Source: Candidatus Gorgyraea atricola (GTDB lineage: Bacteria > Omnitrophota > Gorgyraeia > Gorgyraeales > Gorgyraeaceae). From it: DNA of 64,000 nt. The notes under the pieces were generated by a model that saw only the letters and a list, made by a program, of their open reading frames with translations, had not been told where the DNA came from and did no database searches. Where the stretch lies: positions 8,144 to 72,143 of the forward strand of contig JAVCCW010000030.1 in assembly GCA_030765235.1 (NCBI GenBank). Reading direction: 5' to 3'. The translations under genes and the position numbers were made by a program. Each line of letters begins with the position of its first letter. Position 1 is the stretch's first letter. This document shows, one piece after another, positions 1-64,000 of the stretch.

Positions 1-1777
1 TGCTCGAAAGTTCTTTCTTTGCCCTTGTGTAAGATTCATCAATGATCCTGCGCACCTCTCCATCTATCTCCACCGCGGTCTGTTCGCTGTAATTCTTTTC
101 TTCGGTTATGTCGCGGCCCAGGAATACCTGATGTTCGCGCCTGCCAAAGGTAAGACTGCCTAGCTTCTCGCTCATGCCCCAGCGCATGACCATGTCTCTC
201 GCGATAGCAGTGGTCTTTTCGAGATCGTCCTGCGCGCCAGTTGAAAGCTCTTTAAACACGATTTCCTCGCTGGCCCTGCCTCCAAGTATCCCGACGATCT
301 TCCCAAGAAGCTCTTTTTTAGTAACGATGTGCCTGTCTTCTATGGGGAGTCTCATGGTATAGCCAAGCGCAAGACCCCGCGGTATAATCGAAACCTTATG
401 CAGCGGATCTGCGCCAGGTATAAGAAGCGCCAGAAGCGCGTGGCCTGCCTCATGATACGCGACGATCTTTTTTTCCTCTACATTTATCACACGCGTCTTT
501 TTTTCAGGGCCTGCGATCACCCTTTCTATGGACTCCTGCATATCTTTTATTTCGACACTATTTTTATTTTTCCGCGCAGCTAAAAGCGCTGCCTCATTTA
601 CCAGATTTGCCAGGTCTGCGCCTGAAAAACCAGGCGTCTGCCGCGCAATGTCCTTCAGATCAACGGTCTTATCTATCTTTATACTCCTAATATGGACCTT
701 TAGGATCTCTTCTCTGCCAATAATATCAGGACGTGTAATAACAACCATCCTATCAAACCTGCCTGGCCGCAAAAGCGCGGGATCAAGCACATCAGGCCGG
801 TTAGTCGCTGCGATCAATATAACGCCTTCCTGTGTATTAAAGCCGTCCATCTCCACCAGGAGCGCATTCAACGTCTGCTCTCGCTCGTCGTGCCCGCCGC
901 CAATACCCGCGAACCTCTGCCTGCCAACCGCGTCTATCTCATCCATAAAAATGATGGCGCCTTTACCGCCTGTCTTTGCAGCGCGCTTTGCCTGCTCAAA
1001 GAGATCCCGAACCCTTGAAGCGCCAACACCGACAAACATCTCTACAAAATCAGAACCGCTGATGCTGAAAAACGGCACGCCTGCCTCGCCGCTAACTGCC
1101 TTTGCCAGGAGCGTCTTGCCTGTGCCAGGCGGGCCCATCACCAACACGCCCTTGGGAATTTTTCCGCCAAGCTTCTGAAATTTTTTCGGGTCTTTTAAAA
1201 ATTCAATGATCTCTTTTAGTTCTTCCTTTGCCTCATCCACACCAGCGACATCCTTGAAGGTGATCTTTGTCTGTCCGCCAGCTATCTGCCTGGCGCGGCT
1301 CTTTCCGAATGAAAGGATCTTTCCTCCACCATGCGAAGCGCTTCTATACACAAAGAACCACAAAAATCCTATAAACAAGATCATCGGGCCAAGAGAATAA
1401 AAAAGATTTGCCAGTAATGTCCTTGAAGGCCTCACATCAAAATCCTCAACATTCTTTTTCAATAGCCGCAAGAGATCCTGGTCGCTGTCAGGGATATGCA
1501 CAGCAAAACTCGTGCCACTTGAAAAAACGCCCTTGATCCTAGAGTCAGTCTTAACAGCAGATGCTATGGCGCCTGTATCCATGTTGGTCTCGAGAAGTCT
1601 GTAGAATTCGCCGTAGCTTAATTCCTGTGGCACGCCCTGCGCAGAAAAAGAGCCTAGCCTAAGGATGTACGTAAGAAGCAGAAAAAGTCCTACCCACAGA
1701 AATATATTCTTGCTCATCTTGTTCTTATCATTGTCAGCCTTCTTAACAGGCTTTTTTACAGGGTTCGTCTTTTGCAT
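1..1777 (-). CDS. ftsH: ATP-dependent zinc metalloprotease FtsH; 3' end beyond window start, start codon ATG at 1775-1777
   Basis: Minus-strand translation gives the Walker [25 protein letters not shown], the AAA second region of homology, the HEAGHAL zinc motif and an N-terminal TM segment. Not in the ORF track because it is open at the window edge. Confidence 0.9.
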
Positions 1778-1811
1778 AGATAGTATATTTTAGCACCTAT
1801 GTGTTAAAAAA

Positions 1812-2807
1812 TCAACCCCTCAAACACAAAGATATGCTTTTTTTGTGCTTTACCACATCCACGCCTGAAGGTAGATCGACCTTTGAATTCACTGGCCTTA
1901 CATAAATCAACTGCTCCAGTTCCTTCCAATGTTGATAGGTAAGTCTCCTCAAGTTCCCTTTGATCTGAAGTAGCGCGGCTCTCAATATCCTCTTTCTTAC
2001 TGCCTCCGGCTGAGACTTGAATCTCTTAAGATCTATTAGAATGTGGCCGTTGTTAATTTTCGAAGAGCTTTTTAATTTTCTATTCGCGAACTTTTCTAAA
2101 AATTCATTTTCAACGCGCAGGTTCTCAGCCATATTAGCCAGGACCTCTTTTATGTTCGCATTAAAATTCTTTTCTAAGTAAGGCATCAATTCACGCCTGA
2201 TCTTGTTCCTGGTAAAAATGAGTTTTTCATTGGAAGAGTCTTGCCTGAATTGCAAGTCCTCATCTTTTATAAAAGCTTCTATCTCTTGGCGCGAGATCTC
2301 GATAAGAGGCCTGATTATTTTAATACCTCGCATCTCTTTTACTGGGTTCATGCCTCCCAGGCCTAACATGCCAGCTCCGCGAATCATCCTCATAAGAACT
2401 GTCTCTGCCTGGTCATCTTTATTGTGGGCGACTGCTATTTTTGTTATATCCTTGGCCTTAGCGATCTCTTTGAAAAAATCATACCTCTCTTGCCGGCCAG
2501 CCTCTTCAGGAGAAATACCTTTTTCCTTGGCGACCTGCGGGACGTTTATTTCTTTATAAGTTATTTCCAGCTTTAATTTTTTTGCAAGGCCTTCACAAAA
2601 CTTCCTATCACCCACAGACTCCTCACCCCTAAACATATGATCTAAATGCGCAATATGTATATATAGCGAGAATTCTTTTTTTAATGCCGAAAACGCATGG
2701 AGCAGGGCAACAGAATCAGCCCCGCCAGAAAGCCCCACTAAAATCCTGTCGCCTTTCTGCAGCATCTGATACTTTTTAATTGTAGCCCTGATTTTCTCAA
2801 TAAACAT
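1812..2807 (-). CDS. tilS: tRNA(Ile)-lysidine synthetase
   Basis: PP-loop motif LVGLSGGADSVALLH near the N-terminus, length 331 aa, conserved tilS-ftsH neighbourhood. Confidence 0.85.
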   Translation of the reverse strand: MFIEKIRATIKKYQMLQKGDRILVGLSGGADSVALLHAFSALKKEFSLYIHIAHLDHMFRGEESVGDRKFCEGLAKKLKLEITYKEINVPQVAKEKGISPEEAGRQERYDFFKEIAKAKDITKIAVAHNKDDQAETVLMRMIRGAGMLGLGGMNPVKEMRGIKIIRPLIEISRQEIEAFIKDEDLQFRQDSSNEKLIFTRNKIRRELMPYLEKNFNANIKEVLANMAENLRVENEFLEKFANRKLKSSSKINNGHILIDLKRFKSQPEAVRKRILRAALLQIKGNLRRLTYQHWKELEQLIYVRPVNSKVDLPSGVDVVKHKKSISLCLRG

Positions 2808-2920
2808 GGTGGTCTCCTACGCTCATGCGTTGCTAATCTCTGTAGCATGCTTCGGAGACTAAAGGTGGTGGCTTGCCATCCAAAGCATGCTTCGAAGATT
2901 CGCCCAATTTGAGCGTAGGA

Positions 2921-2997
2921 TGGTAGCGGCGAGTGGATTCGAACCACTGACGCGCCGGGTATGAGCCGACTGCTCTGACCAGCTGAGCTACGCCGCC
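2921..2997 (-). tRNA. tRNA with CAU anticodon (Met elongator or Ile2/lysidine substrate), CCA encoded
   Basis: Cloverleaf folded by eye: acceptor GGCGGCG/CGCCGCT, D-arm GCTC-AGCTGGTCA-GAGC, anticodon stem GTCGG/CCGGC with loop CTCATAC, T-arm AGTGG-TTCGAAT-CCACT, 3' ACCA. No C1-A72 mismatch or GGG anticodon stem, so not an initiator. Confidence 0.8.
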
Positions 2998-3029
2998 AAT
3001 TTTTGCGAAGCAAAAATTGATCCCGAGCA

Positions 3030-3056
3030 AGTCAAATAATGCGAAGCATTATTTGA
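3030..3056 (-). terminator. hairpin between the PP-loop ATPase gene and tRNA-CAU
   Basis: GTCAAATAATGC-GAA-GCATTATTTGAC perfect stem. Confidence 0.4.
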
Positions 3057-3079
3057 CGCGTCGAGGGACCTCCTTTGCT

Positions 3080-3826
3080 TCACAATACCTCATTCAAACT
3101 TCCTGTCCTATATCCCTCAAGATCCAGGGCAACATACTTAAAGCCTAGCCCCTTCAAATGCCTTACTATTTTATCACAAAATCTCTGATTAAAAAATTTT
3201 TTTACATCTTTTTTCTCAACCTCGAGCCTTGCTGTGTCATTGTGATACCTGACCCTTACCAGATCTACGCCCAGATCCCTGATAAAATTCTCAGCCTTTT
3301 CTATTCTTTGCAGTGTTACTTTACTGATCCGCTTACCATAAGGTATCCTTGATGCAAGGCACGGCATTGGAGGCAGATCCCATGTTTTTAGTCCCTGCCT
3401 TTTAGAAAATCTGCGTATCTCCTGTTTTGTTATTCCTGCCTCCTGCAAAGGGCTCCGCACCCCCAGCTCTTCTTTTGCCTTAGTTCCCGGGCGATAATCG
3501 CTTTTATCGTCGATATTTGACGCGTCAATAACGATACCTTTTGCCATGCGTTTCAGTTTTATAAATAATTCCTTTTTGCAGTAATAACATCTATCCTTTG
3601 GGTTCTTGATAAATCTTTTGTCTCTCATCTCATTTGTATAAATTATCTTGTGCCTGATCCCTAATGACTTCGCAAATTTTTTCGCCTGAGCCAATTCTCT
3701 CTTCGTATATGTATCTGAAACAGCAGTAACGGCCAGCACATCTTCTTTTGGCAATAGATCTCTCGTCATCTTCAGCAAAAAACTAGAATCCACGCCGCCA
3801 GAAAACGCCACCACCACGCTACCCAT
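3080..3826 (-). CDS. PP-loop superfamily ATPase, TIGR00268/LarE-like; track ORF extends to 3904, start MGSVVVAF at 3826 preferred
   Basis: SGGVDSS PP-loop motif plus a C-terminal CYYCK cysteine motif typical of this family. The shorter start removes the 47-nt overlap with mnmA. Confidence 0.65.
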   Translation of the reverse strand: MGSVVVAFSGGVDSSFLLKMTRDLLPKEDVLAVTAVSDTYTKRELAQAKKFAKSLGIRHKIIYTNEMRDKRFIKNPKDRCYYCKKELFIKLKRMAKGIVIDASNIDDKSDYRPGTKAKEELGVRSPLQEAGITKQEIRRFSKRQGLKTWDLPPMPCLASRIPYGKRISKVTLQRIEKAENFIRDLGVDLVRVRYHNDTARLEVEKKDVKKFFNQRFCDKIVRHLKGLGFKYVALDLEGYRTGSLNEVL

Positions 3827-3857
3827 CTTCCCTAAAACATTTTCTAGCCTCTTAAGC

Positions 3858-4907
3858 TTATCCAAACACTTTGTCGATCCAGCCGCCGCCAAGCACATAC
3901 TCACCGTCGTAAAATACTGCTGCCTGGCCCGGTGTAATCGCCTCCTGCTCCTGATTAAACTCCACTTCTAGATCCCCGTCCTTCGTCTCTTTCAAAGATG
4001 CCCTTGCTTTTTTATGAGAATATCTTATCTTGACCTCTGCCTCTTCGACCTTAGGCGAAAGCCAATTAACGCCCTTGACCATAAATCTCTTTTTCTTTAT
4101 CTCGGAGAAATCGCCCACCACTATCTCATTCTCTTCCGGCTTTATCTTTATAACATAAAGAGGGTTTTTGTGAGCTATGCCCAGACCTCTGCGTTGCCCT
4201 ATTGTGAAATTCCAAAATCCATTGTGAGAGCCCAGTATCTTGTTATTAGAATCGATTATGTCACCCTTCTCAGGCTCTTTTTTTATAAATTTAGCGTAAT
4301 CATTGTCCAGCACAAAACATATCTCCTGGCTATCTGCCTTTTCGTGAACTTTTAATCCTAGCTCTTTCGCCTTATTCCTCACGCTAAACTTGTCAAAGCC
4401 CCCTAAAGGCAGCAAGATCTTATCAATGCTGGGAAGAGAAAATAAAACGTAAGACTGATCCTTGGCTTTATCCGCAGATTCTTTTAATCTTAGCGCTCCA
4501 TTGCTTTCAATTCTTGCATAGTGGCCCGTGGAAATAAAATCGCATTCCAATTCTCCAGACTTTTTAAGCAGACTTCCAAATTTTATCTTTTCATTGCACA
4601 CGATACATGGATTAGGGGTCCGGCCCTTGAGGTATTCACTGATGAAATAATCAATGACCTCTTTTTTAAACACCTTTTCAAAATTTAATACATAATGCCT
4701 TATACCTAAAACATCACAGACCCTTTTTGCATCTTCTATGTCCTTAAGCGAGCAGCACGACTTATCCCTGTGTTTTCCGCAATACTCCTCTGGCCATATC
4801 TTCATGGTCGCGCCTATGACCTCGTAACCCTGCTCCTTTAATATAGCAGCAGCTACAGAACTATCCACACCCCCACTCATTGCAACCAGTACTCGCCTCT
4901 TATGCAT
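3858..4907 (-). CDS. mnmA: tRNA-specific 2-thiouridylase
   Basis: VLVAMSGGVDSSVAA PP-loop, 349-359 aa, conserved MnmA blocks. The track start at 4937 is a TTG inside a CCAATGACC repeat; ATG at 4905-4907 follows AAGGAG. Confidence 0.85.
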   Translation of the reverse strand: MHKRRVLVAMSGGVDSSVAAAILKEQGYEVIGATMKIWPEEYCGKHRDKSCCSLKDIEDAKRVCDVLGIRHYVLNFEKVFKKEVIDYFISEYLKGRTPNPCIVCNEKIKFGSLLKKSGELECDFISTGHYARIESNGALRLKESADKAKDQSYVLFSLPSIDKILLPLGGFDKFSVRNKAKELGLKVHEKADSQEICFVLDNDYAKFIKKEPEKGDIIDSNNKILGSHNGFWNFTIGQRRGLGIAHKNPLYVIKIKPEENEIVVGDFSEIKKKRFMVKGVNWLSPKVEEAEVKIRYSHKKARASLKETKDGDLEVEFNQEQEAITPGQAAVFYDGEYVLGGGWIDKVFG

Positions 4908-4916
4908 GCATCTCCT

Positions 4917-5036
4917 TACCAAATGACCAATGACCAATGACCAATGTCAAATAAATTTCCAATGCCCAATGACCAATTGGAAATTGGATAATTGGGAATT
5001 TATTGGGATTTGGTAATTGGGCATTTGTCATTGCGC
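4917..5036. repeat. CCAATGACC/CCAATTGG-rich imperfect palindrome between nfnB and mnmA
   Basis: Three direct CCAATGACC units, then ...CCAATGCCCAATGACCAATTGG AAATTGG...ATTGGGCATTTGTCATTG inverted arms. Confidence 0.6.
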
Positions 5037-6451
5037 CTTAGATAGTCATGTATCGCGCGGGCGGCGCGTTTGCCTGCGCCCATTGCTGCGATTACTGTGT
5101 CATCACCGTATGTGGCGTCGCCGCCAGCGTACACGCCTTTTAGATTCGTTGCTTGTGTCTCTGGATCCACAACTACCTTATTCCACTTATCGACTTTTAG
5201 TTCAGGTGTTGCTTTTAAAAATACTGGATTTGGGCTCTGGCCGACTGCCACTATAACTGTATCGACATCCATAGTAAACTCTGATCCCTCGATTGGGATC
5301 GGCCTTCTCCTGCCAGATGCGTCAGGCTCGCCCAGCTTCATCTTCACACACTCCATGCCTTTCACAAAATCCTTTTCATCCCCGAGTATTTTTTTAGGAA
5401 GCGTTAATATGTGCAGCTCGATCCCCTCTTCCTTCGCGTTCTCTACCTCTTCTCTTCGCGCAGGCATCTCTTTTTCTGAGCGCCTGTAAACTATATAGAC
5501 TTTTTCCGCGCCAAGCCTGAGAGAAACGCGGGCCGAGTCCATTGCAGTGTTGCCGCCGCCAATGACTGCCACACGTCTTCCTATATTTATAGGTGTGTCG
5601 TATTCTGGAAAAAGATACGCCTTCATTAGATTCGCCCTTGTTAAAAGCTCATTCGACGAGTAAACCCTGTTAAGATTCTCGCCTGGTATTTTCATGAAAC
5701 TCGGCAGTCCCGCGCCTGTACCAATAAAAACAGCCTTGTACCCCTCTTCGTACAGTTCCTTTAACGTCGAAACCTTCCCTACTATAAAATTCATCTTGAT
5801 CTCAACACCTAAAGACTTCAAATATTCTACTTCCTTTTTTACAATATCCTTGGGCAAGCGAAACTCAGGAATACCATAGACCAATACTCCTCCTGCAGTA
5901 TGCAATGCCTCAAATACAGTAACGCGATACCCAAGCCTTGCCAGATCCCCTGCGCAAGTAAGCCCAGCCGGCCCAGAACCAATGACTGCTACTTTAGCCC
6001 CACTCGTCCTTGTCCCTTGTCCCTTGTCACTTGCCTGCCCCGTACGAAATCTTTGATTTTCGTATGGGGTCCCTTCTTTAAGCTCCCAGTCTGCAGCAAA
6101 CCTCTCAAGCCCGCCTATATTTATAGGTGTCTTTTTCGCAGCCAGTACACACACGCCCTCGCATTGATCTTCCTGCGGGCAAACCCTGCCGCACACGCCA
6201 GGAAGATTATTTTTCTCTTTGATGATCTTAATGGCATCGTCGAATTTCTTATTTTTTATAGCTTCAATAAAACGCGGTATGTCTATTTCAACAGGGCACT
6301 TCGTCGAGCACCTGGGTTTTTTACAAAAAAGGCATCGGCTGGCTTCATTGACAGCCTCCTCCTGAGATAATCCAAACGCCACTTCATTGAAATTCTTGGT
6401 CCTATCTTTGGCGTTCTGCTTCTTCACTGTAATATCCCCCTTATCTTGCAC
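5000..6451 (-). CDS. nfnB: NfnB/GltD-like flavoprotein (glutamate synthase small-chain / SudA family), FAD/NAD(P) plus 2x[4Fe-4S]
   Basis: Cys cluster CLFCKKPRCSTKCP...CPQEDQCEGVC, dinucleotide fold KVAVIGSGPAG and a second GxGxxA. Lies downstream of a PyrK-like partner. Confidence 0.75.
   Translation of the reverse strand: MQDKGDITVKKQNAKDRTKNFNEVAFGLSQEEAVNEASRCLFCKKPRCSTKCPVEIDIPRFIEAIKNKKFDDAIKIIKEKNNLPGVCGRVCPQEDQCEGVCVLAAKKTPINIGGLERFAADWELKEGTPYENQRFRTGQASDKGQGTRTSGAKVAVIGSGPAGLTCAGDLARLGYRVTVFEALHTAGGVLVYGIPEFRLPKDIVKKEVEYLKSLGVEIKMNFIVGKVSTLKELYEEGYKAVFIGTGAGLPSFMKIPGENLNRVYSSNELLTRANLMKAYLFPEYDTPINIGRRVAVIGGGNTAMDSARVSLRLGAEKVYIVYRRSEKEMPARREEVENAKEEGIELHILTLPKKILGDEKDFVKGMECVKMKLGEPDASGRRRPIPIEGSEFTMDVDTVIVAVGQSPNPVFLKATPELKVDKWNKVVVDPETQATNLKGVYAGGDATYGDDTVIAAMGAGKRAARAIHDYLRRNDKCPITKSQ
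6004..6073. repeat. composite (CCCTTGT)n plus CCCCGTACGAAATCTTTGATTTTCGTATGGGG palindrome, in frame in nfnB
   Basis: Reads GTPYENQRFRTGQASDKGQGTRTSG immediately before the KVAVIGSGPAG FAD motif. Confidence 0.75.
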
Positions 6452-7245
6452 GCGTGTTTCTCCTGCTCCTTAAAAAGCCCTTGCCGCGCCATCAGCTCTT
6501 TAAAATTCACCTGGTGCGCGTCAAACTCAGGGCCGTCAACACATGCAAACTTTGTCTCGCCGCCCACTTCGATCCTGCATGAACCGCACATGCCAGTCCC
6601 ATCCACAAGAACTGTGTTTAAAGAGGCAAGTGTCTTTATTTTATGCGGTCGTGTCAGATCCGCAACCACCTTCATCATGATCGCTGGCCCAACAGCATAC
6701 ACTAGATCTATTTTTTTGTCGGAAGCAATAAGTCTCTTCAAGACATCTGAGACAAAACCCTTTTCTCCATCAGAGCCGTCATCAGTAGTAATAAAGATCT
6801 TATCGCACGCCTTGCTAAGTTTATCTTTAAATATAACAAGCTCTTTATTTCTCGCGCCCACGATAACGATCACCTCATTACCCGCGGCCTTGTACGCCTT
6901 TGCCACAGGATAAAGCTCTGCAATGCCAACACCTCCGCCAATACAACACACGGTTCCTATCTTCTTGTTATCTGTCTTGTGGCCCAATGGTCCAACAACA
7001 TCCAGCAAAGACTCGCCTTGTTTTTTCTCTGTGAGCCTGTGTGTTGTCACACCAACCACCTGATACACGATAGTGACAGTGTTTTCGCTACGATCAGCTA
7101 TAGTAAGCGGTATGCGCTCGCCTTTTTCATCGATCCTTACCATGACGAACTGGCCTGCCGCAGCCTTTTTAGCTACTACGCTCGCCTCGAGTTCCATCTT
7201 AAAAAGCGCTGGCGCTATTTTCTCATTCGATAAGATCTTATGCAT
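6424..7245 (-). CDS. nfnA: NfnA/SudB/PyrK-like FAD and 2Fe-2S electron-transfer subunit
   Basis: Ferredoxin-NADP reductase-like fold, C-terminal Cys cluster CGSC...CVDGP, 273 aa. Order small-then-large matches nfnAB. Confidence 0.7.
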   Translation of the reverse strand: MHKILSNEKIAPALFKMELEASVVAKKAAAGQFVMVRIDEKGERIPLTIADRSENTVTIVYQVVGVTTHRLTEKKQGESLLDVVGPLGHKTDNKKIGTVCCIGGGVGIAELYPVAKAYKAAGNEVIVIVGARNKELVIFKDKLSKACDKIFITTDDGSDGEKGFVSDVLKRLIASDKKIDLVYAVGPAIMMKVVADLTRPHKIKTLASLNTVLVDGTGMCGSCRIEVGGETKFACVDGPEFDAHQVNFKELMARQGLFKEQEKHACKIRGILQ

Positions 7246-7936
7246 CAGCTTCCTCCCCTATCAATCTCAAGCCTTTTAATGTCAATTCCGGGTCGATTTT
7301 ATCAACGCTTTTACAATAAGGCGCGATAAGACGCGACATTCCCCCTGTTGCTATAACTTTTTTTCGTCCATATCTCGCGATAATACCATCGCACATGCTG
7401 CTAAAACCATACACGGCGCCATTTATCATGCTCTGGCGAGTATCTTTTCCTAAAACACCTCTTGGCTTTCCCAGCTTCACCTTAGGTAAAAGCACGGCCT
7501 TGTTTGAGAGCGCTTCAAGTGAGATCTCAACACCAGGCATAATCACGCCTCCGAGATATTCCTTCCTATCGTTTACAACATCTATGGTAATAGCTGTGCC
7601 AAAATCTACTATAATACAGCTCCCGCCATACAGCTCGTAAGCTGCCCGAGCATTAACTAATCTATCCTGACCCACTTGTCTCGGGTTCTTATACATATTT
7701 TTTACTCCGCTATCAATATCCCTGCCCACAACCATAGCCTTCTTACCCAATGCCTTCTCAACATCCTTGAGCGCCTTTGGCACTACACTTACAGCAATAA
7801 CAGCGTCGAATCTCTTTTTGTATATTGATCTCAAATTCCTGCTATTAGTAGACACCCTGAAGCTCTCTTTCAAGACCTTGCCCTCAAATATGCCGTTATG
7901 AATATACGTATTTCCAATATCTATCGCCAATAACAT
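7238..7936 (-). CDS. coaX: type III pantothenate kinase
   Basis: MLLAIDIGNTYIH N-terminal motif, ~230 aa, ASKHA fold. Confidence 0.85.
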   Translation of the reverse strand: MLLAIDIGNTYIHNGIFEGKVLKESFRVSTNSRNLRSIYKKRFDAVIAVSVVPKALKDVEKALGKKAMVVGRDIDSGVKNMYKNPRQVGQDRLVNARAAYELYGGSCIIVDFGTAITIDVVNDRKEYLGGVIMPGVEISLEALSNKAVLLPKVKLGKPRGVLGKDTRQSMINGAVYGFSSMCDGIIARYGRKKVIATGGMSRLIAPYCKSVDKIDPELTLKGLRLIGEEADA

Positions 7937-7938
7937 AA

Positions 7939-8901
7939 TTACCTCAGCATTGTGATATCGCCGGCAAGGACGCGCTCGTTAAAACCAGAATCGAGCCTCA
8001 ATATAAGGGCCCCATCCCTATCCACATCTATGGCCTGGCCTGATATAAGCCTATTATGATAATTTATCTGGACGCGCCTGTCAAGCACTGCGGATAACTT
8101 TTTATATTCGGACAAAATGTCGCCTATCTTGCCTTTATTGAATATTTTATAGTATCTGTCAAGATTGACTAAAACTGTTTTAACAAATTCCAACCTTGAA
8201 ACCTGACAATGTCTTTCTTCTGCAAGAGATGTAGAGCCTTCAGGCAATAGTTCCTTTTTCGTATTTATATTAATACCTATCCCAGCTATAACAAAATTGA
8301 TCTTATCTGTTTCGCCATTCAATTCTGTCAATATACCGCACACCTTAAGGCCATTTATAAGAATATCGTTCGGCCACTTAATATATGCGGAAAGTCCTGC
8401 TGTTTCCCGCGCTGACTTTGCAACACTAAGCGCTGAGATAAGCGTGATCAAGGACACCTCTCTTGGCAAAATGTCCGGCCTTAATATTATTGAAAAATAA
8501 GCACCCTTGCCCCTTGGCGAAACCCATTTTCGCCCGAGTCTGCCGCGACCCTTTGTCTGATACTCTGCCACTACTACTGCGCCCTCTTTTTCGCCAGATA
8601 TAGCCAGCTCATGCACCGCGTCATTGGTAGAAGATATCTCTTTATAGGAATAGATCTTTTTACCTATTATCTCGGTCTTAAGATCTCGCCTCAACTCGAT
8701 CGAGCTCAAGATATCTGGAAGCGCCATTAATTTATAACCAAGGTGTGGAGACGCCATGATGTCATACCCTTCTTCACGCAGTTTTTCAATGTGCTTCCAT
8801 ATAGCTGTGCGCGAAACACCAAGCGCCTTGCTCAACTCTTCGCCCGAGGCATATTTATCTTTTCGCTTTTTAAAAAAATCTAATATCTTCTCGTCCATCA
8901 T
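7939..8901 (-). CDS. birA: bifunctional biotin-protein ligase / biotin operon repressor
   Basis: N-terminal HTH ([27 protein letters not shown]) plus BPL catalytic region (GRGRLGRKW). Confidence 0.85.
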
Positions 8902-10859
8902 GATTTTTTGAGTTGTTTGATCCTGTCCCGCAATTCTGCTGCACGCTCAAACTGCAGGTTTCTCGCGCAGAGTTCCATTTCTCTCTGCATCTCACCGACC
9001 AGGCTATCGACCTCATATTCCTCTTCGCTCTGGCCAGTTACATCAACAACAGTGCCCTCTGCTTTTTTGGCGATCTCTATGCCATCTTTAACAGCCTTCT
9101 CTATTGACTTTGGTGTAATATTGTTCTTCTTATTAAATTCGAGCTGCTTCTCTCTCCGCCTCTCTGTTTCTTGCATGGCCCTTTCCATGGATTTCGTTAC
9201 TGTGTCCGCGTACATGATCACCTGGCCGTCGATATTTCGCGCAGCCCTGCCTGCTACCTGAATAAGCGCTGTCTGCGACCTTAGAAATCCCTCCTTATCA
9301 GCGTCTAAAATCGCGACCAATGACACCTCAGGAAGATCCAGGCCTTCGCGCAATAGATTTATGCCCACCAGGCAATCGAATTTCTGCTTTCTTAAATCGC
9401 GTAATATCTCAACGCGTTCAATCGTCTGTACCTCAGAATGCAGATACCTGACCTTTAATTTCGCATCCTTTAAATACGCTGTAAGATCCTCTGCCATCCT
9501 CTTGGTCAAAGTCGTGACCAGCACCCTCTGGCCTTTTTTGGCGCGGTCCCTTATATTTTGCGCAAGATCATCTATCTGGCCATCAGTGGATTTAAGTATG
9601 ATCTCTGGATCAATAAGTCCTGTCGGCCTTATCAATTGCTCGACGACCTGACTGGATTCCTTTAGCTCATACTCGGACGGTGTAGCTGAAACAAATATCT
9701 TTTCATTGATCACGCTGGTAAATTCCTCGAAATTTAGCGGCCGGTTATCCAGCGCGGACGGGAGTCTAAATCCATAATCAACAAGCGTTTTTTTACGCGC
9801 CTGGTCGCCATTGTACATGCCCCTTATTTGCGGCACTGAGACATGTGATTCATCAAGAATAGTCAGAAAATCATCTGGAAAATAATCTATAAGACAATAC
9901 GGCCTTGACCCAGGAGAACGGCCGCTCAGATGCCTTGAATAATTTTCTATGCCATTGCAAAAGCCCAGCTCCCACAACATCTCAATATCATACCGCGTCC
10001 TGGAATTAAGACGCTGCGCCTCGAGTAATTTATTCTGAGACTTTAATTCCTCGAGCCTTTCCGCTAATTCAACGCGTATCGAAGCAATGGCCTTCTCTAT
10101 CTTTTCCTGCGTCGTGACAAAATGCTTCGCAGGATAAATAGCTATTTTTTCCACCTCTCCTAAAACCTCTCCCGTCAATGGATCTATCTCTAATATCTTC
10201 TCTATTGTGTCGCCAAAAGAATCCACCCTGAACACTGTTTCCTTATACGCGGGGAATATCTCCACGATATCGCCCCTTACTCTGAAACATCCACGCGTAA
10301 AATCAATATCATTCCGCGAATAGCGTATATTTATAAGCTTTAAAAGAAGGGTGTCCCTTTTTATCTTCTGTCCCCTTTCTAAAAATAACAGAAGTTTCTG
10401 GTAATCTTCCGGAGAACCCAGGCCATATATGCACGAGACACTGGAAATAATGATCACATCCCGCCGCGACATAAGACTGCTCGTAGCTGAAAGCCTGAGC
10501 CTGTCGATATTATCATTGATTGAGGCATCCTTCTCTATATAGGTATCTGTGTGCGGGACATACGCCTCTGGCTGGTAATAATCATAGTAACTTACGAAAT
10601 ACTCGACTGCGTTATGCGGGAAAAATTCCTTGAACTCAGCATAGAGTTGCGCGGCAAGTGTCTTATTATGCGATATTACAAGCGTTGGCCTCTGCACATC
10701 AGCAATGACATTTGCCATTGTAAATGTCTTGCCGCTGCCAGTAACGCCAAGAAGGGCCTGAGACCGAACGCCTTTTTTTAGCCCCTGCGTGATCTTCTCA
10801 ATAGCCTGAGGCTGGTCCCCCTGCGGCTTAAACGAACTGACTAACTTAAATTTAGACAT
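8898..10859 (-). CDS. uvrB: excinuclease ABC subunit B
   Basis: [17 protein letters not shown], Walker [13 protein letters not shown], helicase motifs and C-terminal UVR domain. Confidence 0.95.
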
Positions 10860-11700
10860 TTATTTCCAAGGAGAAATCTACAGATGGAGCTGAGTGGGTA
10901 AGAGCGCCTATTGAAATCCTGTCAACACCTGTACGTGCAATCTTCGCAACATTTTCTAAATTAATGCCCCCAGATACTTCTAACATCACCCTTGTCCCTT
11001 GTCTCTTGTTACTTGTCCCTAACCTCGTTGCTTTTCTTATATCTTCTAACGTCATGTTATCCAGCATTATAATATCAGCGCCTGAGGCCAGGGCCTTTTT
11101 AAAATCTCCCAGATTATCAACCTCTACCTCGATATTCTTATAATGTTTATTCTTTGCCCTTGCCACAGCATCCTCGATGCTGCACAGAGACAGGTGATTA
11201 TCCTTGATCAAGACCTGGTCCCATAACCCCATCCTGTGATTAGAGCCGCCCCCCACTCTCACAGCATATTTTTCCAAGACCCTCATGCCAGGCATGGTCT
11301 TTCTCGTATCAAATATCTTCGCCTTTGTCTTTTTTATCTTTTCTACAAACTCGGCTGTAAGCGTACTGACACCTGAAAGCCTGCTAAGAAAATTCAATGC
11401 AGTCCTCTCGCACGTCAGGATATTCTTTACAGGCCCTTTTATAGAAGCGATCTTCTTTCCCTTTTTAATGGTAGCTCCGTCATTATAAATCGATCTAAAG
11501 ATTATCCTTTCGTCCAGCGCGGTAAACACCCACTTTGCAACATCTATGCCGCAGAGCACGCATTCCTCTTTCGCGACAATGTCAGCCAGAACGATCATGT
11601 CTTTCTCAAAAATCGCTCCAGAGGTGATATCGCCGCCTCCCACATCTTCACCTAAGGCAGCCATTATTATTGGTAGGATTTTTTCTCTTACAGGTTTCAT
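10852..11700 (-). CDS. nadC: nicotinate-nucleotide pyrophosphorylase (carboxylating)
   Basis: QPRTase C-terminal blocks [12 protein letters not shown]...[13 protein letters not shown]; contains a heptamer-repeat insert. Confidence 0.85.
10987..11019. repeat. (CCCTTGT)-like heptamer tract in frame in nadC
   Basis: CACCCTTGTCCCTTGTCTCTTGTTACTTGTCCC; reads TSNKRQGTR at a site where E. coli NadC, from memory, is shorter. Confidence 0.6.
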
Positions 11701-14405
11701 AATGCTTTCAGGGTCTCGCTCAACCTTTTTATCTGTTCTTTCAACTTTAGACTCTTTTCCTTCTCCTGGCTTACTATTTTTTCAGGCGCCTTTTTAACAA
11801 AATTCTTGTCCTTTAGTCTTTTTTCAGTAAATCCCAGCTGCCTGTCAAGTTCCTCTCTCTTCTTACCAAGTCTTTTCTTTTCCGCATCAAGGTCTATAAT
11901 ACCTTTTAGCGGCACAAAGATATTAAAATCCTCTAACACTGCCGTAGCGCAGCCTTCAGGTTTTTTCATGTCCTTATCTATCACCAGCTCCTCTAATCGA
12001 GCAAGATTCTTTATGTAGTCAATGCCTCCTTTTAATTTACCCTCCGCGCCTTTTTTTAAAGGCGCCAGGTACACTTTAAATCTTTTCGTATGCGGGATAT
12101 TCATGTCAGCGCGTATATTTCTTATGCTCACGATAATGTTTTTTATGATCTCGACACTGTGCTCGATATCCTTTTTAATCGCCTTTTTATCTACGCTCGG
12201 CCATTTCTCTGTAATTATACTTTCTCTTTCCTTTATATTCTGCCACACCGCCTCTGTCACAAACGGCATAAACGGATGCAGTAACTTCAAAGAGCTTTCA
12301 AGGATATGTATTAATACGCATTCCGTTACCCGTTGGCCCGTTGGCCCGTTGGCCCGTTGCATTAGTTGCGGCTTTATTATCTCGAGGTACCAATCGCAGA
12401 ACTCATGCCAGAAAAAATCGTAGACCAATGACTCTGCCTCATTGAACCTGTACTGCTCGAGAGACTTTGTTGCAGCCTCGATTGTCTTATTGAGCCGGCT
12501 AAGTATCCACTTATCCGCCAAGCTAAAAGCCGAGGCTGGACCTCGGCTTTTTGAAAAAAGCCGAGGTCCAGCCTCGGCTTTTTGAATGTTCATCAACACA
12601 AATCTCGACGCATTCCAGATCTTGTTGGCAAAGTTTCTGCCGATCTCAAATTTTTCTTTGGAGAGAAATACGTCTTGCCCTGTCGCTGTTATGGCTATCA
12701 TGCTGTATCTCAATGCATCTGTGCCAAATTCATTGATGATGTCTATAGGATCTATGATATTGCCGAGCGACTTTGACATCTTCTTGCCTGTAAGATCCCT
12801 GACTGTGCCATGCAGATAGACATCACTGAATGGGATCTCTCCTGTAAATTCCATACCTGCCATGATCATTCTTGCCACCCAGAAAAATAATATCTCTGGC
12901 GCGGTAACCAAAACATCTGTTGGATAAAAATATTTGAGATCTTCTGTCTTTTCTGGCCAGCCAAGCGTAGAAAACGGCCACAGCCACGACGAAAACCATG
13001 TATCCAGCACATCCTCGTCTTGTCGTATCTTAGTAGAGCTGCACTCTGGGCATCTCTCTGGGTTCACCTTTGAAACAATCACCTCTCCACAAGTTTCACA
13101 ATAATAGACTGGAATCCGGTGGCCCCACCAAATTTGACGAGATATGCACCAATCCCTGATATTCTCCATCCAATTCAAGTACACCTTTGTCCATCTCTTG
13201 GGATAGAACTTGATCTTGCCTTTTTTCACTGCGTCAATGGCTGGCTTTGCGAGCGGCTTCATCTTAACGAACCACTGCTTCGACAAATAAGGTTCCACAG
13301 CAGTGTGGCATCTATAGCAATGCCCTACAGCATGATGATGCGATTCTATCTTCACAAGCAATCCTTTTTCTTCTAATTCTTTTACAATACCTTCTCTTGC
13401 CTGGAATCTATCTTTGCCGTTGTATGAGCCTGCATTCTCATTCATTGTAGCGTCAGGATTCATTACAAGAACAGGTTCTAAGTCGTGCCTATTGCCTATC
13501 TCAAAGTCATTTGGATCATGCGCTGGCGTGACCTTAACCGCGCCTGTGCCGAATTTTTTATCCACAAAATCATCCGCGATAATTGGTATCTCGCGGCCGA
13601 TTATTGGAAGGGTCAATTTTTTACCAACGAGTTTTTTGTATCTTTTATCCTTTGGATTAACAGCTACAGCCACATCCCCCAACATAGTCTCCGGCCTCGT
13701 AGTAGCAACTGTAACCCCTTGTCCTTTGCCTGCCCCGTACGAAATCTTCGATTTTCGTATGGGGTCCCTTGTCCCTTGTCCCTCCGCAAGTAGATACTTG
13801 ATATAGTACAGCTTCCCCTCAGTCTCCACATGTGGAGCTTCCTCATCAGAGAGAGCGGTCTTGCACCTTGGACACCAATTGATAATATAGTTTCCTCTAT
13901 ATATAAGGCCTTTTTTATGAAGACTTACAAATGCCTCCAAGACTGCGTCGGAAAGTCCTTTATCCATTGTGAAACGCGTCCTTGCCCAGTCACACGAGGC
14001 GCCCAGCCTCTTCAGCTGCATGATAATAGTGTTTCCATACTCCTCGCGCCACTTCCATACCTCTTTTACGAATCCCTCGCGGCCCAGATCGTCCCGCTTC
14101 TTTCCCTCCTTAGCGAGTTTTTTCTCCACGACGTTTTGCGTAGCAATGCCAGCATGGTCAGTACCTGGTACCCACAAGCTCGCAAAACCCTGCATCCTCT
14201 TCCAGCGGATCAAGATATCCTGCAGAGTATTATTCAATGCATGGCCCATGTGCAAAATGCCTGTTACATTCGGCGGAGGAATGACTATGGTAAAGGGTTT
14301 TTTGCCAGATTCTGGCTTAGCGCTAAAAACCCCCTGCGCCTCCCATTTCGAATATATAGACTTTTCAACTTCTTGAGGATTATATCGGGCAGGAATCTCT
14401 TTCAT
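11697..14405 (-). CDS. valS: valyl-tRNA synthetase
   Basis: HMGHALN (HIGH), KMSKSLGN, VATTRPETMLGD and a C-terminal coiled coil; 902 aa with three in-frame repeat inserts. Confidence 0.95.
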   Translation of the reverse strand: MKEIPARYNPQEVEKSIYSKWEAQGVFSAKPESGKKPFTIVIPPPNVTGILHMGHALNNTLQDILIRWKRMQGFASLWVPGTDHAGIATQNVVEKKLAKEGKKRDDLGREGFVKEVWKWREEYGNTIIMQLKRLGASCDWARTRFTMDKGLSDAVLEAFVSLHKKGLIYRGNYIINWCPRCKTALSDEEAPHVETEGKLYYIKYLLAEGQGTRDPIRKSKISYGAGKGQGVTVATTRPETMLGDVAVAVNPKDKRYKKLVGKKLTLPIIGREIPIIADDFVDKKFGTGAVKVTPAHDPNDFEIGNRHDLEPVLVMNPDATMNENAGSYNGKDRFQAREGIVKELEEKGLLVKIESHHHAVGHCYRCHTAVEPYLSKQWFVKMKPLAKPAIDAVKKGKIKFYPKRWTKVYLNWMENIRDWCISRQIWWGHRIPVYYCETCGEVIVSKVNPERCPECSSTKIRQDEDVLDTWFSSWLWPFSTLGWPEKTEDLKYFYPTDVLVTAPEILFFWVARMIMAGMEFTGEIPFSDVYLHGTVRDLTGKKMSKSLGNIIDPIDIINEFGTDALRYSMIAITATGQDVFLSKEKFEIGRNFANKIWNASRFVLMNIQKAEAGPRLFSKSRGPASAFSLADKWILSRLNKTIEAATKSLEQYRFNEAESLVYDFFWHEFCDWYLEIIKPQLMQRANGPTGQRVTECVLIHILESSLKLLHPFMPFVTEAVWQNIKERESIITEKWPSVDKKAIKKDIEHSVEIIKNIIVSIRNIRADMNIPHTKRFKVYLAPLKKGAEGKLKGGIDYIKNLARLEELVIDKDMKKPEGCATAVLEDFNIFVPLKGIIDLDAEKKRLGKKREELDRQLGFTEKRLKDKNFVKKAPEKIVSQEKEKSLKLKEQIKRLSETLKAL
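12324..12360. repeat. (CCCGTTGG)n octamer tract in frame in valS
   Basis: CCGTTACCCGTTGGCCCGTTGGCCCGTTGGCCCGTTGC; reads ANGPTGQRVTE. Confidence 0.65.
12527..12590. repeat. two tandem terminator-like hairpins (AGCCGAGGCTGGACCTCGGCT family) in frame inside valS
   Basis: AAAAGCCGAGGCTGGACCTCGGCTTTTTGAAAAAAGCCGAGGTCCAGCCTCGGCTTTTTGAA; reads as KAEAGPRLFSKSRGPASAF within the intact valS ORF. Confidence 0.75.
13717..13784. repeat. same composite palindromic element, in frame in valS
   Basis: CCCTTGTCCTTTGCCTGCCCCGTACGAAATCTTCGATTTTCGTATGGGGTCCCTTGTCCCTTGTCCC; reads EGQGTRDPIRKSKISYGAGKGQGV just before VATTRPETM. Confidence 0.75.
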
Positions 14406-14436
14406 GGTTTTGTCATTATGCTGAAGTTATTGCGCA

Positions 14437-14474
14437 GCTTCTGTAGGCCAGGTTTAAACCTGGCCTACAGAAGC
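14437..14474. repeat. GCCAGGTTTAAACCTGGC-core palindromic hairpin (copy 1), between cimA and valS
   Basis: GCTTCTGTAGGCCAGGTTTAAACCTGGCCTACAGAAGC perfect palindrome. Confidence 0.7.
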
Positions 14475-14500
14475 GGGAGACTGCTAAAGCGTAAAGATCT

Positions 14501-16069
14501 CTATTTGATTTTGTCTTTTAATAGTTTGTACTCGACGCTGTCTACTAGGGCTTGCCAGCTGGCTTCGATGATGTTCTCTGACACGCCAACAGTGCCCCAG
14601 GACGAACGCTCGTCCTGCGACTGGATCAACACACGGACCTTTGCTGCAGTGCCTGCTTTTTCATCCAGCACCCTTACCTTGAAGTCAGACAAATGCATCT
14701 TTGCGAGCGTTGGATAAAATTTGTTCAGTGCCTTACGCAGCGCATTGTCCAACGCATTCACAGGACCATCGCCCTCCGCGGCTGTGTGCTCCTCTTTCCT
14801 GTTTACCTTTACCTTTATAGTCGCCTCTGATATAAGGGTGTTATCTTCCCTTTTCTCAATGCTCACCTTAAAACCCTCGAGACTAAAAAATGGCTTATAT
14901 TTTTTCAGCGCCTTTTTCATCAAGAGCTGAAACGAAGCATCAGCTGCCTCAAAATAATATCCTTGATTCTCAAGATTCTGTATAAGCCTTAAGATCTTCT
15001 TGGTCTTTGGGTCCTCCTTTGAAAGATCTAGCTCCATCTCTTTTGCCTTAAGGATGATACTAGTCTTGCCTGAGAGCTCTGAAACAAGGATCCTTCTGTG
15101 ATTCCCCACTAACTCTGGCTTAATGTGTTCATATGTCTCGGGATTTTTCATGACCGCGTTGACATGCACGCCGCCTTTATGCGCGAAAGCGGACCTGCCA
15201 ACAAAAGGCTGATTATCCTTTTGTTTCATGTTCGAAAGCTCGCTCACGTACCGTGAAACTTCTGTAAGCTCCTTCAGCTTAGAATCTGACACGCACCTGC
15301 GCCCCATCTTTAATTGAAGATTTGGCACAATAACACACAGGTCTGCGTTCCCGCAGCGTTCGCCGTAACCATTGATCGTACCCTGCACCATGCTGCACCC
15401 TGCATCCACCGCGGCAATAGTATTTGCAACAGCCATGCCGCTGTCATTGTGTGTATGAATCCCTAAAGGCACCTGAAACTCACTTGCCAGAGCCATAACG
15501 ATCCTTGCCAGCTCATACGTAATCATGCCGCCATTTGTATCGCACAACACGATCTCGTCACACCCAGCTTTTACAGCTGTTCGCAGCGTCTCCAGCGCAT
15601 AATCCTTATTATTCAGATATCCGTCAAAAAAATGCTCTGCGTCGTAAAACACTTTACGCTTTTTAGACTTCAGATACTCGACTGTCTCTTTGATTATGTC
15701 CAGGTTTTCCTGCAAAGAAACGTTCAGGACGTCTTCTACGTGCAGATCCCAGGTCTTTCCAAACACAGTCACTGTTTTTGCGCCAGAGTTCAGGAGTGAC
15801 TTCAGATTACCGTCTTTTGCAGGGCTGATCTTTGCCCGTTTGGTGCTGCCAAAGGCAACTACCTCAGATTTTTTAAACCTGGTCTTCATAGCTTCTTTAA
15901 AAAATGCCATGTCTTTTGGATTAGACCCAGGCCACCCGCCTTCTATATAATGAATCCCCAGCAGATCCAGCTTCTTCGCGACCCTTAGTTTATCATTCAA
16001 AGAAAAGGAAACCCCTTCTCCCTGCGAACCATCCCGTAATGTAGTGTCATATAACTTGATTTCCTGCAT
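14501..16069 (-). CDS. cimA: (R)-citramalate synthase / 2-isopropylmalate synthase family, CimA-type; start MQEIKLYDTTLRDG at 16069 preferred
   Basis: DTTLRDGSQ, IEGGWPGSNPKD (TIGR00977-like) and a LeuA-dimer regulatory C-terminus. The shorter start has a GGGAAGAAGGG RBS and abuts the lysC stop. Confidence 0.75.
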   Translation of the reverse strand: MQEIKLYDTTLRDGSQGEGVSFSLNDKLRVAKKLDLLGIHYIEGGWPGSNPKDMAFFKEAMKTRFKKSEVVAFGSTKRAKISPAKDGNLKSLLNSGAKTVTVFGKTWDLHVEDVLNVSLQENLDIIKETVEYLKSKKRKVFYDAEHFFDGYLNNKDYALETLRTAVKAGCDEIVLCDTNGGMITYELARIVMALASEFQVPLGIHTHNDSGMAVANTIAAVDAGCSMVQGTINGYGERCGNADLCVIVPNLQLKMGRRCVSDSKLKELTEVSRYVSELSNMKQKDNQPFVGRSAFAHKGGVHVNAVMKNPETYEHIKPELVGNHRRILVSELSGKTSIILKAKEMELDLSKEDPKTKKILRLIQNLENQGYYFEAADASFQLLMKKALKKYKPFFSLEGFKVSIEKREDNTLISEATIKVKVNRKEEHTAAEGDGPVNALDNALRKALNKFYPTLAKMHLSDFKVRVLDEKAGTAAKVRVLIQSQDERSSWGTVGVSENIIEASWQALVDSVEYKLLKDKIK

Positions 16070-16071
16070 AT

Positions 16072-17298
16072 CTATCCCTTCTTCCCTAATCCAAACGCCT
16101 TGTGAAGCGTCCGGACTGCCTCCTCTGCGCGCTTCTTCTTTATCACGCACGATATCTTTATCTCAGAGGTCGAGATCATGTCTATATTAATCTTTTTTAA
16201 GGCCAGGGCCTGAAACATCTGCGCTGCTACTCCTGAGTGACTCTTCATACCAATGCCGACTATGGAAACCTTTGCAATGTCATTGTTATAAATCGCGCCC
16301 TTTGCCTTTACACCTTTCACTATCTTGTGCACAACCTGCTTGGTCCTGGCAAGCTCAGCAAGAGGCACTGTAAAAGAAACATCTGTATAGCCTGTCCTTG
16401 ATATATTTTGAATTATCATATCAACGTTTATATCTGCCTTTGCCAGATCCTTAAATATGACTGCTGCTATACCTGGCCTGTCAGGCACATCACATATAGT
16501 TACTTTTGCTTCGCCTTTATTTGCGGTAACACCGCTAACAAGAACATCTTCCATTGCCTTGACCTCCTCAGAAATAATAGTTCCCTGTTTATTGTTAAAA
16601 CTCGAACGTATGTGCAGCGGTACGGAAAATTTCTTCGCGACTTCCATTGACCTCGCCTGCATAACCTGCGCGCCCAGCGACGCCAGTTCAAGCATCTCTT
16701 CATAGCTTATGCGCGAAAGCTTCTTCGCATCCTTTACGATCCTTGGATCAGCAGTATAAACGCCCTCCACATCGGTATATATCTCGCACACCTTTGCCTT
16801 GAGCGTCTTGGCAAGCGCCACTGCTGTAATATCTGAACCTCCGCGGCCAAGCGTTGTGATCTCCTGCTCAGGATTTATACCCTGAAAACCAGCCACGATA
16901 ACCACCTTGCCTCTTTTTAGTTCTGCCTTTATTTTGCCAGCACTGACACCCACGATCCTTGCCTTTGTGTGGCTGTCATCTGTCATGATACCTACCTGCG
17001 CGCCGGTAAAAGAGATGGCTCCCACGCCCATCCTGTGTAACGCCATTGCCAGGAGCGAAACAGAAACCTGTTCACCCGTAGATATAAGCATGTCTATCTC
17101 TCGCTTGCTCGGCACAGGCGTGATCTCGTGCGCGAGATTCATGAGTTCATCTGTAGTATCTCCCAGCGCAGAAACCACCACCACAAGTCCATAGCCATTC
17201 TTCTTGTACCTGGCGATCCTCCTGGCTACATTCTTTATCCTGTCTATATTAGCGACAGAGCTCCCGCCGTATTTTTGTACGATTAAATTGTTTCGCAT
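16072..17298 (-). CDS. lysC: aspartate kinase
   Basis: MRNNLIVQKYGGSSV kinase N-terminus, two C-terminal ACT domains, 408 aa. Confidence 0.85.
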   Translation of the reverse strand: MRNNLIVQKYGGSSVANIDRIKNVARRIARYKKNGYGLVVVVSALGDTTDELMNLAHEITPVPSKREIDMLISTGEQVSVSLLAMALHRMGVGAISFTGAQVGIMTDDSHTKARIVGVSAGKIKAELKRGKVVIVAGFQGINPEQEITTLGRGGSDITAVALAKTLKAKVCEIYTDVEGVYTADPRIVKDAKKLSRISYEEMLELASLGAQVMQARSMEVAKKFSVPLHIRSSFNNKQGTIISEEVKAMEDVLVSGVTANKGEAKVTICDVPDRPGIAAVIFKDLAKADINVDMIIQNISRTGYTDVSFTVPLAELARTKQVVHKIVKGVKAKGAIYNNDIAKVSIVGIGMKSHSGVAAQMFQALALKKINIDMISTSEIKISCVIKKKRAEEAVRTLHKAFGLGKKG

Positions 17299-17997
17299 CT
17301 AAGCCTTCTTTTTTTAACTATCGTAAAAACATCAAAAACCATCGCGCCTGCCATTGCAATAAGCACGATTGAAACACTTACCAGCGCGAATTCTTTGTCT
17401 TTTATAAAATGCACTGCCTGATATAAAAGCGCTCCTATAGAGGTAACAAGCATAAAGACAGCTGGTAAAAAAGTAAACTTAATGCTTTTTCCTCTACACA
17501 AAAGCCAGCTCGATATCACCACAAAGCTAAGCGCTGCCACCAGCTGATTGCTGGCGCCAAATACAGGCCAGATCTTGCCCCATTTACCGCTTAGGGCCAA
17601 AAGACCACTGATAAATATTACCACAAAGGTAGAAAAGAATCTATTCTTTATTTTAAAAAGTTCTTCGGATAAGTACCTGCATATCCTTGTCGCTGTATCT
17701 AATGTCGTAAGGATGAATGCGTTAAGTATCATCACTGCTACAAGGCCACCATCCCCAGAGCGCTACACCTATAATAGGCCCTACGATCGGCCCTGCTCCG
17801 GCAATGCTCGCAAAATGATGACTAAAAAGGATTAACCAATTCCTGGCAGGTACGTAATCCACGCCGTCATAATACTTGTGGGCAGGCGTCACGTTTTTGG
17901 GATTTACTTCAAAGAATCTCTCTATGATCCGGGCATAAAAAAAATACCCGGCTCCGAGGAACACGAGCGAGGCTAGGATTACTGTGAGTGAATTCAT
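17283..17997 (-). pseudogene. cstA: carbon starvation protein CstA remnant: two out-of-frame fragments (17722-17997 N-terminal, 17283-17735 internal)
   Basis: Fragment 1 carries CstA N-terminal blocks (DYVPARNWLILFSHHFASIAGAGPIVGPIIG). Fragment 2 carries AFILTTLDTATR. Together ~240 aa versus ~600-700 aa for intact CstA, with a frame change at 17722-17735. Confidence 0.5.
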
Positions 17998-19245
17998 CTA
18001 TCGGATAAAGAATTCCATCAATTCGTAACCGCGGTCAATGCGGAATTTGGTCGAACGGGCCTCTTTCTCGTTAAAATACAGGATATCATCCTGCTCTATG
18101 TCAGTACCATACATCGCAAAACACACGTGATCGCGCGAATGTGTCCTGAGAGAGATGGGTGTCGCGTGATCAGAGGTAACAAGTATCCTGAATTCCTCTT
18201 TCGAAGACTTAAAATGCTCCAGCACTGTCCCGACGACAAATTTGTCAAACTTCTCAATGCTCGTGATCTTCTCTTTTAGATCCCCGTTATGACCAGCCTC
18301 GTCAGGCGCCTCCACATGCACAAATACAAAATCCCTATCCTTAAGAGAATCGATCGCATACTGCGCCTTGCCCAAATAATTCGTATCATAATAACCAGTT
18401 GCGCCAGGCACATCGATCACCTTTAGCCCAATGATCTTACCTATACCTTTAATAAGATCCACTGCTGAAATGATAGCGCCTTCTATCTTGTACTTCTCTG
18501 AAAACTTCGGCATGAATGGCCTTGTGCCTTGTCCCCATAGCCAGGTCGCATTCGCAGGATTTTCTTTCAGATCCAACCGCACCCTATTTACCTCGTGACT
18601 CAGCAGCACATCCCTGGAATCATCCATGAGCCTCTTTAAAAATTCAGCATAGTCACCTTTTTTCGGAAGACGAGGATCTATCTTTTTGCCGATAATGTCA
18701 TGCGGCGGCGCGCACTTCACCTTCATAAGCCCCTTTAGCTCATCTTTATTGTTGCACCTCAATATAAGCAAATGTCTATAGCTCATGCCCGCATAAAATC
18801 TTATATCTTTGGTACTCATCTTGGCATTCAGTTCATCAATAAGATGCCTGGCCTCTTCGCTCGATATATGGCCTGCGCTATAATCCGCCATCCGCCCGTT
18901 AGAAATAGTCACGAGATTGCACCTGAATGCTATCTCGTCGTCCTTCATATCTATGTCCATATTCGCTGCCTCGAGCGGTCCGCGGCCTGTATAATACTTG
19001 CGCGGACTATATCCTAATATAGAAAGATTTGCAACATCACTTGCAGGCGCAAAACGGCCAGGTATCATATTCGTAAGTCCGACCCTGCCCTTCTCTGCAA
19101 TAAAATTCATATTAGGGGTCTTGGCTGCCTCAAGAGGCGTCTTGCCTCCAAGTTCCTCCAGCGGCCTATCTCCCATACCATCGCCGACTAAAACAATATA
19201 TTTCATCTGCGCGCCCTTCTCTTTTTTATCTTCCCTTTTTTCCAC
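17998..19245 (-). CDS. ApgM-type cofactor-independent phosphoglycerate mutase family protein (possible non-orthologous homoserine kinase)
   Basis: MKYIVLVGDGMGDRPL...KTPLEAAKTPNMN metalloenzyme N-terminus, 415 aa, archaeal-type iPGM family. Confidence 0.75.
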   Translation of the reverse strand: MEKREDKKEKGAQMKYIVLVGDGMGDRPLEELGGKTPLEAAKTPNMNFIAEKGRVGLTNMIPGRFAPASDVANLSILGYSPRKYYTGRGPLEAANMDIDMKDDEIAFRCNLVTISNGRMADYSAGHISSEEARHLIDELNAKMSTKDIRFYAGMSYRHLLILRCNNKDELKGLMKVKCAPPHDIIGKKIDPRLPKKGDYAEFLKRLMDDSRDVLLSHEVNRVRLDLKENPANATWLWGQGTRPFMPKFSEKYKIEGAIISAVDLIKGIGKIIGLKVIDVPGATGYYDTNYLGKAQYAIDSLKDRDFVFVHVEAPDEAGHNGDLKEKITSIEKFDKFVVGTVLEHFKSSKEEFRILVTSDHATPISLRTHSRDHVCFAMYGTDIEQDDILYFNEKEARSTKFRIDRGYELMEFFIR

Positions 19246-21383
19246 GCCCTGAAAAATGCCTCTACTACAGCAGGGTCAAACTGTGTGCCCACGTTATCCT
19301 TGAGCTCTTTCAATGCCTGCTTCCCTGGCAATGCCTTTCTGTAAGGCCTGTCAGATACCATGGCATGATATGCATCCACAACAGCTATAATGCGAGACTC
19401 GATAGGGATCTCCTCGGCCTTTAGCCCGTCAGGGTAACCACTGCCATCATATTTTTCCTGATGGTGTTTGATTATAACAGCTACCTTTCTTAATCTAGCA
19501 ACAGGCTCCACGATCCTGGCGCCTACATCACAGTGCTGCTTCATTATGCCCCACTCCTCAGAACTGAGTTTCTTCTTTTTATTCAATATCGCGTCAGGCA
19601 CGCCTATCTTGCCTATATCGTGCAAGAGAAGCGCGACCTTTAATTCCTCCATATCAATGCTTGATTTCTGTAATTCAGGGAGCTCATTCGCAACTATCAT
19701 CCCATATTTTGTGACCTCATCCAAATGCCCGCGCGTATAAGAATCCTTCTCATCCACGGTCTTGGCCAGCGCCAACACTGTCTCGAAATGGTTCTTTTTT
19801 TCTTTCTCCCTGAGATTTTCCAGTTTGAGAAAATTCTTCGCATTCTCTATGGCAATAGCGACTTCGTTTGAAAGAGTGGAAAGCAGGCTGATCTCTTCAC
19901 TTGTATAAGGATCTCCCGAGAACTTCTCACCCAGGATCAAAAAACCTGTCAGATCCTTATTCCAGAAACTCGGCATACAAACCTGGCAACCCAACCCCCT
20001 TAATTCACGCTTTAGCTTCTTTTCTCCAACGCCCACGCTTGTATACAGGAGAGGCTTTACCTCTCTCTTTAACCACATAGGTACTGGATGATCACTCCCT
20101 AAAACACACCCTTCCAGGTCCTGGTTATCGCCTCGACGAAATCTTAAAACAAAGTCGCGCGTTTTCTCGTCATATAAAAAAATACAGACACTGCTCGAAC
20201 GCATGTATTTTTTTACAATTCGCGCTATTAGATTTATTAATTTCTGAAGATCAGTTATGAGCACCATGCCGCTACTTGCCTGTACCAGCATGCGCTCATA
20301 TGAAAACCTCTTCTGGAATAAAAATCTGTCTGTCAGCCTTACCAGGAGCCATTCCAGCGGCCTTATTGAAAACACTATGATGAGGACTGCTACGAGTTGA
20401 ATATGACGCGCCCAGTCAAATCTACTATAAAGGGCCTGCTGTATATGAAACACCGCGGATATAAAGCCAAAAAATACAAGCGTAAAGATAAACCAGAAAA
20501 TAAGCTTACGGCCGATCAAATGCCGTTTTTTAACAGTGACCTTTTTTTCGAGCCTCTCTGGCTCGACATACAGATTGTGCATTATGGCTGTGGCGCGCAC
20601 TATCCTGCCGAGCTTATCCATCTCCTCTGGCGCTAATTCAAGAGTAGCTGGATCAAACAATCCTCCTATAAAAGATGTCCCCTCTGTTTTATGTTTATCT
20701 TCAGCGCCTGGCGGCATACCATAAAGTATTACATCCTTTGGTGGTTCTGGCAGTCTTGTAAATCTCTCAGCCAGGTCATACAGCCTGAACATCCCTATAT
20801 CACTTAAAACAATGTTAGGCTTAAACGTCTTTATCTTCTTTAAGACCTCTTCTTTTGTAAAAGCGACGTCCAGCTGATACATGCCCTTGCAGCGCTCCTT
20901 ATCCTGGAAATACGCAAGTTTTGGACTGTACATTATCTTGTTCGGTTCTATAAAAAGAAGCCTTGCCTTGGTCAAGATATTAGAATCCTCAGTTAATTCT
21001 GAAAAACGCCCTCCATCGTATTTCTTTCGAGAAAGGGTCGTTTCTACAATGCTCGCGAGTGTCGCGACTGAAAAGGGTTTGTTTAAAACAGCGTCGCACC
21101 CTATTTTTTCTATCTCTTCCTTATAGTCATCCAAAAAACCTGAAAGCATAACAGTCTTGACGTCAGGATGCGCCTCCCTTACCACCTTCAGGACCTCCAG
21201 GCCGTCTACATCCGGTATTTGAATGTCTAAGAGGATCAAGTCAAACCTGCGTTCATTCAAATATTTTATTGCCTCCTGACCTGAAAAGACAACGCTGACC
21301 TCATAACCCTTTGAAACAAAGAGGTCCTTCAGTGTCAGGGCAATGACCTTTTCATCATCGACTATCAAGATGCGCTTGCTCAT
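19203..21383 (-). CDS. response regulator: receiver domain, membrane segment, GAF-like region, HD-GYP phosphodiesterase
   Basis: N-terminal REC (ILIVDDE...DLILLDIQIPDVDG), central hydrophobic stretch, C-terminal HD-GYP (HDIGKIGVP...HHQEKYDGSGYPDGL). Confidence 0.75.
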   Translation of the reverse strand: MSKRILIVDDEKVIALTLKDLFVSKGYEVSVVFSGQEAIKYLNERRFDLILLDIQIPDVDGLEVLKVVREAHPDVKTVMLSGFLDDYKEEIEKIGCDAVLNKPFSVATLASIVETTLSRKKYDGGRFSELTEDSNILTKARLLFIEPNKIMYSPKLAYFQDKERCKGMYQLDVAFTKEEVLKKIKTFKPNIVLSDIGMFRLYDLAERFTRLPEPPKDVILYGMPPGAEDKHKTEGTSFIGGLFDPATLELAPEEMDKLGRIVRATAIMHNLYVEPERLEKKVTVKKRHLIGRKLIFWFIFTLVFFGFISAVFHIQQALYSRFDWARHIQLVAVLIIVFSIRPLEWLLVRLTDRFLFQKRFSYERMLVQASSGMVLITDLQKLINLIARIVKKYMRSSSVCIFLYDEKTRDFVLRFRRGDNQDLEGCVLGSDHPVPMWLKREVKPLLYTSVGVGEKKLKRELRGLGCQVCMPSFWNKDLTGFLILGEKFSGDPYTSEEISLLSTLSNEVAIAIENAKNFLKLENLREKEKKNHFETVLALAKTVDEKDSYTRGHLDEVTKYGMIVANELPELQKSSIDMEELKVALLLHDIGKIGVPDAILNKKKKLSSEEWGIMKQHCDVGARIVEPVARLRKVAVIIKHHQEKYDGSGYPDGLKAEEIPIESRIIAVVDAYHAMVSDRPYRKALPGKQALKELKDNVGTQFDPAVVEAFFRAWKKGKIKKRRARR

Positions 21384-21619
21384 CCCTTGGTCAATTCCTT
21401 TCTTAAGGACTTTACTATCTCACCTATCTTCAAAGCATACTCCTCAAAATCATTTAAAAGCTGCACGAGTTTCTTCTTCTCGTCTTCTAATTTTTCTGGA
21501 TCAAGGCCTTTTGTCTCTAACTCATGCCTTGTCAGACCTGAGACTATCGTGATCTTGTTGAGCCAGTTATTCAGACTATGAAACTCTTTTCTCAGCGGAC
21601 TAAGCACTGTATCCTCCAT
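21380..21619 (-). CDS. small hypothetical protein inside the phosphorelay operon
   Basis: 79-aa ORF exactly filling the gap between the two receiver genes; no recognisable motif. Confidence 0.35.
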   Translation of the reverse strand: MEDTVLSPLRKEFHSLNNWLNKITIVSGLTRHELETKGLDPEKLEDEKKKLVQLLNDFEEYALKIGEIVKSLRKELTKG

Positions 21620-21988
21620 TTACTTTCCCTCCAGTAGTTTTTCTATGGTTTCTGTTAGACTCTTCAATGATGTGGGCTTGCTTAAAAAGGCATCTGCCCC
21701 AAGCGAGAGACAATTATCCTTTGCGTCATCCTCTTCTCCAAAGCCAGTAAACATGATCACCTTTATATCAGGCTTCAGCATCTTTGCTACCCTTAAGATC
21801 TGCGTGCCTGTCGGCCCTTCTTTTAAATGCAGATCCAGAACCATAAGATGCGGGTTATTTTTCTTCAATAGCTCGAGCCCTGAATCCCCATCTGTAGACG
21901 TGAACACCTGATACCCCTTCACTGTTAAAAAATCTGCTATATTCTTTAACAAGGCCTCTTCATCATCTACTATAAGTATCTTGTGCAC
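21620..21988 (-). CDS. single-domain response regulator (CheY-like receiver)
   Basis: ILIVDDEEAL...HLMVLDLHL...FTGFG receiver signature, 122 aa. Confidence 0.8.
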   Translation of the reverse strand: MHKILIVDDEEALLKNIADFLTVKGYQVFTSTDGDSGLELLKKNNPHLMVLDLHLKEGPTGTQILRVAKMLKPDIKVIMFTGFGEEDDAKDNCLSLGADAFLSKPTSLKSLTETIEKLLEGK

Positions 21989-24198
21989 TATTCCCCCCTC
22001 TTCTTTTTTCTTTTCTCGATAGGTAATTTAATGATAAAAGTCGCGCCCTTGCCATATTCAGACTCGCACCTTATCGAACCGCCGTGCATTTCAATAAAAT
22101 CCCTTATAACATACAGTCCCAGGCCGCTCCCTTTATTTGAGGTGGCCTTTGTTGTAAAATAAGGCGTGAAGAGTTTTTTCTGGCTTTCCTTTGTAAGGCC
22201 TGTGCCATTATCCTTTACCTGGACTGCAAGTATATTGCCTTCTCTTTTTAAGTTTACGATTACCTCGCCCTGGGTCATAACTCCGGCTTTTTCCTTTAAG
22301 GCATCACATATAGCATCAAACGCATTATCTATTAGATTGTAAAAACAGTCCTGCAGGAGCGCTTCACTTCCGAATATAACTGGTATATCGTTTAAAAATT
22401 TCAATTTAAACTTAGGCTCCTTAAATCCTCCGATCCCTGATCGCGAATGACTTATAAGAACAAGGCGGTATGCGTTTTCAATCAAGTTGCGCACATTCAC
22501 CTTTTGAAAATCCACCTTTGCCTTTGCCCTTTTTAATATTGCGGAGGTGATCTCTTTACCTTTATATACCTCTTTATCTATAAGTTCCAATGTGCTCTTT
22601 GCATCCTTTAAAACAGCCTTCACCTTTTCATCATTCACCTGATCCATCTTAAGCCCTTCAAGTTTCATAAGTAAAAGCTCAGCTGAAGAACTTATGGCGA
22701 CCAGACGATTATTAAACTGGTGACTCGCGCCAGGCGCCATATCTGCCAGGGCCTCCCTGCGGGATTTCTCGACTAAGACCATCTTTTCCTTTTGGTGAAA
22801 CTGCGCATTCTCAACTGCCAGGCCTACTTCGTTAGACAAAACCATCAAGAGATTCAGGTCCTCCTGGGTAAACGCTGCATTTGTTCTTTTATTAGAAAGG
22901 ATCACAAAACCTATAAGATCATTCCGTAAGAATGATGGGATTACGCTGTTTGCTTTTAGATGCGAAAGAGAGTTTATCAGTTCTTTTACATGAGGAGAAA
23001 CGCCCTTTGGCGCAAAAAGCCTTATCTCTTCTGTTACGATCGGAAGTCTCCTCATATAAAGATCCTTGATCAAAGCAGAATCTTTAGAAAATTCCCTGGT
23101 TGGCTCAAAAGTAGAATCCAAAGGCTGCATCGGCCTCCAGTAGTTCTTCAGTATATACTTATCCCTTTTGGCATCGAATAAATATATAGCAGCAAATTTG
23201 AGCTTCAAAATCTTGACCAGCTGATGCACTATCAATTTCAAAAGATTATTCAGATTTGCAAACCGAAGCATATTATGCGAAAGCCGCCTAAGGGCCTCTT
23301 GCGATTTAAACTCCTCAGCTCTCAATCTGGATTCGATCCTTTTCTGGAGTTTCATATAGATAAACGGGCCAAGGCTAGCCAAAAGCGCCATTAAAAATAC
23401 AGGCAAAAGCCACCAGCTAGAAGTTGCTCTGGATAAAGGCTCCTTAACCAAACCGCCGAGTCCAAATGGGATGCCTAAGACCACTGCATATACAAAAGCA
23501 AAAATACCTGCACGGGTGAGGGCAATGTTTACATTCATTATACGAAAACGGACGATTGCATAACTAATTGTCGCTAAACCTGCTAAAACAAATATAGAGC
23601 CAAAAGGATAAAATTCAAACCCATAATTAGGTAAGAAATCTATCGAACCTATGCTTGCAATTATGTATGCTATAAATATATATTTTATTTTATTATATTC
23701 TATAGAAGCAATGAACTTGTTTTTCTTGAAACCAGAATACAGCATACCAAGACAATAGAGATATAAAAAGCCATAACCTAATAAAAATATATTATGCAAG
23801 AAACCAACTTTCGTTTGATATCCCCAATAAAATTCATAAAAACCTGAAACAATTTGATCAGTTGTAATTGTTAAAATAACAAAAATAAAACCTACTAAAT
23901 AAACTAAAATAGTAAACTTCTTCTTTATTATCCCTAAAAAAGCAATGGTAAAATGATAAAAACAAACAGGAATAAATATAACTCCTACATAAGCAAATTT
24001 ACACCAAAAAATGGCATCTTCGGGCTTACTACGCGAATATACGACAAAGTATCCTAATAACCAAACAGAAACACTTATGCATTCAAATAGAAAAGTCCTA
24101 TTAATAAGCGATCTTGTGTTTTTGCTAAAAGCAAAGAAGCCTATAAATAAATATATGATACTTATGATTAAAGGTTGTATGGTATAAATAGTTATCAT
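21988..24198 (-). CDS. sensor histidine kinase with N-terminal multi-pass (7TM-like) membrane domain, GAF, HisKA, HATPase
   Basis: ~280 aa of repeated TM helices, then a GAF-like region, H-box SHQFNNRL and HATPase_c N/G boxes (DNGTGL...GSGLGL). Confidence 0.8.
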   Translation of the reverse strand: MITIYTIQPLIISIIYLFIGFFAFSKNTRSLINRTFLFECISVSVWLLGYFVVYSRSKPEDAIFWCKFAYVGVIFIPVCFYHFTIAFLGIIKKKFTILVYLVGFIFVILTITTDQIVSGFYEFYWGYQTKVGFLHNIFLLGYGFLYLYCLGMLYSGFKKNKFIASIEYNKIKYIFIAYIIASIGSIDFLPNYGFEFYPFGSIFVLAGLATISYAIVRFRIMNVNIALTRAGIFAFVYAVVLGIPFGLGGLVKEPLSRATSSWWLLPVFLMALLASLGPFIYMKLQKRIESRLRAEEFKSQEALRRLSHNMLRFANLNNLLKLIVHQLVKILKLKFAAIYLFDAKRDKYILKNYWRPMQPLDSTFEPTREFSKDSALIKDLYMRRLPIVTEEIRLFAPKGVSPHVKELINSLSHLKANSVIPSFLRNDLIGFVILSNKRTNAAFTQEDLNLLMVLSNEVGLAVENAQFHQKEKMVLVEKSRREALADMAPGASHQFNNRLVAISSSAELLLMKLEGLKMDQVNDEKVKAVLKDAKSTLELIDKEVYKGKEITSAILKRAKAKVDFQKVNVRNLIENAYRLVLISHSRSGIGGFKEPKFKLKFLNDIPVIFGSEALLQDCFYNLIDNAFDAICDALKEKAGVMTQGEVIVNLKREGNILAVQVKDNGTGLTKESQKKLFTPYFTTKATSNKGSGLGLYVIRDFIEMHGGSIRCESEYGKGATFIIKLPIEKRKKKRGE

Positions 24199-25490
24199 TT
24201 GTTTCGAGAATAGATTTTTTTAAAATATGAAACATTGTTTAAGAGCACTTTATCATCGTAAATAGTTTTATATACTTTTAGTAGCCCGTTTTGTAATTCG
24301 ATAGCAGACATATGTTTAGGGATAAAATTTACATCCCAAAAAGTATAATTATCCCAATTAAAAGATAGCAATCTATTCTCGTCTTTTAATCTTTCCCTTA
24401 GCCGAGTACCTGGTAAAGGAGTTAAAATAGTAAGTTGTGACGCATATATATGATTATTTATAATGAACTCTGCTGTGTTTTTAAAAACAGTTGTATCATC
24501 GTAATCAAAACCTAATACAAATGCTCCTATTATACCCATCCCTGCCTCTTGAATTTTCTGTATATAATCTTTATACTTGTCCAACATCCTAATTTTAAAA
24601 CCTGCCCTATCTACCGACTCCAAACTTTTTCTTGTAACAGATTCAAAACCTATAAATAAAAAACGACACCCACTTTTCTTCAATAATGCAAGCAATGCCT
24701 TATCCTTTGCTATTGAAATATCAGTCTGCGTCATCCATCTAATCTTTAAAGGAATTAATTTCTCTAATAATTCAAAAGCGTATTTCTTGTTCACAAACAT
24801 ATTATCATCACCAAACCCTATCCAAGGATTTTTAAAAATTGACTTTATTAATTTTACTTCTTTAATTACCTGTTTAATGGATTTGTGTCTAAATTTTGTC
24901 CCAAAAAGTCTAGACGCAATACAAAATTCACAATTATGCGGACATCCACGTGTTGTTTGTATCCAAATAGTCTTATAATTTTCAGGATTTAATAGCTCAT
25001 ATTTCGGGATTGGTGATTTTTCTAAATCAAAAGAGCGTGTAGAAAAATAAAAAGGTTGTGTATTGTTTTTTAAAAAATCATTTATAAATTGTGGCCAAGT
25101 TTCTTCTGCCTCACCTACAATTACACTATCACAATGCTCCTTGGCTTCTTTAGGTAAAATAGTGGCATGAATACCTCCAATTACTACTTTCACATTTCTC
25201 CTTCTAAATTCATCTGCAATCTGATACGCCCTCTGAGCCTGCTGAGTCATGGCAGATAATACTATCAAATCATAGCCCATATCAAAATCAATTGGCTCTA
25301 AATTTTCATCGATCAATTTACACTTCACATCTTTTGGCATTAATGCCCCGATTATTAATAAACCCGTACTCAGACCAGACCAAAAACGACTATAAAATTG
25401 TCTTATTTGATTCTTTTCCCAAAATTCTCTAAATTTAATATCTTTGCTAAAAAATGTTCCCTTTGGAGATATCAGAGCGACTTTTATCAT
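24195..25490 (-). CDS. B12-binding-domain radical SAM protein (class B)
   Basis: N-terminal cobalamin-binding Rossmann-like region and CxxxCxxC radical SAM motif TTRGCPHNCEFC. Confidence 0.8.
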   Translation of the reverse strand: MIKVALISPKGTFFSKDIKFREFWEKNQIRQFYSRFWSGLSTGLLIIGALMPKDVKCKLIDENLEPIDFDMGYDLIVLSAMTQQAQRAYQIADEFRRRNVKVVIGGIHATILPKEAKEHCDSVIVGEAEETWPQFINDFLKNNTQPFYFSTRSFDLEKSPIPKYELLNPENYKTIWIQTTRGCPHNCEFCIASRLFGTKFRHKSIKQVIKEVKLIKSIFKNPWIGFGDDNMFVNKKYAFELLEKLIPLKIRWMTQTDISIAKDKALLALLKKSGCRFLFIGFESVTRKSLESVDRAGFKIRMLDKYKDYIQKIQEAGMGIIGAFVLGFDYDDTTVFKNTAEFIINNHIYASQLTILTPLPGTRLRERLKDENRLLSFNWDNYTFWDVNFIPKHMSAIELQNGLLKVYKTIYDDKVLLNNVSYFKKIYSRNK

Positions 25491-25500
25491 ATGTCCTTCT

Positions 25501-26592
25501 TTATGCTTTCCGTCTAATATACTTCACATCCGCACAATACTTAAAGAGCCGCGAAAGCAGATCTTTGTCGATTACGGGCCATCTAAATTCTTTGCCGTTT
25601 ATGGCTGCGTCGAAGTTTTCAGCATCAAATATCACTGTACGATGATTAAAATATGGTAAATACGGCTCTATCACCTTTCTCCTGAAACCCTTTAGATCTT
25701 CAAAATGAAACTTTTGCTGCAATGTCAACTTGGGCTTTTGAAAACCAAAGTAAGAACTGGCCATCTCTAATAAGAAATCCAAGGCTATTGTATTAGGATT
25801 GGTCAGGTGATAATTTCTATTATTATTTTCCTTTTCGGACGATATAAGGTATATTGCCTGGGCCACATAATCTATAGGCACAAGATTATACCCGAGCGTC
25901 CTGTCAGCAGGGATCTCGTCAAATATTCCGAGTGAAAATATATGCAGAGGCTGGTAAAACATCTGAAAATTAGAGACCTCACCGGTCTTGGAATCCCCTG
26001 TTATTATGCTAGGTCGATATATGGATATAGATAGGCCTTTGTGTCTATATTCGGCTATCAACTTTTCTGCCTCAAATTTAGTCTCTTCATAAGTATTATT
26101 GAAACCCTGGCCTACATCCAGAGAGTCTTCATAAAAGATGCCACCAAACTTACCCACCACAGCCACTGTACTTATATGATGAAAAGAATCAAATTGATTA
26201 TTTTCATTGCACTGCAAGGCAAAATCCAGGACATTCTTTGTACCCAATACATTTATCTTTCTAATCGGCTCAAGCGGCATTCCAAATTCGCATAATGCCG
26301 CGCAATGATATATCGTCTCTATTTCTTTGCGTAGCTTATCGAGTGTGAATTTTTTAATCCCCATATCTTTCTTGGTTGTATCTCCATGCACGACCTCAAT
26401 TCTTTCATTTATGCCATCTCTCTTTGCCTTATCGTAACTCTTATTTATTAGCTTGGTTATCCTATCTTTGGCCTTCATATCTGAGTTTCCGCGGACAAGG
26501 AGATACAGCTTAGAATCCTGCTTTTTCAGCAAGTTCTTTACTATATCCCATCCCAAAAATCCTGTGGCCCCTGTAATAAATATATTCTTCAT
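25501..26592 (-). CDS. thioester-reductase / fatty acyl reductase (NAD_binding_4) family protein; track start 26649, MKNIFITGATG at 26592 preferred
   Basis: IFITGATGFLGWDIV Rossmann motif of TR domains and a catalytic YxxxK region. Confidence 0.7.
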   Translation of the reverse strand: MKNIFITGATGFLGWDIVKNLLKKQDSKLYLLVRGNSDMKAKDRITKLINKSYDKAKRDGINERIEVVHGDTTKKDMGIKKFTLDKLRKEIETIYHCAALCEFGMPLEPIRKINVLGTKNVLDFALQCNENNQFDSFHHISTVAVVGKFGGIFYEDSLDVGQGFNNTYEETKFEAEKLIAEYRHKGLSISIYRPSIITGDSKTGEVSNFQMFYQPLHIFSLGIFDEIPADRTLGYNLVPIDYVAQAIYLISSEKENNNRNYHLTNPNTIALDFLLEMASSYFGFQKPKLTLQQKFHFEDLKGFRRKVIEPYLPYFNHRTVIFDAENFDAAINGKEFRWPVIDKDLLSRLFKYCADVKYIRRKA

Positions 26593-27980
26593 TTTATCTT
26601 TACTGAGATCTTTCTGGGAATTTTGTAGATCGCCAGCCTCTCTTTGCAAAACGACTTTACATCTTTTTCTGTCACTTCTTTTCGTGAGGCGATCTCTAAT
26701 CGTGCATTGATCCTATGTCCCCACAAATCATCCGTTATAACATCCAGTTCTATATCCTTTGCCCCCGGGAAAGAAGACATTACATCTTTCACCTCCTTCA
26801 AATCAACATTGTTGCCCCCTATTTTGGCAATATCTTTCTTTAGGCCATTGAAATATATATACCCATCCTCATCCAGCTGCCCGTTATCTCCTGTATAAAA
26901 CCAGCCTTTTCTCAAAAATTTTTGATTCTCGCCGTTTTTATTATAATACCCCTGCATCACGGTTGGCCCGCCTATAAGGATCTCTCCGTCAGCGATCTTT
27001 ATCTCTACCTCATGTCCTGACACACCTAAGGAATCCGGCCTATTTCTTGATTTGGGATTACATGCTATCGGCATTGTCTCTGTCAGGCCATAACCCTGCA
27101 ACAACTCAATGCCCATCTCTTCTTTAATCGCTTTATGAATAGCTAACGGCATATAACTCCCGCCAGTAATGCCGTATTTAAGACTGCTTATGTCAAAGCG
27201 GCCCTTACTATAATTTTTAAGAAGAGAGATATACACTGTTGGTACAGCTATAATAAAGTCTATCTTGTGCGCCTCTATTACCTTGAGTATATGACTCGGT
27301 ATAAAACTTCGCGTTATGACTACAGTAGCCCCGCGCAACAGCGGCACGATCACACAGCTCACCAATGTGAAGATATGCGACATAGGAATGACCAATAAAA
27401 AGCGCTGGGCAGTCACGACTTCTGTAAGTCTTACATATCCGATGGCGCCGTGATGATAATTTCCATGCGTGAGCATTGCGCCCAAAGGTTTTCCTATGCC
27501 TCGATATGTATAGTTAATCGTAGCGACCTGATTATTGCTGGTGTTAAAATTCGGGAGAGGGCCCTCTTCTCCTATGCTTAACAATTCATTAATCTGTTTA
27601 TCAATAGCTATTATTAGCCTATCTTTACTAAGTATAGACGCGACCTTTTTGTCGTACAATGAAGAGGTAGTTATTATGCCTTTTGGCTTACAGTCATTGA
27701 AGATCTTTTTTAATTCAAAACTCGTAAGCTGTGGATTGAGCGGCACGCTTATGACATTTATCCTTGAAAGCGCATAGAAACTATATATGAACTCCTTGCA
27801 GTTTGGAAGAAAGATAACGATCTTATCGTCTTGCCTCAGCCCCATTTTTAAAAAGGCCTTTGCCAATAACTCAATATTCTTCCAAAGCTCGGAGTAAGAC
27901 ACCTTTACGTCATCCTGGATTATGCATGTCTTTTTTGACATCTTGGTTGATACCCAATGAAGTGAGGTGCCTAAGTTCAT
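26589..27980 (-). CDS. fatty acyl-AMP ligase / acyl-CoA synthetase family adenylating enzyme
   Basis: AMP-binding motifs INYTYRGIGKPLGAMLTH, YGLTET, YFTGDNGQLDEDGYIYFNGLKKD. Confidence 0.75.
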   Translation of the reverse strand: MNLGTSLHWVSTKMSKKTCIIQDDVKVSYSELWKNIELLAKAFLKMGLRQDDKIVIFLPNCKEFIYSFYALSRINVISVPLNPQLTSFELKKIFNDCKPKGIITTSSLYDKKVASILSKDRLIIAIDKQINELLSIGEEGPLPNFNTSNNQVATINYTYRGIGKPLGAMLTHGNYHHGAIGYVRLTEVVTAQRFLLVIPMSHIFTLVSCVIVPLLRGATVVITRSFIPSHILKVIEAHKIDFIIAVPTVYISLLKNYSKGRFDISSLKYGITGGSYMPLAIHKAIKEEMGIELLQGYGLTETMPIACNPKSRNRPDSLGVSGHEVEIKIADGEILIGGPTVMQGYYNKNGENQKFLRKGWFYTGDNGQLDEDGYIYFNGLKKDIAKIGGNNVDLKEVKDVMSSFPGAKDIELDVITDDLWGHRINARLEIASRKEVTEKDVKSFCKERLAIYKIPRKISVKIK

Positions 27981-27985
27981 ATACG

Positions 27986-28249
27986 CTATTTCTCCTTAAC
28001 ATAAAACATGACTAGATCTATCAGATCTCCAACAGTCACTATATCAAACGCCTTTGCCTCGTCAATCACTATACCTAACCTCTTTTCAACTGCAGCCAAT
28101 ATCTCCATTGCTGCTAAAGAATCAATGCCCAGATCATCTCTTATATCAGCGCTCTCCTTGACCTTTTTTACATCCATTCTTGCGATCTCAGCAACTAACC
28201 TTTTTATATCTTTCCTGATACCTGCTGCCTTAGAGGTTTTTTTAGCCAT
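27986..28249 (-). CDS. acyl carrier protein (phosphopantetheine attachment, DSL)
   Basis: 87 aa with DDLGIDSLAAMEI PP-binding motif. Confidence 0.7.
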   Translation of the reverse strand: MAKKTSKAAGIRKDIKRLVAEIARMDVKKVKESADIRDDLGIDSLAAMEILAAVEKRLGIVIDEAKAFDIVTVGDLIDLVMFYVKEK

Positions 28250-28259
28250 TTAGGTCTCC

Positions 28260-29570
28260 TTAATATTTATAGGTGAACCCCACTGCAAAAATATTCACGA
28301 ATTGTTCATATCTGCCGTCTATATCAGCATTACTGGTTGAACCTACGCCATTTGCTACATCTCTATCTTCGAAAAACAATGCAAGATATGAGATATCCAT
28401 TGTCATGTCTTTAAATGTATAACCAAATCCGCAAGTAATTCCATACCTGTCAGAATCAGGCAGAGCAGTGTCAAAATTTGCTTCAGATACAGGAGTTTGT
28501 TCATACATATATCCGCACCTTAGCTGTATCTTATCTGATGCGTCATAATTAACACCTATGCCAAGAGAAAACACGTCTTCCCAGTCCTTTGACGCTGGGT
28601 TACCGGCGTTTAAGATTTGGAGCTTTATGGGATGAGTTTCCGTCTCCCATTCTACCCAGTCTTGTACAACACTTGACCAACCTGTCCATTCCAAGTCAGC
28701 CTCGAAAGTTAATACATCGTTTACATCCCATGCATATCCTAAAGTAACAACCTCAGGAAGTGTCATGTCTGCCTTGATCGAGGTATCATAAGACGCGCCA
28801 AATAGTCCTGCAGTGGCATCAGCACCCAGGCCATTCAATGAAAGAGTGCCTTTTTGTGAAAAGTCTACCTCGCTCCTGTATGCTACAGCCAGTCTGTGCG
28901 AATCTTTAAAGCTATAAAGCATCCCCAAGTTATAGCCCCAGCTTTCATCATCAGCCTTAAGATAAAAATCACCGTCAGCCTCTACAGCAGAGCCACCTAA
29001 AAGCGTATTAACGCGTGTGACATTGAACTTCCTATACTTATTGACATTGCTTATCATATAGTTTAAACCAGCGCCGATTGATAGATTATCATTTACCTTA
29101 TATGCTACTGAAGGGTTTATATTCTCGACCCTCACATCTGATTCTGTGGCAACATACCGAGAATAGCTGTCATCTGGCCAGTCAGTGCCAAGTCCATATG
29201 GAATAGTAACGCCCAGACCAAATGTAAATTCCTCAAGGCCAAAGTCATCAACGAGGTAAAAATTTGGCACAAAAAAGCTCTGGCTTTCCATGTCTACTTC
29301 TCCTGCGCCTGTAGGCGTGCCTCTACCAATCGGCATCTCAAGGGTATAGCCTATACTTACTGCAGAACCGTCTAAATACGACATGGCAGCAGGGTTATAG
29401 TATACTGCTGCAGGATCATCTATCTGCGCAGCACCTGCTGAGCCCCTTCCCATACCTTTTGCGCTTACCACCTCATTCTTGAAGCCACCTGCGCCAACTG
29501 CAAAAGCTACATTAGTCGATACCATGATCAAAGTAAACAATAACAAGCCGCACCATAACTTCCTAAGCAT
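28260..29570 (-). CDS. fadL: FadL/TodX-family outer-membrane hydrophobic-compound transporter
   Basis: Signal peptide, then GSAGAAQIDDPAAVYYNPAAM N-terminal hatch motif; beta-rich sequence ending in aromatic FTYKY. Confidence 0.75.
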   Translation of the reverse strand: MLRKLWCGLLLFTLIMVSTNVAFAVGAGGFKNEVVSAKGMGRGSAGAAQIDDPAAVYYNPAAMSYLDGSAVSIGYTLEMPIGRGTPTGAGEVDMESQSFFVPNFYLVDDFGLEEFTFGLGVTIPYGLGTDWPDDSYSRYVATESDVRVENINPSVAYKVNDNLSIGAGLNYMISNVNKYRKFNVTRVNTLLGGSAVEADGDFYLKADDESWGYNLGMLYSFKDSHRLAVAYRSEVDFSQKGTLSLNGLGADATAGLFGASYDTSIKADMTLPEVVTLGYAWDVNDVLTFEADLEWTGWSSVVQDWVEWETETHPIKLQILNAGNPASKDWEDVFSLGIGVNYDASDKIQLRCGYMYEQTPVSEANFDTALPDSDRYGITCGFGYTFKDMTMDISYLALFFEDRDVANGVGSTSNADIDGRYEQFVNIFAVGFTYKY

Positions 29571-29764
29571 TACCCACCCCCATTTGTTTGCTGTTCACTC
29601 TCTTCTATCCACTTACTAATAGAATCCCTTCTTATTCTCCAGCTGGTACCTATCTTAAAAGCAGGGATCTTCCCGTTCTTCACATACTTGTAGATCGTCA
29701 TAGGATGCACATCCATATAGTCAGCCACATCCTTGATCGTTAAAATGTCCTTTGACTTAGTCAC
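29570..29764 (-). CDS. excisionase/MerR-type helix-turn-helix DNA-binding protein, GTG start
   Basis: LTIKDVADYMDVHPMTIYKYVKNGKIPAFKIG matches the TIGR01764-like HTH. Stop overlaps the fadL start; AAAGGAG RBS. Confidence 0.6.
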   Translation of the reverse strand: MTKSKDILTIKDVADYMDVHPMTIYKYVKNGKIPAFKIGTSWRIRRDSISKWIEESEQQTNGGG

Positions 29765-29804
29765 AATATACTCCTTTATATTCTATTAAACCAACGTATA
29801 AAGA

Positions 29805-29832
29805 AGTATACTGATTTTATACCCTTTGTCAA
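29805..29832 (-). promoter_or_regulatory. sigma70-like promoter for the HTH-fadL-ACP-ligase-reductase-rSAM operon
   Basis: Minus strand reads TTGACA, 16-nt spacer, TATACT, about 35 nt upstream of the AAAGGAG RBS and GTG start of the HTH gene. Confidence 0.5.
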
Positions 29833-29845
29833 GGGTAGCTGCCCT

Positions 29846-30733
29846 CTAGGAAAGAAGCGCTTCGAGATGGGAATAGGCTGAGTTTGCTAGACTTAGGAGG
29901 TTATAGCCGCCTTCTAGTACTGAAACAATAGGGGCTATATCCTTTATAAGACAGGTCATTTCGTGATATCCGGGTTCTGTTAGATTTATAGAAGATAATG
30001 GGTCGTCCTTGTGGCCATCGAATCCTGCTGAGATCAATATGAATTCCGGGTTAAAGTCTTTAAGCTTTGGGATTATGGCTTCTTTAAACGCTTTTATATA
30101 TTCTTTGTCGCCGCTCCCTCCTGGCATTGGGATATTTAGATTAAATGGCGAGGAAGTTTGGCCTGTTCCTGGATAGTGCGGGTATTGATGTAAGCTTATA
30201 TAGAAAACACTCTGGTCATTATAAAAGATCTCCTCTGTGCCATTTCCATGATGCACATCCCAGTCAATAATCGCAACTCGCTTTAAGCCATGCTTCCTCA
30301 GGACGTGCCTTGCGCCAATAGCAACATTATTGAATATGCAGAATCCCATTGCCTGTGAAGGCCCTGCGTGATGGCCTGGCGGCCGAACCATGCAGAATGC
30401 ATTGTCAGCATCTCCTCTAACCACCAGGTCTATACCTTTAATTACTGCACCTGCGGCAAAAAGCGCTGCATCAAAGGAATCCTTGGAAATCACTGTGTCA
30501 GGATCAAGGTTGCCAGGACCGTGCTCCTTTACGCGCAAAACATAGTCCTTGGCATGCACAGACACTATATCTTCTATAGTTGCGGCTTTCGGCTCAATAA
30601 GCTTTAACTTATCAATAAGCCTGGTCTTCTCTAATTTTCTAAGGATTGCCTGCAGCCTGGAAGCACGCTCTGGATGATGCGGCCCTGTATCGTGCTGCAG
30701 GAAGATGGGATGATATATTAATGCAGTCTTCAT
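29846..30733 (-). CDS. histone deacetylase-family amidohydrolase (AcuC/acetylpolyamine aminohydrolase-like)
   Basis: HDAC motifs MVRPPGHHA, DWDVHHGNGT, SAGFDGHKDDPL. Confidence 0.8.
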   Translation of the reverse strand: MKTALIYHPIFLQHDTGPHHPERASRLQAILRKLEKTRLIDKLKLIEPKAATIEDIVSVHAKDYVLRVKEHGPGNLDPDTVISKDSFDAALFAAGAVIKGIDLVVRGDADNAFCMVRPPGHHAGPSQAMGFCIFNNVAIGARHVLRKHGLKRVAIIDWDVHHGNGTEEIFYNDQSVFYISLHQYPHYPGTGQTSSPFNLNIPMPGGSGDKEYIKAFKEAIIPKLKDFNPEFILISAGFDGHKDDPLSSINLTEPGYHEMTCLIKDIAPIVSVLEGGYNLLSLANSAYSHLEALLS

Positions 30734-30739
30734 ATTGCT

Positions 30740-30776
30740 AAAAAAAGCCGAGGTCCAGCCTCGGCTTTTTTAGTCC
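30740..30776. terminator. AGCCGAGGTCCAGCCTCGGCT hairpin flanked by A/T runs, between trpF and the HDAC gene
   Basis: AAAAAAAGCCGAGGTCCAGCCTCGGCTTTTTT; same family as 12527-12590 and 61684-61727. Confidence 0.6.
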
Positions 30777-31417
30777 TCTTCTGCGCGGCGGACTTCTTTT
30801 ATGAATTCCTCCATCAGCTCCACATTTTTCTTGCCTGGACTTGATTCTATGCCGCTTGAAACATCTACAGCGTATGGCCTGATCTCTTTTACTATGTCAT
30901 AGACATTATCAGAGGTAAGTCCGCCTGATATTATAATGCGCCTGTCATATTCTTTTGCCAGAACAGCTAGCGTCCTGTCAAAACCCTTACCTGTGCCGCC
31001 ATACACACTGCTTATATACGCGTCCAGTAAAAATGCATCTGCTGGACATTCCTCTATGGAATCAAGGCTTTCTTTATCCTTGACCCTGATGGCCTTTATT
31101 AATTTAATGCCTTTGAATCGTAAGGATTTAAATCCTAAACAATATTTCACATCCTCATCGCCATGTAACTGCACAGCATTTAATCCATATCTTTCAACAC
31201 ATTCTTCAATAAATCCCAGATCTTCATTAACAAAAACACCTACTGCGCTTACATAGGGCGGAAGTCTCCTTATTATATCTCCCGCGTCTTTAGGGCTGAT
31301 ATAGCGAGGACTTTCTTTAAAAAATACAAACCCAAGGGCATCTGCTCCTACTGCAACAGCCTTCTCAGCATCCCGCGCCGAAGTTATCCCGCAAAACTTC
31401 ACCCTAACCCTTATCAT
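30770..31417 (-). CDS. trpF: phosphoribosylanthranilate isomerase
   Basis: KFCGITSARDA...GADALGFVF TIM-barrel PRAI signature. Confidence 0.85.
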   Translation of the reverse strand: MIRVRVKFCGITSARDAEKAVAVGADALGFVFFKESPRYISPKDAGDIIRRLPPYVSAVGVFVNEDLGFIEECVERYGLNAVQLHGDEDVKYCLGFKSLRFKGIKLIKAIRVKDKESLDSIEECPADAFLLDAYISSVYGGTGKGFDRTLAVLAKEYDRRIIISGGLTSDNVYDIVKEIRPYAVDVSSGIESSPGKKNVELMEEFIKEVRRAEED

Positions 31418-32198
31418 CCCCCATTACCTCCCTTATTTTTCCCTCAATATCCTTAGCCCCAAGAAAAGCCCCTCCTATCAAAACCGCATTTACGCCTGCA
31501 TCCCTGAGTCTGGCAATATCATGGTCTGACGCTATCCCGCTCTCGCTTACCTTTATTATTTGATCCGGCATCTTTGAAATTAATTTGAATGTGGCATCGA
31601 TATTCACCTTGAATGTATCAAGATCCCTATTGTTAATGCCTATTATTTTTGCATCGCTAATAATAGCCTTTTCCAGATCCTTCTCATCATGAACTTCAAC
31701 GAGGCACTCCATACCTATCCTCTTGGCCAAATACATAAAGCTTTTTATCTCTTCCTTTGTCAGAATCCTGGCGATCAGAAGGATCGCATCCGCTCCAGCA
31801 TAACGCGATTCATAGACCTGATACTCGTCTATGATAAAATCTTTTCGAAGCACAGGTAGATCTGTGACACGCCGCACCTCGCTGATATGCGAAATGTTGC
31901 CTCCAAAGTATTTTTTATCTGTCAATACGGATATCGCGGCAGCACCTGAGTCTGCATATATCTTGGCGAGACGCGCAACATCAAACTTTTTTGAGAAGCC
32001 CTTTTTATGTGAAGGCGATTTGGATTTTATCTCGGCAATGAGATTTACGCGATTGGCTATTGATATTGCTTCCCTGAAAGACCGTACACCTTTAAGAAGT
32101 CGTTTTGAATCAACAAAATGCGTAATCGGCCTCTTGACCTTCAAGGCCTCTACTTCTTTTTTCTTCAGATTGATTATTTCTTTTAAAAAATTGGTCAT
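31404..32198 (-). CDS. trpC: indole-3-glycerol phosphate synthase
   Basis: IAEIKSKSPS, LRKDFIIDEYQ, GINNRDL blocks. Confidence 0.85.
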   Translation of the reverse strand: MTNFLKEIINLKKKEVEALKVKRPITHFVDSKRLLKGVRSFREAISIANRVNLIAEIKSKSPSHKKGFSKKFDVARLAKIYADSGAAAISVLTDKKYFGGNISHISEVRRVTDLPVLRKDFIIDEYQVYESRYAGADAILLIARILTKEEIKSFMYLAKRIGMECLVEVHDEKDLEKAIISDAKIIGINNRDLDTFKVNIDATFKLISKMPDQIIKVSESGIASDHDIARLRDAGVNAVLIGGAFLGAKDIEGKIREVMGDDKG

Positions 32199-32214
32199 GC
32201 TTCTATCCCTAGTA

Positions 32215-32264
32215 AGCCTGGCTTCCGTAGGCCAGGTTTAAACCTGGCCTACGGAAGCCAGGCT
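32215..32264. repeat. GCCAGGTTTAAACCTGGC-core palindromic hairpin (copy 2), between trpD and trpC
   Basis: AGCCTGGCTTCCGTAGGCCAGGTTTAAACCTGGCCTACGGAAGCCAGGCT. Confidence 0.7.
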
Positions 32265-32268
32265 CAAG

Positions 32269-33279
32269 TTATTTATTTGTAAATACTATCAATTTCTCTA
32301 ATTTCTCCATCGCCCTGCCCGACGCGATGGATTCCCTTGTCAGCTCAATGCCTTTTTTGAAATCCTGGGCAAGTCCGCCCGCAACCAATGCACTAGATGC
32401 ATTTAAGAGTACAACATCTTGCTTTGCGCCTGAGACTCCTTTAAGCACCTCTTTTATGATTCGAGCATTATCTTCAGCGCTGCCGCCTTTTATATCTTCA
32501 AGCCGCGCGACCTTTATTTTAAAATCCTGAGGCTTCACGCAAAAAGTCTTTATCTTTCCATCCTTTAATTCAGACACCTGAGTCTTTCCTGTAATAGTGA
32601 TCTCGTCAAGGCCATCAAGTCCGTGAACCACAAATGAATGCCTTTCCCCAAGATTTTTCAATACACTTGCCATGACCTCTGTAAGTTCCTTGCGATATAC
32701 GCCCAGCACCTGACAATTAGCCCCTGCAGGATTTGTAAGGGGGCCGAGTATGTTAAATATAGTGCGTATACCTATTTCTCGTCGAGGATCTATGGCATAT
32801 TTCATCGCTCCATGAAAAAGAGGGGCAAATAAAAATCCAATGCCGACCTCTTTTATACAGGTCTCGACTTTATTTGGGGCAATATCGATATTCACCCCAA
32901 GCGCCTTTAAGACATCTGCGCTGCCGCATTGGCTTGAGACAGCCCTGTTGCCATGCTTGGCGACCTTTAGGCCTGCTCCGCTCACAACAAAACCAGCTGC
33001 TGTCGAGATATTAAAACTACCAGTGTTACTCCCGCCAGTTCCACAGGTATCAATAACTGTATCGCCGCCAACATTTATCTTAACTGCCTTTTCGCGCATA
33101 ACCATACTAGCGCCAGTAATCTCATCCACTGTCTCGCCCTTTAATCTAAGCGCAGTAATAAAGCTGGCTATCTGCGCAGAAGTTGCCCGGCCTGTCATTA
33201 TCTCACCCATGCACACGACCATCTCTTCACGCGTCAAATTAACTCCATCAACTACCTTACCTATGGCTTGTTTTATCAT
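32269..33279 (-). CDS. trpD: anthranilate phosphoribosyltransferase
   Basis: IDTCGTGGSNTGSFNISTAA and KHGNRAVSS motifs. Confidence 0.9.
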   Translation of the reverse strand: MIKQAIGKVVDGVNLTREEMVVCMGEIMTGRATSAQIASFITALRLKGETVDEITGASMVMREKAVKINVGGDTVIDTCGTGGSNTGSFNISTAAGFVVSGAGLKVAKHGNRAVSSQCGSADVLKALGVNIDIAPNKVETCIKEVGIGFLFAPLFHGAMKYAIDPRREIGIRTIFNILGPLTNPAGANCQVLGVYRKELTEVMASVLKNLGERHSFVVHGLDGLDEITITGKTQVSELKDGKIKTFCVKPQDFKIKVARLEDIKGGSAEDNARIIKEVLKGVSGAKQDVVLLNASSALVAGGLAQDFKKGIELTRESIASGRAMEKLEKLIVFTNK

Positions 33280-33282
33280 AGT

Positions 33283-33849
33283 CTACCTCATATTAACAAA
33301 GTTCTTTAATAGCGTCTTCCCGAAATTGGTCAGAATTGACTCAGGATGAAACTGTACGCCCCACACAGAAAATCTCTTGTGCTTCAATGCCATGATCTCC
33401 CTGTCTTTTGTACGGGCAATAATTTGCAAAACCTTGGGCAAGGATTTTTTCTCTACTATCAAAGAATGATACCGCGTTGCCTCAAATGGACTTGCAATAC
33501 CTTTAAAGATGCTGCCTGTCTTATGATAGATCATTGAGGTCTTACCATGCATCAACTGCTTAGCCCTTATAATTTTTCCCCCAAAGACTTCTGCAATGCA
33601 TTGGTGACCAAGACACACGCCCAATATTGGGATCTTTCCAGAAAATTCTTTTATAACAAGCTTGGAAATGCCTGCATCTTTAGGCCTGCCTGGACCAGGG
33701 GATATAATTATGTGGCTCGGCCTTAAAGCGCGAATATCCTTTAAAGATATCTTGTCATTTCTATGGATAACTAATTTCTCGCCGAGCTCAGACAAATACT
33801 GCACAAGATTATAGGTAAAGGAATCGTAATTGTCGATCATGAGAATCAT
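33283..33849 (-). CDS. trpG: anthranilate synthase component II (glutamine amidotransferase)
   Basis: Class I GATase with GVCLGHQ nucleophile and catalytic His-Glu at the C-terminus. Confidence 0.85.
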   Translation of the reverse strand: MILMIDNYDSFTYNLVQYLSELGEKLVIHRNDKISLKDIRALRPSHIIISPGPGRPKDAGISKLVIKEFSGKIPILGVCLGHQCIAEVFGGKIIRAKQLMHGKTSMIYHKTGSIFKGIASPFEATRYHSLIVEKKSLPKVLQIIARTKDREIMALKHKRFSVWGVQFHPESILTNFGKTLLKNFVNMR

Positions 33850-33854
33850 TCTAT

Positions 33855-33960
33855 GATACCTCTCGCATTAAAATCCCAAATCCCAATAAATACCAATACT
33901 ACCAAATAAATCCCAATTTCCAAATCCCAAACATGGTTTTGGATTTGGGATTTTGGATTT
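33855..33960. repeat. CCCAAT-rich palindrome between trpE and trpG
   Basis: AAATCCCAAATCCCAATAAATACCAATACTACCAAATAAATCCCAATTTCCAAATCCCAAACATGGTTTTGGATTTGGGATTTTGGATTT; related to 4917-5036. Confidence 0.6.
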
Positions 33961-35389
33961 ATTCAAGTCCTTCCTCTGCTATTTCAATAGCCTTGACCAT
34001 GGCCTTTGCCTTATTGACTGTCTCCTGATATTCTCTCGATGGCACTGAATCAGCTACTATGCCAGCGCCTGCCTGTATAAACGCGTCTTTTCCTTTTACG
34101 AGTATAGTCCTTATGTTAATGCAGGTGTCCATGTTGCCGTTAAAACTAAAATAACCTACTGCGCCTGCGTAAGGTCCGCGCCTCGAGTTTTCCAGCTCAT
34201 CTATTATCTCCATCGCGCGTATCTTTGGCGCGCCAGCCACAGTACCTGCAGGAAAAGCGGCCCTTAAAACATCGTACGCATTCTTGCCTCTGGCAAGCTT
34301 GCCTACGCAATTGCTTACTATGTGCATGACATGCGAATATTTTTCTACAAACATAAACTCTGACACCTTTACGCTGCCAGCCTTACACACCCTGCCTATA
34401 TCATTTCTGCCAAGATCAACAAGCATGACGTGTTCGGCCCTTTCCTTTGCATCCTGTAAAAGCTCCTTCTCGAGACGCGCGTCATCCTCTGCATCTTTTC
34501 CTCTCGGCCTTGTCCCGGCAATAGGACGCGTCTCAACAATCCCGTTCTCGCATCTTACAAGGACTTCGGGCGAAGCGCCTATCATCTTTACGTCGCCAAA
34601 ATTTAAATAGTACATATATGAGGAGGGATTCAGGGATCTTAGCTCACGATATACATCCAGTGGATCACAATTCAGGGTAGTGCGAAAACGCTGCGAAAGC
34701 ACTACCTGTATAATATCGCCAGCCTTGATATATTTTTTAGCCTTCCGCACAGCGTTCTCAAACCCCTTTTTTGTAAAATTTGATTTGATCTTGTGAGGGG
34801 TTTTTGTCTTTCTCTCCTTTTTTTCTTTTAGTGGTCTATTTAATTTTTTTATAATCTTGTCTATTTTCTTTACCACGCTATCATAACTCCCTTGTCCCTT
34901 GTCCCTTGTCCCTTGTCCCTCAGGATAAGCATTCACCACCACTTTAATCTTATGCGTTGAATGGTCAAAGATTATATGACTATCTGCCATCATAAAGATA
35001 GCGCCTGGGACATTTAGATCATCTGGATTTTCATCTGGCAGATCTTCGAAAAACCTAACTGTGTCATATCCCATATAACCTACGAGTCCCCCTGAAAATC
35101 TTGGCAGGCCCATTACTTTAGCCGGCTTAAAAACGCTCATGATCTTCGCGATCTCTTTTAAGGGCGAATCTGAGGTCTTAAAAATAATTGACGGCTCTAT
35201 GCCAATAAAAGAAAACCTCGCTATCTTCTCCTCACCTTCAACAGACTCCAGGAGATACGAATAATCGCCTTTCATCTTTACAAAGGCAGACACTGGCGTA
35301 AGTAAATCCGCGAGTATCTCGCGATATACCGGTATTACATTCGCTTTCTTTGCCAGTTTTACGAATTCTTTTTTTGACGGATAATACAT
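33959..35389 (-). CDS. trpE: anthranilate synthase component I
   Basis: Chorismate-binding C-terminus (GAVGYFSFNGNMDTCINIRT); contains a GQGTRDKGQG heptamer-repeat insert. Confidence 0.9.
   Translation of the reverse strand: MYYPSKKEFVKLAKKANVIPVYREILADLLTPVSAFVKMKGDYSYLLESVEGEEKIARFSFIGIEPSIIFKTSDSPLKEIAKIMSVFKPAKVMGLPRFSGGLVGYMGYDTVRFFEDLPDENPDDLNVPGAIFMMADSHIIFDHSTHKIKVVVNAYPEGQGTRDKGQGSYDSVVKKIDKIIKKLNRPLKEKKERKTKTPHKIKSNFTKKGFENAVRKAKKYIKAGDIIQVVLSQRFRTTLNCDPLDVYRELRSLNPSSYMYYLNFGDVKMIGASPEVLVRCENGIVETRPIAGTRPRGKDAEDDARLEKELLQDAKERAEHVMLVDLGRNDIGRVCKAGSVKVSEFMFVEKYSHVMHIVSNCVGKLARGKNAYDVLRAAFPAGTVAGAPKIRAMEIIDELENSRRGPYAGAVGYFSFNGNMDTCINIRTILVKGKDAFIQAGAGIVADSVPSREYQETVNKAKAMVKAIEIAEEGLE
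34889..34921. repeat. (CCCTTGT)x4 heptamer tract in frame in trpE
   Basis: CCCTTGTCCCTTGTCCCTTGTCCCTTGTCCC; reads GQGTRDKGQG. Confidence 0.7.
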
Positions 35390-35390
35390 C

Positions 35391-35705
35391 CTACGCCTTC
35401 CTATAGAAACAGCTTCTGTTTCCAGTGTGGCATGCCACGCCTTTTTGTCTTACCTTTATAAGGAGGGTGTCCATGTCACAGTCATAATAAACGCCTTTTA
35501 CGAATTGAAAATTCCCTGAAGTCTCGCCCTTTACCCAGTATTTCTTTCTGGAACGTGACCAGTAACAAGTCTTGCCTGAAGTAAGCGTCCTTTTTACTGA
35601 CGCCTTATTCATGTACGCCAGCATCAAGACCTCGCGGGTCTTATAGTCCTGCACTATCGCCGGTATCAGTCCATTTTTATCAAACTTCAAATCTTTGATC
35701 TTCAT
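35391..35705 (-). CDS. hisI: phosphoribosyl-AMP cyclohydrolase
   Basis: 104 aa, GLIPAIVQD...[16 protein letters not shown]...DCDMDTLL. Confidence 0.8.
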
Positions 35706-36478
35706 GTCCGCACTCCTACGCCTTTCTCTTTCAAATATTCTTTTGTGTCTTTTATTGAATATTCTCTAAAATGAAAAATAGATGCGGCAAGCGCCGCGTC
35801 TGCCTTGCCATCTGTCAAAACCTCATGTAAATGCTGGAGGCCTCCTGCGCCGCCAGACGCTATAATTGGGATGTTTAAATTCTCAGAGAATGCCTTTGTC
35901 AATTCGATATCGTACCCGTCTTTAGTGCCGTCCTTGTCCATGCTTGTAAGAAGGATCTCACCCGCGCCAAGCTTTTCTACTTTTTTGCCCCACTCTAAAG
36001 CATCTATGCCTGTTGGCGTGCGACCTCCATTAATATATACTTCCCAGCTTGCTCCTTGTCCCTTGTCACTTGTTGCTTGTCGCTTTGCGTCAATGGCCAC
36101 CACAATACACTGACTCCCAAACCTCTCCGAAGCCTTCTTGACAAGTTCAGGGTCTTTTACTGCAGCTGTATTGATCGAGACCTTATCTGTACCTGCATTC
36201 AATAACTCCCTGATATCATCGAGATTTCTTATGCCACCTCCGACTGTCAGCGGCATAAAAACCGTCTCTGCTGTGTGCCTCACCACATCCAGCATGATCT
36301 GCCTCTTCTCGTGGCTCGCTGTAATGTCCAAAAACACGATCTCGTCTGCCTCTTCCTTGTCGTAAAACTGAGCGACCTCTACAGGATCACCTGCATCCTT
36401 CAGGTTCAAAAACTTAACGCCCTTTACGACCCTGCCATCCTTAACGTCTAAACATGGAATAATTCTCTTGGTTAGCAT
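35702..36478 (-). CDS. hisF: imidazole glycerol phosphate synthase cyclase subunit
   Basis: [16 protein letters not shown] and IIASGGAG blocks. Confidence 0.9.
36052..36085. repeat. degenerate heptamer tract in frame in hisF
   Basis: GCTCCTTGTCCCTTGTCACTTGTTGCTTGTCGC; reads [10 protein letters not shown]. Confidence 0.55.
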
Positions 36479-37191
36479 ATTTTAATAGCTTCCTCAAGGT
36501 CGACCTTGCCCTCATACAGGGCTCGGCCAACAATAACTCCCTCTAAATTCTTGCTTCCAATATCCTTTAGCCTCTTGATGTCCTCCAGGTTCGAGACACC
36601 GCCAGATGCAATCACTGAGATATCTACGGAATTCAAAATCTTTTTCAATCTCTCTATATTAGGCCCTTTTAATGTCCCATCCACTGTAATATCAGTTACA
36701 ACAATTGTCTTTACGCCTATATTCTTGATCTTTTTAAGCATTGCCTCAGGCGTTAAGTCTGTAGCCTCGGTCCATCCCTTTTTTGCTATTTTTTCTCCTG
36801 AAAAATCAATACCAAGCACTATTCTTTGGTTGAATCTGGAGATCATGTCCTTTAAAAACTCAAGATCTTCAAAGGCCCTTGTGCCGATTACTACACGGCT
36901 AGCGCCCTGTTTTAAAAAATATTCTACATCTTTATCGCTGCGCAGCCCTCCTCCGACTTCACATGACATGTTTACGCTTTTTATAATACTGGTTATGATA
37001 TCCCTATTCCTGATCTCACCGTATTTTGCGCCATCCAGATCCACTATGTGCAAAAAAGAAGCGCCCTTATTCTGCCACTTGAGCGCCATCTTCACCGGAT
37101 CCTCTGAATAGAGCTTCTCCTTATTGAAATCGCCCTGATATAACCTAACAACCTTTCCGCCAATTATATCTATTGCAGGAATAACTATCAT
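36472..37191 (-). CDS. hisA: ProFAR isomerase
   Basis: [17 protein letters not shown] and VIASGGVS blocks. Confidence 0.85.
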
Positions 37192-37862
37192 AGCTTTACA
37201 AAATTCTCCACGATCTTTAATCCAACGCCCTGGCTCTTCTCAGGATGAAACTGAAATGCGTATATATTATCTTTTTGAATACCAGAGGTAAATTTCACAC
37301 CATAATCTGTCTCACAAAGAACCATACTCCTATCCTCAGGCTCCACATAATAAGAATGCACAAAATACATAAAACTCCCATCAGCCACGCCATCTAGAGC
37401 CCTTGTCCCGCCTGTCCCGAGCGAAGTCGAGGGATGTCCCTTGCCTGCCCCGTACGAAATCTCTGATTTTCGTATGGGGTCCCTTGTCCCTATCTGATTC
37501 CAGCCCATATGCGGAATTTTTAAGCCGCTTCCAGCATTAAACCTCTTGACCTTACCCTTTAAAACATCAAGCCCCTTGATCCTACCGCCTTCTTCGCTCT
37601 CTGAAAATAAAAGCTGCAGGCCCAGACATATACCCAAGAAAGGTTTTCCTTTTTTTATTGTTTCCAGTATAGCCTTGATCAAACCCCTTTTTCGCAGTTC
37701 TTCCATTGCATTGCTAAATGCGCCCACGCCCGGCAGGATGATCTTATCAGCTGCAAGAATATCGCGGCTAGACGAAGTCACCTTGACATCAGGACAAAAG
37801 AGCTCTACTGCCTTTTGCACGCTCCTAAGATTTCCCATGCCATAATCAATAACAACAATCAC
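37188..37862 (-). CDS. hisH: imidazole glycerol phosphate synthase glutaminase subunit
   Basis: MIVVIDYGMGN, GICLGLQLL, FQFHPEKS; carries a ~30-aa palindromic-element insert. Confidence 0.85.
   Translation of the reverse strand: MIVVIDYGMGNLRSVQKAVELFCPDVKVTSSSRDILAADKIILPGVGAFSNAMEELRKRGLIKAILETIKKGKPFLGICLGLQLLFSESEEGGRIKGLDVLKGKVKRFNAGSGLKIPHMGWNQIGTRDPIRKSEISYGAGKGHPSTSLGTGGTRALDGVADGSFMYFVHSYYVEPEDRSMVLCETDYGVKFTSGIQKDNIYAFQFHPEKSQGVGLKIVENFVKL
37400..37490. repeat. composite element with an extra CGCCTGTCCCGAGCGAAGTCGAGGGATGTCCC module, in frame in hisH
   Basis: Reads GTRDPIRKSEISYGAGKGHPSTSLGTGGTRALDG between conserved HisH blocks. Confidence 0.75.
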
Positions 37863-38470
37863 AGACGTCCTTTAGTGGAAGGGATGCCTTCTATCCTTGG
37901 ATCGATCTGAGTTGCCTCATCCAGGGCCTTGGCAGCAGATTTAAAAATCGCCTCCAGGAGATGATGCATATCAGAACTTGCCTGCAGAATAGAAATGTGC
38001 ATTGTAATAGGAAAATTATTTATCAGCGCCTGAAAAAACTGGCGCACATATTCTAGATTATATCCGCCTTGAACATCTTTTTCCTCACGAAGCCCTTCTG
38101 ATTTAATGCCATTAAAAAACGGCCTGCCGCTTATATCCACTACCACGCGAACATTGACTAGGGTCTCGTCCATTGGAATCGTCTTTTCACCAAACCGCTT
38201 GATCCCTTTTTTGTCACCCAGCGCTTTACTAAAGGCCTGGCCCAGACAAATCCCAAGATCCTCATTAGTGTGGTGCATATCCACATTTAAATCACCCTTT
38301 GCCTTTATCTTCAGATCAAAAAGCCCGTGCTTTGCAAAGAGCGCAAGCATGTGATCCAGAAAAGGTATACCGGTATTGATGCTGGACCTACCCTTCCCAT
38401 CTATCACCAGCTCTACAGCTATCTTCGTCTCCCCTGTCTTCCGCTCTATCCTAGCCTTCCTCTTCCCCAT
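37859..38470 (-). CDS. hisB: imidazoleglycerol-phosphate dehydratase
   Basis: RKTGETKIAVEL...GIPFLDHML...DMHHTNED...SDMHHLLEA metal-binding motifs. Confidence 0.85.
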   Translation of the reverse strand: MGKRKARIERKTGETKIAVELVIDGKGRSSINTGIPFLDHMLALFAKHGLFDLKIKAKGDLNVDMHHTNEDLGICLGQAFSKALGDKKGIKRFGEKTIPMDETLVNVRVVVDISGRPFFNGIKSEGLREEKDVQGGYNLEYVRQFFQALINNFPITMHISILQASSDMHHLLEAIFKSAAKALDEATQIDPRIEGIPSTKGRL

Positions 38471-38506
38471 ATCCCTTCTCCCCTTAGCTTAACTTTACAC
38501 TTGTGC

Positions 38507-38560
38507 AAAGCTCCTTCTCTGTAGGCCAGGTTTAAACCTGGCCTACAGAGAAGGAGCTTT
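38507..38560. repeat. GCCAGGTTTAAACCTGGC-core palindromic hairpin (copy 3), between proA and hisB
   Basis: AAAGCTCCTTCTCTGTAGGCCAGGTTTAAACCTGGCCTACAGAGAAGGAGCTTT. Confidence 0.7.
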
Positions 38561-38564
38561 AAAG

Positions 38565-39821
38565 TTATTTTCTGATTTGCCCAGTGCCAAGGACTACATA
38601 CTTATAGGTACATAGCTCTTCGAGCGCCATTGGGCCGCGCGCGTGGATCTTGTCTGTTGAAATGCCTATCTCTGCGCCCATGCCAAATTGATATCCGTCT
38701 GTAAATCTGGTGGATGCATTCCAATACACACAGGCCGAGTCCACCCTGCTCAAAAATTCATCCGCTACCTTTTTATTTTTCGTCACTATCGCGTCTGAAT
38801 GAGCTGAGCCATACTTATTTATGAAATCAATCGCCTCGCCCGCGTCGCTAACCACCTTGATGGCCAGCGTCAAGTCCAGATATTCTGCATACCAGTCTTT
38901 CTCAGTCGCTGCCTTTATGTCCTTCAATATCTTACGCGTCTTTTCGCATCCCCGCAGCTCAACGCCCGGCTCTTTTAAAATATCAGCCAAGAGCGGCAAA
39001 AACTTCTGCGCCACAGCCTTATGCACCAAAAGAGTCTCTATGGCATTGCACACGCCAGGTCTCTGCACTTTTGCATTAAATGCGATCTTAAGCGCTTTTT
39101 TTAAATCAGCGAAGTTATCAACATAAAGATGACACACGCCCTTATAATGTTTTATGACAGGTATTGTGGAGATACCTGCAACATGTTTTATCAATCCCTC
39201 GCCGCCCCTCGGTATTACAACATCCACTAACTCAGGGGCCTTTAGTAAGACCTCCACTGCTAGCCTATCAGCAATATCTATCATGCTGATAGCTGAACGC
39301 GGGATACCGAACTTTTCAATATCCTGCGTGATCACCTTATGGATAGCAATATTGGAATCGATCGCTTCACTCCCGCCCCGCAAAACGCATGCATTGCCAG
39401 ACTTCAGGCACAACCCTGCGCAATCGCTTGTCACGTTGGGCCTTGATTCATAGATAATACCGACCACACCTATGGGCACGCGCACCTTTTTTATCTTAAG
39501 TCCATTCGGCCGCTTCCATTGCCTCATTACCTCACCAACAGGATCCTTTAAACCCGCGACTGAACGCAGACCCTCAGCCATATCTTTTATGCGGCTATTT
39601 GTAAGAGTGAGCCTGTCTATCATGGCCTTTGAGAGACCTTTTTTCTTAGCAGATGCAACATCCTTGGCATTCCGCAAAAGTATAAATCTGGAATTCTTCA
39701 AAAGCGCCTGCGCCATTGCCGCTAGGGCTCTATTTTTATTCTTAGTAGAGATACCCGCCAGCACTCTCGAAGCATCCTTGGCCTGCATCAACATTTTTAA
39801 GATCTTATCCTTTAGTCGCAT
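38565..39821 (-). CDS. proA: gamma-glutamyl phosphate reductase; track start 39863, MRLKDKIL at 39821 preferred
   Basis: Aldehyde dehydrogenase fold with GPR blocks (IYESRPNVT, catalytic Cys region); preferred start lies just downstream of the proB stop. Confidence 0.85.
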   Translation of the reverse strand: MRLKDKILKMLMQAKDASRVLAGISTKNKNRALAAMAQALLKNSRFILLRNAKDVASAKKKGLSKAMIDRLTLTNSRIKDMAEGLRSVAGLKDPVGEVMRQWKRPNGLKIKKVRVPIGVVGIIYESRPNVTSDCAGLCLKSGNACVLRGGSEAIDSNIAIHKVITQDIEKFGIPRSAISMIDIADRLAVEVLLKAPELVDVVIPRGGEGLIKHVAGISTIPVIKHYKGVCHLYVDNFADLKKALKIAFNAKVQRPGVCNAIETLLVHKAVAQKFLPLLADILKEPGVELRGCEKTRKILKDIKAATEKDWYAEYLDLTLAIKVVSDAGEAIDFINKYGSAHSDAIVTKNKKVADEFLSRVDSACVYWNASTRFTDGYQFGMGAEIGISTDKIHARGPMALEELCTYKYVVLGTGQIRK

Positions 39822-40605
39822 CTGAGACCCTTCCTTTAGCTGGCACAAAAACCGTGCCCACATTTTCTCCTCTTGTGATCTTCAAAAGGATTCCTTTGGT
39901 GCGTCCATTTGCAATAACACACGAAACCCCTGAACCTATTACGATCTTACATGCCTCCAGCTTCGTCTTCATGCCACCCAGCGAATATTCTTTATTCGTG
40001 CCGCAAGCGGCCTTCTCTATTTTAGCATCAATATTTGCAACAAGATCGATACATCTATCATCAACGCACAATCCATCGACATCTGTCAGCATGATCAAAA
40101 GATCCGCGCTCACAAGGTTCGCCACCAATGCAGAAAGTTTATCGTTATCCCCGAATCTTATTTCATCTACAGATACTGTATCGTTTTCATTTATGACAGG
40201 TACGACCTTTCTGCTCAACAATGTATTAAGTGTATTCTCGGCATTCAAATACCTGCGCTTATCACGTATGTCCTCCCATGTCAAAAGCACCTGCGCAGCA
40301 TGAAAACCTAGCTTCCTGAAATGCTCCTCGTAAGTCCTCATTAAATGCCCCTGGCCAACAGCCGCGCATGCCTGCTGCTCAGGTAAAATGCTCGGCCGCT
40401 TCTTCATGCCCAATATATGCATGCCCGCGCCGATTGCGCCAGACGAAACCACGATCACCTCGCGCCCCTGTTTCAAAAGAATCGCTATCTGCTTTGCAAA
40501 ATTCCTTATCCACGCCTTATCCAGGGCAAAGTCCTTGGAAGCGAGCACACTGGTGCCTACTTTTACTACTATTCTTCTGGCTTTTTTTAAAGCTTGTCTA
40601 TTCAT
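39805..40605 (-). CDS. proB: glutamate 5-kinase (short form, no PUA domain)
   Basis: RIVVKVGTSVL...VVSSGAIGAG amino-acid kinase motifs, 266 aa. Confidence 0.8.
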   Translation of the reverse strand: MNRQALKKARRIVVKVGTSVLASKDFALDKAWIRNFAKQIAILLKQGREVIVVSSGAIGAGMHILGMKKRPSILPEQQACAAVGQGHLMRTYEEHFRKLGFHAAQVLLTWEDIRDKRRYLNAENTLNTLLSRKVVPVINENDTVSVDEIRFGDNDKLSALVANLVSADLLIMLTDVDGLCVDDRCIDLVANIDAKIEKAACGTNKEYSLGGMKTKLEACKIVIGSGVSCVIANGRTKGILLKITRGENVGTVFVPAKGRVSDATKG

Positions 40606-40610
40606 GTCAG

Positions 40611-41570
40611 CTATTTTAATTTCCTATACGTTTCTTCCAACAACTCCTTTATGCCCTCTCCAGTAGCACACGATATCGGGTATATTTTCTTGCGTGTCTT
40701 TTTCTTAAAGTCCTTGAGATTCTCTGAGGCCTGCGGAAGATCCATTTTATTCGCTGCTAGGATTTGAGGTCGCTTCAAAAGTGAGGAGCTGTACAGGCCT
40801 AGCTCGTTATTTATAGAATCTAGATCGTGAATAGGAGAACGCCCTTCTACAGCTGCCATATCTACCATATGAATGAGGACCTTGGTTCTTTCGACATGTC
40901 TTAGGAATTCATCTCCCAGACCCCTGCCAGAATGAGCGCCTTCTATTAATCCAGGTATATCACAAATAACAAGACTTCTTTCTTCGCCCAAACGCACCAC
41001 GCCCAGAGTAGGTGTCTTTGTCGTAAAAGAATAACTGGCTACCTTGGGCTTTGCATTGGATACGCGAGAAATCAAACTGGACTTCCCGACATTCGGATAG
41101 CCAATGATACCGACATCAGCGACTAATTTGAGCTCCAGTACAAGATCTTTTTCTTCGCCGTCTTTTCCAGGAGTAGCATCCTTGTGCCTAGAATTGCCTC
41201 TGCCACCTTCGCCACCCTTGGTAATTACTATTGAACGGCCTGATTTGTTCAGATCACAATACGTAATGTCTTCGTGCTTGTCTTTGACAAGCGTACCAAC
41301 ACTGACCCTTATTATACAATCCCTGCCTTCAGATCCTTTTTTGTGATTGCTGCTGGCATTGGAACCTGACTCAGCCTTAAAATGCTTGCGATAATAAAAA
41401 TCTACAAGGGTCTGCACATTGTTATCTGCAATAATTACAACATCCCCGCCCTTGCCGCCGTCTCCTCCATCAGGCCGCTTCCATCTTTGAAACTTGCCTT
41501 TGGAAAAACTGTGACAGCCATCTCCACCATCACCGGCCTTGATATTGATTGCTGCGTGATCGATAAACAT
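40611..41570 (-). CDS. obg: GTPase Obg
   Basis: Glycine-rich Obg fold N-terminus (KAGDGGDGCHSF...GGDGGKGGDV) and G-domain GYPNVGKSSL. Confidence 0.85.
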   Translation of the reverse strand: MFIDHAAINIKAGDGGDGCHSFSKGKFQRWKRPDGGDGGKGGDVVIIADNNVQTLVDFYYRKHFKAESGSNASSNHKKGSEGRDCIIRVSVGTLVKDKHEDITYCDLNKSGRSIVITKGGEGGRGNSRHKDATPGKDGEEKDLVLELKLVADVGIIGYPNVGKSSLISRVSNAKPKVASYSFTTKTPTLGVVRLGEERSLVICDIPGLIEGAHSGRGLGDEFLRHVERTKVLIHMVDMAAVEGRSPIHDLDSINNELGLYSSSLLKRPQILAANKMDLPQASENLKDFKKKTRKKIYPISCATGEGIKELLEETYRKLK

Positions 41571-41578
41571 TTGCGCTT

Positions 41579-41815
41579 TTAAATAATATTTATCTTACGT
41601 GCATTGCCGAATTTTACCACACCGTCTTTGAGCGCGAACAAGGTCCTGTCTCTACCCATGCCTACGCCAATGCCAGGAAAAAACTTAGTGCCTTTCTGCC
41701 TGACAAGGATGCTGCCAGCGCTCACTAACTGGCCCTCAAAGCGTTTCACTCCAAGCCGCTGTGAGTTACTATTTCTTCCGTTTTTGGAACTTCCCTGTGA
41801 TTTGGTATGTGCCAT
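41579..41815 (-). CDS. rpmA: 50S ribosomal protein L27
   Basis: [16 protein letters not shown]...LGVKRF...VRQKGTKF; AGGAGG RBS. Confidence 0.9.
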
Positions 41816-41841
41816 CTTACTCCTCCTTGATTTCGACGCTT

Positions 41842-41918
41842 GTGTAATGTTTAATGTTTAATGTGTAATGAACTAAGCTACCCTACCTACATTACACTTT
41901 ACACCTTACACATTACAC
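41842..41918. repeat. imperfect inverted repeat in the rplU-rpmA intergenic region
   Basis: GTGTAATGTTTAATGTTTAATGTGTAATG ... CATTACACTTTACACCTTACACATTACAC. Confidence 0.5.
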
Positions 41919-41924
41919 AAATCT

Positions 41925-42239
41925 TTACGTTGTGATGTTTTTGACTTTAAGCATAGTATACGTCTGCCTGTGCCCGATCTTTTTTCTGGAATTACCAAGC
42001 CTTCTTCTGTACTTAAAAGATATTGTCTTTTTGTCGCGCTTTTCTCCTACGACCTCGCAGACAACAGATGCCCCCTTTATATATGGCTTGCCTACTGATA
42101 TCTCTTTTTCATCAGAGACAAAAAGTACTTTATCCAGTTTTACCTCTTTCTTATCCTTTAAGTCCAATCTTTCGACTTTTAACAAGTCTCCTTTGCCTAC
42201 CCTGTATTGCTTTGCGCCTGTCTCAACTATTGCGTACAT
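41925..42239 (-). CDS. rplU: 50S ribosomal protein L21
   Basis: MYAIVETGAKQYRV start, 104 aa. Confidence 0.9.
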   Translation of the reverse strand: MYAIVETGAKQYRVGKGDLLKVERLDLKDKKEVKLDKVLFVSDEKEISVGKPYIKGASVVCEVVGEKRDKKTISFKYRRRLGNSRKKIGHRQTYTMLKVKNITT

Positions 42240-42281
42240 TATAACCCCCCTTTTATAAACTTTTAATTATACACTATTTGC

Positions 42282-43775
42282 CTATTTCTGTATACGGAAA
42301 TTTTCTATATGCATTTCTGGCTCAGCTATCACTACAATCCTGGTCCTGCACTGGGATTCGAGCTTGGTTATGGATGGTCTATCCTCATTCAGAAGATAAT
42401 TCGCCACATTAGGATGCACATACACGCGAATCTCCTTTATGCGAACACGCTCCACTTCCTTCCTTATTGCCCTTAGTGCCTCTATTGCCATTGTGGTAGC
42501 TGACTTTACTGCGCCACGACCTTTACAATACGGGCACTTCTGATATGATACTCTCCTCACGCCCCTACGTATGCGCTGCCTGGTGATCTGCACTATGCCA
42601 AACTCGGACATCCTGAGTATCTTGATCCTTGCCTTGTCCCTCTTGAAACATGTGACCAATATATTAAATATCTCACGGCTGTGCCTGTCCCTCATCATGT
42701 CAATAAAATCTATTATTACTATGCCGCCAATGTCCCTCAGCCGTATCTGCCTGGCGATCTCCACTGCTGCCTCAGAGTTAACTTTAAAGGCTGTGTCTTC
42801 CATGTTCTTTCTGCTAAAAGAACCGCTATTTACATCTATAGCAATAAGCCCTTCTGTCTCTTCTATGAAAATATATCCGCCACACTTAATCGGCACCTTT
42901 TTTCCGTAAAGCCTTTCTATCTCCTTCTCTATGCCACGTGAATCAAAAAGACTCGTCTTCTCCCTGTAAAGCATGAGTTTTCTCTTCATGCTCGGCATGA
43001 TATTATTCGCGAAATGCCGCAATTTATTATATTCTTCCTTGCTGTCAACAAGAACCCTGCTTACGTCCTCGCTAAAGGTATCGCGCAGGATCCTGAATGT
43101 AAGGCCATGCTCTTCATGCACAAGGCCAGGCGGTTTGACCCGGGTAGCATCGCGCTTTATGTTTTTCCAGAGCGCGGCCAAATATTTCACCTCGCGACTG
43201 AAATCATTCTCAGACTTACCAACTCCTGCCGTCCGCACAATAAGTCCCATCTTATAGGCAGGTGCTATCTTTTTCAGGATCTTGTGCAGCCTCTGGCGCT
43301 CTGCCCGATCAACAACCTTTTTAGAAACACCTATATGATGGTCAAAAGGCATCAGCACAACAAACCTGCCAGGTATGCCTATGTGTGTCGTAAGCCGCGG
43401 CCCCTTATTTCCTATGGGCTCTTTTCCCACCTGCACCAGGACATCCTGTTTTTCCCTTACAAGCCTGTTTATATCTGACGGCTTTGGTCTGGGTATTTTT
43501 CTTGGCGCGTGCTTACCCTCTTCATCCAGCACATCGAACTCCCGAGTCGAAGAAAGCATATCAGAAACATACAAAAATCCATTCTTTGACTGCCCTATGT
43601 CCACAAACGCAGCGCCTATACCAGAAACGACTGAATTAACGACTCCCCTGTAAATATTCCCTACCATGGTCACTTCAGACGGCCTCTCTATAAAATACTC
43701 CTGCAGGACCCCGCCCTCTACGACCGCTACTCTTTTTTCCTGCGATTCAACATTGATTAAAATCTCTTTCTGCAC
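42282..43775 (-). CDS. rng: ribonuclease G/E family (Rng/CafA-like)
   Basis: N-terminal S1 domain, RNase E/G catalytic core, ~497 aa without the RNase E scaffold tail. Confidence 0.8.
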   Translation of the reverse strand: MQKEILINVESQEKRVAVVEGGVLQEYFIERPSEVTMVGNIYRGVVNSVVSGIGAAFVDIGQSKNGFLYVSDMLSSTREFDVLDEEGKHAPRKIPRPKPSDINRLVREKQDVLVQVGKEPIGNKGPRLTTHIGIPGRFVVLMPFDHHIGVSKKVVDRAERQRLHKILKKIAPAYKMGLIVRTAGVGKSENDFSREVKYLAALWKNIKRDATRVKPPGLVHEEHGLTFRILRDTFSEDVSRVLVDSKEEYNKLRHFANNIMPSMKRKLMLYREKTSLFDSRGIEKEIERLYGKKVPIKCGGYIFIEETEGLIAIDVNSGSFSRKNMEDTAFKVNSEAAVEIARQIRLRDIGGIVIIDFIDMMRDRHSREIFNILVTCFKRDKARIKILRMSEFGIVQITRQRIRRGVRRVSYQKCPYCKGRGAVKSATTMAIEALRAIRKEVERVRIKEIRVYVHPNVANYLLNEDRPSITKLESQCRTRIVVIAEPEMHIENFRIQK

Positions 43776-44056
43776 TCTACTATCCTCACTTCCTCAGGTA
43801 ATTTTCCATTGATCCTATTCATAAATTCGTCCGGTTCGATCCATTTATCTAAAGAAAAACCCGCCTTTTCGCTTTCGCTTTCAACACCCAACTTTAACGC
43901 CTGCCCAAAACTTATTTTATAATGAGGGGAAAAACCCTGACTCAGGCTAACCGGAAGAGAGGCCCTTCTCACAGATCTCTGAAAAAGCCTTACAATGTCC
44001 AGGTGGGAAATATACCTTAGATCGCCTCTTTTGCAGAACGTCGCCTCTAACTTCAT
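43757..44056 (-). CDS. DUF2344 (TIGR03936-like) protein, unusually short
   Basis: RYISHLDIVRLFQRSVRRASLPVSLSQGFSPHYKISF matches the DUF2344 N-terminus. Only 99 aa; overlaps the rng start. Confidence 0.55.
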   Translation of the reverse strand: MKLEATFCKRGDLRYISHLDIVRLFQRSVRRASLPVSLSQGFSPHYKISFGQALKLGVESESEKAGFSLDKWIEPDEFMNRINGKLPEEVRIVECRKRF

Positions 44057-45459
44057 TTAGTTACTGCGACCGCAGTGCTGGAATCAGGATTGACTATGTT
44101 AACTGTTATAAAAAATAAAAGGTCAGTAGTATCGACCTCTTTTTCTTTTTTCTTAAACAATAAACTCAATATAGGTATATCCCCCAGGATCGGAATCTTG
44201 TACACCCTGTCTATTATCTGCTCTCTTATAAGTCCTCCTACAACTATTGTATCTCCATCTTTTACCATGACCTGTGTTGAGGCCTTGCGCGTAGAAAATC
44301 TCGGGGCCTGAATACTTCCTGAGCCACTTGTAAAGGTATCCCATGTTATAAAAGACGATACCTCTGGTTCCATGTTAACAACGATATAACCCGCTGGATT
44401 TATCTGAGGCGTAACTGAAAGAGTAATACCCAGTTCTTTCTCGTCATACCCAGTGACTTCTATCCTGCCTGTAGAATCGTCACGTTCATAAGTCGGTATG
44501 CTAAATGTAGTCGCAACCACTATCCTTGCTTCCTGATTATCCAAGGTCGTTATCCTTGGGTTTGAGATTATCTTTGTGTTTGCCCTGGACTTCAATACCT
44601 CGAGCACTGCCTGAAAAGAGGCAAAACTAAGTGTGCCAAAAGTATAATTACTTGGCAAGGCCAAAGGAAAAGCAGACGCAGGATTATTCACAAATGTTCC
44701 AACGTTTGTGCCTGCCTCTGCGCTAGAATCTCCGTCAGGATAAAAATGGCCCCCGTAGTCTCCAGTATGCCACGGCGCTGTTATGGGCCGCGATGCCCCG
44801 CTCGCGCTTATCTGTGATGTCCATCTAATGCCGAGCTTGTCGTCTTTATCAAGTGTTGTCTCTATGATCTTGGCCTCTATGTTCACCTGTTGTGTGCGCT
44901 TGTCGATCTTTTCTATGACCTGCTTGATCTTGTATATATTCGTAGGGATGTCTGTCACTATTACCAGGTTTGCTCGTTCATCAAACTTCACGCTCCCCCT
45001 GTCGCTCAGCATCTCTTCTATTACTGCTGGCACATCCCCTGCGTTTGCATAATTAAGCGAGAATACCTCTGTCGCGAGCTCTTCCTTTGCCAGGTTTTCT
45101 GTCGTAGTAACTCGAATAATATTCCCCTCTCGCTCGTATGTATAGCCGTAAGTCCTGAGTATGACATCCAATGCCTTTTCCCACGGCACATCTGTCAGCC
45201 TTATAGTCACAGGCCCTGTAACATCCTTGCCAGCAACAATGTTTATGCCGCTCTTATAGGAAAGTATCCTGAGTACATTTGTGATGTCAGCGTCTTTAAA
45301 ATCCAGGGTCACATTGCCGGGCAATGTACTCACCTCACCAGCAGCTAACATACCTGTCTGCGGCGGCGTCTCGGCCTGTTCAGCATCTTCTGCAAAAACC
45401 AGCCCTGTAATTCCAAAAAATAAAACGACAAAAATAACAAGACATTTTAATTCTTTCAT
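44053..45459 (-). CDS. pilQ: type IV pilus secretin
   Basis: Signal peptide, secretin/TonB short N-domain (ITNVLRILSYKSGINIVAG), C-terminal secretin (GGLIREQ...IPILGDIPILSLLF). Confidence 0.8.
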   Translation of the reverse strand: MKELKCLVIFVVLFFGITGLVFAEDAEQAETPPQTGMLAAGEVSTLPGNVTLDFKDADITNVLRILSYKSGINIVAGKDVTGPVTIRLTDVPWEKALDVILRTYGYTYEREGNIIRVTTTENLAKEELATEVFSLNYANAGDVPAVIEEMLSDRGSVKFDERANLVIVTDIPTNIYKIKQVIEKIDKRTQQVNIEAKIIETTLDKDDKLGIRWTSQISASGASRPITAPWHTGDYGGHFYPDGDSSAEAGTNVGTFVNNPASAFPLALPSNYTFGTLSFASFQAVLEVLKSRANTKIISNPRITTLDNQEARIVVATTFSIPTYERDDSTGRIEVTGYDEKELGITLSVTPQINPAGYIVVNMEPEVSSFITWDTFTSGSGSIQAPRFSTRKASTQVMVKDGDTIVVGGLIREQIIDRVYKIPILGDIPILSLLFKKKEKEVDTTDLLFFITVNIVNPDSSTAVAVTK

Positions 45460-45473
45460 ATCTCTCTCCTTTT

Positions 45474-45806
45474 TTAGTCGGTGACTAGCTCTACCCTTAC
45501 CTCGTCACCTTCTACTTCAAAGACCACAGCGCCTTTTTCTATTTTTAAAACCTTTACAATGCCTATTTTCTGACCTTCCTCAGCGATCTCTCCGTTTATA
45601 ATAGCGATGGAACCATTTGCCTCATCCCAGACTATTCCTTCCAATCTGATATCCTTTATGCTGGTTATCCCGTATGCGTCAGAGACATACATGCCGTCTT
45701 TTGAAATAAGCGGAATAAACGGATCCCTCTTAGCCTTAATATCATACTTAAACCCTGATATCAACAATATAGCAATGAAACAAAAAATGATGTATGTTTT
45801 TTTCAT
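45474..45806 (-). CDS. pilP: PilP-like pilus assembly lipoprotein
   Basis: Small signal-peptide protein placed between pilO and pilQ; assigned by position. Confidence 0.45.
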   Translation of the reverse strand: MKKTYIIFCFIAILLISGFKYDIKAKRDPFIPLISKDGMYVSDAYGITSIKDIRLEGIVWDEANGSIAIINGEIAEEGQKIGIVKVLKIEKGAVVFEVEGDEVRVELVTD

Positions 45807-46360
45807 AGTGTCTTTGTAATATATGTACTGACCCTTAACCTTATGTCATGACGCCTGGGATCTTCAGACCTACCCTTTATGTCCACATCGTCTATCCTTA
45901 TGAACGTAGTCATGCTTTCAAGATTGTTCACAAATACGCCGCACTGATGATAACCTCCTCTTGCCTCTATCAAAATCGGGAACTCAGAATAAAGCCCGCC
46001 TGCCTGAGAAATATTGTCCAGCGTCTCAAGGGGCTTGATCCTGAGTATCTTTACGCCCGAAGACTCCGCTACGCTGGAAAAATCCTCGAGCAGGACAGCT
46101 ATCTCATCATGGCCAGCCAGCTGCTGCTCGGAAAGCCTCACCTGCTTGCTTAACTCATCATGTTGTTTTTTTATCCTGGCCTCATTTGTAATCAAATTCT
46201 CAGAGTTTCTTACTCTGACCCTTACTGCGCAGTACTCCCTGTTATTCGCGATAAAACTTCTAAACTGCGGTTTCAGTAGAAGATTAAAATAAATCACAAG
46301 CGCTGCAATTCCAAAAATCCCAAAAAGTATATATAGTTTTTGTTTTTCTTTAAGCTCCAT
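45803..46360 (-). CDS. pilO: type IV pilus assembly protein PilO
   Basis: Single N-terminal TM plus coiled-coil, position after pilN. Confidence 0.55.
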   Translation of the reverse strand: MELKEKQKLYILFGIFGIAALVIYFNLLLKPQFRSFIANNREYCAVRVRVRNSENLITNEARIKKQHDELSKQVRLSEQQLAGHDEIAVLLEDFSSVAESSGVKILRIKPLETLDNISQAGGLYSEFPILIEARGGYHQCGVFVNNLESMTTFIRIDDVDIKGRSEDPRRHDIRLRVSTYITKTL

Positions 46361-46374
46361 ATTAACTCGCCCTG

Positions 46375-46953
46375 TTATTTAAGATACAACACGATCCTGA
46401 AATCCACTATGTCCCTCTCATCTATGCTTTTTCTCTGCACAGATTCGAGCTTGATGTTACTGAAATCTTTAAAGAATGTCTTATTATCGCGTACATTTTT
46501 CATGAACTTGCCTACTGTTGCCATAGCCTCTTCCTGCTTAGGTATCACACTGCCCTCTACTACCAGCTTATCTTCTGAATCTGTCCGGATCCTCGTAAAC
46601 CAGATCCCCGGCAGAATCAGATCAGAAAGATAGTTCAGCTTCTCTGCCCATAAAAATCTGCGGCTGGTGACCCCATCCATCATGTTCATCTTTGCCTTTA
46701 GGGTGACTATCTCTTTATTGATCGTCTCTATGTCTAATGTCTCTGCTGCAAAATTTTGCTCCTTAAGAAGCAGCCTCTGCGTCTGCTTCTTTCTGACGAA
46801 AGAGCCCACCAGACAAAACAGAACGAGTATTATTAATATGCCTGCAGCTGCAGCGCCTCCTATGACCTTGACTTTTTCCATCTCAAGGTCCAGCTTAAAC
46901 TGCGGCTGCCTTTTCTTACGCATCTCCTCCGGCAATAAATTTATCTCTATCAT
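46375..46953 (-). CDS. pilN: type IV pilus assembly protein PilN
   Basis: MIEINLLPEE start typical of PilN, single TM, ~190 aa. Confidence 0.6.
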   Translation of the reverse strand: MIEINLLPEEMRKKRQPQFKLDLEMEKVKVIGGAAAAGILIILVLFCLVGSFVRKKQTQRLLLKEQNFAAETLDIETINKEIVTLKAKMNMMDGVTSRRFLWAEKLNYLSDLILPGIWFTRIRTDSEDKLVVEGSVIPKQEEAMATVGKFMKNVRDNKTFFKDFSNIKLESVQRKSIDERDIVDFRIVLYLK

Positions 46954-46954
46954 A

Positions 46955-47926
46955 TCACTGCCTCAGCGCCAGGCCGATTGCTACTGCAAATAAGGCCGGC
47001 GATCCTTCTGGCTCGCTAACAGGACCCGCTAATGAAACAGCCTCAAACGGATCCCACATCACTACAGGTAAGCCTAAATTATCTTTAAGAAAATCCAGCA
47101 TATTAAAGAGATACGAAGTCCCGCCGCTTATGTAGACCTTTTCAACGCCCCTGCCGAACTGACTTTCAAAATAATCAAAAGACATCCGCATCTGCGACGA
47201 GAGCCTTTCAAGCACAGGATTAATAACGCTTATCACTTCTTCCCTTTTCTCAGCAGGGTTCTTCTTTAATGCCTCCGCGTCTTCCAGGCTGAGCGCCATT
47301 GCATCCCTGATCCTTTTTGTAATATCTGCGCCGCCCCACAATATATCCCTTGTAAAATATACATTTCCCTTTGTTACGATATTCATATTGGAAAAACGCT
47401 CACCCATATTGATAAGACCGTATGCCGCGTCTTCCTTTTTCTCTGCCGCTGCATGGAAACAATTTAAAAATGCAAAACTGTCTACGTCTATAGTGCCTAT
47501 CTCGAGTCCAAAATTTTTAAAAAGCTCTATCAGTCTATCCACTTCCGGCTTCTTTGCCGCGACCAGCAAAACCCTTTGACTCCCGGAACTCGTCTTGTCA
47601 AGCACCGCACAATCTATTATGGACTGATCTATGTCAAATGGTATATACTTCCCTGCCTCGAACTTTATTGCGCTTTCTATCTCTTCTTTTTTCATGGGCG
47701 GCATCTCGATGTAGCGCACTATCACTGACGGGCCTGCGAGTGAGACATTTACACGCTTCAAAGACAGCTTTGCCTGGCCCAGCAGTGTCTTGAGCGCTGA
47801 GGCTGGATTTCCATCAGCTACAGACGTGATGAGACACTTGGAGACTACAGGCTTGCCTTTTTTATGCTCCAGCTCCACTAACTTTACATTATATTGCCCG
47901 AGATCTATTCCAATGACTTTTTTCAC
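46955..47926 (-). CDS. pilM: type IV pilus assembly ATPase-like protein PilM
   Basis: Actin-like ATPase fold, VIGIDLGQYNVKLV start, 323 aa. Confidence 0.8.
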   Translation of the reverse strand: MKKVIGIDLGQYNVKLVELEHKKGKPVVSKCLITSVADGNPASALKTLLGQAKLSLKRVNVSLAGPSVIVRYIEMPPMKKEEIESAIKFEAGKYIPFDIDQSIIDCAVLDKTSSGSQRVLLVAAKKPEVDRLIELFKNFGLEIGTIDVDSFAFLNCFHAAAEKKEDAAYGLINMGERFSNMNIVTKGNVYFTRDILWGGADITKRIRDAMALSLEDAEALKKNPAEKREEVISVINPVLERLSSQMRMSFDYFESQFGRGVEKVYISGGTSYLFNMLDFLKDNLGLPVVMWDPFEAVSLAGPVSEPEGSPALFAVAIGLALRQ

Positions 47927-47973
47927 TCTATAGCTCCTATATATAAAAAATATTTAATATATACTTACCACAT

Positions 47974-48417
47974 TTATTGCACTACTGGATCATTTACGCT
48001 TGCCGGACCATTAGGATTTGCTTTTATTATGCTGGACTCATCAGAAAAAAAGTATCTCGTGCCTGTTTTTCCAGCAGAAACAGGATTGGCATTCAATGTA
48101 AAGGTCTCGCTGTCAACAAGGGCATAATTAAACGTATAGCCCTGCTTTGTGCCACTGGCAAGTATAGTATCAATGTATGGCGGAATAGAAATCGGCGGAA
48201 CAAGATCCAACATGCTAGATGGATAGGCATGCGGGTAAGAACTCGCGTAAAAGTTCTGTGCCGCAGTAACAACGGTCCTGCATGAAGCCACTGCAGCCAT
48301 CTCATTCGCATTATGCCTGGCGCGCAATACGCTAGAAATAGCCAAGGTCGCAAGCGTCATAACCACTGCGACAACTATCATTATTTCAACTAGGGTAAAC
48401 CCCTGACGCCCTTTCAT
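47974..48417 (-). CDS. type IV pilin / pseudopilin (prepilin cleavage-methylation domain)
   Basis: MKGRQG|FTLVEIMIVVAVV class III signal with Glu+5. Confidence 0.75.
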   Translation of the reverse strand: MKGRQGFTLVEIMIVVAVVMTLATLAISSVLRARHNANEMAAVASCRTVVTAAQNFYASSYPHAYPSSMLDLVPPISIPPYIDTILASGTKQGYTFNYALVDSETFTLNANPVSAGKTGTRYFFSDESSIIKANPNGPASVNDPVVQ

Positions 48418-48462
48418 TTATAACAAATCTATACTAATATAGACAAAAAGTCAATAAAAAAA

Positions 48463-48548
48463 AGTGCCACGTACTAATTTTCCATCGTACGTGGCACTAT
48501 AACAAAACAGAAAAAGTAGACCAGGTTTAAACCTGGTCTACTTTTTTA
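48463..48548 (-). terminator. tandem hairpins downstream of the major pilin gene
   Basis: AAAAAGTAGACCAGGTTTAAACCTGGTCTACTTTTTT (48511-48548) and GTGCCACGTAC-N12-GTACGTGGCAC (48463-48498), both with T-runs in the minus sense. Confidence 0.6.
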
Positions 48549-48559
48549 TTCCTTACTAA

Positions 48560-49006
48560 TTATTCTATCGGTACGCCAGCAGCATTAGTAAGTCTGATAA
48601 CACCGCTCTCATCCACGAAAAATACTCGCGTACCTGTTGTCCCGCTGACAGCTGGTGAAGCAGTGCATGTAAACTGGTTCGCGTTTACAAGTACATAGGC
48701 ATAAAAATACCCTTGCTTTGCATTCGCGGCCGCAGTTGCTCCTCCAAGTCCTCCATCGATGTATGCTGGAGTCGCTCCACTAAGCGCTGCTAAGTTAGCA
48801 GGATACGTGGGTGGCGTCTGCGCTGAACGGAAGCTCTCGCATGCAGTGCTAATGGTTCGGCTAGCTGCAATAGATGCTGCTTCGTTAGCGTTGTGCCTTG
48901 CTCGTAGCAAATTCGGTATGGCAATTGCTGCCAATAAAGATATGATTGCGACGACTATCATGATCTCTACGAGCGTGAAACCATGCCTTTCTCTTAATTT
49001 AAGCAT
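48560..49006 (-). CDS. pilA: type IV major pilin (PilA-like)
   Basis: MLKLRERHG|FTLVEIMIVVAII prepilin signal. Near-consensus sigma70 promoter and AAGGAGG RBS upstream, double hairpin downstream. Confidence 0.8.
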   Translation of the reverse strand: MLKLRERHGFTLVEIMIVVAIISLLAAIAIPNLLRARHNANEAASIAASRTISTACESFRSAQTPPTYPANLAALSGATPAYIDGGLGGATAAANAKQGYFYAYVLVNANQFTCTASPAVSGTTGTRVFFVDESGVIRLTNAAGVPIE

Positions 49007-49037
49007 ATTTCATCCTCCTTTCCTTTAGTGTGCAAAA

Positions 49038-49066
49038 AGTATATCATGCGATATGCGGTTTGTCAA
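49038..49066 (-). promoter_or_regulatory. near-consensus sigma70 promoter of the major pilin gene
   Basis: Minus strand reads TTGACA, 17-nt spacer, TATACT, then AAGGAGG and ATG of the pilin at 49006. Confidence 0.6.
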
Positions 49067-49077
49067 GGCAGGGTCGG

Positions 49078-49095
49078 CCTCCGCAACCCCGGAGG
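49078..49095 (-). terminator. short hairpin after the 1062-aa gene, upstream of the pilin promoter
   Basis: CCTCCG-CAACCC-CGGAGG; shares the GCAACCCCGGAGGTT core with 52476-52524. Confidence 0.35.
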
Positions 49096-49202
49096 TTCTT
49101 TATATATTAGACACATTTGGGAGGGTGGTTTCTTTCAAATTTTTTTGAAATATTTATAAGGAGGGTTAAAAATGTGAAATGTGTAGGCCTACTTCTAGAT
49201 AC

Positions 49203-52200
49203 CTAGATATTATGTATAAAACCTTTTGCTCTCTTGAGAATTTCGGGTATAAAAGGTACCCCGATAATAAAACTACGCATCATCTTGTTCTCAGGTTTAT
49301 TTCTAATTCTAATCATGTCGCCGTTTTTGTCTTTAATAATGTAATCTATAATATATAGGCCGCGTTTCGTTTTCTGTCCTTGATTATTTAAGCCGTTCCA
49401 TTTTAATCTATATTTACCAACACCTTTTGACAAGTTATTAAAACTTCTGACTTCTTTGCCTTCTATATTATAAATCCTTATCTCTAGGCTTTCAATAGAC
49501 TCATCTATGCTATAAGGGATAGTAGTCCTATTAGTAAACGGATTAGGGCGGTTCTGCTCAAGACTTATTGGCTGTTCAGTTGGGTCTATCTCAGCAAGGC
49601 GCCTATGGTCTTTTACTGAAGTGTCTATGGATTCTCCACCTCCTGGCTTAAAAGGATTAAGGCCTTTTTCTACAAGATTCAACCAAGAACCTGCGGCAGT
49701 ATGCTCTACACCTTCAGGAGGAACAATCCAACCATGCTTAGTGTACACAAGTCCTAATTCAGCATATAAGACTGCAAGCATATTATCTCTTTCGACAACA
49801 AGACGAGTATCAGGAGAAGTAACTATGCCATCATAAAGCTCTCCAGCCCATCGCATTAATTCTGTACGCCAAGCATCTGCATTAGCAGGATCTACATTAG
49901 GGTTCTTCCTATAATATGTCGCTGCATCCCTGCATGCAAGGATCATAAATATAGACCATTCTGCAGATCTATTATTTCGTGTATCACTATAATCAACGCC
50001 TGTTAGATTCCCATCTGCATCAAGAATACCAGCCTTATACATTGCGTTTTCTATTATCTTGAAGGTTTCGCCTGGGCCTCCTAAATTATCATCAATCCAT
50101 TTAGGGCCCTTAGACAAAGAAGCCCATAACTGGACATCTGTAGCAAAAACCTCATCCTTGGTCCATGTCTGGCTACCAATGTCAAAACTGGCACCTCGAC
50201 AAAATTCATGCTTACTCGAATCATGTGACCAGCTAAGAAACTCATCTATCCACTGTATGCCTTGTGACAATTTTATTTCCTTACCGTCATGTAAGGTTTC
50301 ATCGTATCCGCCAATAAGTTCATGATACTGCTCGTAAAAGTTAAGCATTGACTGATTATTCTCTAAAGATGCTGTATTATTAAAATGATCCATGCCAAGC
50401 CAATGATATGTACCTCTTGGCGCCATAGGAACAGGTTTTAAATCTGCACCCTGATTTTCTTTATCCTTTTGAAGTATCAATGATGCGCGCAAAATCTCTT
50501 CAGCTAATTGTGCTCGAACATCATTCTTCCAATCAATTTGATTCTTAAAGTCTGCTCCATGCTCTAACACCAGGCTCTGTAAACACATAATCCCTATCCA
50601 TGCAGCCTCACCTGCTATTGGCTGCCATTGACTCCAGGTGATATCCCTGCCTTTATATGTTATGATATACCTCTCGCTTATAAATTTAAAAGGCCATCCC
50701 CTTGTTCTTTTATTATTATTATCCTTGCCTATTACTGTGGGGTCGTTTTCGTAATAATTAAATGGATTTGCATAATCATTTGGACCGCCCCAATTACCGC
50801 GTATATTACTTAACCCGCCTGTCCTGCCTGACCAATAAACATCTGCTATTCTCTTAGTCCTTTCAATAAAGTCCTGGTCACTTTCATCCTTTCCATGTTT
50901 AGCAAGGGCCATGCCAGCTAGTGCCTGATCATAGCCTAAAATACCATGTATTAAAATCTGCAGCATATGATCGTCTACTGCTTGATCATAGATACTCTCA
51001 TTTTCGCCTGGAACATTTAATGTCTTGATAAGCCTTTGTGCCTCATCCGGGGCATCGGGCCAACCCATAATCCCTATGTACAGCTTAGCTCTTACATTCT
51101 CAATCCAGTTTATTATTCTTTCGGCATATCCCTGAACTACCGGTGGTTTGTGAAGTTCATCTATCTCTTGTACCTGCTCCCTGATTTGCTTTACCCTCGG
51201 AACTAAATATTCAGCTATTCCCGCTTGTTCCTGGTTAACCTCATCAAGAGCACCCTCAAGTGCATCCATGTCTAAATCTTTCTTTAGGCCCCAGAATGTC
51301 AACAACACCGCATCATATCCAGTTTCTCCTATATCGCTCAATACACTCTTTAATGTGTCTTTATCGCCAAACAACTTCTTTACCCTGCGCAATTCCCTGA
51401 ATCCATTTTTCAGATCACTTGTTATTTTCTTTTTAACCCTCTCTCTTGCAGGATTCGTCATGCTTTTGCGCTCTCTTCCGCATGTAAGATTACTCAAATC
51501 TATAGGAATCATATAGTACCTTGCCTTATTAAATATGGCGGTAAGCTTCCCTATGTTTTCTTTGGCAAGATTAATCTTTTGCTCCGCAGTCATGGGCTCT
51601 TGAGGAGCACTAGCTGTAAGAGTTGAAGCGGGATTAAGAGCTATTGCAGCAGTAAAAAGTCCTGTAATTTTTAAAAATGTCTTCCTATCTATTCCTGGCA
51701 TTCCAGCTGTCATTGTAAACTGGCCGCCACGGAAATAATATATCGCAATAAGGGCCTGAAGGCTCCGAAAATTGTCTTTCTTGAGAAGCTTTATTAAATC
51801 ACTATCTGAATACTCCCCTTCAGGATCTCCCATCTGTATTACAGCGCTAGTATCAAGATCATCAATTCCTTTATTTAGCTTATAAAGAATTTTTTCTATG
51901 TCATCTAGCTTGAAAACAATCTTCTGGCCCGAGAGTACTGCACTAGGTAAAGTTACGCCTTGAACAATTATCTCGTCTGTCTCTCCAGATGCTTTATGAA
52001 ACTCTAGAGGATCTGTATAAAGCAACAAAATATCCTCTCCCTTAAAACCTAAAACGAATTTTTTGCTTTTAATGCCTTTGATTGCCTGAGCCTTAGTAAT
52101 ATGCACTGTGGACTTATTTGCTAAGAGAATTGGGATCTTAGTCTCTTTTGAGTTTTCAATAGAAGCTAAAGCAGTCTCTTCATTAATAGCAATACCTTGC

Positions 52201-52391
52201 ACATCATAATTAGTCCTATAGAATTCACCTAAAGCTGTTAAGTTAAAACGGTCTTTTCCTTCTTCTGTCTGGAGTTGCGACTGGAGTCTTAGTATATCAG
52301 ATGAGGCATACAAGGTGTGGCTGGATAGAAACGTTGCGAGGAGTATGAAACTAATTAACCTGATTGTCAGACCTTTTTTAAATTTAAGCAT
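49203..52391 (-). CDS. large secreted protein (1062 aa) with C-terminal FlgD-Ig/T9SS-like beta-sandwich sorting-type domain
   Basis: N-terminal signal peptide. C-terminal NRPNPFTNRTTIPYSI...LEIRIYNIEGKEV...GKYRLKWNGLNNQG resembles Por-secretion-tail/FlgD-Ig domains; central region unassigned. Confidence 0.5.
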   Translation of the reverse strand: MLKFKKGLTIRLISFILLATFLSSHTLYASSDILRLQSQLQTEEGKDRFNLTALGEFYRTNYDVQGIAINEETALASIENSKETKIPILLANKSTVHITKAQAIKGIKSKKFVLGFKGEDILLLYTDPLEFHKASGETDEIIVQGVTLPSAVLSGQKIVFKLDDIEKILYKLNKGIDDLDTSAVIQMGDPEGEYSDSDLIKLLKKDNFRSLQALIAIYYFRGGQFTMTAGMPGIDRKTFLKITGLFTAAIALNPASTLTASAPQEPMTAEQKINLAKENIGKLTAIFNKARYYMIPIDLSNLTCGRERKSMTNPARERVKKKITSDLKNGFRELRRVKKLFGDKDTLKSVLSDIGETGYDAVLLTFWGLKKDLDMDALEGALDEVNQEQAGIAEYLVPRVKQIREQVQEIDELHKPPVVQGYAERIINWIENVRAKLYIGIMGWPDAPDEAQRLIKTLNVPGENESIYDQAVDDHMLQILIHGILGYDQALAGMALAKHGKDESDQDFIERTKRIADVYWSGRTGGLSNIRGNWGGPNDYANPFNYYENDPTVIGKDNNNKRTRGWPFKFISERYIITYKGRDITWSQWQPIAGEAAWIGIMCLQSLVLEHGADFKNQIDWKNDVRAQLAEEILRASLILQKDKENQGADLKPVPMAPRGTYHWLGMDHFNNTASLENNQSMLNFYEQYHELIGGYDETLHDGKEIKLSQGIQWIDEFLSWSHDSSKHEFCRGASFDIGSQTWTKDEVFATDVQLWASLSKGPKWIDDNLGGPGETFKIIENAMYKAGILDADGNLTGVDYSDTRNNRSAEWSIFMILACRDAATYYRKNPNVDPANADAWRTELMRWAGELYDGIVTSPDTRLVVERDNMLAVLYAELGLVYTKHGWIVPPEGVEHTAAGSWLNLVEKGLNPFKPGGGESIDTSVKDHRRLAEIDPTEQPISLEQNRPNPFTNRTTIPYSIDESIESLEIRIYNIEGKEVRSFNNLSKGVGKYRLKWNGLNNQGQKTKRGLYIIDYIIKDKNGDMIRIRNKPENKMMRSFIIGVPFIPEILKRAKGFIHNI

Positions 52392-52475
52392 ATTCTAGAC
52401 AAAAAAATAGCTCTATTTGTACTATAATTATACCATAACTTTACATTTAAAGCAAGACCTAAAATGTAAAGGACC

Positions 52476-52524
52476 CCCCGCAACCCCGGAGGTTGCCAGC
52501 ACGGCAACCTCCGGGGTTGCGGGG
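52476..52524 (-). terminator. GC-rich hairpin downstream of pilC
   Basis: CCCCGCAACCCCGGAGGTTGCC-AGCAC-GGCAACCTCCGGGGTTGCGGGG perfect inverted repeat. Confidence 0.5.
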
Positions 52525-52534
52525 TAGGAGAGGA

Positions 52535-53737
52535 TTAATGTGCGAGGATCTCTGTCATCTTGAATACTGGCAGGAACATGGCTATTACTATGCCGCCTAT
52601 CACTACACCTAGAACGGCTATTATAAGCGGCTCTATGAGGCTGGTCAATCCACTCACAGCAGCATCCACCTGGTCATCGTAAAAATCCGCGATCTTCCCG
52701 AGCATCTTTTCGAGTTCGCCTGTCTGCTCGCCTACATTTATCATCCTCACCACCATAGGAGGAAAAACGCCGCTTTTCGCGAGCGGATCAGCTATATTCT
52801 GTCCCTCTTTTATACTCTTGCGAACATCTTCAAGCGCTTTTTCTATTACCGCATTCCCTGAGGTCTTCGCTACTATCTCGAGTGAAACCAGTATCGGCAC
52901 CCCGCTCTTCACAAGTGTCGCGAGCGTTCTTGTAAACTTCGCAACTGCCACCTTTCTCAAGAGTGTACCCAGGATCGGTAGTTTCAAAGTAATACTGTCA
53001 AACACCATTTTGCCCTGTGAAGTCTTAAAATATCTCGCCAGCGCAAAACCAACCACGCCAAGAACAGCGACGACATACAAGAACATACTGCGCAATGTAT
53101 CGCTGACAAGGATCAAGATCCTTGTCGGGAGAGGCAGCGTGCCTCCCAGCGTCGCAAATATGCCCTTGAATGTGGGAATGACCTTTAGGAGCATGACAAG
53201 CGTTATAAGCATTGCCATAGTGACCACCACTGCGGGATAGATCAGGCTGGACTGCACCTTTCTCTGTAAGGCGCTTGCCTTTTCTAAATAACTGGCGAGC
53301 CGATCCAGAATATCATCCAACGCGCCGCTTGATTCACCGGCCTTGACCATATTTATATAAAGGGGTGAAAAAACAGCTGAGTGTTTCAAAAGCGAGTCTG
53401 AAAAACTAGCCCCTGCCTCTATGTCATCCCTGATAGTCGCCACGATGTTTTTAAAGTGCGGCTTTTCTATCTGGTCATATAAAATATCCATGGCCTGTAC
53501 AAGCGGTATTCCGCTATCTACCATTGTGGCCAGCTGCCGGGAAAATATGACGATCTCCTCGAGCTTTACGCCTCTGGAGCTAAAAGGAGCTGTTCTCTTT
53601 TTGGTCTCATTTATAGAGACTATGGTAAGGCCTTTTCTGCGGAGCGCGTCCATTAACACAGCCTTGTCAGAATATTCTAAGGTACCGCTTACTGTCTTGC
53701 CTGTATTTTCTTTTGCAACATATCTAAACGTCGGCAT
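52535..53737 (-). CDS. pilC: type IV pilus inner-membrane platform protein
   Basis: Two T2SS-F domains, 400 aa, 3 TM segments. Confidence 0.85.
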   Translation of the reverse strand: MPTFRYVAKENTGKTVSGTLEYSDKAVLMDALRRKGLTIVSINETKKRTAPFSSRGVKLEEIVIFSRQLATMVDSGIPLVQAMDILYDQIEKPHFKNIVATIRDDIEAGASFSDSLLKHSAVFSPLYINMVKAGESSGALDDILDRLASYLEKASALQRKVQSSLIYPAVVVTMAMLITLVMLLKVIPTFKGIFATLGGTLPLPTRILILVSDTLRSMFLYVVAVLGVVGFALARYFKTSQGKMVFDSITLKLPILGTLLRKVAVAKFTRTLATLVKSGVPILVSLEIVAKTSGNAVIEKALEDVRKSIKEGQNIADPLAKSGVFPPMVVRMINVGEQTGELEKMLGKIADFYDDQVDAAVSGLTSLIEPLIIAVLGVVIGGIVIAMFLPVFKMTEILAH

Positions 53738-53739
53738 GT

Positions 53740-55371
53740 TTAATCCTCCGATGTAACTCTCGAAACCTCTTCCATGGTAGTGACCCCGTCTTTATATTTC
53801 TCCATCGCATCATCTCTAAGCGTCTTCATTCCTTTAGAAATAGCGTATTCCCTTATATCATCTGTCGAGGCCTTTCCTATGATCATTTCCCGCATCTTAT
53901 CATCTACGCTCAAGACTTCCAGTATAGCACACCTTCCGTAATAGCCAGTGCCTGAACACTTTTTGCAAGTTTCTTTTTTTCCTTTACAGTCTGGGCAAAT
54001 TACCCTGCATAATCTCTGCGCTGCCACCAATATCACTGACGAGGCGATCAAAAAAGGCTCGACACCCATATCCATAAGTCGGTTAACAGCTGTTGGCGCG
54101 TCATTGGTGTGGAGTGTACTCAAGACAAGCTGGCCTGTCAACGACGCCTTTATTGCTATATCAGCAGTTTCAGAATCGCGTATCTCTCCGATCATTATCA
54201 CATCAGGGCTCTGTCTTAAAAGAGACCGTAGCCCACTCGCAAAATTAAGGCCTATATCTGAATTCGCCTGCATCTGAGTTATACCCTCGACCTGATATTC
54301 CACAGGGTCTTCTATTGTTATAATATTTTTGTCCGGCGTATTTAACTGACTTATTACGGAATAGAGTGTGGTGGATTTACCGCTGCCTGTCGGACCAGTT
54401 ACCAGTATCATGCCAAAGGGTTTAGCGACTGCCTTTTCGAATCTCGTCAGGGCATATTTTGAAAAACCTAATTTATTAAGTCCTATAGAAAGACTGGATT
54501 TATCAAGCGCCCTCAATACTATCTTGCTTCCAAATGATGTAGGCAAGGCCGAGACCCTGAAATCTACTTCTTTGTTCCGTGTACGTATCTTAAACCTGCC
54601 GTCCTGAGGCGTGCGCGATTCTGTTATATCCATACCTGACATGATCTTAAGCCTTGCCAGGATCGCATTTTGATTTTTCTTGGGGATCTTAAGTACGTCA
54701 TGAAGATTGCCGTCGATCCTGTATCTGACCCGCAGATCATCTTCTTCTGGCTCAACATGAATATCTGACGCCCTTTTCTTTAATGCCTCCACAAGGATCA
54801 GATCCACCATCTTTACGATCGGAGGCGCCTCTCCCTCAAGGGCCGCATCAGTTATATCAAACTCTTCTTTTATAGCGCCTATTACTTCGACATCACCATC
54901 TTCGGCGTCTTTAATAATATCCGATAGCGTCCTTCCCTCTGAGGCGTAAAACTTATCTATTGCCTGGAATATCTCTGTCTCTGTGCTCAAGACTGGTTCT
55001 ACATTGCACTTTGTGATCATCTTTAAATCGTCTATTGCAAATATATTCAGCGGATCGACCATGGCCACAACAAGTGTTGTGGAAAATTTACATATGGCAA
55101 TTGCCCTGTATTGCCTTGCCACCTTTTCAGGTATAAGGGGAACAGACTCCTTTTCTACTTTATATTTCGAGAGATTTATGGCGGGGATACTAAAAGTGCT
55201 GCTCATGACAACCAGCAAGTCCTTTTCGCTTACCAATCCTTCCTTAAGAAGTATCTCAGGCAAACTCCCGCCTTCCCTTGCCTGCTTTTCCCTAACGCGC
55301 TTAAGGTCTTTCTCTGAGATAAGCTTGTTTTTAATCAGGACCTGACTTAATTTATAGTGTGTGGTTGCCAT
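53740..55371 (-). CDS. pilB: type IV pilus assembly ATPase PilB/GspE family (copy 1)
   Basis: T2SSE_N domain, Walker A GPTGSGKSTT, Asp/His boxes, tetracysteine CPDC...CKKC. Confidence 0.85.
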   Translation of the reverse strand: MATTHYKLSQVLIKNKLISEKDLKRVREKQAREGGSLPEILLKEGLVSEKDLLVVMSSTFSIPAINLSKYKVEKESVPLIPEKVARQYRAIAICKFSTTLVVAMVDPLNIFAIDDLKMITKCNVEPVLSTETEIFQAIDKFYASEGRTLSDIIKDAEDGDVEVIGAIKEEFDITDAALEGEAPPIVKMVDLILVEALKKRASDIHVEPEEDDLRVRYRIDGNLHDVLKIPKKNQNAILARLKIMSGMDITESRTPQDGRFKIRTRNKEVDFRVSALPTSFGSKIVLRALDKSSLSIGLNKLGFSKYALTRFEKAVAKPFGMILVTGPTGSGKSTTLYSVISQLNTPDKNIITIEDPVEYQVEGITQMQANSDIGLNFASGLRSLLRQSPDVIMIGEIRDSETADIAIKASLTGQLVLSTLHTNDAPTAVNRLMDMGVEPFLIASSVILVAAQRLCRVICPDCKGKKETCKKCSGTGYYGRCAILEVLSVDDKMREMIIGKASTDDIREYAISKGMKTLRDDAMEKYKDGVTTMEEVSRVTSED

Positions 55372-55379
55372 ATTTCGTT

Positions 55380-57095
55380 TTATTCATCCGCTACAGTAAC
55401 TCTTAATATCTCTTCTAAGCTGGTAACGCCTTCGAGCACTTTTATAAGGCCGTCTTCTCTGAGTGTCCGCATGCCTTCTTTTCTTGCCTGGTTTTTCATC
55501 TCACTTTCCCGTACATTTTTCAAAATCATATTTTTTATCGACGGGCTCATGGTCAGGATTTCGCATATGCCCAACCTTCCGCTATATCCTGTGTTAAAAC
55601 AGTGCTCGCATCCCTTTGGCCTGTAAAGAGTCGAGTTCTTTGACTTATCCTTACCAATGCGCAGGTCAGCAATAATCGCATCACTTGGCTTATAAGATTC
55701 TTTGCACTTTGGACATAACTTACGGATCAATCTTTGGGCAACTATAGATATTAAAGAGGCGCTTATAAGAAAAGGCTCTACGCCCATATTTATAAGCCTC
55801 ACTACTGAACCACACGCGGTTGTCGTGTGTAATGTTGAAAAAACAAGATGTCCCGTAAGCGCAGACTTTATAGCGATGTCCACTGTATCAAAATCCCTTA
55901 TCTCTCCTATCATTATCACATCAGGATCCTGCCTCAAGATAGAGCGCAATGAACTTGCGAACGTAAGGCCTACTTCAGTCCTTACCGTGACCTGATTCAC
56001 ACCCTGGATCTGGTACTCAACAGGATCTTCAACTGTTATAAGATTTTTCTCAGAAGAGTGGACATGTTTCAATAATGAATAAAGCGTGGTGGTCTTTCCA
56101 CTGCCTGTAGGCCCGCACACCAGTATCATTCCATGAGGATGGGACGCTGATTTTTTAAACACTGCTACATTATTTTTTTCAAAGCCGAGTTTTTCAATAT
56201 CCAGCATAGCGCTAGACTTATCCAGCACCCTGAGCGCCACCTTTTCGCCTTTAGAGGAAGGTAAGATAGAGACCCTGAAATCCACTTCATTATCCTTTAC
56301 CCTTAATTTGAAACGGCCGTCCTGAGGAAGCCTGCGCTCAGCAATATTCAGTCGAGACATGACCTTTATCCTTGAGACAATAGACTCATGCCTGCTCTTT
56401 GGCAAAGACTCTATTGTCTTAAGCACTCCGTCTACCCTGTATCGTATGCGCAGAGATTTTTCCATTGGCTCTATCAGGATGTCGCTCGATCGCGCCTTTA
56501 TACCATTTTCAAGGATCGTGTTTGTCAATCTCACAACAGGCGCCTCTTCTACTAATTTATAGAGGCGTGCGGAATCAACTTCCTCTTCAGCCTCTGCCCT
56601 GATGATCTCAAGGTCTGCAATTTTCATGTCCTCCATCAGGTCTTCTATTGCTGCATGAGAATATCCGCCATAATGCTCTGCTATTACATCCTGTACTTCT
56701 TTCTGTGACGCGATAATAGTGCCTGTCTCGAATCCTGTAAGCGAACGGATATCATCTATCGCAAATACGTTCAGGGGGTCAGCCGTTGCTATCGTAAGGA
56801 TATTTCCTACTTTAGAGACAGGGACGATCTGATATTTTTTCGCTATATCAGCTGGCACTAGCTTCAATATCTCAGGATCGATTTTAAAACGGGAGAGTGC
56901 TATGGGTGGAATGCCTAAGCCCTGACTTAAGGCTGCCATTAGATCTCTTTCGCTCGCAAATCCAAGATTAACAAGAACATCCTTTAGCAAGCCGCCCTTC
57001 TGCTTCTGGACCTTCAAGGCCTTTTTTAGCTGGGCGTCAGTGATGACCTTGTTTTTTATCAATATCTCAGTAATGCGTTCTTTGAGAGAATACAT
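55380..57095 (-). CDS. pilB: type IV pilus assembly ATPase PilB/GspE family (copy 2)
   Basis: T2SSE_N domain, Walker A GPTGSGKTTT, tetracysteine CPKC...CEHC, 571 aa. Confidence 0.85.
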   Translation of the reverse strand: MYSLKERITEILIKNKVITDAQLKKALKVQKQKGGLLKDVLVNLGFASERDLMAALSQGLGIPPIALSRFKIDPEILKLVPADIAKKYQIVPVSKVGNILTIATADPLNVFAIDDIRSLTGFETGTIIASQKEVQDVIAEHYGGYSHAAIEDLMEDMKIADLEIIRAEAEEEVDSARLYKLVEEAPVVRLTNTILENGIKARSSDILIEPMEKSLRIRYRVDGVLKTIESLPKSRHESIVSRIKVMSRLNIAERRLPQDGRFKLRVKDNEVDFRVSILPSSKGEKVALRVLDKSSAMLDIEKLGFEKNNVAVFKKSASHPHGMILVCGPTGSGKTTTLYSLLKHVHSSEKNLITVEDPVEYQIQGVNQVTVRTEVGLTFASSLRSILRQDPDVIMIGEIRDFDTVDIAIKSALTGHLVFSTLHTTTACGSVVRLINMGVEPFLISASLISIVAQRLIRKLCPKCKESYKPSDAIIADLRIGKDKSKNSTLYRPKGCEHCFNTGYSGRLGICEILTMSPSIKNMILKNVRESEMKNQARKEGMRTLREDGLIKVLEGVTSLEEILRVTVADE

Positions 57096-57097
57096 AG

Positions 57098-57535
57098 CTA
57101 TTTATAATGATTATTTATTGCGTTCTTGATATCCGTCGCTGTGCTTACAAAAATTTGGACGCACAGACCTGAAACAAGCTCTATGTCTTCTATTGCGAGA
57201 CTGTTCAAAGGGTTTGACATCGCTATTGTAAGATTATTGCCGATCTTATCCACGGGAATGAGACAAAACTGCGTAGCCACATTCTTTGGCACGATCTTAA
57301 CGATCTCAGAATCTATATCATAATTATCGAGCGGCAGGTAAGGGAATCCGTATTGCGCGGTCAAGGCCTGCGCAATAGCTTCTTCAGTCGCATATTTCAG
57401 ACCCACAAGGACTTGGCCAATGAGCCCGCCCTTTGTTTTTTGCACCTCAAGCGCATGCTGAAGCTGCTTTTTATTGATAATTCCTCTTTCAATAAGAAGC
57501 TCTCCTAATTTTTTCTTAATGATCTTTTTCGCCAT
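57098..57535 (-). CDS. stand-alone T2SSE_N / MshEN-like domain protein (putative c-di-GMP receptor)
   Basis: 145 aa carrying two tandem 24-residue MshEN-like motifs, KLGELLIERGIINKKQLQHALEVQ and LIGQVLVGLKYATEEAIAQALTAQ. Confidence 0.65.
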   Translation of the reverse strand: MAKKIIKKKLGELLIERGIINKKQLQHALEVQKTKGGLIGQVLVGLKYATEEAIAQALTAQYGFPYLPLDNYDIDSEIVKIVPKNVATQFCLIPVDKIGNNLTIAMSNPLNSLAIEDIELVSGLCVQIFVSTATDIKNAINNHYK

Positions 57536-58636
57536 TTATGTCTTCTCTTTAAACATCCTCTCTAAATCCTGCACCTCAGTGGTCCTGCCCAGCGCGTCTT
57601 CCTTTGTAATCTGTCCTTGTACAAAAAGATCAAAGAGTGACTGGTTCATTGTCTGCATACCTTCTCTCTGAGCAGTCTGCATAGTAGAATAAACCTGATG
57701 CGCTTTTGATTCCCTGATCTGACTCCGCACCGCAGCGCTGTTCACAAGAACCTCTACTGCCAGCACCCTGTCCTTTCCGGATCGGCTTGGTATCAGCTGC
57801 TGCGACAAAACACCCATCATCACAAACGAGAGCTGTGCCCTGACCTGGGGCTGCTGCCTCGCAGGAAAAACATCGATGATACGATTTATTGTCTGTACGC
57901 TATCTGATGTGTGCAGTGTCGCTAAAACCAGATGGCCTGTCTCTGCAATAGTCAATGCTGCCTCTACTGTCTCGAGATCTCTCATTTCCCCTATCAAGAT
58001 GACATCAGGATCTTCTCTCAGAACATGCTTGAGCGCTTTTGCAAAAGTAAGCGTATCGCTGCCGACCTCTCTTTGGTCTATTATTGACTTCTTATTAGTA
58101 TGTACATACTCTATGGGGTCTTCAACCGTAATTATATGACAATCCTTGCGGCTATTGATCCAGTCTACCATCGAGGCCAGCGTCGTTGATTTTCCACTGC
58201 CAGTAGCGCCTGTAACAAGCACAAGCCCTTTGGGCTTTTCGCAGAAGCCCTCCATTACATTTATTGGCAGGCCGCATTCTTCAAAACTCCGTATCTTAAA
58301 AGGCAATGCCCTGATAGCAGCGCCAACGTATCCCCTCTGCCAAAACACATTGACCCTGAATCTGCCAAATTCTTCTTTAGTAAACGCGAAATCCAACTCT
58401 CTGTCTCTTTCAAAGTGCGCCTTCTGCTCATTGGTAAGAATAGAATATATTAAATCCTTTGACGAATTCTCAGTCAATTCCTTCTCGCTAAGCGCCACAA
58501 GGCCCCCATGCACTCTTAGATGCGGGACAGACCCGACTCCCAAATGTAGATCCGATGCATTCTGTTTTACCATCTCCTTCAGTAATTGATTTAGATCTAT
58601 TGCCATGCAATTCTCCTTTCGATATTCACACCACAA
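57536..58636 (-). CDS. pilT: twitching-motility retraction ATPase
   Basis: GLVLVTGATGSGKSTT Walker A, PilT AIRALPF-like and GEMRD motifs; ~356 aa from MAIDLNQLL. Confidence 0.85.
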   Translation of the reverse strand: MWCEYRKENCMAIDLNQLLKEMVKQNASDLHLGVGSVPHLRVHGGLVALSEKELTENSSKDLIYSILTNEQKAHFERDRELDFAFTKEEFGRFRVNVFWQRGYVGAAIRALPFKIRSFEECGLPINVMEGFCEKPKGLVLVTGATGSGKSTTLASMVDWINSRKDCHIITVEDPIEYVHTNKKSIIDQREVGSDTLTFAKALKHVLREDPDVILIGEMRDLETVEAALTIAETGHLVLATLHTSDSVQTINRIIDVFPARQQPQVRAQLSFVMMGVLSQQLIPSRSGKDRVLAVEVLVNSAAVRSQIRESKAHQVYSTMQTAQREGMQTMNQSLFDLFVQGQITKEDALGRTTEVQDLERMFKEKT

Positions 58637-60038
58637 CCCTGTTTTTACCTAATGATTTCGCGCTCTTAATAAGCTCCTCTGCCTTTTTCATAAGCTCATC
58701 TGCGCTTGAACCATCTATGGGATTCTCGCTCACGGCTATACTTACAGTCAGTTTCCCGCTGATCTCCATAAGTTTTGCAAGTCCAGATTCTACTTTTTTC
58801 TTTATCTCCTCTGCAACGTTTGCAACTTGTTTTTTATTTTTCTCAGGAACAATTATTGCAAACCTGTCTGTGGACAGGCGGCCGACTTTATCTACCGCTG
58901 TCACGCTGCTATTGAGCATCTCACCTAAACATTTTAGCAGAGTCTCTGCTTTTGATTCGCCAAAGCGCTCGTTAAAATCTTTAAAATTATCAATATCTAC
59001 GAGCAGATAACCGCATGGCCTCTGGTAAAGACACGCCCTTTTTATTTCTTCGTCAAGCCTTGCATGTATAAAACCTTCGTTGTAAAGTCCTGTTAATTCA
59101 TCCTTTACTGCGAGCTCCTTTGCTTTCTTTACCAGGATATCGTTCTCAACGGCTATTGTAACCTGTTTAACAAATATCCTCAGAAGCTCCTTTTCGTCTT
59201 CTTTGAACAGAAAATCCTCTTTTGCATTGCCTAACACGAGCATGCCGTAAGGCCTTCTGGAAATAACTATTGGAAGGATAGCAATGTTTTTCAAACCAAG
59301 CGAGGCGATAATCTTATTCGCTGCTATACTCCTAGGCTTCGAAGCCTTATCTATAATAAGCATATCTGTAACAAGATCACCTCTCTTAAGCACTAATTCA
59401 CTCACTCTCTTTTTTTCAATATTTGACTGTGAAAATACCCCGGGTTCTCCTGAAACGCTGTCCGGCAGCATAATAAACGAGCAAGAACCGTTCCCGAGCT
59501 CTGATATCTTTTGCGATATAAAATCAAGGATCCTTAGAAGATCCGTTGAAGAAGATATGAGATTGCCTACCTGCAAAAGCCCTGAAAGCGCAAGTACCTT
59601 CTTATTTATCTCCATATTGATCAACTTTGTCTTTTCACCATAGTTCTTCAGCTCTTCTATGTTATCCTTGATCTTCTGCGTCATAATATTTAAAGACATT
59701 GATAGCTCACCGATCTCGTCCTCGCGATCCACCTTGATCACTCTCTCCATGTCTCCTTCTGCGATTCCCCTTGCGTCAACCGCCATCTGGACCACAGGAT
59801 CTATCATCTGCTTTGTCGTATACAGCCCAAGAAGGGATATAATAATAGATATAACCAATATTAGACTTATATTGCCCAGTGAGAGACCAAGAAATAAAGC
59901 AATGTTAGGAAAGATGTAAGTCGTAACAAGCCATACGCATATCAAAAGCGGTATAAGCGACATCAGAGAAAAGGCGATCATCGTCTTGTACTTCAAACCT
60001 TTAGGAACCAGGGACATCTTTTTCAAGAAATTAATCAT
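58626..60038 (-). CDS. membrane protein with HAMP, GAF and a degenerate GGDEF domain
   Basis: Two N-terminal TM segments; HAMP-like IMTQKIKDNIEEL; GGDEF fold (LTGLYNEGF...DIDNFKDFNERFGESKAETLL) but the signature reads GRLSTDRF instead of GGDEF/GGEEF. Confidence 0.65.
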   Translation of the reverse strand: MINFLKKMSLVPKGLKYKTMIAFSLMSLIPLLICVWLVTTYIFPNIALFLGLSLGNISLILVISIIISLLGLYTTKQMIDPVVQMAVDARGIAEGDMERVIKVDREDEIGELSMSLNIMTQKIKDNIEELKNYGEKTKLINMEINKKVLALSGLLQVGNLISSSTDLLRILDFISQKISELGNGSCSFIMLPDSVSGEPGVFSQSNIEKKRVSELVLKRGDLVTDMLIIDKASKPRSIAANKIIASLGLKNIAILPIVISRRPYGMLVLGNAKEDFLFKEDEKELLRIFVKQVTIAVENDILVKKAKELAVKDELTGLYNEGFIHARLDEEIKRACLYQRPCGYLLVDIDNFKDFNERFGESKAETLLKCLGEMLNSSVTAVDKVGRLSTDRFAIIVPEKNKKQVANVAEEIKKKVESGLAKLMEISGKLTVSIAVSENPIDGSSADELMKKAEELIKSAKSLGKNRVVV

Positions 60039-60092
60039 ATTAACCTCCGTTTATCTTCATTTACTTTAGTATACATTACAACTCATCTAACT

Positions 60093-61676
60093 TCAAGCAA
60101 CAATAAAGCTCCAGGGAAACTTAGTATCTCTGTTTTTAGTCAGGTACGGATCTGGATTAATTCCAGATTCTTCAAAGCATTGCAGCCAGAGATCGTAGTT
60201 AAAATGCTCTGTCCATGCCTGAAGTCTGGCACCCTTTTGCCAGGCCATTTGTATAACCTGGCCTACTTTCCTGTCTCCCCTGGATAAAATCGCTTCGATC
60301 CTGCTCATGCGAAGATCATGAAAATCCATTCTTATTTTTGTCTTTGAACGTAAATATTCTCTTTTATTTTTCAACACTTCTATATCTTCCATGCCTTCTC
60401 TTTCAAATTCCGAATGCGGCTTTGGTATAAATGGAGAGATGCTCAGGTTGACTCTTTTTATGCTCGAGGCAAGCTCTATGATCGCGTCTAAATCCTCTTC
60501 TCTTTCACCTGGCAGCCCTATCATAAAATAAAGTTTGACCTTTTTCCATCCTGATTTAAGCGCGATCTCAGATCTCTGTATTATATCTTTATTTTCAATA
60601 TCCTTGTTCAAAAGTTTCCTTAATCGATCACTGCCGGATTCTGGCGCGAATGTCAATCCAGCCCTTTTCACAACACCACCTGCCTTGCCAGCATCAAAAC
60701 TTTTGACCCTAAGAGAGGGTAAGGATATCTTTATGCCCAGCGGTTTAAACTTCTCCCCTAACTTTCCAACAAGTTCCTCGAGATATGGATAATTTCCGCT
60801 GGAAAGAGATAAAAGTGAGATCTCTTCATACCCTGTGCTTTTTATTGACTCTTCTGCTATTTCCAAAATCCTTTTTACTGAGCGTATGCGAAGAGGTTGA
60901 AATATTTTACACGCCTGACAAAACCTGCAGCGGTGTGGACATCCACGCATGATCTCAATACTGATCCTATCATGCACGATCTGAAGATACGGGACGATCG
61001 GATCTGTAGGAAAATACGCGCTGTCGAGATCCCCTATGATGCGCTTCGTGATATTTGATGCCCGATATGTTGGAACGTACACACCTTTAATCTTCGCAAG
61101 CTCTCTCAACACCTTGTCCCTTGTCCCGCCTGTCCCGAGCGAAGTCGAGGGATGTCCCTTGTCCCTAATAATGCCCGTAATCTCAAGTACCGCCTCTTCA
61201 GCCTCGCCGATCACAAACGCATCGACAAAGTCTGCCATTGGCTCAGGATTAAACGCGCATGGCCCGCCAGCTATGACCAATGGATGCTCGTCTCCTCTAT
61301 CAGCGCTACGAAGCGGGATCTCGCCGAGCTCTAAAATATTCAAGACATCCACAAAACTCATCTCGTACTGGAGAGAAAAGCCAAGTATGTCAAAATCCTT
61401 CAGCGGCCTTCTGCTTTCCAGCGACGTAAGCACAGTCCCTTCCGTTCTCATCTTTCGCTCCATGTCAACCCACGGCGAAAACACCCGCTCACAAAGAATA
61501 TCCTTTTTGCTATTCAAGAGACCGTATATTATCTTCATCCCCAAATGACTCATACCTATTTCGTATATATCAGGAAAACAAAGCGCCACCTTTAACCTGT
61601 CACTCGTCCATTCCTTATGGACAGCATTCCACTCCTTATTTATATATCTGCCTGGTTTTAAAATAGTTTTCTCCAT
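60093..61676 (-). CDS. radical SAM protein, TIGR03960-like (usual partner of DUF2344 next to rng)
   Basis: B12-like N-terminal domain, CPHRCRFCQA motif, ~527 aa; carries a palindromic-element insert. Confidence 0.75.
   Translation of the reverse strand: MEKTILKPGRYINKEWNAVHKEWTSDRLKVALCFPDIYEIGMSHLGMKIIYGLLNSKKDILCERVFSPWVDMERKMRTEGTVLTSLESRRPLKDFDILGFSLQYEMSFVDVLNILELGEIPLRSADRGDEHPLVIAGGPCAFNPEPMADFVDAFVIGEAEEAVLEITGIIRDKGHPSTSLGTGGTRDKVLRELAKIKGVYVPTYRASNITKRIIGDLDSAYFPTDPIVPYLQIVHDRISIEIMRGCPHRCRFCQACKIFQPLRIRSVKRILEIAEESIKSTGYEEISLLSLSSGNYPYLEELVGKLGEKFKPLGIKISLPSLRVKSFDAGKAGGVVKRAGLTFAPESGSDRLRKLLNKDIENKDIIQRSEIALKSGWKKVKLYFMIGLPGEREEDLDAIIELASSIKRVNLSISPFIPKPHSEFEREGMEDIEVLKNKREYLRSKTKIRMDFHDLRMSRIEAILSRGDRKVGQVIQMAWQKGARLQAWTEHFNYDLWLQCFEESGINPDPYLTKNRDTKFPWSFIVA
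61112..61165. repeat. heptamer plus CGCCTGTCCCGAGCGAAGTCGAGGGATGTCCC module, in frame in the TIGR03960 radical SAM gene
   Basis: Reads DKGHPSTSLGTGGTRDK. Confidence 0.7.
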
Positions 61677-61683
61677 ATGAAGT

Positions 61684-61727
61684 AAAAGCCGAGGCTGGAC
61701 CTCGGCTTTTCCGAGGTCCAGCCTCTA
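61684..61727. repeat. paired AGCCGAGGCTGGACCTCGGCT-family hairpins between rodA and the TIGR03960 radical SAM gene
   Basis: AAAAGCCGAGGCTGGACCTCGGCTTTTCCGAGGTCCAGCCTC. Confidence 0.6.
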
Positions 61728-62804
61728 CCTGTGTATTGCTATGCTCTGCAAGAGGCCCAGCGCCATCATTGTGACCAAAAGTGATGAGCCGCCGTAACTC
61801 ACAAGAGGCAAAGGTAGTCCCACAACTGGCATAAATCCCATGGTCATACTCAGATTTACAATTACCTGCACGCCTATCATCGTCAATAGTCCTGCAGCCA
61901 GAAGCCTGCCGCAGGGATCAGTAGTCTTTTCAACTATAGCCATTGCCCGTCTTATTAAAATATAATAAAGGGCGATTAAAACAATGCCCCCGAAAAATCC
62001 CCATTCTTCTCCTGCTACAGAAAATATAAAATCTGTATGCCTTTCTGCCAGAAAATTTAACTGGTTTTGCGTGCCAGCCAGCCAACCCTTTCCAAAAATC
62101 CCCCCTGAACCTATGGCTATCTTCGACTGGATAATCGTATAGCCAGCGCCTAACGGATCCACGCCAGGATCAATGAACACCAGGAGTCTTTCCTTCTGAT
62201 AGTCCTTTAATAAAAACCACGCTAACGGAGATAGTAAAACGCCAGCGCCTATCATAGAAAATAAATATTTAATTGGCGCGCCCCAGACGTACAACAACAT
62301 AAATAATATCGGGACAAAGATAAGCGCAGTCCCTAGATCAGGCTCTTTAAGTATGAGAATAAACGGGGCTATTGTCATGAGTAAAGGTACGAAAATATTC
62401 TTAAGCCTCGCGTAGGCTTTATGAGTCGTGAGATACTGCACGAGCGCCAGCGTTATAAAAAGCTTTCCAAATTCAGAAGGCTGGATATTAAAAGCGCCTA
62501 TTGCAAGCCACCTTTGCGCGCCAAGCCTGCGACTGCCAAATAAAAGCACAGCAAAAAGAAGCGCTATCGTCAGAAAATAAAATATATTTCCTATTCCCAC
62601 GATCTTTCTGTAGTTTACGTTTATCATCCACATAAATATCAAAGACCCCAGCAAAAACCAAACTACCTGCCTCAACACAAAACCCCCATTATAAGGATAT
62701 GTAGCGCTAAATAAAAACAAAAGCCCTAGCGCAAAAATCCCCAGAGCGCTCCCCATCAACACCCAATCAAAACCCTTATACTTTTTCAAGTCTAATTTAA
62801 GCAT
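61725..62804 (-). CDS. rodA: SEDS-family peptidoglycan glycosyltransferase (RodA/FtsW); RodA favoured by adjacency to mrdA
   Basis: 10-TM FtsW/RodA/SpoVE topology; conserved VSYGGSSLL near the C-terminus. Confidence 0.8.
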   Translation of the reverse strand: MLKLDLKKYKGFDWVLMGSALGIFALGLLFLFSATYPYNGGFVLRQVVWFLLGSLIFMWMINVNYRKIVGIGNIFYFLTIALLFAVLLFGSRRLGAQRWLAIGAFNIQPSEFGKLFITLALVQYLTTHKAYARLKNIFVPLLMTIAPFILILKEPDLGTALIFVPILFMLLYVWGAPIKYLFSMIGAGVLLSPLAWFLLKDYQKERLLVFIDPGVDPLGAGYTIIQSKIAIGSGGIFGKGWLAGTQNQLNFLAERHTDFIFSVAGEEWGFFGGIVLIALYYILIRRAMAIVEKTTDPCGRLLAAGLLTMIGVQVIVNLSMTMGFMPVVGLPLPLVSYGGSSLLVTMMALGLLQSIAIHR

Positions 62805-62807
62805 ATT

Positions 62808-62908
62808 CGTTTAGCCCGTTTGCCCGTTTGCCCGTTTGCCCGTTTAGCCCGTTACCCGTTGACCGACGAAACGGGCAAACGGGCTAAACGGGCAACGGGC
62901 TAACGGGT
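62808..62908. repeat. inverted tandem (GCCCGTTT)n ... (AAACGGGC)n array between rodA and mrdA
   Basis: CGTTTAGCCCGTTTGCCCGTTTGCCCGTTTGCCCGTTTAGCCCGTTACCCGTTGACCGACGAAACGGGCAAACGGGCTAAACGGGCAACGGGCTAACGGG. Confidence 0.75.
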
Positions 62909-64000
62909 ATACCAGTATTCTATCGCCTTTCTCGCGATAAGCGCGGCAACATCACCGCCTGATCCGCCGTGTTCCAAAAAAACTACAAAACTAATCTCGG
63001 GTTTTTCATAAGGCGCGAATCCAGCAAACCACGCATGCGTCCTCAGGTCTCCCCCGGCCTGAGAAGTGCCGGTCTTGCCAGCAATAGAAACGTCACTGCT
63101 CCATGCCCGAAACCCTGTGCCGTCCTTATCATCGACAACGCCCCTCATCGCGCTTCTGATCAATTGTAGATTTTTTTCCTGCAGCTTTAACTTTATCTTC
63201 CTGGGCTTTCTCTCCAATATATGCGGTTCAATAAGATAGCCTCCGTTTGCCACAGCTGCTACCATGCGAACTATCTGTAAAGGCGTAACAAGCACATAAC
63301 CCTGACCTATTGAAAGATTCGCAGTGTCACCCGCATACCAGCTTTCTCTTCTCTCTGTCTTCTTCCATGCCCGCGATGGCAAAAAACCCTGCATCTCACC
63401 CAAAAGCTCTATACGCATCTTTTTCCCAAAGCCTAAACTCTTAGCATATTCCAAAATCTTTTCAGCACCTATTGAAAGTCCCACGTTATAAAAATAAATA
63501 TTGCACGACTGCGCAATCGCATCTCTAATATGCATCGCTCCATGACCGTCCCTATTCCAGCAGTGAAAATTGCCTGCACCGACCTTTAATCTTCCCCGGC
63601 AAAGAAAATCCGTCTCTGGCGTTATTTTATCAGACTCCAGGCCCGCAAGCGCAACAACTATTTTAAAAATTGAACCGGGTGGATATTGGCCCATGATAGC
63701 CCTATTTAAAAGAGGCGCATCGCTGTCGTTAAGGACGCTAAGGATCGAACCTCCGGGATCATAAGAAGGTGTGCTGACCATAGCCAGGATCTCCCCGCTC
63801 GAAACATCCATAAAGACTGCTGCGCCTTTTTTTTCTTTCATCGCTCTCCATAAAAAATTCTGCAGTTTCGCGTCTATTGTAAGAGAGATATCATTGCCCT
63901 TCCTTGGCCTTTTAAAATTCAAGATCTTCACCTGTCGGCCGCGATTATCAACCTGCACCTGCATGCCTCCATCCCTGCCACGCAGATGACCATCAATAAC
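62900..64000 (-). CDS. mrdA: penicillin-binding protein 2 (transpeptidase), 5' part beyond window end
   Basis: Transpeptidase motifs SIFKIV (SxxK), SCN, KTGT. Confidence 0.8.
   Translation of the reverse strand, partial: VIDGHLRGRDGGMQVQVDNRGRQVKILNFKRPRKGNDISLTIDAKLQNFLWRAMKEKKGAAVFMDVSSGEILAMVSTPSYDPGGSILSVLNDSDAPLLNRAIMGQYPPGSIFKIVVALAGLESDKITPETDFLCRGRLKVGAGNFHCWNRDGHGAMHIRDAIAQSCNIYFYNVGLSIGAEKILEYAKSLGFGKKMRIELLGEMQGFLPSRAWKKTERRESWYAGDTANLSIGQGYVLVTPLQIVRMVAAVANGGYLIEPHILERKPRKIKLKLQEKNLQLIRSAMRGVVDDKDGTGFRAWSSDVSIAGKTGTSQAGGDLRTHAWFAGFAPYEKPEISFVVFLEHGGSGGDVAALIARKAIEYWYTR

Follow-up and report, generated by a model that had tools for sequence, protein, structure and literature searches.

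A predicted split phosphorelay with a free-standing DHp-like hairpin and an HD-GYP output protein in an Omnitrophota genome

Spo0B of Bacillus, ChpT of the Caulobacter CckA-ChpT-CtrA system and PhyT of Sphingomonas are dimeric, kinase-derived histidine phosphotransferases which accept phosphate at a His in the first helix of a DHp-type hairpin, work between two receiver domains and retain a C-terminal degenerate CA (ATP-lid-like) domain (PMC9981736, PMC5898713). In KinA-Spo0F-Spo0B-Spo0A, the relay is divided among a kinase, a single-domain receiver, a transferase and an output regulator (PMC9981736, PMC5898713, PMC3433190). Receiver-to-receiver phosphate shuttling is also the job of the Hpt proteins (PF01627; Ypd1, HptB and the C-terminal Hpt of ArcB and RpfC), which are monomeric four-helix bundles with an HxxKG-type motif. 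Other small helical hairpins include the Spo0E family, which are phosphatases acting on receivers, and Sda, an inhibitor acting on kinase DHp domains; the RpfC-RpfG system ends in a REC-HD-GYP regulator. PleD-type REC-REC' proteins place a true receiver and then a receiver-like domain without an acidic pocket upstream of a c-di-GMP-metabolising output. REC-HD-GYP (RpfG), REC-PAS/GAF-HD-GYP ('RpfX') and GAF-HD-GYP (PmGH) architectures have been described (bioRxiv 10.1101/2021.11.05.467447).

The locus considered here is a four-gene signalling cassette on the minus strand of an Omnitrophota genome, lying in a 64-kb stretch of DNA that was analysed as a whole (the window; Table 1). All four ORFs of an earlier sequence-only reading (kinase, receiver, 79-aa ORF and output protein) were recovered at the coordinates it gave, with their domains (ORF and Pfam check), and the split among them mirrors that of the Bacillus relay. 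Computation established the domain assignments, the homology between the small protein and DHp domains, and the conservation of gene order. A multi-step relay ending at the HD-GYP protein, as first proposed, is the best reading of the cassette. On balance, and with modest confidence, we favour a four-step His-Asp-His-Asp phosphorelay split over separate proteins. The membrane kinase, made up of HisKA_7TM, two TM segments, GAF, DHp and CA, would autophosphorylate on H493, and the phosphoryl group would pass to D52 of the single-domain receiver, then to H14 of the 79-aa DHp-derived hairpin and finally to D53 of the N-terminal receiver in the output protein; the genes stand in the order of this proposed flow.

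The membrane part of the kinase, previously put at ~280 aa, comprises PF16927 HisKA_7TM (residues 10-223; E=2.7e-15, Pfam) and two extra TM segments at 225-282 (hydropathy scan), the HMM check giving this family and not the 7TMR-DISM or 5TM-LytS (5TM-LYT) sensor that had been suggested. The expected GAF domain occupies residues 316-464 (Pfam), the DHp domain about residues 478-572, with H493 within 'SHQFNNRL' (nt 22725-22708), and HATPase_c residues 612-728 (Pfam), the CA domain keeping its N, G1, F and G2 boxes. The kinase has 166 homologues, for the most part from Omnitrophota. Its stop codon TAG (21990-21988) shares one nucleotide with the GTG start of the receiver gene (21988-21986), where an ATG-TGA overlap at 21988 had been claimed. 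The single-domain receiver, proposed as the first phospho-acceptor and Spo0F-like in position, has residues DD8-9, D52, T81 and K104, and both it and the output receiver, the proposed terminal acceptor, retain the full D/D/D/T(S)/K set. In related loci, it is kept directly upstream of the small ORF, the ATG of which (21619) is directly abutted here by the receiver TAA (21622-21620); the small ORF in turn overlaps the output gene by an ATGA at 21380-21383.

Table 1. Features of the cassette and its surroundings, in window coordinates.
Feature	Position	Strand	Basis
ApgM-like metalloenzyme gene	17998..19206	-	NCBIfam PRK04200 and TIGR02535, both above cut-off; junction; synteny
Output protein, 726 aa	19203-21383	-	Pfam REC 5-113, GAF 378-514, HD/HD_5 552-706; two TM segments at 294-348 (hydropathy)
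HD-GYP domain, residues ~535-722	19218..19781	-	PDB sequence matches; motif register across relatives
Output-protein GAF, residues 377-514	19842..20255	-	Pfam GAF, GAF_2, GAF_3, E about 1e-4, at or below gathering scores
Two-helix TM hairpin, residues 294-348, joining REC-X to GAF-HD-GYP	20340..20504	-	Hydropathy
Conserved domain X, residues ~137-270	20574..20975	-	AF2 topology; hhalign against own REC
Output-protein receiver domain, residues 1-118 (DD9-10, D53, S81, K102)	21030..21383	-	
79-aa stand-alone DHp-like helical hairpin	21380..21619	-	AF2, BLASTP, hhalign, family of 22 representatives
Single-domain response regulator, 122 aa, GTG start	21620..21988	-	Pfam Response_reg E=3e-22; sequence
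Sensor histidine kinase, 736 aa	21988..24198	-	Pfam, hydropathy, motif positions, alignment with 21 homologues
B12-binding radical SAM (rSAM) enzyme, last gene of acyl-ACP cluster	24195..25490	-	Pfam B12-binding, Radical_SAM, DUF4070; below cut-off of every NCBIfam equivalog
Upstream acyl-ACP cluster	25501..29764	-	Pfam and NCBIfam
NAD_binding_4 thioester reductase gene (acyl-ACP cluster)	25501-~26600	-	
AMP-binding acyl ligase gene (acyl-ACP cluster)	26589-27980	-	
ACP gene (acyl-ACP cluster)	27986-28249	-	
FadL-family outer-membrane channel gene (acyl-ACP cluster)	28260-29570	-	
HTH_17 protein gene (acyl-ACP cluster)	29570-29764	-	
Sigma-70-like promoter match TTGACA-16-TATACT, 11/12	29805..29832	-	Best match of 14-kb scan

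The 79-aa protein has no Pfam, NCBIfam or PDB sequence match and belongs to a family of about 22 representatives for which there is no Pfam or NCBIfam model. Its AF2 model consists of two ~36-residue helices (H2-37/H41-77; pLDDT 83); a fold search returned generic helical hairpins only (best E=0.14), and profile searches of PDB sequences with the hairpin found no kinase. BLASTP matched it to the kinase of the window, the alignment falling exactly on the H-box and placing H14 opposite H493 (E=0.004), and hhalign of the 22-member family against the DHp columns of 22 HisKA_7TM-GAF kinases covered 67 columns (Prob 96.3, P=1.9e-9, score 51), the invariant His of the family pairing with the kinase phospho-His. 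Restricting the comparison to kinases 30-37% identical to that of the window gave a score of 49, and the controls (a reversed alignment and 20 column-shuffled ones) gave 7-15 (P>=0.03). With a plain HMM of the family, the next-best matches were the DHp regions of neighbouring kinases. The small protein shares ancestry with the DHp domain of HisKA_7TM-GAF kinases. It carries the invariant motif F13-H14-x-L-x-N18-x-x-N21-K-I23, in a family where His14, N18 and I23 are strictly invariant and F13, N21, G28 and E59 nearly so, down to 26% identity.

Like Spo0B, ChpT and PhyT, the hairpin is predicted to present its phospho-accepting His on helix 1 of a kinase-derived DHp-type hairpin, and its proposed place is between two receiver domains; it probably dimerises into a four-helix bundle. 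Unlike them, it has as its closest relatives the DHp domains of HisKA_7TM-GAF kinases of the same phylum, and no sequence match to the three was detectable. It also consists of the hairpin alone, and the missing degenerate CA domain counts against a transferase reading. Hpt identity of the four-helix PF01627 type was rejected: the protein is a two-helix hairpin with F-H-x-L-x-N-x-x-N-K-I, no member of the family matched PF01627 even at E<=10, and none matches any Pfam model. Of the earlier surmise of an Hpt or connector protein, the phosphotransfer slot is likely right and the Hpt identity is not. Judged from its homology and position, the 79-aa protein is likely the histidine-phosphotransfer component of the cassette, and no curated family or published description of a DHp-only phosphotransfer protein of this kind was found.

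In nearly all lineages examined, the gene immediately before the hairpin encodes a single-domain receiver, and often a further receiver follows; the window's clade retains the order kinase, receiver, hairpin, REC-protein. Distant lineages show HK7TM-RR-hairpin-REC-X (L023), HK7TM-RR-double hairpin-REC-ACP-REC (L025/L026), REC-hairpin-REC (L017) and hairpin-REC (L022), and L015, L018, L019/L020 and L021 also have a receiver immediately before the hairpin. An in-frame fusion joins the hairpin to REC-X-GAF-HD-GYP in L016, although on a contig of about 3.6x coverage. One distant member (L014) speaks against the relay: its neighbours are flavodoxin, CutA and CcdA genes, and relay genes are missing from its surroundings. 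Because the HK7TM-RR-GAF-HD-GYP cassette of the distant L024 has neither the hairpin nor REC-X, gene order is consistent with the two having been gained together as an extra His-Asp step.

The hairpin might instead be a DHp-derived auxiliary phosphatase or phosphate-sink modulator docking on the single-domain receiver or the output REC, its Asn at H+4 speeding dephosphorylation with no onward transfer while the kinase phosphorylates one or both receivers directly; we consider this unlikely. DHp domains of HisKA-type kinases also have phosphatase activity, isolated ones can dephosphorylate their own regulators, and the Spo0E family provides a precedent for phosphatases of this size and two-helix shape. 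N18 (H+4) is invariant while H+1 is variable, and an invariant Asn there fits either transfer or a phosphatase role. His14, however, is also invariant throughout the family; a phospho-acceptor would be expected to show this, and DHp phosphatase activity does not depend on that His. Three non-truncated loci (L015, L018 and L020) have kinase, receiver and hairpin with no receiver gene directly downstream, triads which would be self-sufficient with a phosphatase; against this stand the recurrence of receiver-hairpin-receiver and the co-occurrence of the hairpin with REC-X. PhyT was itself at first interpreted as a phosphatase (PMC5898713). The hairpin family has no sequence relationship to Spo0E or Sda, no SQELD-type motif and no Spo0E-like Pfam match, being DHp-derived with its H-box kept. 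It is very improbable that the hairpin binds the kinase as a mimic of its DHp domain, in a heterodimeric four-helix bundle or on the receiver-docking face, and tunes autophosphorylation or partner choice without phosphate contact. Such a role, for which Sda is a precedent, would suit a protein whose homology is to the DHp of just the kinase family encoded alongside, and a HisKA_7TM kinase is always near the hairpin where the contig reaches far enough. An inhibitor, however, could do without an unvarying phospho-acceptor His and complete H-box; the receiver-hairpin-REC unit of L011 and L017 has a kinase neither adjacent nor visible, and the in-frame fusion joins the hairpin to the output REC protein, not to a kinase.

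At the end of the favoured relay, the output protein has the receiver-TM-GAF-HD-GYP architecture that had been read from it (Pfam, hydropathy). It shares a canonical N-terminal receiver, a GAF domain and a C-terminal HD-GYP domain with RpfG, 'RpfX' and PmGH (1.6e-35 to PmGH), and differs from them by carrying a probable pseudo-receiver and a two-helix membrane hairpin between REC and GAF, by HQE for HHE and E/H for the R192/D308 pair, and by its division in most relatives into a separate ~275-aa REC-X protein and a GAF-HD-GYP gene. Domain X, about 140 aa between REC and the TM hairpin, was missing from the earlier domain list and has no Pfam match. AF2 gives it a (beta-alpha)x4 plus helix topology (pLDDT 85-95), hhalign aligns it with the same protein's REC (P=4.8e-6), and it has E146-P147-N148 in place of the acidic pair, D or N (across the family) at the Asp position, and neither the T nor the K position; it is probably a degenerate receiver. 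This arrangement recalls PleD, with the differences that the output is HD-GYP, not GGDEF, and that the receiver-likeness of X consists of the hhalign probability (86%) and predicted topology only. The TM hairpin is specific to the window's close relatives, and is absent in L009-L013, L016 and L027, which encode REC-X and GAF-HD-GYP separately or as a fusion lacking it.

The HD-GYP domain matches PDB sequences 5z7c (1.7e-37), 4mcw (1.6e-35) and 4r8z, and keeps H553, H588-D589, K592, H617, H641, D670 and G-Y-P. It varies at Y549 (PmGH E185), Q642 (PmGH H277), H673 (PmGH D308) and E556 (PmGH R192). [quoted passage not shown] The alignment for lost catalytic residues, proposed earlier as a refuting check, went partly against the assignment, HHExxDGxGYP reading HQExxDGxGYP, ungapped, throughout the clade. 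There is a substantial, if less than even, chance that the output does not hydrolyse c-di-GMP, and acts as a cyclic-dinucleotide-binding or protein-protein module or hydrolyses another nucleotide such as 3'3'-cGAMP or pGpG, so that the relay controls something else. The substitution is clade-wide, whereas the distant L024 homologue retains HHE; V-cGAP3, which is cGAMP-specific, is the top match among PDB sequences, and the domain falls in the Y/F subfamily without the E185 ligand. Nevertheless, Gln may still ligate metal, seven other catalytic or metal residues are intact and strongly conserved, as are the GYP motif and the substrate-binding R..Y, and the exchange of R192/D308 for E/H looks compensatory, which suggests an active-site shell and fold still under maintenance. 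HnoD and ECA3548 are documented examples of inactive HD-GYP regulators (bioRxiv 10.1101/2021.11.05.467447), but the loss there extends to several motifs. The 64-kb window yielded no GGDEF motif in a scan, which for one window is weak evidence for such an alternative.

The kinase start overlaps the rSAM stop in an ATGA at 24195-24198, as the sequence-only reading had seen. This overlap is weak evidence for coupling, because nearly all long ORFs of the window share the minus strand and overlaps of 4 nt are frequent (e.g. 8898, 11697, 37188, 37859), including the ATGA by which the HD-GYP stop overlaps the ATG of the ApgM-like gene (19206-19204). The latter gene accompanies the relay in conserved synteny in every close relative, and its product probably lies outside the signalling function. 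The sigma-70-like match, in a gap of 81 nt preceding the HTH_17 gene, is possibly the start of the transcription unit, although the evidence is weak, the total match count of the 14-kb scan not exceeding that of shuffled controls.

The order of the acyl-ACP cluster is the same in L004/L005, with variants in L010 and L027/L028, and acyl-ACP or lipid genes lie directly upstream of homologous kinases in several lineages. The proposed link between lipid operon and relay gains from this recurrence and little from the overlap, and the receiver-hairpin-REC core also occurs in L011 after an ABC peptide transporter, with no kinase or lipid genes. It is a serious possibility, though not the likelier one, that the adjacency is incidental, the relay merely following an unrelated acyl-ACP cluster in a compact one-strand genome and sensing something non-lipid. 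ApgM, CstA and aspartokinase synteny is conserved too, indicating that local gene order is generally stable in the clade, and the L019 kinase is directly preceded by a Shikimate_DH-like NAD-binding protein of unclear lipid relevance. Against an incidental adjacency, different lipid-type genes flank homologous kinases in lineages otherwise without shared synteny: FadL-ACP-ligase with a serine-palmitoyltransferase-like enzyme in L027/L028, and the same with rSAM in L010; an oxoamine synthase and PEMT upstream, and an MGDG-synthase-like GT and lipid A acyltransferase downstream, in L024; and a NAD_binding_4 reductase upstream, with a receiver protein containing an ACP domain, in L025/L026. The recurrence of acyl-ACP and lipid genes beside homologous kinases makes it reasonable to guess at a membrane or lipid-related signal. 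The output activity under control of the relay would most likely be cyclic-dinucleotide hydrolysis.

The four open reading frames of the cassette lie on the minus strand at the coordinates that the sequence-only reading had assigned to them, and encode a histidine kinase, a receiver, a 79-aa protein and an HD-GYP output protein. The ATGA by which the stop of the radical SAM (rSAM) gene overlaps the kinase start (24195-24198) is real, and the junction described as an ATG-TGA overlap at 21988 is instead a 1-nt TAG/GTG overlap. The ATG of the small ORF directly abuts the TAA of the receiver gene, a second ATGA overlap is found at 21380-21383, and the start of the ApgM-like gene downstream overlaps the stop of the HD-GYP gene, also by ATGA. 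The minus strand carries nearly all long ORFs of the 64-kb window, with a GC skew of about -0.2 throughout, and many gene junctions (1-64000) overlap by 4-8 nt; the inference of an operon from overlaps is weakened by this compact, co-directional arrangement. A promoter and terminator scan gave match counts not above those of shuffled controls; at this background level, no terminator-like site was placed at any cassette junction, including that between the rSAM and kinase genes, where a terminator had been named as evidence against co-transcription. The minus-strand sites listed by the scan lie within coding sequence, and the best promoter match (11/12) falls within the 81 nt that precede HTH_17, the gene heading the lipid cluster. 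Between 23500 and 25500, where the radical SAM gene and the 7TM portion of the kinase gene lie, GC content is 0.27-0.34 compared with ~0.44 on both sides; recent acquisition may be the reason, or a codon bias imposed by hydrophobic residues.

Features of the cassette on the minus strand and the domains assigned to their products
Feature	Coordinates	Strand	Description
Histidine kinase	21988-24198	-	736 aa; PF16927 HisKA_7TM at residues 10-223, GAF, HATPase_c (Pfam)
Single-domain receiver	21620-21988	-	Canonical REC (Pfam)
Small ORF (hairpin)	21380-21619	-	79 aa; no Pfam or NCBIfam match
Output protein	19203-21383	-	726 aa; REC, GAF, HD/HD_5 (Pfam); two TM helices at 294-348 (hydropathy)

The multi-pass sensor proposed for the kinase was identified by HMM as HisKA_7TM (57.2 bits against a gathering cut-off of 28.6), and a hydropathy scan adds two more TM segments beyond it, reaching residue 282. 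A search with the kinase gave 166 homologues. H493, within the H-box SHQFNNRL, is conserved in an alignment of 22 kinase homologues, and the ATP-binding (CA) domain (HATPase_c, 84 bits) has the N, G1, F and G2 boxes (NLIDNAFDA, DNGTGL, FTPYFTTK and GSGLGL); PF00512 HisKA was not matched by the kinase in Pfam. HisKA kinases usually carry an acidic residue at H+1, counted from the phospho-His; the H-box here (22708-22725, residues 492-497, SHQFNN) has Gln at this position, and relatives have Gln or Glu. Both receivers match PF00072 (cut-off 30.2) with complete residue sets: the 122-aa receiver at 79 bits (DD8-9/D52/T81/K104), and the N-terminal receiver of the output protein at 92 bits (DD9-10/D53/S81/K102).

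The 79-aa ORF is a genuine conserved gene, with five near homologues (68-100% identity) in the same gene slot. Its product has an identical counterpart, annotated as hypothetical, in a Candidatus Gorgyraea atricola (Omnitrophota) MAG, and the kinase too is identical to a protein of that source. When 1.84 billion representatives were searched exhaustively with a profile, a family of 22 proteins emerged, almost all of 70-91 aa, the more distant being 26-42% identical; they share the motif F-H-x-L-x-N-x-x-N-K-I, in which the His, the Asn at H+4 and the Ile at H+9 are invariant. Neither Pfam nor NCBIfam has a model for the family, and the public records consulted list its members as 'hypothetical protein'. 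The AlphaFold model of the 79-aa protein consists of two ~36-residue helices forming a hairpin (pLDDT 83). The sequence-only reading had suggested an Hpt or connector protein. Hpt proteins (PF01627) are monomeric four-helix bundles with an HxxKG motif; none of the 22 members matches PF01627 at E<=10, the model is two-helix only and the motif is FHxLxNxxNKI, so that the Hpt part of the suggestion is discarded and a probable phosphotransfer component is kept, as a homologue of the kinase DHp, the helical hairpin domain bearing the phospho-His. No member matches any other Pfam family; a Spo0E-like phosphatase (PF09388) was rejected because this family is not among the Pfam matches at E<=10 for any member, and on the absence of a SQELD-type motif.

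Homology with the kinase DHp was detected in several ways. BLASTP of the small ORF against the window's own kinase placed H14 on H493 of SHQFNNRL (E=0.004). Using a DHp profile of kinase residues 478-572, cut from 22 aligned HisKA_7TM-GAF kinases, hhalign aligned the family with the kinase columns over 67 columns covering both helices (Prob 96.3, P=1.9e-9, score 51); the score was 49 when restricted to kinases 30-37% identical to the window's kinase, and 7-15 (P>=0.03) for controls comprising the reversed alignment and 20 column shuffles. In searches with the plain family HMM, the DHp regions of neighbouring kinases rank directly after the members. Sequence profile searches of the PDB with 5 and 22 family members returned no kinases, only coiled-coil noise. 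When PDB structures were searched for the fold of the model, the hits were uninformative, consisting of designed or generic helical hairpins with E no better than 0.14; a chain from a Vibrio kinase ranked 34th, with E about 2. On the basis of the DHp homology and the lack of an Hpt match, the 79-aa protein is a free-standing DHp domain rather than an Hpt.

Two kinds of transferase have been described in print, namely the Hpt proteins and the pseudo-kinases, which retain a CA domain in degenerate form (PMC9981736; PMC5898713; PMC3433190). The KinA-Spo0F-Spo0B-Spo0A and CckA-ChpT-CtrA systems follow the same relay logic as proposed for the cassette. Spo0B, ChpT and PhyT possess a DHp-like hairpin with a phospho-accepting His, matched by the 79-aa protein (H14 on H493), and a C-terminal degenerate CA-like alpha/beta domain, which is absent from the 79-aa protein as it ends after helix 2. 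The protein thus corresponds to the DHp half alone of the Spo0B/ChpT definition and lacks the features of an Hpt. No description of a DHp-only transferase was found in the literature searched, which is absence of evidence only.

The genes surrounding the hairpin were compared across related loci (designated by L numbers), which provided some 25 cassettes. Loci of the window's clade (L003-L013 and L027) begin with the kinase, followed by receiver, hairpin, REC-protein, (GAF-HD-GYP) and ApgM. Arrangements in the more distant members include HisKA_7TM kinase, receiver, hairpin and REC-X, i.e. the first two domains of the output protein (L023); receiver, hairpin, receiver (L017); hairpin, receiver (L022); kinase, receiver, hairpin (L019/L020 and L021); receiver, hairpin, TPR protein (L015); and kinase, receiver fragment, hairpin (L018). 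L014 alone has no relay gene nearby. The receiver-hairpin-receiver gene order, which would suit reversible phosphotransfer between two receivers as in the Spo0B/ChpT/PhyT type, is shared by the window's clade, L017, L023 and L025. In L025 (7567-9542) and L026 (4749-6724), a HisKA_7TM kinase and a receiver are followed by a 149-aa protein of two tandem hairpin units (E=1e-11 with the family HMM), possibly a single-chain four-helix bundle, and then by a 499-aa protein in which an acyl-carrier (PP-binding) domain lies between two RECs. In L016 (2043-4211), one continuous reading frame of 722 aa joins the hairpin to REC-X-GAF-HD-GYP, without the TM hairpin (junction '...ggcaggATGcat...'); as the contig coverage is only ~3.6x, this may be either a genuine Rosetta-stone fusion or an artefact of sequencing. 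In L023 (5165-5827), REC-X is followed by a further 136-aa single-domain receiver and an 84-aa ORF with an H-box-like 'HHINNDLYMINL'; this ORF ('HHINNDL') was considered as a second hairpin family member and rejected, the family HMM giving no match.

The distant locus L024 encodes a kinase, a receiver and a GAF-HD-GYP protein, and both hairpin and REC-X are absent; the hairpin and the second receiver therefore come as a pair, as expected if a His-Asp step had been added. The best-supported model, in which we have moderate confidence, is a split four-step His-Asp-His-Asp relay, whereby phosphotransfer would proceed from kinase H493 to receiver D52, from D52 to hairpin H14, and from H14 to D53 in the REC of the output protein, which would then modulate the HD-GYP domain. 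It is unlikely that the hairpin instead acts as a DHp-derived phosphatase or sink modulator, and highly improbable that it is a DHp mimic binding the kinase. The output protein resembles RpfG/RpfX and PmGH-type proteins, with the addition of a putative pseudo-receiver, a TM hairpin and a variant HQE motif.

The putative pseudo-receiver is the conserved domain X (residues ~137-270), for which no Pfam match was obtained. It is predicted to fold as (beta-alpha)x4 plus a helix, compared with the flavodoxin-like (beta-alpha)5 of a receiver, and it aligns in register with the receiver of the same protein (hhalign Prob 86, P=4.8e-6), with loss of the acidic pocket. Most relatives have one gene for a REC-X protein of ~275 aa and another for GAF-HD-GYP, and all homologues found with X alone (16/16) are of the separate REC-X type; the fusion via a TM hairpin is peculiar to close relatives of the window.

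The HD-GYP domain matches V-cGAP3 (1.7e-37), PmGH (1.6e-35) and PA4781 among PDB sequences, the best match, V-cGAP3, being a cGAMP-specific enzyme. Loss of catalytic residues had been named as evidence against a c-di-GMP phosphodiesterase; the HD dyad, the GYP and most ligands are in place, and the second His of HHExxDGxGYP is not (Gln642). The retained residues are D547, H553, H588-D589, K592, H617, H641, G649-Y650-P651 and D670, in gapless alignment with 4mcw, 5z7c and 4r8z; the PmGH residues tested as shared were the metal ligands H189, H250, H276 and D305, plus K225 and D183. The motif is HQE rather than HHE in all clade members, Q642 corresponding to PmGH H277, whereas the distant L024 keeps HHE. 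A preceding His ('KHHQE') was ruled out as restoring the HH pair because this position is Tyr in L001 and L013. Beside the metal site, the PmGH R192/D308 pair is replaced by Glu556/His673 in the whole clade (19365-19739, residues 549-673), an apparent compensatory charge swap. With Tyr at the position of PmGH E185, the domain belongs to the Y/F subfamily, which is predicted to be binuclear (PMC4159591). In PmGH, H277 is a metal ligand and H277A essentially abolishes activity (PMC4159591). The possibility that the domain is not a c-di-GMP hydrolase, a question independent of the role of the hairpin, draws on the occurrence of Gln642 at a metal-ligand position in all clade members and is somewhat doubtful, as known inactive HD-GYP regulators have lost several motifs, not one as here (bioRxiv 10.1101/2021.11.05.467447). 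Taken together, the predicted hydrolase activity and its substrate are therefore not assured.

Co-transcription of the relay with the lipid operon had been proposed from the ATGA overlap, which stands but weighs little since 4-nt overlaps are frequent; the comparative gene context is suggestive of a link. L004/L005 have the same acyl-ACP cluster as the window, L010 has FadL-ACP-ligase-rSAM and an oxoamine synthase, and L027/L028 have HTH_17-FadL-ACP-ligase and an oxoamine synthase with serine palmitoyltransferase as best match, below cut-off. Upstream genes encode an oxoamine synthase and PEMT in L024 (where the downstream genes encode an MGDG-synthase-like GT and a lipid A acyltransferase), an NAD_binding_4 reductase in L025/L026 and an aldehyde dehydrogenase in L023. 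Lipid genes are thus suggestively associated with homologous kinases. That this neighbourhood is incidental, again independently of the hairpin's role, is somewhat improbable given the lipid-type neighbours of L004/L005, L010, L023, L024, L025/L026 and L027/L028; it would fit the frequency of 4-nt overlaps in the window, the ABC peptide transporter upstream in L011, where no kinase is found, and the Shikimate_DH-like protein upstream in L019. A bacterial sphingolipid-type long-chain-base cluster was rejected for the window, where Pfam and NCBIfam detect no Spt-like oxoamine synthase and the cluster comprises instead ACP, ligase, thioester reductase and B12-rSAM; the oxoamine synthases of L010 (3224-4426) and L027 (5782-6981) score 458-469 bits with NF047600, short of its cut-off of 640. 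The last enzymes of the acyl-ACP cluster vary between the relatives and the window, L024 having an alpha-oxoamine synthase at 2337-3560.

Downstream of the cassette, the ApgM-like gene (17998-19206) scores above cut-off for both cofactor-independent phosphoglycerate mutase and TIGR02535 'proposed homoserine kinase', and its synteny with aspartokinase in relatives (window 16072-17298) suggests a role in threonine biosynthesis. The adjacent CstA gene is broken (17283-17997) into two ORFs, one N-terminal (91 aa, 17722-17997) and one C-terminal (150 aa, 17283-17735); CstA, a carbon starvation transporter, is intact in relatives (533-544 aa), and the break suggests that the gene has suffered an internal deletion or become a pseudogene, or that the assembly is in error here.

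It is tentatively proposed that the FHxLxNxxNKI proteins (70-90 aa) may constitute an undescribed third structural class of histidine phosphotransferase besides Hpt and the Spo0B/ChpT pseudo-kinases, a bare dimerising DHp hairpin that would carry phosphate between its dedicated single-domain receiver and output receivers of diverse kinds (among them REC-pseudoREC/GAF-HD-GYP and REC-ACP-REC), driven by HisKA_7TM kinases that would monitor membrane-lipid/acyl-ACP status in Omnitrophota. Should the 79-aa protein prove to be a functional phosphotransferase, the kinase DHp hairpin alone would be enough for a His-Asp-His-Asp relay, and the protein would be the smallest such relay component known. 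It would also represent an evolutionary route from kinase to transferase in which the CA domain has been wholly discarded, and would offer a tractable four-protein system for DHp-receiver recognition, as the kinase DHp and the free DHp, though homologous, must pick different receivers. We know of no ligand for HisKA_7TM kinases, and Omnitrophota are known almost entirely from metagenomes. The analysis gives a probable role to a hairpin family without a Pfam or NCBIfam model, brings to light an HD-GYP subfamily in which the active-site variant HQE is conserved, and suggestively ties HisKA_7TM kinases to acyl-ACP/membrane-lipid gene clusters in Omnitrophota.

What the first reader, a model, noticed from the sequence alone, without database searches (positions are those of the whole stretch)
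24195..29832. Compact operon HTH-FadL-ACP-acylAMP ligase-thioester reductase-B12 radical SAM with its own promoter: candidate undescribed lipid import and modification system
Six genes with 0-10-nt spacing or overlaps follow a TTGACA-16-TATACT promoter at 29805-29832. They are an excisionase-type HTH protein; a FadL/TodX outer-membrane hydrophobic-substrate channel; a free-standing ACP; a ~460-aa adenylating enzyme of FAAL/acyl-CoA synthetase type; a stand-alone TR-domain reductase, which releases aldehyde or alcohol from acyl-ACP thioesters; and a class-B B12-binding radical SAM enzyme, typically a methylation or other chemistry on unactivated carbon. Together they suggest uptake of an exogenous fatty or hydrophobic acid, loading onto ACP, reductive release and radical-SAM tailoring. 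That logic matches signalling-lipid or unusual membrane-lipid pathways, but in a combination I do not recognise as a named pathway. The operon reads directly into a sensor kinase/receiver/HD-GYP relay.
Basis: partly seen in the sequence, partly recalled or inferred. Interest (0 to 1): 0.85.

Follow-up and report, generated by a model that had tools for sequence, protein, structure and literature searches.

The report
Lipid-tailoring operon wired to c-di-GMP relay
The six genes are real and conserved, but they are the front half of a ten-gene operon that joins an undescribed carrier-protein pathway for modifying a hydrophobic acid to a membrane sensor kinase relay ending in a c-di-GMP-degrading enzyme, which suggests a new kind of lipid signalling circuit found in several bacterial phyla.

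Summary
All six domain calls hold, the genes overlap or sit 0-10 nt apart, and the TTGACA-16-TATACT promoter is invariant in five relatives whose proteins are only about 45-95% identical. The unit is larger than reported. Ten translationally coupled genes (19203-29832, minus strand) continue into a 7TM-GAF histidine kinase, a receiver, a 79-aa His-containing protein and a REC-GAF-HD-GYP phosphodiesterase. The source is an Omnitrophota MAG (Ca. Gorgyraea atricola). Comparative genomics shows a conserved core of ligase, ACP, cobalamin-type radical SAM enzyme and a polytopic kinase, usually with HD-GYP. It occurs in Omnitrophota, Spirochaetota, Chitinivibrionales and a Pseudomonadota MAG. FadL and the thioester reductase recur, PilZ is often fused to the ACP, and paralogue loci lack all of this. 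The ligase belongs to an atypical ANL subfamily (P-loop YTYRGxGxPLG, no A10 lysine), not the FAAL type. Between the window and its closest relative everything is 82-95% identical except the rSAM (53%) and the kinase's 7TM sensor (47%). No curated family or paper describes the system. Best reading (about 0.4): a DSF/Rpf-like lipid signal circuit with a new synthase logic. Chemistry and physiological role remain inferred.

The parts
29805..29832 (-). Sigma-70-type promoter, TTGACA-16 nt-TATACT
   Evidence: It is the best match in the region at 11/12. The -35, the spacing and the -10 are invariant in five class-A loci whose flanking upstream DNA does not align.
29764..29813 (-). Conserved leader with a 17-nt inverted repeat (arms 29764-29780 and 29797-29813). 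It links the -10/transcription start region to the ribosome-binding site and GTG start. It is a candidate operator for the HTH protein or an RBS-masking hairpin.
   Evidence: The repeat is 88% complementary with a 16-nt spacer. The leader is conserved across loci. No Rfam family matches it.
29570..29764 (-). 64-aa HTH_17 (excisionase/MerR-like) DNA-binding protein, the presumed operon regulator
   Evidence: PF12728 scores 65.5 bits and TIGR01764 scores 56.4 against a cut-off of 28.8. An HTH_17 gene also heads the cluster in L001, L165, L166, L171 and the P0184 contig.
28260..29570 (-). FadL/TodX-family outer-membrane channel for hydrophobic molecules (436 aa)
   Evidence: PF03349 scores 273 bits over the full length. 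It has a signal peptide, an NPA motif and a C-terminal aromatic residue. It is not an E. coli FadL equivalog (119.6 against 585). FadL also appears in L085, L165, L166, L171, L167, L169 and L170.
27986..28249 (-). Dedicated 87-aa acyl carrier protein (Ser44 in DSL)
   Evidence: PF00550 scores 54.8. It falls below the housekeeping AcpP cut-off (43.9 against 70.45). The motif is shown. Homologues in L001, L169 and L170 are fused to an N-terminal PilZ domain.
26589..27980 (-). Atypical ANL (adenylate-forming) ligase, 463 aa. The P-loop reads YTYRGIGKPLG, A8 reads GLKKD, and the protein ends before the A10 SGK lysine.
   Evidence: PF00501 scores 229 bits. Among the 120 best homologues, none has the canonical [ST]G[ST]TGxPKG P-loop and none has a terminal SGK, and about 100 show the YTYRGxGxPxG pattern. 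The feature is shared by classes A, B and C, whereas the L097 ligase is canonical.
25501..26592 (-). Stand-alone thioester reductase (SDR, NAD_binding_4), 363 aa counted from ATG 26592
   Evidence: PF07993 scores 208 bits. TIGR01746 scores 184.5 against 213. The closest solved structures are the MxaA and PKS terminal reductases. GATGFLG and YxxxK are present.
24195..25490 (-). Cobalamin-type (class B fold) radical SAM enzyme with a DUF4070 tail, 431 aa. It has the lowest G+C in the region (0.312, GC3 0.245).
Evidence: The AF2 model has pLDDT 88. The best folds are AprD4 (TM 0.76), MgmA, TsrM, CysS and TokK. No NCBIfam equivalog is reached.
21988..24198 (-). Histidine kinase with HisKA_7TM sensor (residues 10-223, about 23530-24171), GAF and a kinase core. 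Its start overlaps the rSAM stop (ATGA).
Evidence: A polytopic kinase gene follows the rSAM gene directly in class A, class C, L170 and the P0184 contig, and lies about 1 kb downstream in L169.
23350..25510 (-). Hypervariable block covering the whole rSAM gene plus the 7TM sensor-coding part of the kinase gene
   Evidence: Nucleotide identity to the closest relative, L171, is 85-92% on both sides and 50-68% inside. The upstream break is sharp and falls at the TR stop/rSAM start. At protein level rSAM is 53% and HK 1-230 is 47%, against 82-95% for the other genes.
21620..21988 (-). Stand-alone receiver domain (122 aa, Asp52)
   Evidence: PF00072 scores 79 bits.
21380..21619 (-). 79-aa helical protein with a conserved His14 (EFHSLNN). 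It is a candidate DHp/Hpt-like phosphotransfer protein.
   Evidence: It has no Pfam or NCBIfam hit. It aligns to the kinase H-box region with E = 0.004 for that single comparison. The His is conserved in L085 and L005. Homologues sit at the same position in L165 and L171.
19203..21383 (-). REC, two TM helices, GAF and HD-GYP: a c-di-GMP phosphodiesterase-type output protein (726 aa)
   Evidence: HD_5 scores 135.6, HD scores 78.7 and Response_reg scores 92 bits. The HD (LLLHDIGK) and HHQEKYDGSGYP motifs are intact.

Best explanation
This is a ten-gene operon that couples a carrier-protein pathway for tailoring a hydrophobic carboxylic acid to a dedicated phosphorelay ending in c-di-GMP hydrolysis. 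In logic it is a lipid-signal circuit like Rpf/DSF, but with a different synthase.

Proposed mechanism:
1. The FadL-type channel lets the hydrophobic acid, or the finished signal from neighbouring cells, cross the outer membrane.
2. The atypical ANL ligase loads the acid onto the dedicated ACP.
3. The cobalamin-type radical SAM enzyme modifies an unactivated carbon of the ACP-bound chain. The chemistry could be alkylation, rearrangement or dehydration and is unknown.
4. The thioester reductase releases the product as a neutral aldehyde or alcohol.
5. That lipid partitions into the inner membrane and is read by the 7TM domain of the kinase encoded by the very next gene.
6. Phosphate passes from the kinase to the REC protein, then to the 79-aa His protein, then to REC-GAF-HD-GYP, which lowers c-di-GMP.

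In other lineages PilZ domains fused to the ACP or to the release enzyme would feed the c-di-GMP level back onto the pathway.

Shown: gene content, operon structure, intact catalytic and phospho-acceptor motifs, co-conservation, and hypervariability of the rSAM and the sensor domain.

Inferred: the substrate, every reaction, the order of steps, that the kinase senses the product, and the direction of phosphate flow.
For: Operon unity. Ten genes have -4 to +10 nt spacing behind one conserved promoter.

Co-conservation.
- Of 17 loci retrieved through the rSAM alone at 42% identity or more with at least 4 kb of flank, 10 carry the ligase, 10 the ACP and 9 an HD-GYP.
- Of 96 paralogue-level loci, the counts are 1, 2 and 0.
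- The full ten-gene order recurs in L085 and L165, and in L171 apart from a gap in the HD-GYP gene.
- FadL, PilZ::ACP, TR, ligase, rSAM and a 7TM kinase occur together in a Pseudomonadota MAG and in an unclassified bacterium.
- Spirochaete loci carry a PilZ-PilZ-LuxD-like hydrolase-methyltransferase protein, then ligase, ACP, rSAM and a multi-TM HK-REC-HD-GYP fusion.

The release enzymes differ but all give reduced or neutralised products. They are TR, an HGD-D/double-cubane-like reductase with its activase, or a hydrolase plus methyltransferase.

The relay looks functional. HD and GYP motifs, the receiver Asp and the kinase H-box are all present, and the 79-aa protein shares the H-box His.

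Between near relatives only the rSAM and the kinase's 7TM domain are replaced. The 7TM domain is the most divergent part in every class-A pair. This is what is expected if enzyme and sensor track the same variable ligand.

Precedents. In the rpf cluster an acyl-ACP-derived fatty acid signal is read by RpfC and then RpfG (REC-HD-GYP), with the ligase RpfB alongside (PMC8042644). FadL modulates long-chain AHL signalling in rhizobia (PMC9938287, title and abstract listing).
Against: No experiment exists for any member, and all class A-C examples come from uncultured organisms.

rSAM and 7TM identities do not co-vary across pairs. Window against L165 gives rSAM 66% but 7TM 41%. The two parts are therefore hypervariable but not shown to be inherited as a unit.

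Closely related spirochaete loci show no such mosaic.

The ligase lacks the A10 lysine and has altered A3 and A8 motifs, so even the loading step is uncertain.

The best structural match of the rSAM is AprD4, a dehydratase that, to my knowledge, does not use cobalamin.

Some rSAM orthologue loci have no HD-GYP. These are the KS-type clusters and L168.

The class-A operon itself contains no PilZ or GGDEF gene. The only GGDEF gene in the window is about 29 kb away.
Confidence: 0.4

Rival explanations
1. Envelope-lipid remodelling under sensory control. The pathway makes a modified fatty aldehyde or alcohol that is built into membrane lipids, for example ether, wax or branched lipids. The 7TM kinase senses membrane state, as DesK does (from my own knowledge). 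c-di-GMP and PilZ tune the flux.
For: The ligase-ACP-reductase logic matches ElbD of myxobacterial ether-lipid synthesis (PMC9131029). Related rSAM clusters are clearly lipid or fatty-acid factories. They carry KS, ACP, FabA, KR and ECH genes, or KS, ACP, FabA and phytoene-desaturase-like genes as in ladderane clusters (PMC13459092). PilZ is fused to the ACP or to a START/SRPBCC lipid-binding domain. Polytopic kinases without periplasmic loops can sense bilayer properties.
Against: There is no acyltransferase, glycerol-phosphate or head-group enzyme in any class A-C cluster. A dedicated ligase and ACP acting on a free acid is unusual for bulk lipid synthesis. Replacement of only the rSAM and the sensor domain between near relatives is hard to explain for a housekeeping membrane lipid. 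The output is an HD-GYP protein rather than a transcription factor.
Confidence: 0.25
2. Sense-and-process module for an exogenous hydrophobic acid, serving scavenging or detoxification. The compound enters through FadL and is sensed by the kinase. It is then activated, modified and reduced for assimilation or to remove toxicity.
For: FadL/TodX channels import hydrophobic substrates. The closest solved relatives of the ligase are CoA ligases for aromatic and fatty acids. Enzyme and sensor specificity would also be expected to change together under this model, and the N-terminal, substrate-binding half of the ligase is the second most diverged segment. Omnitrophota are reported to have host-dependent traits (PMC10066038, title listing).
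Against: The pathway uses a dedicated ACP instead of CoA and there are no beta-oxidation or other downstream catabolic genes. FadL is absent from the spirochaete and L001 versions. c-di-GMP output and PilZ fusions are not typical of catabolic operons.
Confidence: 0.15
3. Specialised-metabolite gene cluster, for example an antibiotic or surfactant lipid, whose kinase and HD-GYP genes merely regulate expression or link production to biofilm state.
For: A, ACP, R and a tailoring rSAM is classical natural-product logic. The TR is closest to the PKS/NRPS terminal reductases MxaA and MxcG. The rSAM shares its fold with CysS and TokK, which act on pantetheine-bound substrates.
Against: The cluster sits in the same chromosomal slot (trp operon upstream, phosphoglycerate mutase downstream) in diverged Omnitrophota, which points to vertical inheritance. 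No orthologue was found on plasmids. There are no transporter or resistance genes. In most examples the rSAM gene is followed directly by the kinase gene, and the rSAM and sensor domain are both hypervariable, which points to more than generic regulation.
Confidence: 0.12
4. The mosaic rSAM/sensor block is an assembly chimera of two co-occurring populations in the MAG, and the gene neighbourhood has no functional meaning beyond co-location.
For: The window comes from a metagenome-assembled genome. The block has deviant G+C.
Against: Flanks differ by about 10% from the nearest relative, so exact k-mer joins are unlikely. The rSAM gene has the lowest, or near-lowest, G+C of its operon in the other class-A loci too. 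The same architecture was assembled independently many times and in several phyla. Reading frames and ATGA overlaps are intact at both block edges.
Confidence: 0.03

Closest known systems
Rpf/DSF cell-cell signalling cluster of Xanthomonas (RpfB ligase, RpfF synthase, RpfC sensor kinase, RpfG REC-HD-GYP)
   Same: A fatty-acyl-ACP-derived molecule, a fatty-acid ligase, a membrane sensor kinase and a receiver-HD-GYP phosphodiesterase are encoded together, and the output is c-di-GMP degradation (PMC8042644). The window has the ligase, ACP chemistry, a polytopic kinase and REC-HD-GYP in one operon.
   Different: The class-A operon has no crotonase (RpfF) homologue. The signal-forming enzymes would be a radical SAM enzyme and a thioester reductase. 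The ligase is a divergent ANL subfamily. The kinase is 7TM-GAF rather than an RpfC-type hybrid. There is a four-component relay with an extra REC and a small His protein. A FadL channel and an HTH_17 gene are included.
ElbD (myxobacterial ether-lipid synthesis) and carboxylic acid reductases: adenylation, carrier protein and reductase acting on a free acid
   Same: The chemical logic is the same: activate a carboxylic acid, tether it to a phosphopantetheine arm and reduce the thioester to an aldehyde or alcohol (PMC9131029). The TR matches the CAR and NRPS/PKS reductase domains.
   Different: Here the three activities are separate proteins. There is no acyltransferase domain. A radical SAM enzyme is inserted into the pathway. 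The CAR equivalog score is 88.5 against a cut-off of 1300. The ligase lacks canonical A3 and A10 motifs.
Cobalamin-dependent (class B) radical SAM lipid and carrier-bound tailoring enzymes (HpnJ, HpnR, the ladderane-cluster rSAM TIGR04072, CysS, TokK)
   Same: An N-terminal Rossmann/B12-type domain precedes a CxxxCxxC radical SAM barrel. The genes sit next to ACP genes, as proposed for ladderane clusters (PMC13459092). The fold matches MgmA, TsrM, CysS and TokK.
   Different: All named families score far below their cut-offs: HpnJ 111 against 578, BchE 99 against 481, TIGR04072 74 against 360, HpnR 60 against 650. The best structural match is the dehydratase AprD4. No characterised member is linked to a ligase, a thioester reductase or a c-di-GMP relay.
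Pherotype loci such as agrBDC and comQXP (from my own knowledge, not tested here)
   Same: There is a contiguous hypervariable segment covering the signal-modifying enzyme and the membrane sensor domain of the adjacent kinase, while the kinase core and downstream genes stay conserved.
   Different: Those systems use peptide signals. Here no co-phylogeny of enzyme and sensor could be shown, and specificity groups are hypothetical.

Membership tests
FadL/TodX outer-membrane transporter family (PF03349) | Full-length match to the family profile, signal peptide, N-terminal hatch with NPA motif | tested here: met
   PF03349 scores 273 bits over profile positions 4-420 of 421.
E. coli-type long-chain fatty acid transporter FadL (NF007988 equivalog) | Score at or above the curated cut-off of 585 bits | tested here: not met
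   The score is 119.6 bits. It is a family member, not a FadL orthologue, so the substrate is open.
ANL adenylate-forming enzymes (PF00501) | Profile match plus A5 (GYGxTE) and A7 (TGD) motifs | tested here: met
   PF00501 scores 229 bits.
Canonical acyl-CoA synthetase / adenylation chemistry | A3 P-loop [ST]G[ST]TGxPKG and the A10 catalytic lysine (SGK) near the C-terminus | tested here: not met
   The P-loop reads YTYRGIGKPLG. The protein ends 8 residues after YKIP, before the position of the MenE A10 segment. The same holds in all 120 closest homologues.
Fatty acyl-AMP ligases (FAAL) | FAAL-type insertion and closest similarity to FadD32/FadD28-type enzymes | tested here: not met
   None of the PDB matches at E <= 1e-30 is deposited as a fatty acyl-AMP ligase. 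The best are MenE, feruloyl-CoA synthetase, FadD13 and 4CL. At 463 aa it is about the length of MenE. The insertion itself was not mapped structurally.
Thioester reductase domain (PF07993 / TIGR01746) | Profile match, GxxGxxG nucleotide site, catalytic YxxxK | tested here: met
   PF07993 scores 208 bits against a cut-off of 20. The closest structures are the MxaA and PKS terminal reductases. TIGR01746 is narrowly missed (184.5 against 213.35).
Cobalamin-binding (class B) radical SAM enzymes | B12-binding-type N-terminal domain plus a CxxxCxxC radical SAM core | tested here: met
   PF02310 scores 47.4 and PF04055 scores 52.6. Fold matches have TM 0.6-0.76.
Cobalamin-binding (class B) radical SAM enzymes | Actual cobalamin binding and methyl transfer | not testable with these tools
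   The top structural match, AprD4, has the same fold but, from my own knowledge, works without cobalamin. The chemistry therefore cannot be read from the fold.
Named lipid or tetrapyrrole rSAM equivalogs (HpnJ, BchE, HpnR, ladderane TIGR04072) | Score at or above the curated cut-off | tested here: not met
   Scores are 111 against 578, 99 against 481, 60 against 650 and 74 against 360. Orthologues in L170 and L010 score similarly.
HD-GYP c-di-GMP phosphodiesterases | HD and HHExxDGxGYP motifs in an HD_5 domain | tested here: met
   HD_5 scores 135.6 bits. Activity was not tested.
Rpf/DSF system | RpfF-type crotonase as signal synthase | tested here: not met
   There is no enoyl-CoA hydratase/crotonase domain among the ten genes. 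An ECH gene occurs only in the distant KS-type clusters.
Rpf/DSF system | Sensor kinase plus REC-HD-GYP regulator encoded with fatty-acid enzymes | tested here: met
   This is a resemblance of architecture, not of orthology.
Multi-step phosphorelay (HK, REC, His-phosphotransfer protein, REC-output) | A stand-alone receiver with a phospho-acceptor Asp, and a separate His-containing phosphotransfer protein | tested here: inconclusive
   The receiver has D52. The 79-aa protein aligns to the kinase H-box with E = 0.004 for that single comparison, and its His is conserved in two aligned relatives. It has no Hpt or HisKA profile hit.

The most novel reading that the evidence does not exclude
This would be a previously unrecognised, multi-phylum class of lipid signalling system. 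A carrier-protein pathway (atypical lysine-less ANL ligase, ACP, cobalamin-type radical SAM enzyme, reductive or methyl-ester release) would make a membrane-soluble signal. That signal would be read by the adjacent polytopic kinase and converted into c-di-GMP hydrolysis. c-di-GMP would gate the carrier protein itself through PilZ::ACP fusions. The rSAM and the sensor domain would be exchanged as specificity cassettes, giving 'lipid pherotypes' among close relatives.
Probability: 0.3. Interest if true: 0.9.

Novelty: new variant of a known kind. Interest (0 to 1): 0.72.

Why it matters
If the reading is right, four things follow.
- It would add a new chemical family of bacterial lipid signals, and a new synthase logic, to the short list of fatty-acid-derived signals such as DSF and 3-OH-PAME. 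This would be in phyla (Omnitrophota, Spirochaetota, Fibrobacterota relatives) where nothing is known about cell-cell signalling.
- It would give a ligand hypothesis for the uncharacterised HisKA_7TM sensor family and a physiological role for one branch of the very large set of DUF4070 B12-type radical SAM proteins.
- It would reveal a direct link between c-di-GMP and carrier-protein biochemistry through the PilZ::ACP fusions.
- The ligase subfamily, which lacks the lysine thought essential for adenylation, is of mechanistic interest in its own right.

Even the more conservative reading, regulated envelope-lipid tailoring, would describe an unrecognised lipid pathway in abundant uncultured anaerobes.

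Tried and rejected
Searches that led nowhere:
- Exact look-ups of the window's rSAM in the contig index found nothing.
These were kept as a negative control, because they lack the neighbours.
- The Rfam scan of the operon and leader found nothing, including no c-di-GMP riboswitch. The only hit was a sub-threshold miRNA model, which I treat as chance.
- A search with the 7TM domain alone returned 6 hits at 51% identity or less and missed known relatives. Co-transfer of rSAM and sensor from one donor could therefore not be tested.
- Plasmids hold only paralogue-level rSAM hits below 39% identity.
- Literature searches for the gene combination, DUF4070, HisKA_7TM, Gorgyraea, brGDGT/rSAM and PilZ-ACP found no description of the system.

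Ideas considered and rejected:
- Co-phylogeny of rSAM and 7TM: pairwise identities do not correlate.
- The same mosaic in spirochaete loci: close pairs are uniformly 78-97% identical.
- FAAL identity of the ligase.
- Membership in the ladderane, hopanoid or BchE rSAM families.
- An anti-phage MADS1 role for the HTH protein: it scores 59.8 against 80 and there are no other defence genes.
- The 79-aa ORF as a PilZ domain: no hit.
- The 81-aa ORF after the HD-GYP gene in L001 as a homologue of the 79-aa protein: it is not.
- The upstream histone-deacetylase-family gene as part of the operon: it is separated by the promoter and absent in L165 and L085.

Full report
**1. What is in the sequence**

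Six ORFs lie on the minus strand at 24195-29764.
- HTH_17, 65.5 bits
- FadL/Toluene_X, 273 bits, full length
- PP-binding, 54.8 bits
- AMP-binding, 229 bits
- NAD_binding_4, 208 bits
- B12-binding + Radical_SAM + DUF4070

The motifs are intact.
- FadL has a signal peptide, a YYNPAA hatch motif and an aromatic C-terminus.
- The ACP has the DSL serine.
- The reductase has GATGFLG and YxxxK.
- The rSAM has CPHNCEFC.

Gene spacing is -1, +10, +5, -4 and +10 nt. The reductase is best started at ATG 26592, which forms an ATGA overlap with the ligase stop.

TTGACA-16-TATACT at 29832-29805 is the single 11/12 match in 12 kb and sits in the only real gap (81 nt). Promoter-like sites in general are no more frequent than in shuffles (28 against 29.4). 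The decisive support is a phylogenetic footprint. In five loci whose proteins are 45-95% identical, the upstream DNA cannot be aligned until exactly CTTGACAA. After that point the -35, the spacing, the -10, the leader and the AAAGGAG ribosome-binding site are almost invariant. A 17-nt inverted repeat joins the -10/start region to the RBS. No Rfam family matches.

**2. The unit is ten genes, not six**

The rSAM stop overlaps the start of a 736-aa histidine kinase built of HisKA_7TM, GAF and HATPase_c. Three more genes follow: a 122-aa receiver, a 79-aa ORF, and a 726-aa REC-TM-TM-GAF-HD-GYP protein. Their spacing is -4, -1, 0 and -4 nt.

The HD and HHQEKYDGSGYP motifs are intact, as is the receiver Asp. 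The 79-aa protein has no family hit. Its conserved His14 (EFHSLNN) aligns with the kinase H-box (SHQFNN) at E = 0.004 for that single comparison, and the His is kept in relatives. I read it as a small DHp/Hpt-like phosphotransfer protein, which would make a four-step relay. This is an inference.

The block is bounded by housekeeping genes. Upstream are the trp operon and a deacetylase-family gene. Downstream are phosphoglycerate mutase and aspartokinase.

**3. Source**

NCBI holds proteins identical to the rSAM and the ligase as MDP8230969.1 and MDP8230971.1, from a MAG of Candidatus Gorgyraea atricola (Omnitrophota), on a 118-kb contig. The paper that described that MAG does not mention these genes.

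**4. Co-conservation**

The rSAM has thousands of homologues, many at 50-68% identity in Omnitrophota. The contexts fall into recurring architectures.

| Class | Loci | Architecture |
|---|---|---|
| A | window, L085, L165, L171, L005 (contig starts at the TR/rSAM junction), L166 (contig lacks the distal relay genes) | All ten genes in the same order and in the same chromosomal slot |
| B | L001/L002, complete Omnitrophota chromosome | HTH_17, HGD-D, PilZ::ACP, rSAM, ligase, HGD-D, activase, 7TM-GAF kinase, sigma-54 regulator, REC-HD-GYP |
| C | Spirochaetes and relatives | About 1200-aa PilZ-PilZ-(LuxD-like hydrolase)-methyltransferase protein, ligase, ACP, rSAM, multi-TM HK-REC-HD-GYP fusion |

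Class A details. L171's HD-GYP gene is interrupted or incomplete in the assembly, so only its C-terminal part matched.

Class B details. The HGD-D proteins resemble double-cubane-cluster reductases but score below the cut-off.

Further variants:
- Chitinivibrionales: rSAM, ligase, ACP, a START-like/PilZ protein, kinases, REC and HD-GYP.
- A Pseudomonadota MAG: FadL, PilZ::ACP, TR, ligase, rSAM and a 7TM-GAF hybrid kinase.
- An unclassified bacterium: REC-HD-GYP, GAF-HK-PilZ, PilZ::ACP, TR, ligase, rSAM, a hybrid kinase and FadL.
- Another Omnitrophota-type contig: HTH_17, a 7TM kinase, ACP, TR, ligase, rSAM, a 7TM-GAF kinase, REC, REC and GAF-HD-GYP.

The PilZ part of the L001 fusion carries the RRxxxR motif.

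Quantitatively, I counted loci retrieved through the rSAM alone that have at least 4 kb of flank.

| rSAM similarity to the window | Loci | With ligase | With ACP | With HD-GYP |
|---|---|---|---|---|
| 42% identity or more | 17 | 10 | 10 | 9 |
| Paralogue level | 96 | 1 | 2 | 0 |

Six of the seven orthologue-level loci without the ligase are KS-type clusters (section 8).

They include 15 of the 24 best rSAM hits.

The invariant core is therefore ligase, ACP, rSAM and a polytopic kinase, usually with HD-GYP and often with PilZ. FadL, TR and HTH_17 are frequent but replaceable.

**5. The individual enzymes**

Ligase.
- Its closest solved relatives are MenE, feruloyl-CoA synthetase, FadD13 and 4-coumarate ligases. 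None is a FAAL.
- Aligned to MenE, the P-loop TSGTTGKPKG reads TYRGIGKPLG and A8 reads GLKKD.
- The protein stops before the A10 SGK lysine.
- This is a family trait. Among the 120 closest homologues (37-100% identity), none has the canonical P-loop and none has a terminal SGK. About 100 show YTYRGxGxPxG.
- Classes A, B and C share the trait, while an unrelated neighbouring ligase (L097) is canonical.
- Whether and how this enzyme adenylates is open.

ACP. It falls below the housekeeping AcpP cut-off, so it is a dedicated carrier.

Reductase. It is closest to the terminal reductases MxaA and a type I PKS TR, and to the CAR R-domains.

rSAM.
- It reaches no curated equivalog.
- A confident AF2 model (pLDDT 88) matches AprD4 best (TM 0.76), then MgmA, TsrM, CysS and TokK.
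- The fold is class-B-like. To my knowledge AprD4 works as a dehydratase without cobalamin, so methylation cannot be assumed.
- The current review of lipid-modifying rSAM enzymes lists nothing resembling this cluster.

**6. A hypervariable enzyme and sensor block**

The closest relative, L171, is 85-92% identical at nucleotide level across the whole region. The exception runs from about 25,510 to about 23,350-23,650, where identity falls to 50-68%. The upstream break is sharp and coincides with the TR stop/rSAM start. The downstream edge lies at the end of the 7TM-coding part of the kinase gene.

Protein identities between the window and L171:

| Protein | % identity |
|---|---|
| HTH | 95 |
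| FadL | 86 |
| ACP | 83 |
| Ligase | 82 |
| TR | 89 |
| rSAM | 53 |
| Kinase residues 1-230 | 47 |
| Kinase remainder | 87 |
| REC | 91 |
| 79-aa protein | 90 |

In all ten class-A pairs the 7TM domain is the most diverged part, at 39-50%. This holds even where the kinase core is 74-87% identical.

The rSAM gene also has the lowest G+C of the region (0.312, GC3 0.245, against 0.434 for the window), and the lowest or near-lowest in the other class-A loci.

The pattern resembles pherotype loci, where a modifying enzyme and the sensor domain of the adjacent kinase diversify together. That comparison rests on my own knowledge of agr and com.

Caveats:
- rSAM and 7TM identities do not co-vary between pairs.
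- Close spirochaete loci show no mosaic.
- The 7TM-only homologue search was too insensitive to find a donor.

**7. Interpretation**

The most economical chemistry has four steps.
1. The ligase loads a hydrophobic acid onto the ACP.
2. The rSAM modifies the tethered chain.
3. The TR releases an aldehyde or alcohol.
4. In other lineages an ATP-driven reductase, or a hydrolase plus methyltransferase, replaces the TR. The product is again neutral and more membrane-soluble.

Several observations point the same way.
- In most examples a loop-less polytopic kinase gene directly follows the rSAM gene.
- The relay ends in HD-GYP.
- PilZ domains are fused to the carrier or to release proteins.
- The rSAM and the sensor are both hypervariable.

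Together they make a lipid-signal circuit the best single reading. Its nearest known analogue is the rpf cluster, where an acyl-ACP-derived fatty acid is sensed by RpfC and then RpfG (REC-HD-GYP), with the ligase RpfB alongside (PMC8042644). FadL's role in long-chain AHL signalling (PMC9938287) gives a precedent for the channel.

I put this reading at about 0.4. The rivals are:
- regulated envelope-lipid tailoring, with ElbD-like logic (PMC9131029), at about 0.25
- a sense-and-process module for an exogenous acid, at about 0.15
- a specialised-metabolite cluster, at about 0.12

An assembly artefact is unlikely.

**8. Related clusters seen on the way**

rSAM orthologues at 40-51% identity also sit in type II FAS/PKS-like clusters.
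- One set occurs in Wukongibacter and in gut and fermentation metagenomes. It has SAM synthetase, KS/CLF pairs, ACP, FabA, two rSAMs, three HGD-D proteins with an activase, ECH, KR and a conserved GGDEF-NHL protein.
- Another has KS, ACP, FabA, three rSAMs, a methyltransferase and phytoene-desaturase-like genes, followed by a 7TM-GAF kinase, FadL and a receiver.

These show that this rSAM clade acts in ACP-based lipid chemistry and keeps its association with c-di-GMP or 7TM-kinase parts in quite different biosynthetic settings.

**9. Novelty**

No NCBIfam equivalog (release of June 2026) covers the ligase, ACP, rSAM, PilZ::ACP or PilZ-hydrolase-methyltransferase proteins. No paper in the library describes the combination. 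All parts belong to known superfamilies, and the overall logic has a known analogue in Rpf/DSF. I therefore rate it a new variant of a known kind, with a substantial chance of being something more distinctive.

Noticed in passing
window 58626-60038 (minus strand): A HAMP-GAF-GGDEF diguanylate cyclase-type gene (GGDEF 105 bits). It is the only GGDEF found in the window and lies about 29 kb from the operon. It shows that the organism can probably make c-di-GMP.
   Followed up: partly
L010 4034-20471 (Wukongibacter sp. M2B1 chromosome); also L093, L096, L098-L100, L105, L107, L108, L113: A large conserved cluster with SAM synthetase, two KS/CLF-like pairs, ACP, FabA-like dehydratase, two tandem B12-type rSAMs, three HGD-D proteins plus an activase, ECH, KR and a GGDEF-NHL protein. 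It appears to be an undescribed anaerobic fatty-acid or polyketide pathway in Clostridia and in gut and fermentation metagenomes. Its first rSAM is 40-46% identical to the window's.
   Followed up: partly
L167 1-19299 (MAG GCA_049472335.1): A ladderane-cluster-like gene set (KS, ACP, FabA/ApeI-like, KS, three B12-type rSAMs, a methyltransferase, three phytoene-desaturase-like genes) in an unclassified bacterium. It is followed by a HisKA_7TM-GAF kinase, FadL and a receiver.
   Followed up: no
L171 7338-8108, against window 29839-29848: The closest relative carries an extra 256-aa gene with no Pfam hit, a roughly 1-kb insertion, between the deacetylase-family gene and the operon promoter. The window lacks it.
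   Followed up: no
L166 10299-13714; L171 16673-17364: The relay is not intact everywhere. In L166 the kinase gene call is truncated and REC, the small His protein and HD-GYP are replaced by nucleotidyltransferase-type genes. In L171 the receiver part of the HD-GYP gene is missing or interrupted. These may reflect decay of the relay or assembly problems.
   Followed up: no
window 17283-17735 (minus strand): A 150-aa ORF matches only the C-terminal end (profile positions 440-558 of 560) of carbon starvation protein CstA. It is probably a gene remnant between the aspartokinase and phosphoglycerate mutase genes. The relatives L165 and L005 have no gene there.
   Followed up: no
window 27300-28200: There is a second, milder dip in identity to L171 (71-79% nt against 85-92%). 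It covers the ACP gene and the N-terminal, substrate-binding half of the ligase (ligase residues 1-230 are 75% identical, residues 231-463 are 89%).
   Followed up: partly
window 44053-45459 and 49203-52391 (minus strand): A secretin (GspD/PilQ-type) gene and a 1062-aa protein with only a C-terminal FlgD-Ig / weak Por_Secre_tail match. They probably encode surface or secretion functions unrelated to the operon.
   Followed up: no

Follow-up and report, generated by a model that had tools for sequence, protein, structure and literature searches.

In Candidatus Gorgyraea atricola, the genes for a type IVa pilus lie between a radical SAM gene of the TIGR03960 family (rSAM) and a gene for a 99-amino acid DUF2344 (TIGR03936) protein. 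This nesting most probably reflects a gene order that is ancient in the Omnitrophota, has been inherited vertically and includes a functional short form of DUF2344 (probability about 0.8). What has the appearance of an island insertion would then be an example of deep operon remodelling, in which a gene pair, in some bacteria a single fused gene, has been split phylum-wide by a pilus cluster and is still gained or lost jointly.

The window, that is the whole stretch of 64,000 nucleotides that was analysed, carries the gene order mrdA-rodA-rSAM-(GGDEF-pilT-MshEN-pilB-pilB-pilC-ORF1062-two pilins-pilMNOPQ)-DUF2344-rng-rplU-rpmA-obg, all on the minus strand, with the interval genes co-directional throughout. 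The distance from rSAM to DUF2344 is 16,037 bp, and the coordinates and the split of about 16 kb given in a preliminary description of this DNA all hold. The features are as follows.

62900..63964, minus strand: mrdA (PBP2-like transpeptidase), which anchors the conserved block on its upstream side; its place 5' of rodA is shared by outgroup L087 and by Omnitrophota loci
61725..62804, minus strand: rodA, conserved in 46 species loci (tblastn)
61725-61691: GC-rich hairpin with a 15-bp stem, after rodA
60093..61676, minus strand: TIGR03960 B12-binding-type radical SAM protein, 527 aa (HMM, 588.8 bits)
58626..60038, minus strand: HAMP-GAF-GGDEF protein with degenerate active site RLSTDRF (family match; same position in relatives)
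57536..58636, minus strand: pilT retraction ATPase (T2SSE, 163.6 bits)
57098..57535, minus strand: stand-alone MshEN-domain protein, 145 aa (PF05157, 62 bits)
55380..57095, minus strand: pilB-type assembly ATPase 1 (MshEN and T2SSE)
53740..55371, minus strand: pilB-type assembly ATPase 2 (MshEN and T2SSE)
52535..53737, minus strand: pilC platform protein (family match)
52476-52524: perfect 22-nt inverted repeat, after pilC
49203..52391, minus strand: ORF1062, 1062 aa, between pilC and the pilins (FlgD_ig/Por_Secre_tail C-terminus)
49066-49038: promoter-like site at pilin A
48560..49006, minus strand: prepilin-type pilin A (family match)
48546-48511: hairpin with a 16-bp stem, after pilin A
47974..48417, minus strand: prepilin-type pilin B (family match)
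46955..47926, minus strand: pilM (TIGR01175, 170.5 bits)
46375..46953, minus strand: pilN-like protein (position and conservation; weak family matches)
45803..46360, minus strand: pilO-like protein (orthologues in L001 and L003 carry PF04350 PilO)
45474..45806, minus strand: pilP-like small protein (position and conservation in relatives; without family match)
44053..45459, minus strand: pilQ secretin (TIGR02515, 296.7 bits)
43757..44056, minus strand: short DUF2344/TIGR03936 protein, 99 aa (PF10105 and TIGR03936 matches)
42282..43775, minus strand: rng (RNase G), GTG start (family match)
41925-42239, minus strand: rplU, downstream anchor, conserved in relatives
41579-41815, minus strand: rpmA, downstream anchor, conserved in relatives
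40611-41570, minus strand: obg, downstream anchor, conserved in relatives

The canonical arrangement of the pair near rng, which the preliminary description ascribed to many bacteria, is matched by three outgroup loci (L085, L087 and L089), where rSAM and DUF2344 are adjacent or fused and lie directly 5' of rng. In L087 the order is mrdA-rodA-rng with an 886-aa rSAM::DUF2344 fusion placed before rng, in L089 it is rodA…rSAM(619)-DUF2344(235)-rng, and in L085 rSAM(631) and DUF2344(225) overlap; in the fourth locus of this sample of four, L090, the pair is not next to rng. The window shares with this arrangement both protein families, as judged by curated HMM cut-offs, and the rodA…rng-rplU-rpmA-obg setting. 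Unlike the canonical genes, those of the window are 16 kb apart with the pilus cluster between them. Canonical DUF2344 proteins have about 205–300 aa, whereas the 99-aa form lacks the whole C-terminal moiety; the shared N-terminal moiety is recognisable by the motifs ISHLD, RxxRR and NxxLPxG and by its predicted structure.

The radical SAM protein scores 588.8 bits against TIGR03960 (cut-off 462.3) and hence belongs to that family. It also matches Radical_SAM_N2 and Radical_SAM, and its CxxxCxxC motif is intact in the translation (GCPHRCRFCQ). The match stops at position 563 of the 605 positions of the TIGR03960 model. Canonical proteins carry a Cys-rich C-terminal tail that is missing here; in an alignment this tail (TPDCRxGxCxxCGxC) is present in L085, P0128 and P0177 and in 0/8 Omnitrophota sequences. 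The Omnitrophota protein is a trimmed form that has lost the tail, which the pilus insertion may have removed. A literature search found no functional description of TIGR03960 or TIGR03936, and a partner with a TruA-like RNA-enzyme fold adjoining RNase G offers a functional lead for this widespread, unstudied radical SAM family.

Among 80 Omnitrophota species loci, every one with a visible border has the pilus cluster between rodA and rng. At the upstream border rSAM comes next after rodA in 27 species loci, usually with the GGDEF gene after it, and in 19 GGDEF, pilT or MshEN comes directly after rodA. At the downstream border pilQ-DUF2344-rng is found in 8 distinct loci (L001 and L003 included) and pilQ-rng without DUF2344 in 10. 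The nested arrangement is seen at rSAM identities of 42–65%, and among 80 independent metagenome loci rng lies directly 3' of the short DUF2344 in 74/74 and pilQ directly 5' of it in 65/71. The most divergent short forms (L091 and L092, 44–45% identity) have the same gene context. The preliminary description had weighed its insertion idea against the prospect of relatives with this same order and a full-length DUF2344; the ancient order was found, but with the short form in place of the full-length one. In 0/80 metagenome loci does rSAM adjoin DUF2344, so the adjacency or fusion of the canonical pair is absent. In two Omnitrophota papers searched by term, no mention of a fixed pilus position between rodA/rSAM and DUF2344/rng was found.

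Twelve loci span both borders, and in these rSAM and DUF2344 are both present in four (L015, L018, L021 and L073, the last being Ca. Tantalella remota with an rSAM 42% identical), both absent in eight and never found singly, where absence, scored on contigs rather than whole genomes, means missing at the locus only and may include relocation elsewhere. The both-absent state occurs in two distinct clades of the pilC tree. Because the both-border loci number only 12 and are phylogenetically clustered, the co-occurrence represents about 2–3 independent events. Since the two genes are jointly present or jointly absent, the pattern suggests that rSAM and DUF2344 are still functional partners despite their 16 kb separation.

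It is also conceivable that the short DUF2344 has acquired a new role, as an accessory protein to RNase G or to the pilus secretin operon, leaving the distant rSAM to act alone. The constant presence of rng directly downstream, with reading frames that often overlap, fits such a change of role, as do the complete separation from rSAM in the metagenome loci and the loss from rSAM of the very tail that leads into DUF2344 in fusions. Adjacency to rng is nevertheless not specific to the short form, because in other phyla the full-length pair canonically has it too. Re-purposing also sits poorly with the joint presence or absence of the two genes, and is considered improbable.

The close spacing of the genes around DUF2344 is evident from the sequence. 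The start codon of DUF2344 abuts the pilQ stop, as had been noted, in an ATGA overlap, and the last 19 nt of DUF2344 are shared with rng, which starts with GTG. No strong predicted terminator was found between pilQ, DUF2344 and rng; a weak hairpin of nine pairs lies inside the 3' end of pilQ. Because of this tight packing, pilQ, DUF2344 and rng are most likely co-transcribed and translationally coupled, as judged from the overlaps and from the lack of a strong predicted terminator.

The preliminary description regarded the pilus genes as an island inserted into a conserved pair, and in one respect this stands, as the cluster occupies the exact junction of the two genes. Like genomic islands and integrative elements, it is a multi-gene module within an otherwise conserved housekeeping block. 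A recent horizontal acquisition, which inserted into the pair and truncated it, would explain why genes adjacent or fused elsewhere are split and why DUF2344 spans only half its family model, and the GC skew is somewhat weaker at 47–58 kb than in the flanks. The compositional discontinuity that was looked for is otherwise missing: pilus-gene GC (0.39–0.49) and GC3 (0.39–0.54) fall inside the range spanned by the housekeeping genes on either side and codon use is like that of the flanks, with ORF1062 alone deviating (GC3 0.333). There is no tRNA at the interval borders, the sole tRNA of the window being at 2921-2997, no direct repeats were found bracketing the interval, and no integrase was detected among the interval ORFs by family match. 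Each of these ORFs has a pilus or signalling family match or a conserved pilus-assembly position, ORF1062 having only a C-terminal sorting-domain match. The hallmarks of a mobile island (an integrase or recombinase, tRNA or repeat ends, atypical composition and a patchy distribution) are therefore not seen.

The cluster differs from genomic islands in lacking an integrase, a tRNA target, bracketing repeats and a contrast in composition, and its position is conserved in two or more classes of the phylum. The nesting is moreover shared by species whose rSAM proteins have diverged to the extent given above and by most of the metagenome loci. DUF2344 was not cut by the pilus insertion, because its missing C-terminal half falls on the rng side, whereas the pilus cluster adjoins the intact N-terminus; the gene is indeed half of its family model, but the suggestion that insertion had truncated it fails. 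With purifying selection on the short protein as well (see below), a recent island is very hard to credit. Under the preferred reading of an ancient gene order, the Omnitrophota pilus genes form one fixed cluster next to core genes for cell wall, RNA processing and ribosome, not a mobile accessory module.

The 99-aa protein is 100% identical to one recorded for a Candidatus Gorgyraea atricola MAG, and scores above the curated cut-offs of both PF10105 (122.4 bits, cut-off 23.8) and TIGR03936 (124.3 bits, cut-off 71.9). It covers positions 1–96 of 176 and 4–96 of 209 of the respective models, and so is not a full-length member; a check of HMM coverage that had been proposed thus returns half of the family model, yet one complete structural moiety. 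An HMM of C-terminal halves gave no match at E<1 within the 64-kb window. The domain itself is widespread, with 8,527 representative clusters matching it at E ≤ 0.001. In 80/80 metagenome relatives the ORF is 87–124 aa long and 47–93% identical, 16 columns are invariant among 42 sequences (including ISHLD, R27, R30 and R31), and dN/dS is 0.09–0.13 where dS is estimable. Purifying selection acts on the short DUF2344, whose 99-aa version is the normal one among the recovered Omnitrophota relatives. An AlphaFold model of the protein is compact and confident (pLDDT 93, pTM 0.83).

These properties are difficult to reconcile with the idea that the ORF is a degraded remnant, a functionless pseudogene retained only because it overlaps the end of pilQ and the beginning of rng. 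Half the family length, overlaps with both neighbours and the undetected C-terminal half are all what such a remnant would show. The overlaps, however, cannot constrain an ORF of 300 nt, because they are only 4 and 19 nt long, and conserved length, invariant columns, a dN/dS of about 0.1 and a confidently predicted fold make a pseudogene a highly improbable explanation. A chimeric contig, in which pilus and housekeeping loci were fused during assembly or binning, can be dismissed: the window comes from a metagenome-assembled genome and many related contigs end just 3' of pilC, but the rSAM-GGDEF and pilQ-DUF2344-rng junctions are repeated in many independent assemblies, among them single-cell genomes and contigs of 123–833 kb.

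If the gene order is ancient, the ancestor probably carried mrdA-rodA-rSAM(TIGR03960)-DUF2344(TIGR03936)-rng-rplU-rpmA-obg. The type IVa pilus cluster would then have been placed exactly between the rSAM gene and DUF2344 and this layout retained since. At a later stage rSAM and DUF2344 would have been lost jointly from the locus in at least two lineages, with the pilus cluster remaining between rodA and rng. This direction of events, insertion into the pair followed by co-loss, is the parsimonious one with only four outgroup loci. Loss in situ is presumed rather than observed, since no remnants of rSAM or DUF2344 were found in the emptied gaps.

The Pfam clan of DUF2344 is pseudouridine-synthase, according to PMC7955657. 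A profile of the short form matches residues 143–173 of yeast Pus1 (E = 0.02), and alignment to TruA extends over 183 residues for the full-length protein P0124 and 88 for the short form. The fold match to TruA is strong, with one moiety only present, and from its predicted structure the short DUF2344 is a stable single domain corresponding to the N-terminal moiety of a TruA-type pseudouridine-synthase-like fold. TruA/Pus1-type synthases (1vs3, 2nqp and 7r9g) have two moieties in contrast to one, and share only 8–16% identity with the short protein. A weak, ungapped extrapolation of the Pus1 match would put K55 at the position of the catalytic Asp. Pseudouridine-synthase activity seems unlikely, because in the same extrapolation ALKLGVES would take the place of the catalytic loop RTDxGVH. 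The two-moiety fold of the pseudouridine synthases is thought to derive from tandem duplication, and a conserved half-size version provides material for testing how this architecture evolved.

Fold and gene neighbourhood point tentatively, with somewhat less than an even chance, to RNA modification. The rSAM enzyme and the TruA-like DUF2344 would have RNA as their joint target, in a process connected with RNase G and ribosome biogenesis, with DUF2344 as an RNA-binding platform whose short form works as one moiety, possibly as a homodimer. More speculative, and on balance doubtful, is the fuller proposal that the short DUF2344 is an autonomous single moiety that rebuilds the two-moiety RNA platform, either as a homodimer or docked on the tail-less rSAM or on RNase G, that TIGR03960/TIGR03936 constitute a radical-SAM enzyme that modifies RNA in connection with RNase G and ribosome maturation, and that the genes are co-selected across 16 kb.

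The pilus genes themselves encode a type IVa system, with PilB, PilT, PilC, pilins, PilM/N/O/P and PilQ, among which PilN, PilO and PilP are assigned by position and by weak or orthologue matches. Such pili are described as near-universal in Omnitrophota, with T4aP genes in 38/40 Gorgyraia genomes, by Seymour et al. (2023, PMC10066038). In common with known PilBTC-PilMNOPQ systems, the cluster encodes ATPases for assembly and for retraction, a platform protein, pilins, an alignment subcomplex and a secretin. It differs from them by a conserved module in which two PilB paralogues are accompanied by a lone MshEN protein and a GGDEF protein with a degenerate motif. For the prepilin peptidase PilD (Peptidase_A24), part of known systems, neither the interval ORFs nor the other scanned window ORFs of ≥120 aa gave a match; the components and their co-direction had been correctly described, but not their completeness, and PilD may be encoded elsewhere in the genome. 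The degenerate GGDEF motif, also described correctly, reads RLSTDRF in the translation instead of RxGGDEF. The true start of pilT is probably an ATG some 10 codons into the ORF as listed, and the gene is missing from the corresponding position in the L030 clade, while the stand-alone MshEN protein is found in nearly all related loci. Pilin A is probably the major pilin. ORF1062 (GC 0.393) has no homologue among the 80 species loci and no sequence relative was found in the PDB; with a hydrophobic, signal peptide-like N-terminus in the translation, it looks like a lineage-specific insert and is the sole part of the interval that resembles a later acquisition.

The TIGR03960 radical SAM gene (rSAM) and its partner gene DUF2344 (PF10105/TIGR03936) stand apart in the window, separated by a type IV pilus (T4aP) cluster, as the preliminary description had observed and as family searches confirm. 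The interrupted pair is ancient and stable rather than the mark of a recent island, and its short DUF2344 is functional rather than damaged (probability about 0.8). Every gene of the region lies on the minus strand, and the order below follows the direction of transcription, with descending coordinates.

Genes of the region, in order of transcription (FS, family search)
62900-63964, minus: mrdA
61725-62804, minus: rodA
60093-61676, minus: TIGR03960 radical SAM, 527 aa (FS, 588.8 bits against a cutoff of 462)
58626-60038, minus: HAMP-GAF-GGDEF (FS)
57536-58636, minus: pilT (FS)
57098-57535, minus: stand-alone MshEN protein (FS)
55380-57095 and 53740-55371, minus: pilB, two copies (FS)
52535-53737, minus: pilC (FS)
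49203-52391, minus: ORF1062, a 1062-aa ORF with a FlgD_ig/Por_Secre_tail C-terminus (FS)
48560-49006 and 47974-48417, minus: two prepilin-type pilins, pilin A and then the second (FS)
44053-47926, minus: pilM, pilN, pilO, pilP-like, pilQ
43757-44056, minus: DUF2344, 99 aa (FS)
42282-43775, minus: rng
41925-42239, minus: rplU
41579-41815, minus: rpmA
40611-41570, minus: obg

The DUF2344 start does abut the pilQ stop, in an ATGA overlap, and the GTG start of rng overlaps the final 19 nt of DUF2344. The GGDEF domain was rightly called degenerate, its motif being 'RLSTDRF'. The pilus system is of an already known kind; its genes are present as described, but completeness was overstated in one respect, as no prepilin peptidase was found among the ORFs of the interval between rSAM and DUF2344 or the other window ORFs of at least 120 aa that were scanned.

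The canonical arrangement of the pair, adjacent or fused, is real in the outgroup loci that were fetched. L087 has the order mrdA-rodA-rng with an 886-aa rSAM-DUF2344 fusion between rodA and rng, and in L089 two peptidase genes, rSAM (619 aa) and DUF2344 (235 aa) stand in that order between rodA and rng. In L085 DUF2344 (225 aa) is overlapped by rSAM (631 aa), and in L090 the fusion is present with rng not adjacent. Within the 90%-identity cluster of the L089 DUF2344, the one named member comes from a Thermosediminibacterales bacterium. Over 8,527 representative clusters, the non-Omnitrophota-like matches to the 99-aa query are mostly 205-300 aa long, with fusions of about 850-950 aa.

The age of the split was assessed from two independent samples. 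The first, in which pilC served as a mid-cluster probe with 10-kb flanks, gave 80 species-level Omnitrophota loci, which were annotated with the proteins of the window. In every one of these with a visible border, the pilus cluster is set between mrdA-rodA on one side and rng-rplU-obg on the other. Among the 80, rodA is followed by rSAM in 27, with GGDEF normally next, and directly by GGDEF, pilT or MshEN in 19; at the other border, the order pilQ-DUF2344-rng is found in eight distinct loci (L001 and L003 counted in) and pilQ-rng without DUF2344, across a gap of only 139-289 bp, in ten. The complete nesting from rSAM to DUF2344 is seen in L015, L018, L021 and L073, the last being Ca. Tantalella remota, whose rSAM and DUF2344 are 42% and 48% identical to those of the window. 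The second sample consisted of 80 metagenome loci found with a profile of the short DUF2344. Here the short gene is followed immediately by rng in 74 of 74 loci and preceded immediately by pilQ in 65 of 71, and rSAM adjoins it in none of the 80. The most divergent short forms (L091 and L092, 44-45% identity) have the same gene context. In the six other loci of the 71 (L121, L145, L156, L163, L169 and L170) rng is downstream and the upstream ORF, judged by eye from N-terminal translations, is RND-pump-like, epimerase-like, pilin-like or coiled-coil; because these loci keep rng without pilQ, DUF2344 is linked more tightly to rng than to pilQ.

The interruption of a housekeeping pair is therefore real, but its reading as a recent pilus island is rejected, since the same rodA…rng position recurs in relatives throughout both samples, the composition resembles that of the flanks, and tRNAs, repeats and an integrase are missing. 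In GC (0.39-0.49), GC3 (0.39-0.54) and codon-usage distances the pilus genes do not leave the range spanned by the housekeeping genes on either side. Plotted over the whole window, GC shows no step at either 44.0 kb or 60.0 kb, and GC skew is somewhat weaker at 47-58 kb, a stretch that does not coincide with the interval borders. The sole tRNA of the window is at 2921-2997, and neither tRNAs nor bracketing direct repeats were found at the interval borders. All interval ORFs have a pilus or signalling family match or hold a pilus-assembly position kept in relatives, ORF1062 having only its C-terminal sorting-domain match, and family searches found no integrase among them.

It had also been proposed that the insertion truncated DUF2344. 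The window protein indeed covers only half of the family models (positions 1-96 of 176 in PF10105 and 4-96 of 209 in TIGR03936), but its length is conserved and the 99 aa appear to form a complete moiety. Moreover, the pilus insertion cannot itself have cut the gene, because the intact N-terminus faces the pilus cluster and the missing part would be on the rng side. The ORF is 87-124 aa long in 80 of 80 metagenome loci, and the named matches among the best 120 homologues of the 99-aa protein are all from Omnitrophota, one of them, a Candidatus Gorgyraea atricola MAG protein, at 100% identity; the short length is thus the conserved state among the Omnitrophota relatives recovered. An alignment of 42 sequences has 16 invariant columns (K9, I16-S17-H18-L19-D20, R27, R30, R31, G41, P44, A53, L54, L56, G57 and L86), and pairwise dN/dS is 0.09-0.13 for pairs in which dS is still estimable.

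The AlphaFold2 model of the 99-aa protein is a compact β-α-β-β-α-β domain (pLDDT 93, pTM 0.83). DUF2344 is assigned by Pfam to the pseudouridine-synthase clan, the domain of which is described as two moieties derived from a tandem duplication (PMC7955657), and residues 143-173 of yeast Pus1 ('INEKLPEGIRV') give a weak profile match to DUF2344. As these three lines agree, the protein is predicted to be exactly one complete moiety, the N-terminal one, ending at the domain boundary. An HMM for the C-terminal half, derived from 16 full-length homologues, was run against all six frames of the 64-kb window and gave nothing better than E = 1. Sequence similarity between the two halves of the full-length protein, as an internal duplication would leave, was tested by hhalign and gave no signal (probability 1.4%); the half-fold argument therefore rests on the structure and the Pfam clan note. 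Ungapped extrapolation of the Pus1 match hints that the catalytic Asp of pseudouridine synthases may not be conserved in DUF2344.

A loss at the rSAM C-terminus is easier to reconcile with the gene order. Outgroup rSAM proteins, stand-alone and fused, carry a C-terminal 'TPDCRxGxCxxCGxC' segment in the alignment, and 8 of 8 aligned Omnitrophota proteins end before it; those of the Gorgyraea group end about 20 residues before those of the species loci L073, L030 and L050. In the window the TIGR03960 match stops at model position 563 of 605, with the CxxxCxxC motif intact. Since the tail adjoins the insertion point, the rearrangement is more likely to have removed this tail than part of DUF2344.

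At this locus the two genes were found together or not at all. In the 12 related loci with both borders, both genes are present in four, neither in eight and one alone in none. In a neighbour-joining tree of pilC the 'neither' state occupies two separate clades (those of L033/L048 and of L080); provided that this tree follows the species phylogeny, the two genes disappeared jointly at least twice. The 'both' state is found in the Gorgyraea clade and L073, and in the large L030 clade rSAM is present and the fetched sequence stops short of the DUF2344 border. In 'neither' loci the pilQ-rng and rodA-GGDEF gaps, where the two genes would lie, yielded no pseudogene remnants of DUF2344 or rSAM. Absence was scored at this locus, and the pair may have relocated elsewhere in the genome.

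The genes pilQ, DUF2344 and rng are tightly packed, with a weak 9-pair hairpin inside the pilQ 3' end and no strong terminator-like site found between them, and transcription of the pilMNOPQ unit probably continues into DUF2344 and rng. A strong hairpin at 61691-61725 (15-bp stem, 11 GC) lies precisely in the gap from the rodA stop to the rSAM start and may be a terminator or processing site dividing the cell-wall genes from the rSAM/pilus genes. With a strong hairpin 3' of pilin A (48546-48511) and a promoter-like site ahead of both pilin A and GGDEF, the interval would comprise several transcription units. Most plausibly, rSAM and the TruA-like DUF2344 would form an RNA-directed radical-SAM system tied to RNase G and ribosome biogenesis, in which DUF2344 would be the RNA-binding platform, its short form acting as a homodimer or docked on a partner.

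T4aP genes are reported as near-universal in Omnitrophota (PMC10066038), and term searches of that paper and of a 2026 complete-genome preprint gave no passage on the fixed rodA/rSAM…DUF2344/rng position. Literature searches on DUF2344, TIGR03936, TIGR03960, PF10105 and PF19864 gave nothing on function, the one relevant paper being that of the clan placement (PMC7955657). What is new relative to known families is that DUF2344 is half-size, that rSAM lacks its tail and that the two have stayed split across a pilus cluster; the system is not of a new type.

A module made up of a degenerate GGDEF gene, pilT, a stand-alone MshEN gene and two MshEN-PilB paralogues (53740-60038) is conserved across the phylum (loci L005-L084), with pilT absent at this position in the large clade L030-L046 and a second MshEN ORF just before pilC in L053, L056, L069, L070 and L072. 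From the domain types, GGDEF and MshEN, the pilus ATPases may be under c-di-GMP-linked control. In the divergent relative L092 (10218-14101) fab genes, not pilB/pilC, are upstream of pilM, so that the pilus cluster is split, and rng and rplU are separated by three additional genes, one of them for a protein of 747 aa with a weak prepilin N-methylation match.

The real hot spot of change appears to be the pilC-pilin junction, because ORF1062 is missing from the related species loci, the genes after pilC differ in the closest relatives and contigs end there. ORF1062 has a hydrophobic signal-like N-terminus, a counterpart in 0 of 80 species loci (in which pilC and the pilins are normally about 100-350 bp apart), the lowest GC3 of the interval (0.333) and no sequence relative found in the PDB. 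After pilC, at 52476-52524, there is a perfect inverted repeat of 22 nt, CCCCGCAACCCCGGAGGTTGCC, and a half-copy, 95% identical, lies downstream of ORF1062 at 49078-49097. The start regions of ORF1062 and pilin A have about 14 nt in common, AATATGCTTAAATT; a duplicated pilin leader was rejected, since the aligned upstream regions share only these and a 20-nt hairpin half, which is too little. ORF1062 is possibly a cargo gene inserted at the junction. The closest relatives have unrelated housekeeping genes, not pilins, after pilC: NTP-transferase, GNAT, Aconitase/Aconitase_C-family, Iso_dh-family and asd genes in L005 (11200-17263), fadB-like, patatin and hybrid kinase genes in L011 (1550-11550), and likewise unrelated genes in L012 (10410-16174). 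A local inversion does not account for these genes, as the window holds only one short match to them (83 aa, 33%), in a histidine-kinase domain. Dozens of MAG contigs in the species set stop at most 1.5 kb after pilC, which suggests a hot spot of rearrangement or strain variation at the pilin genes.

Elsewhere in the window, 21988-27980 is a low-GC stretch (window GC down to 0.32) that encodes a histidine kinase of 7TM-GAF type (GC 0.373), a second radical SAM protein of the B12-binding type, with DUF4070 (GC 0.312, GC3 0.245, the most atypical codon use of the window), a protein resembling fatty-acyl reductases and an AMP-binding enzyme, with FadL next at 28260-29570; the stretch may be a lipid-related cluster gained by lateral transfer. 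A 150-aa ORF at 17283-17735 aligns with CstA at the C-terminal end alone (profile positions 440-558 of 560) and appears to be what is left of a carbon-starvation transporter gene after truncation.
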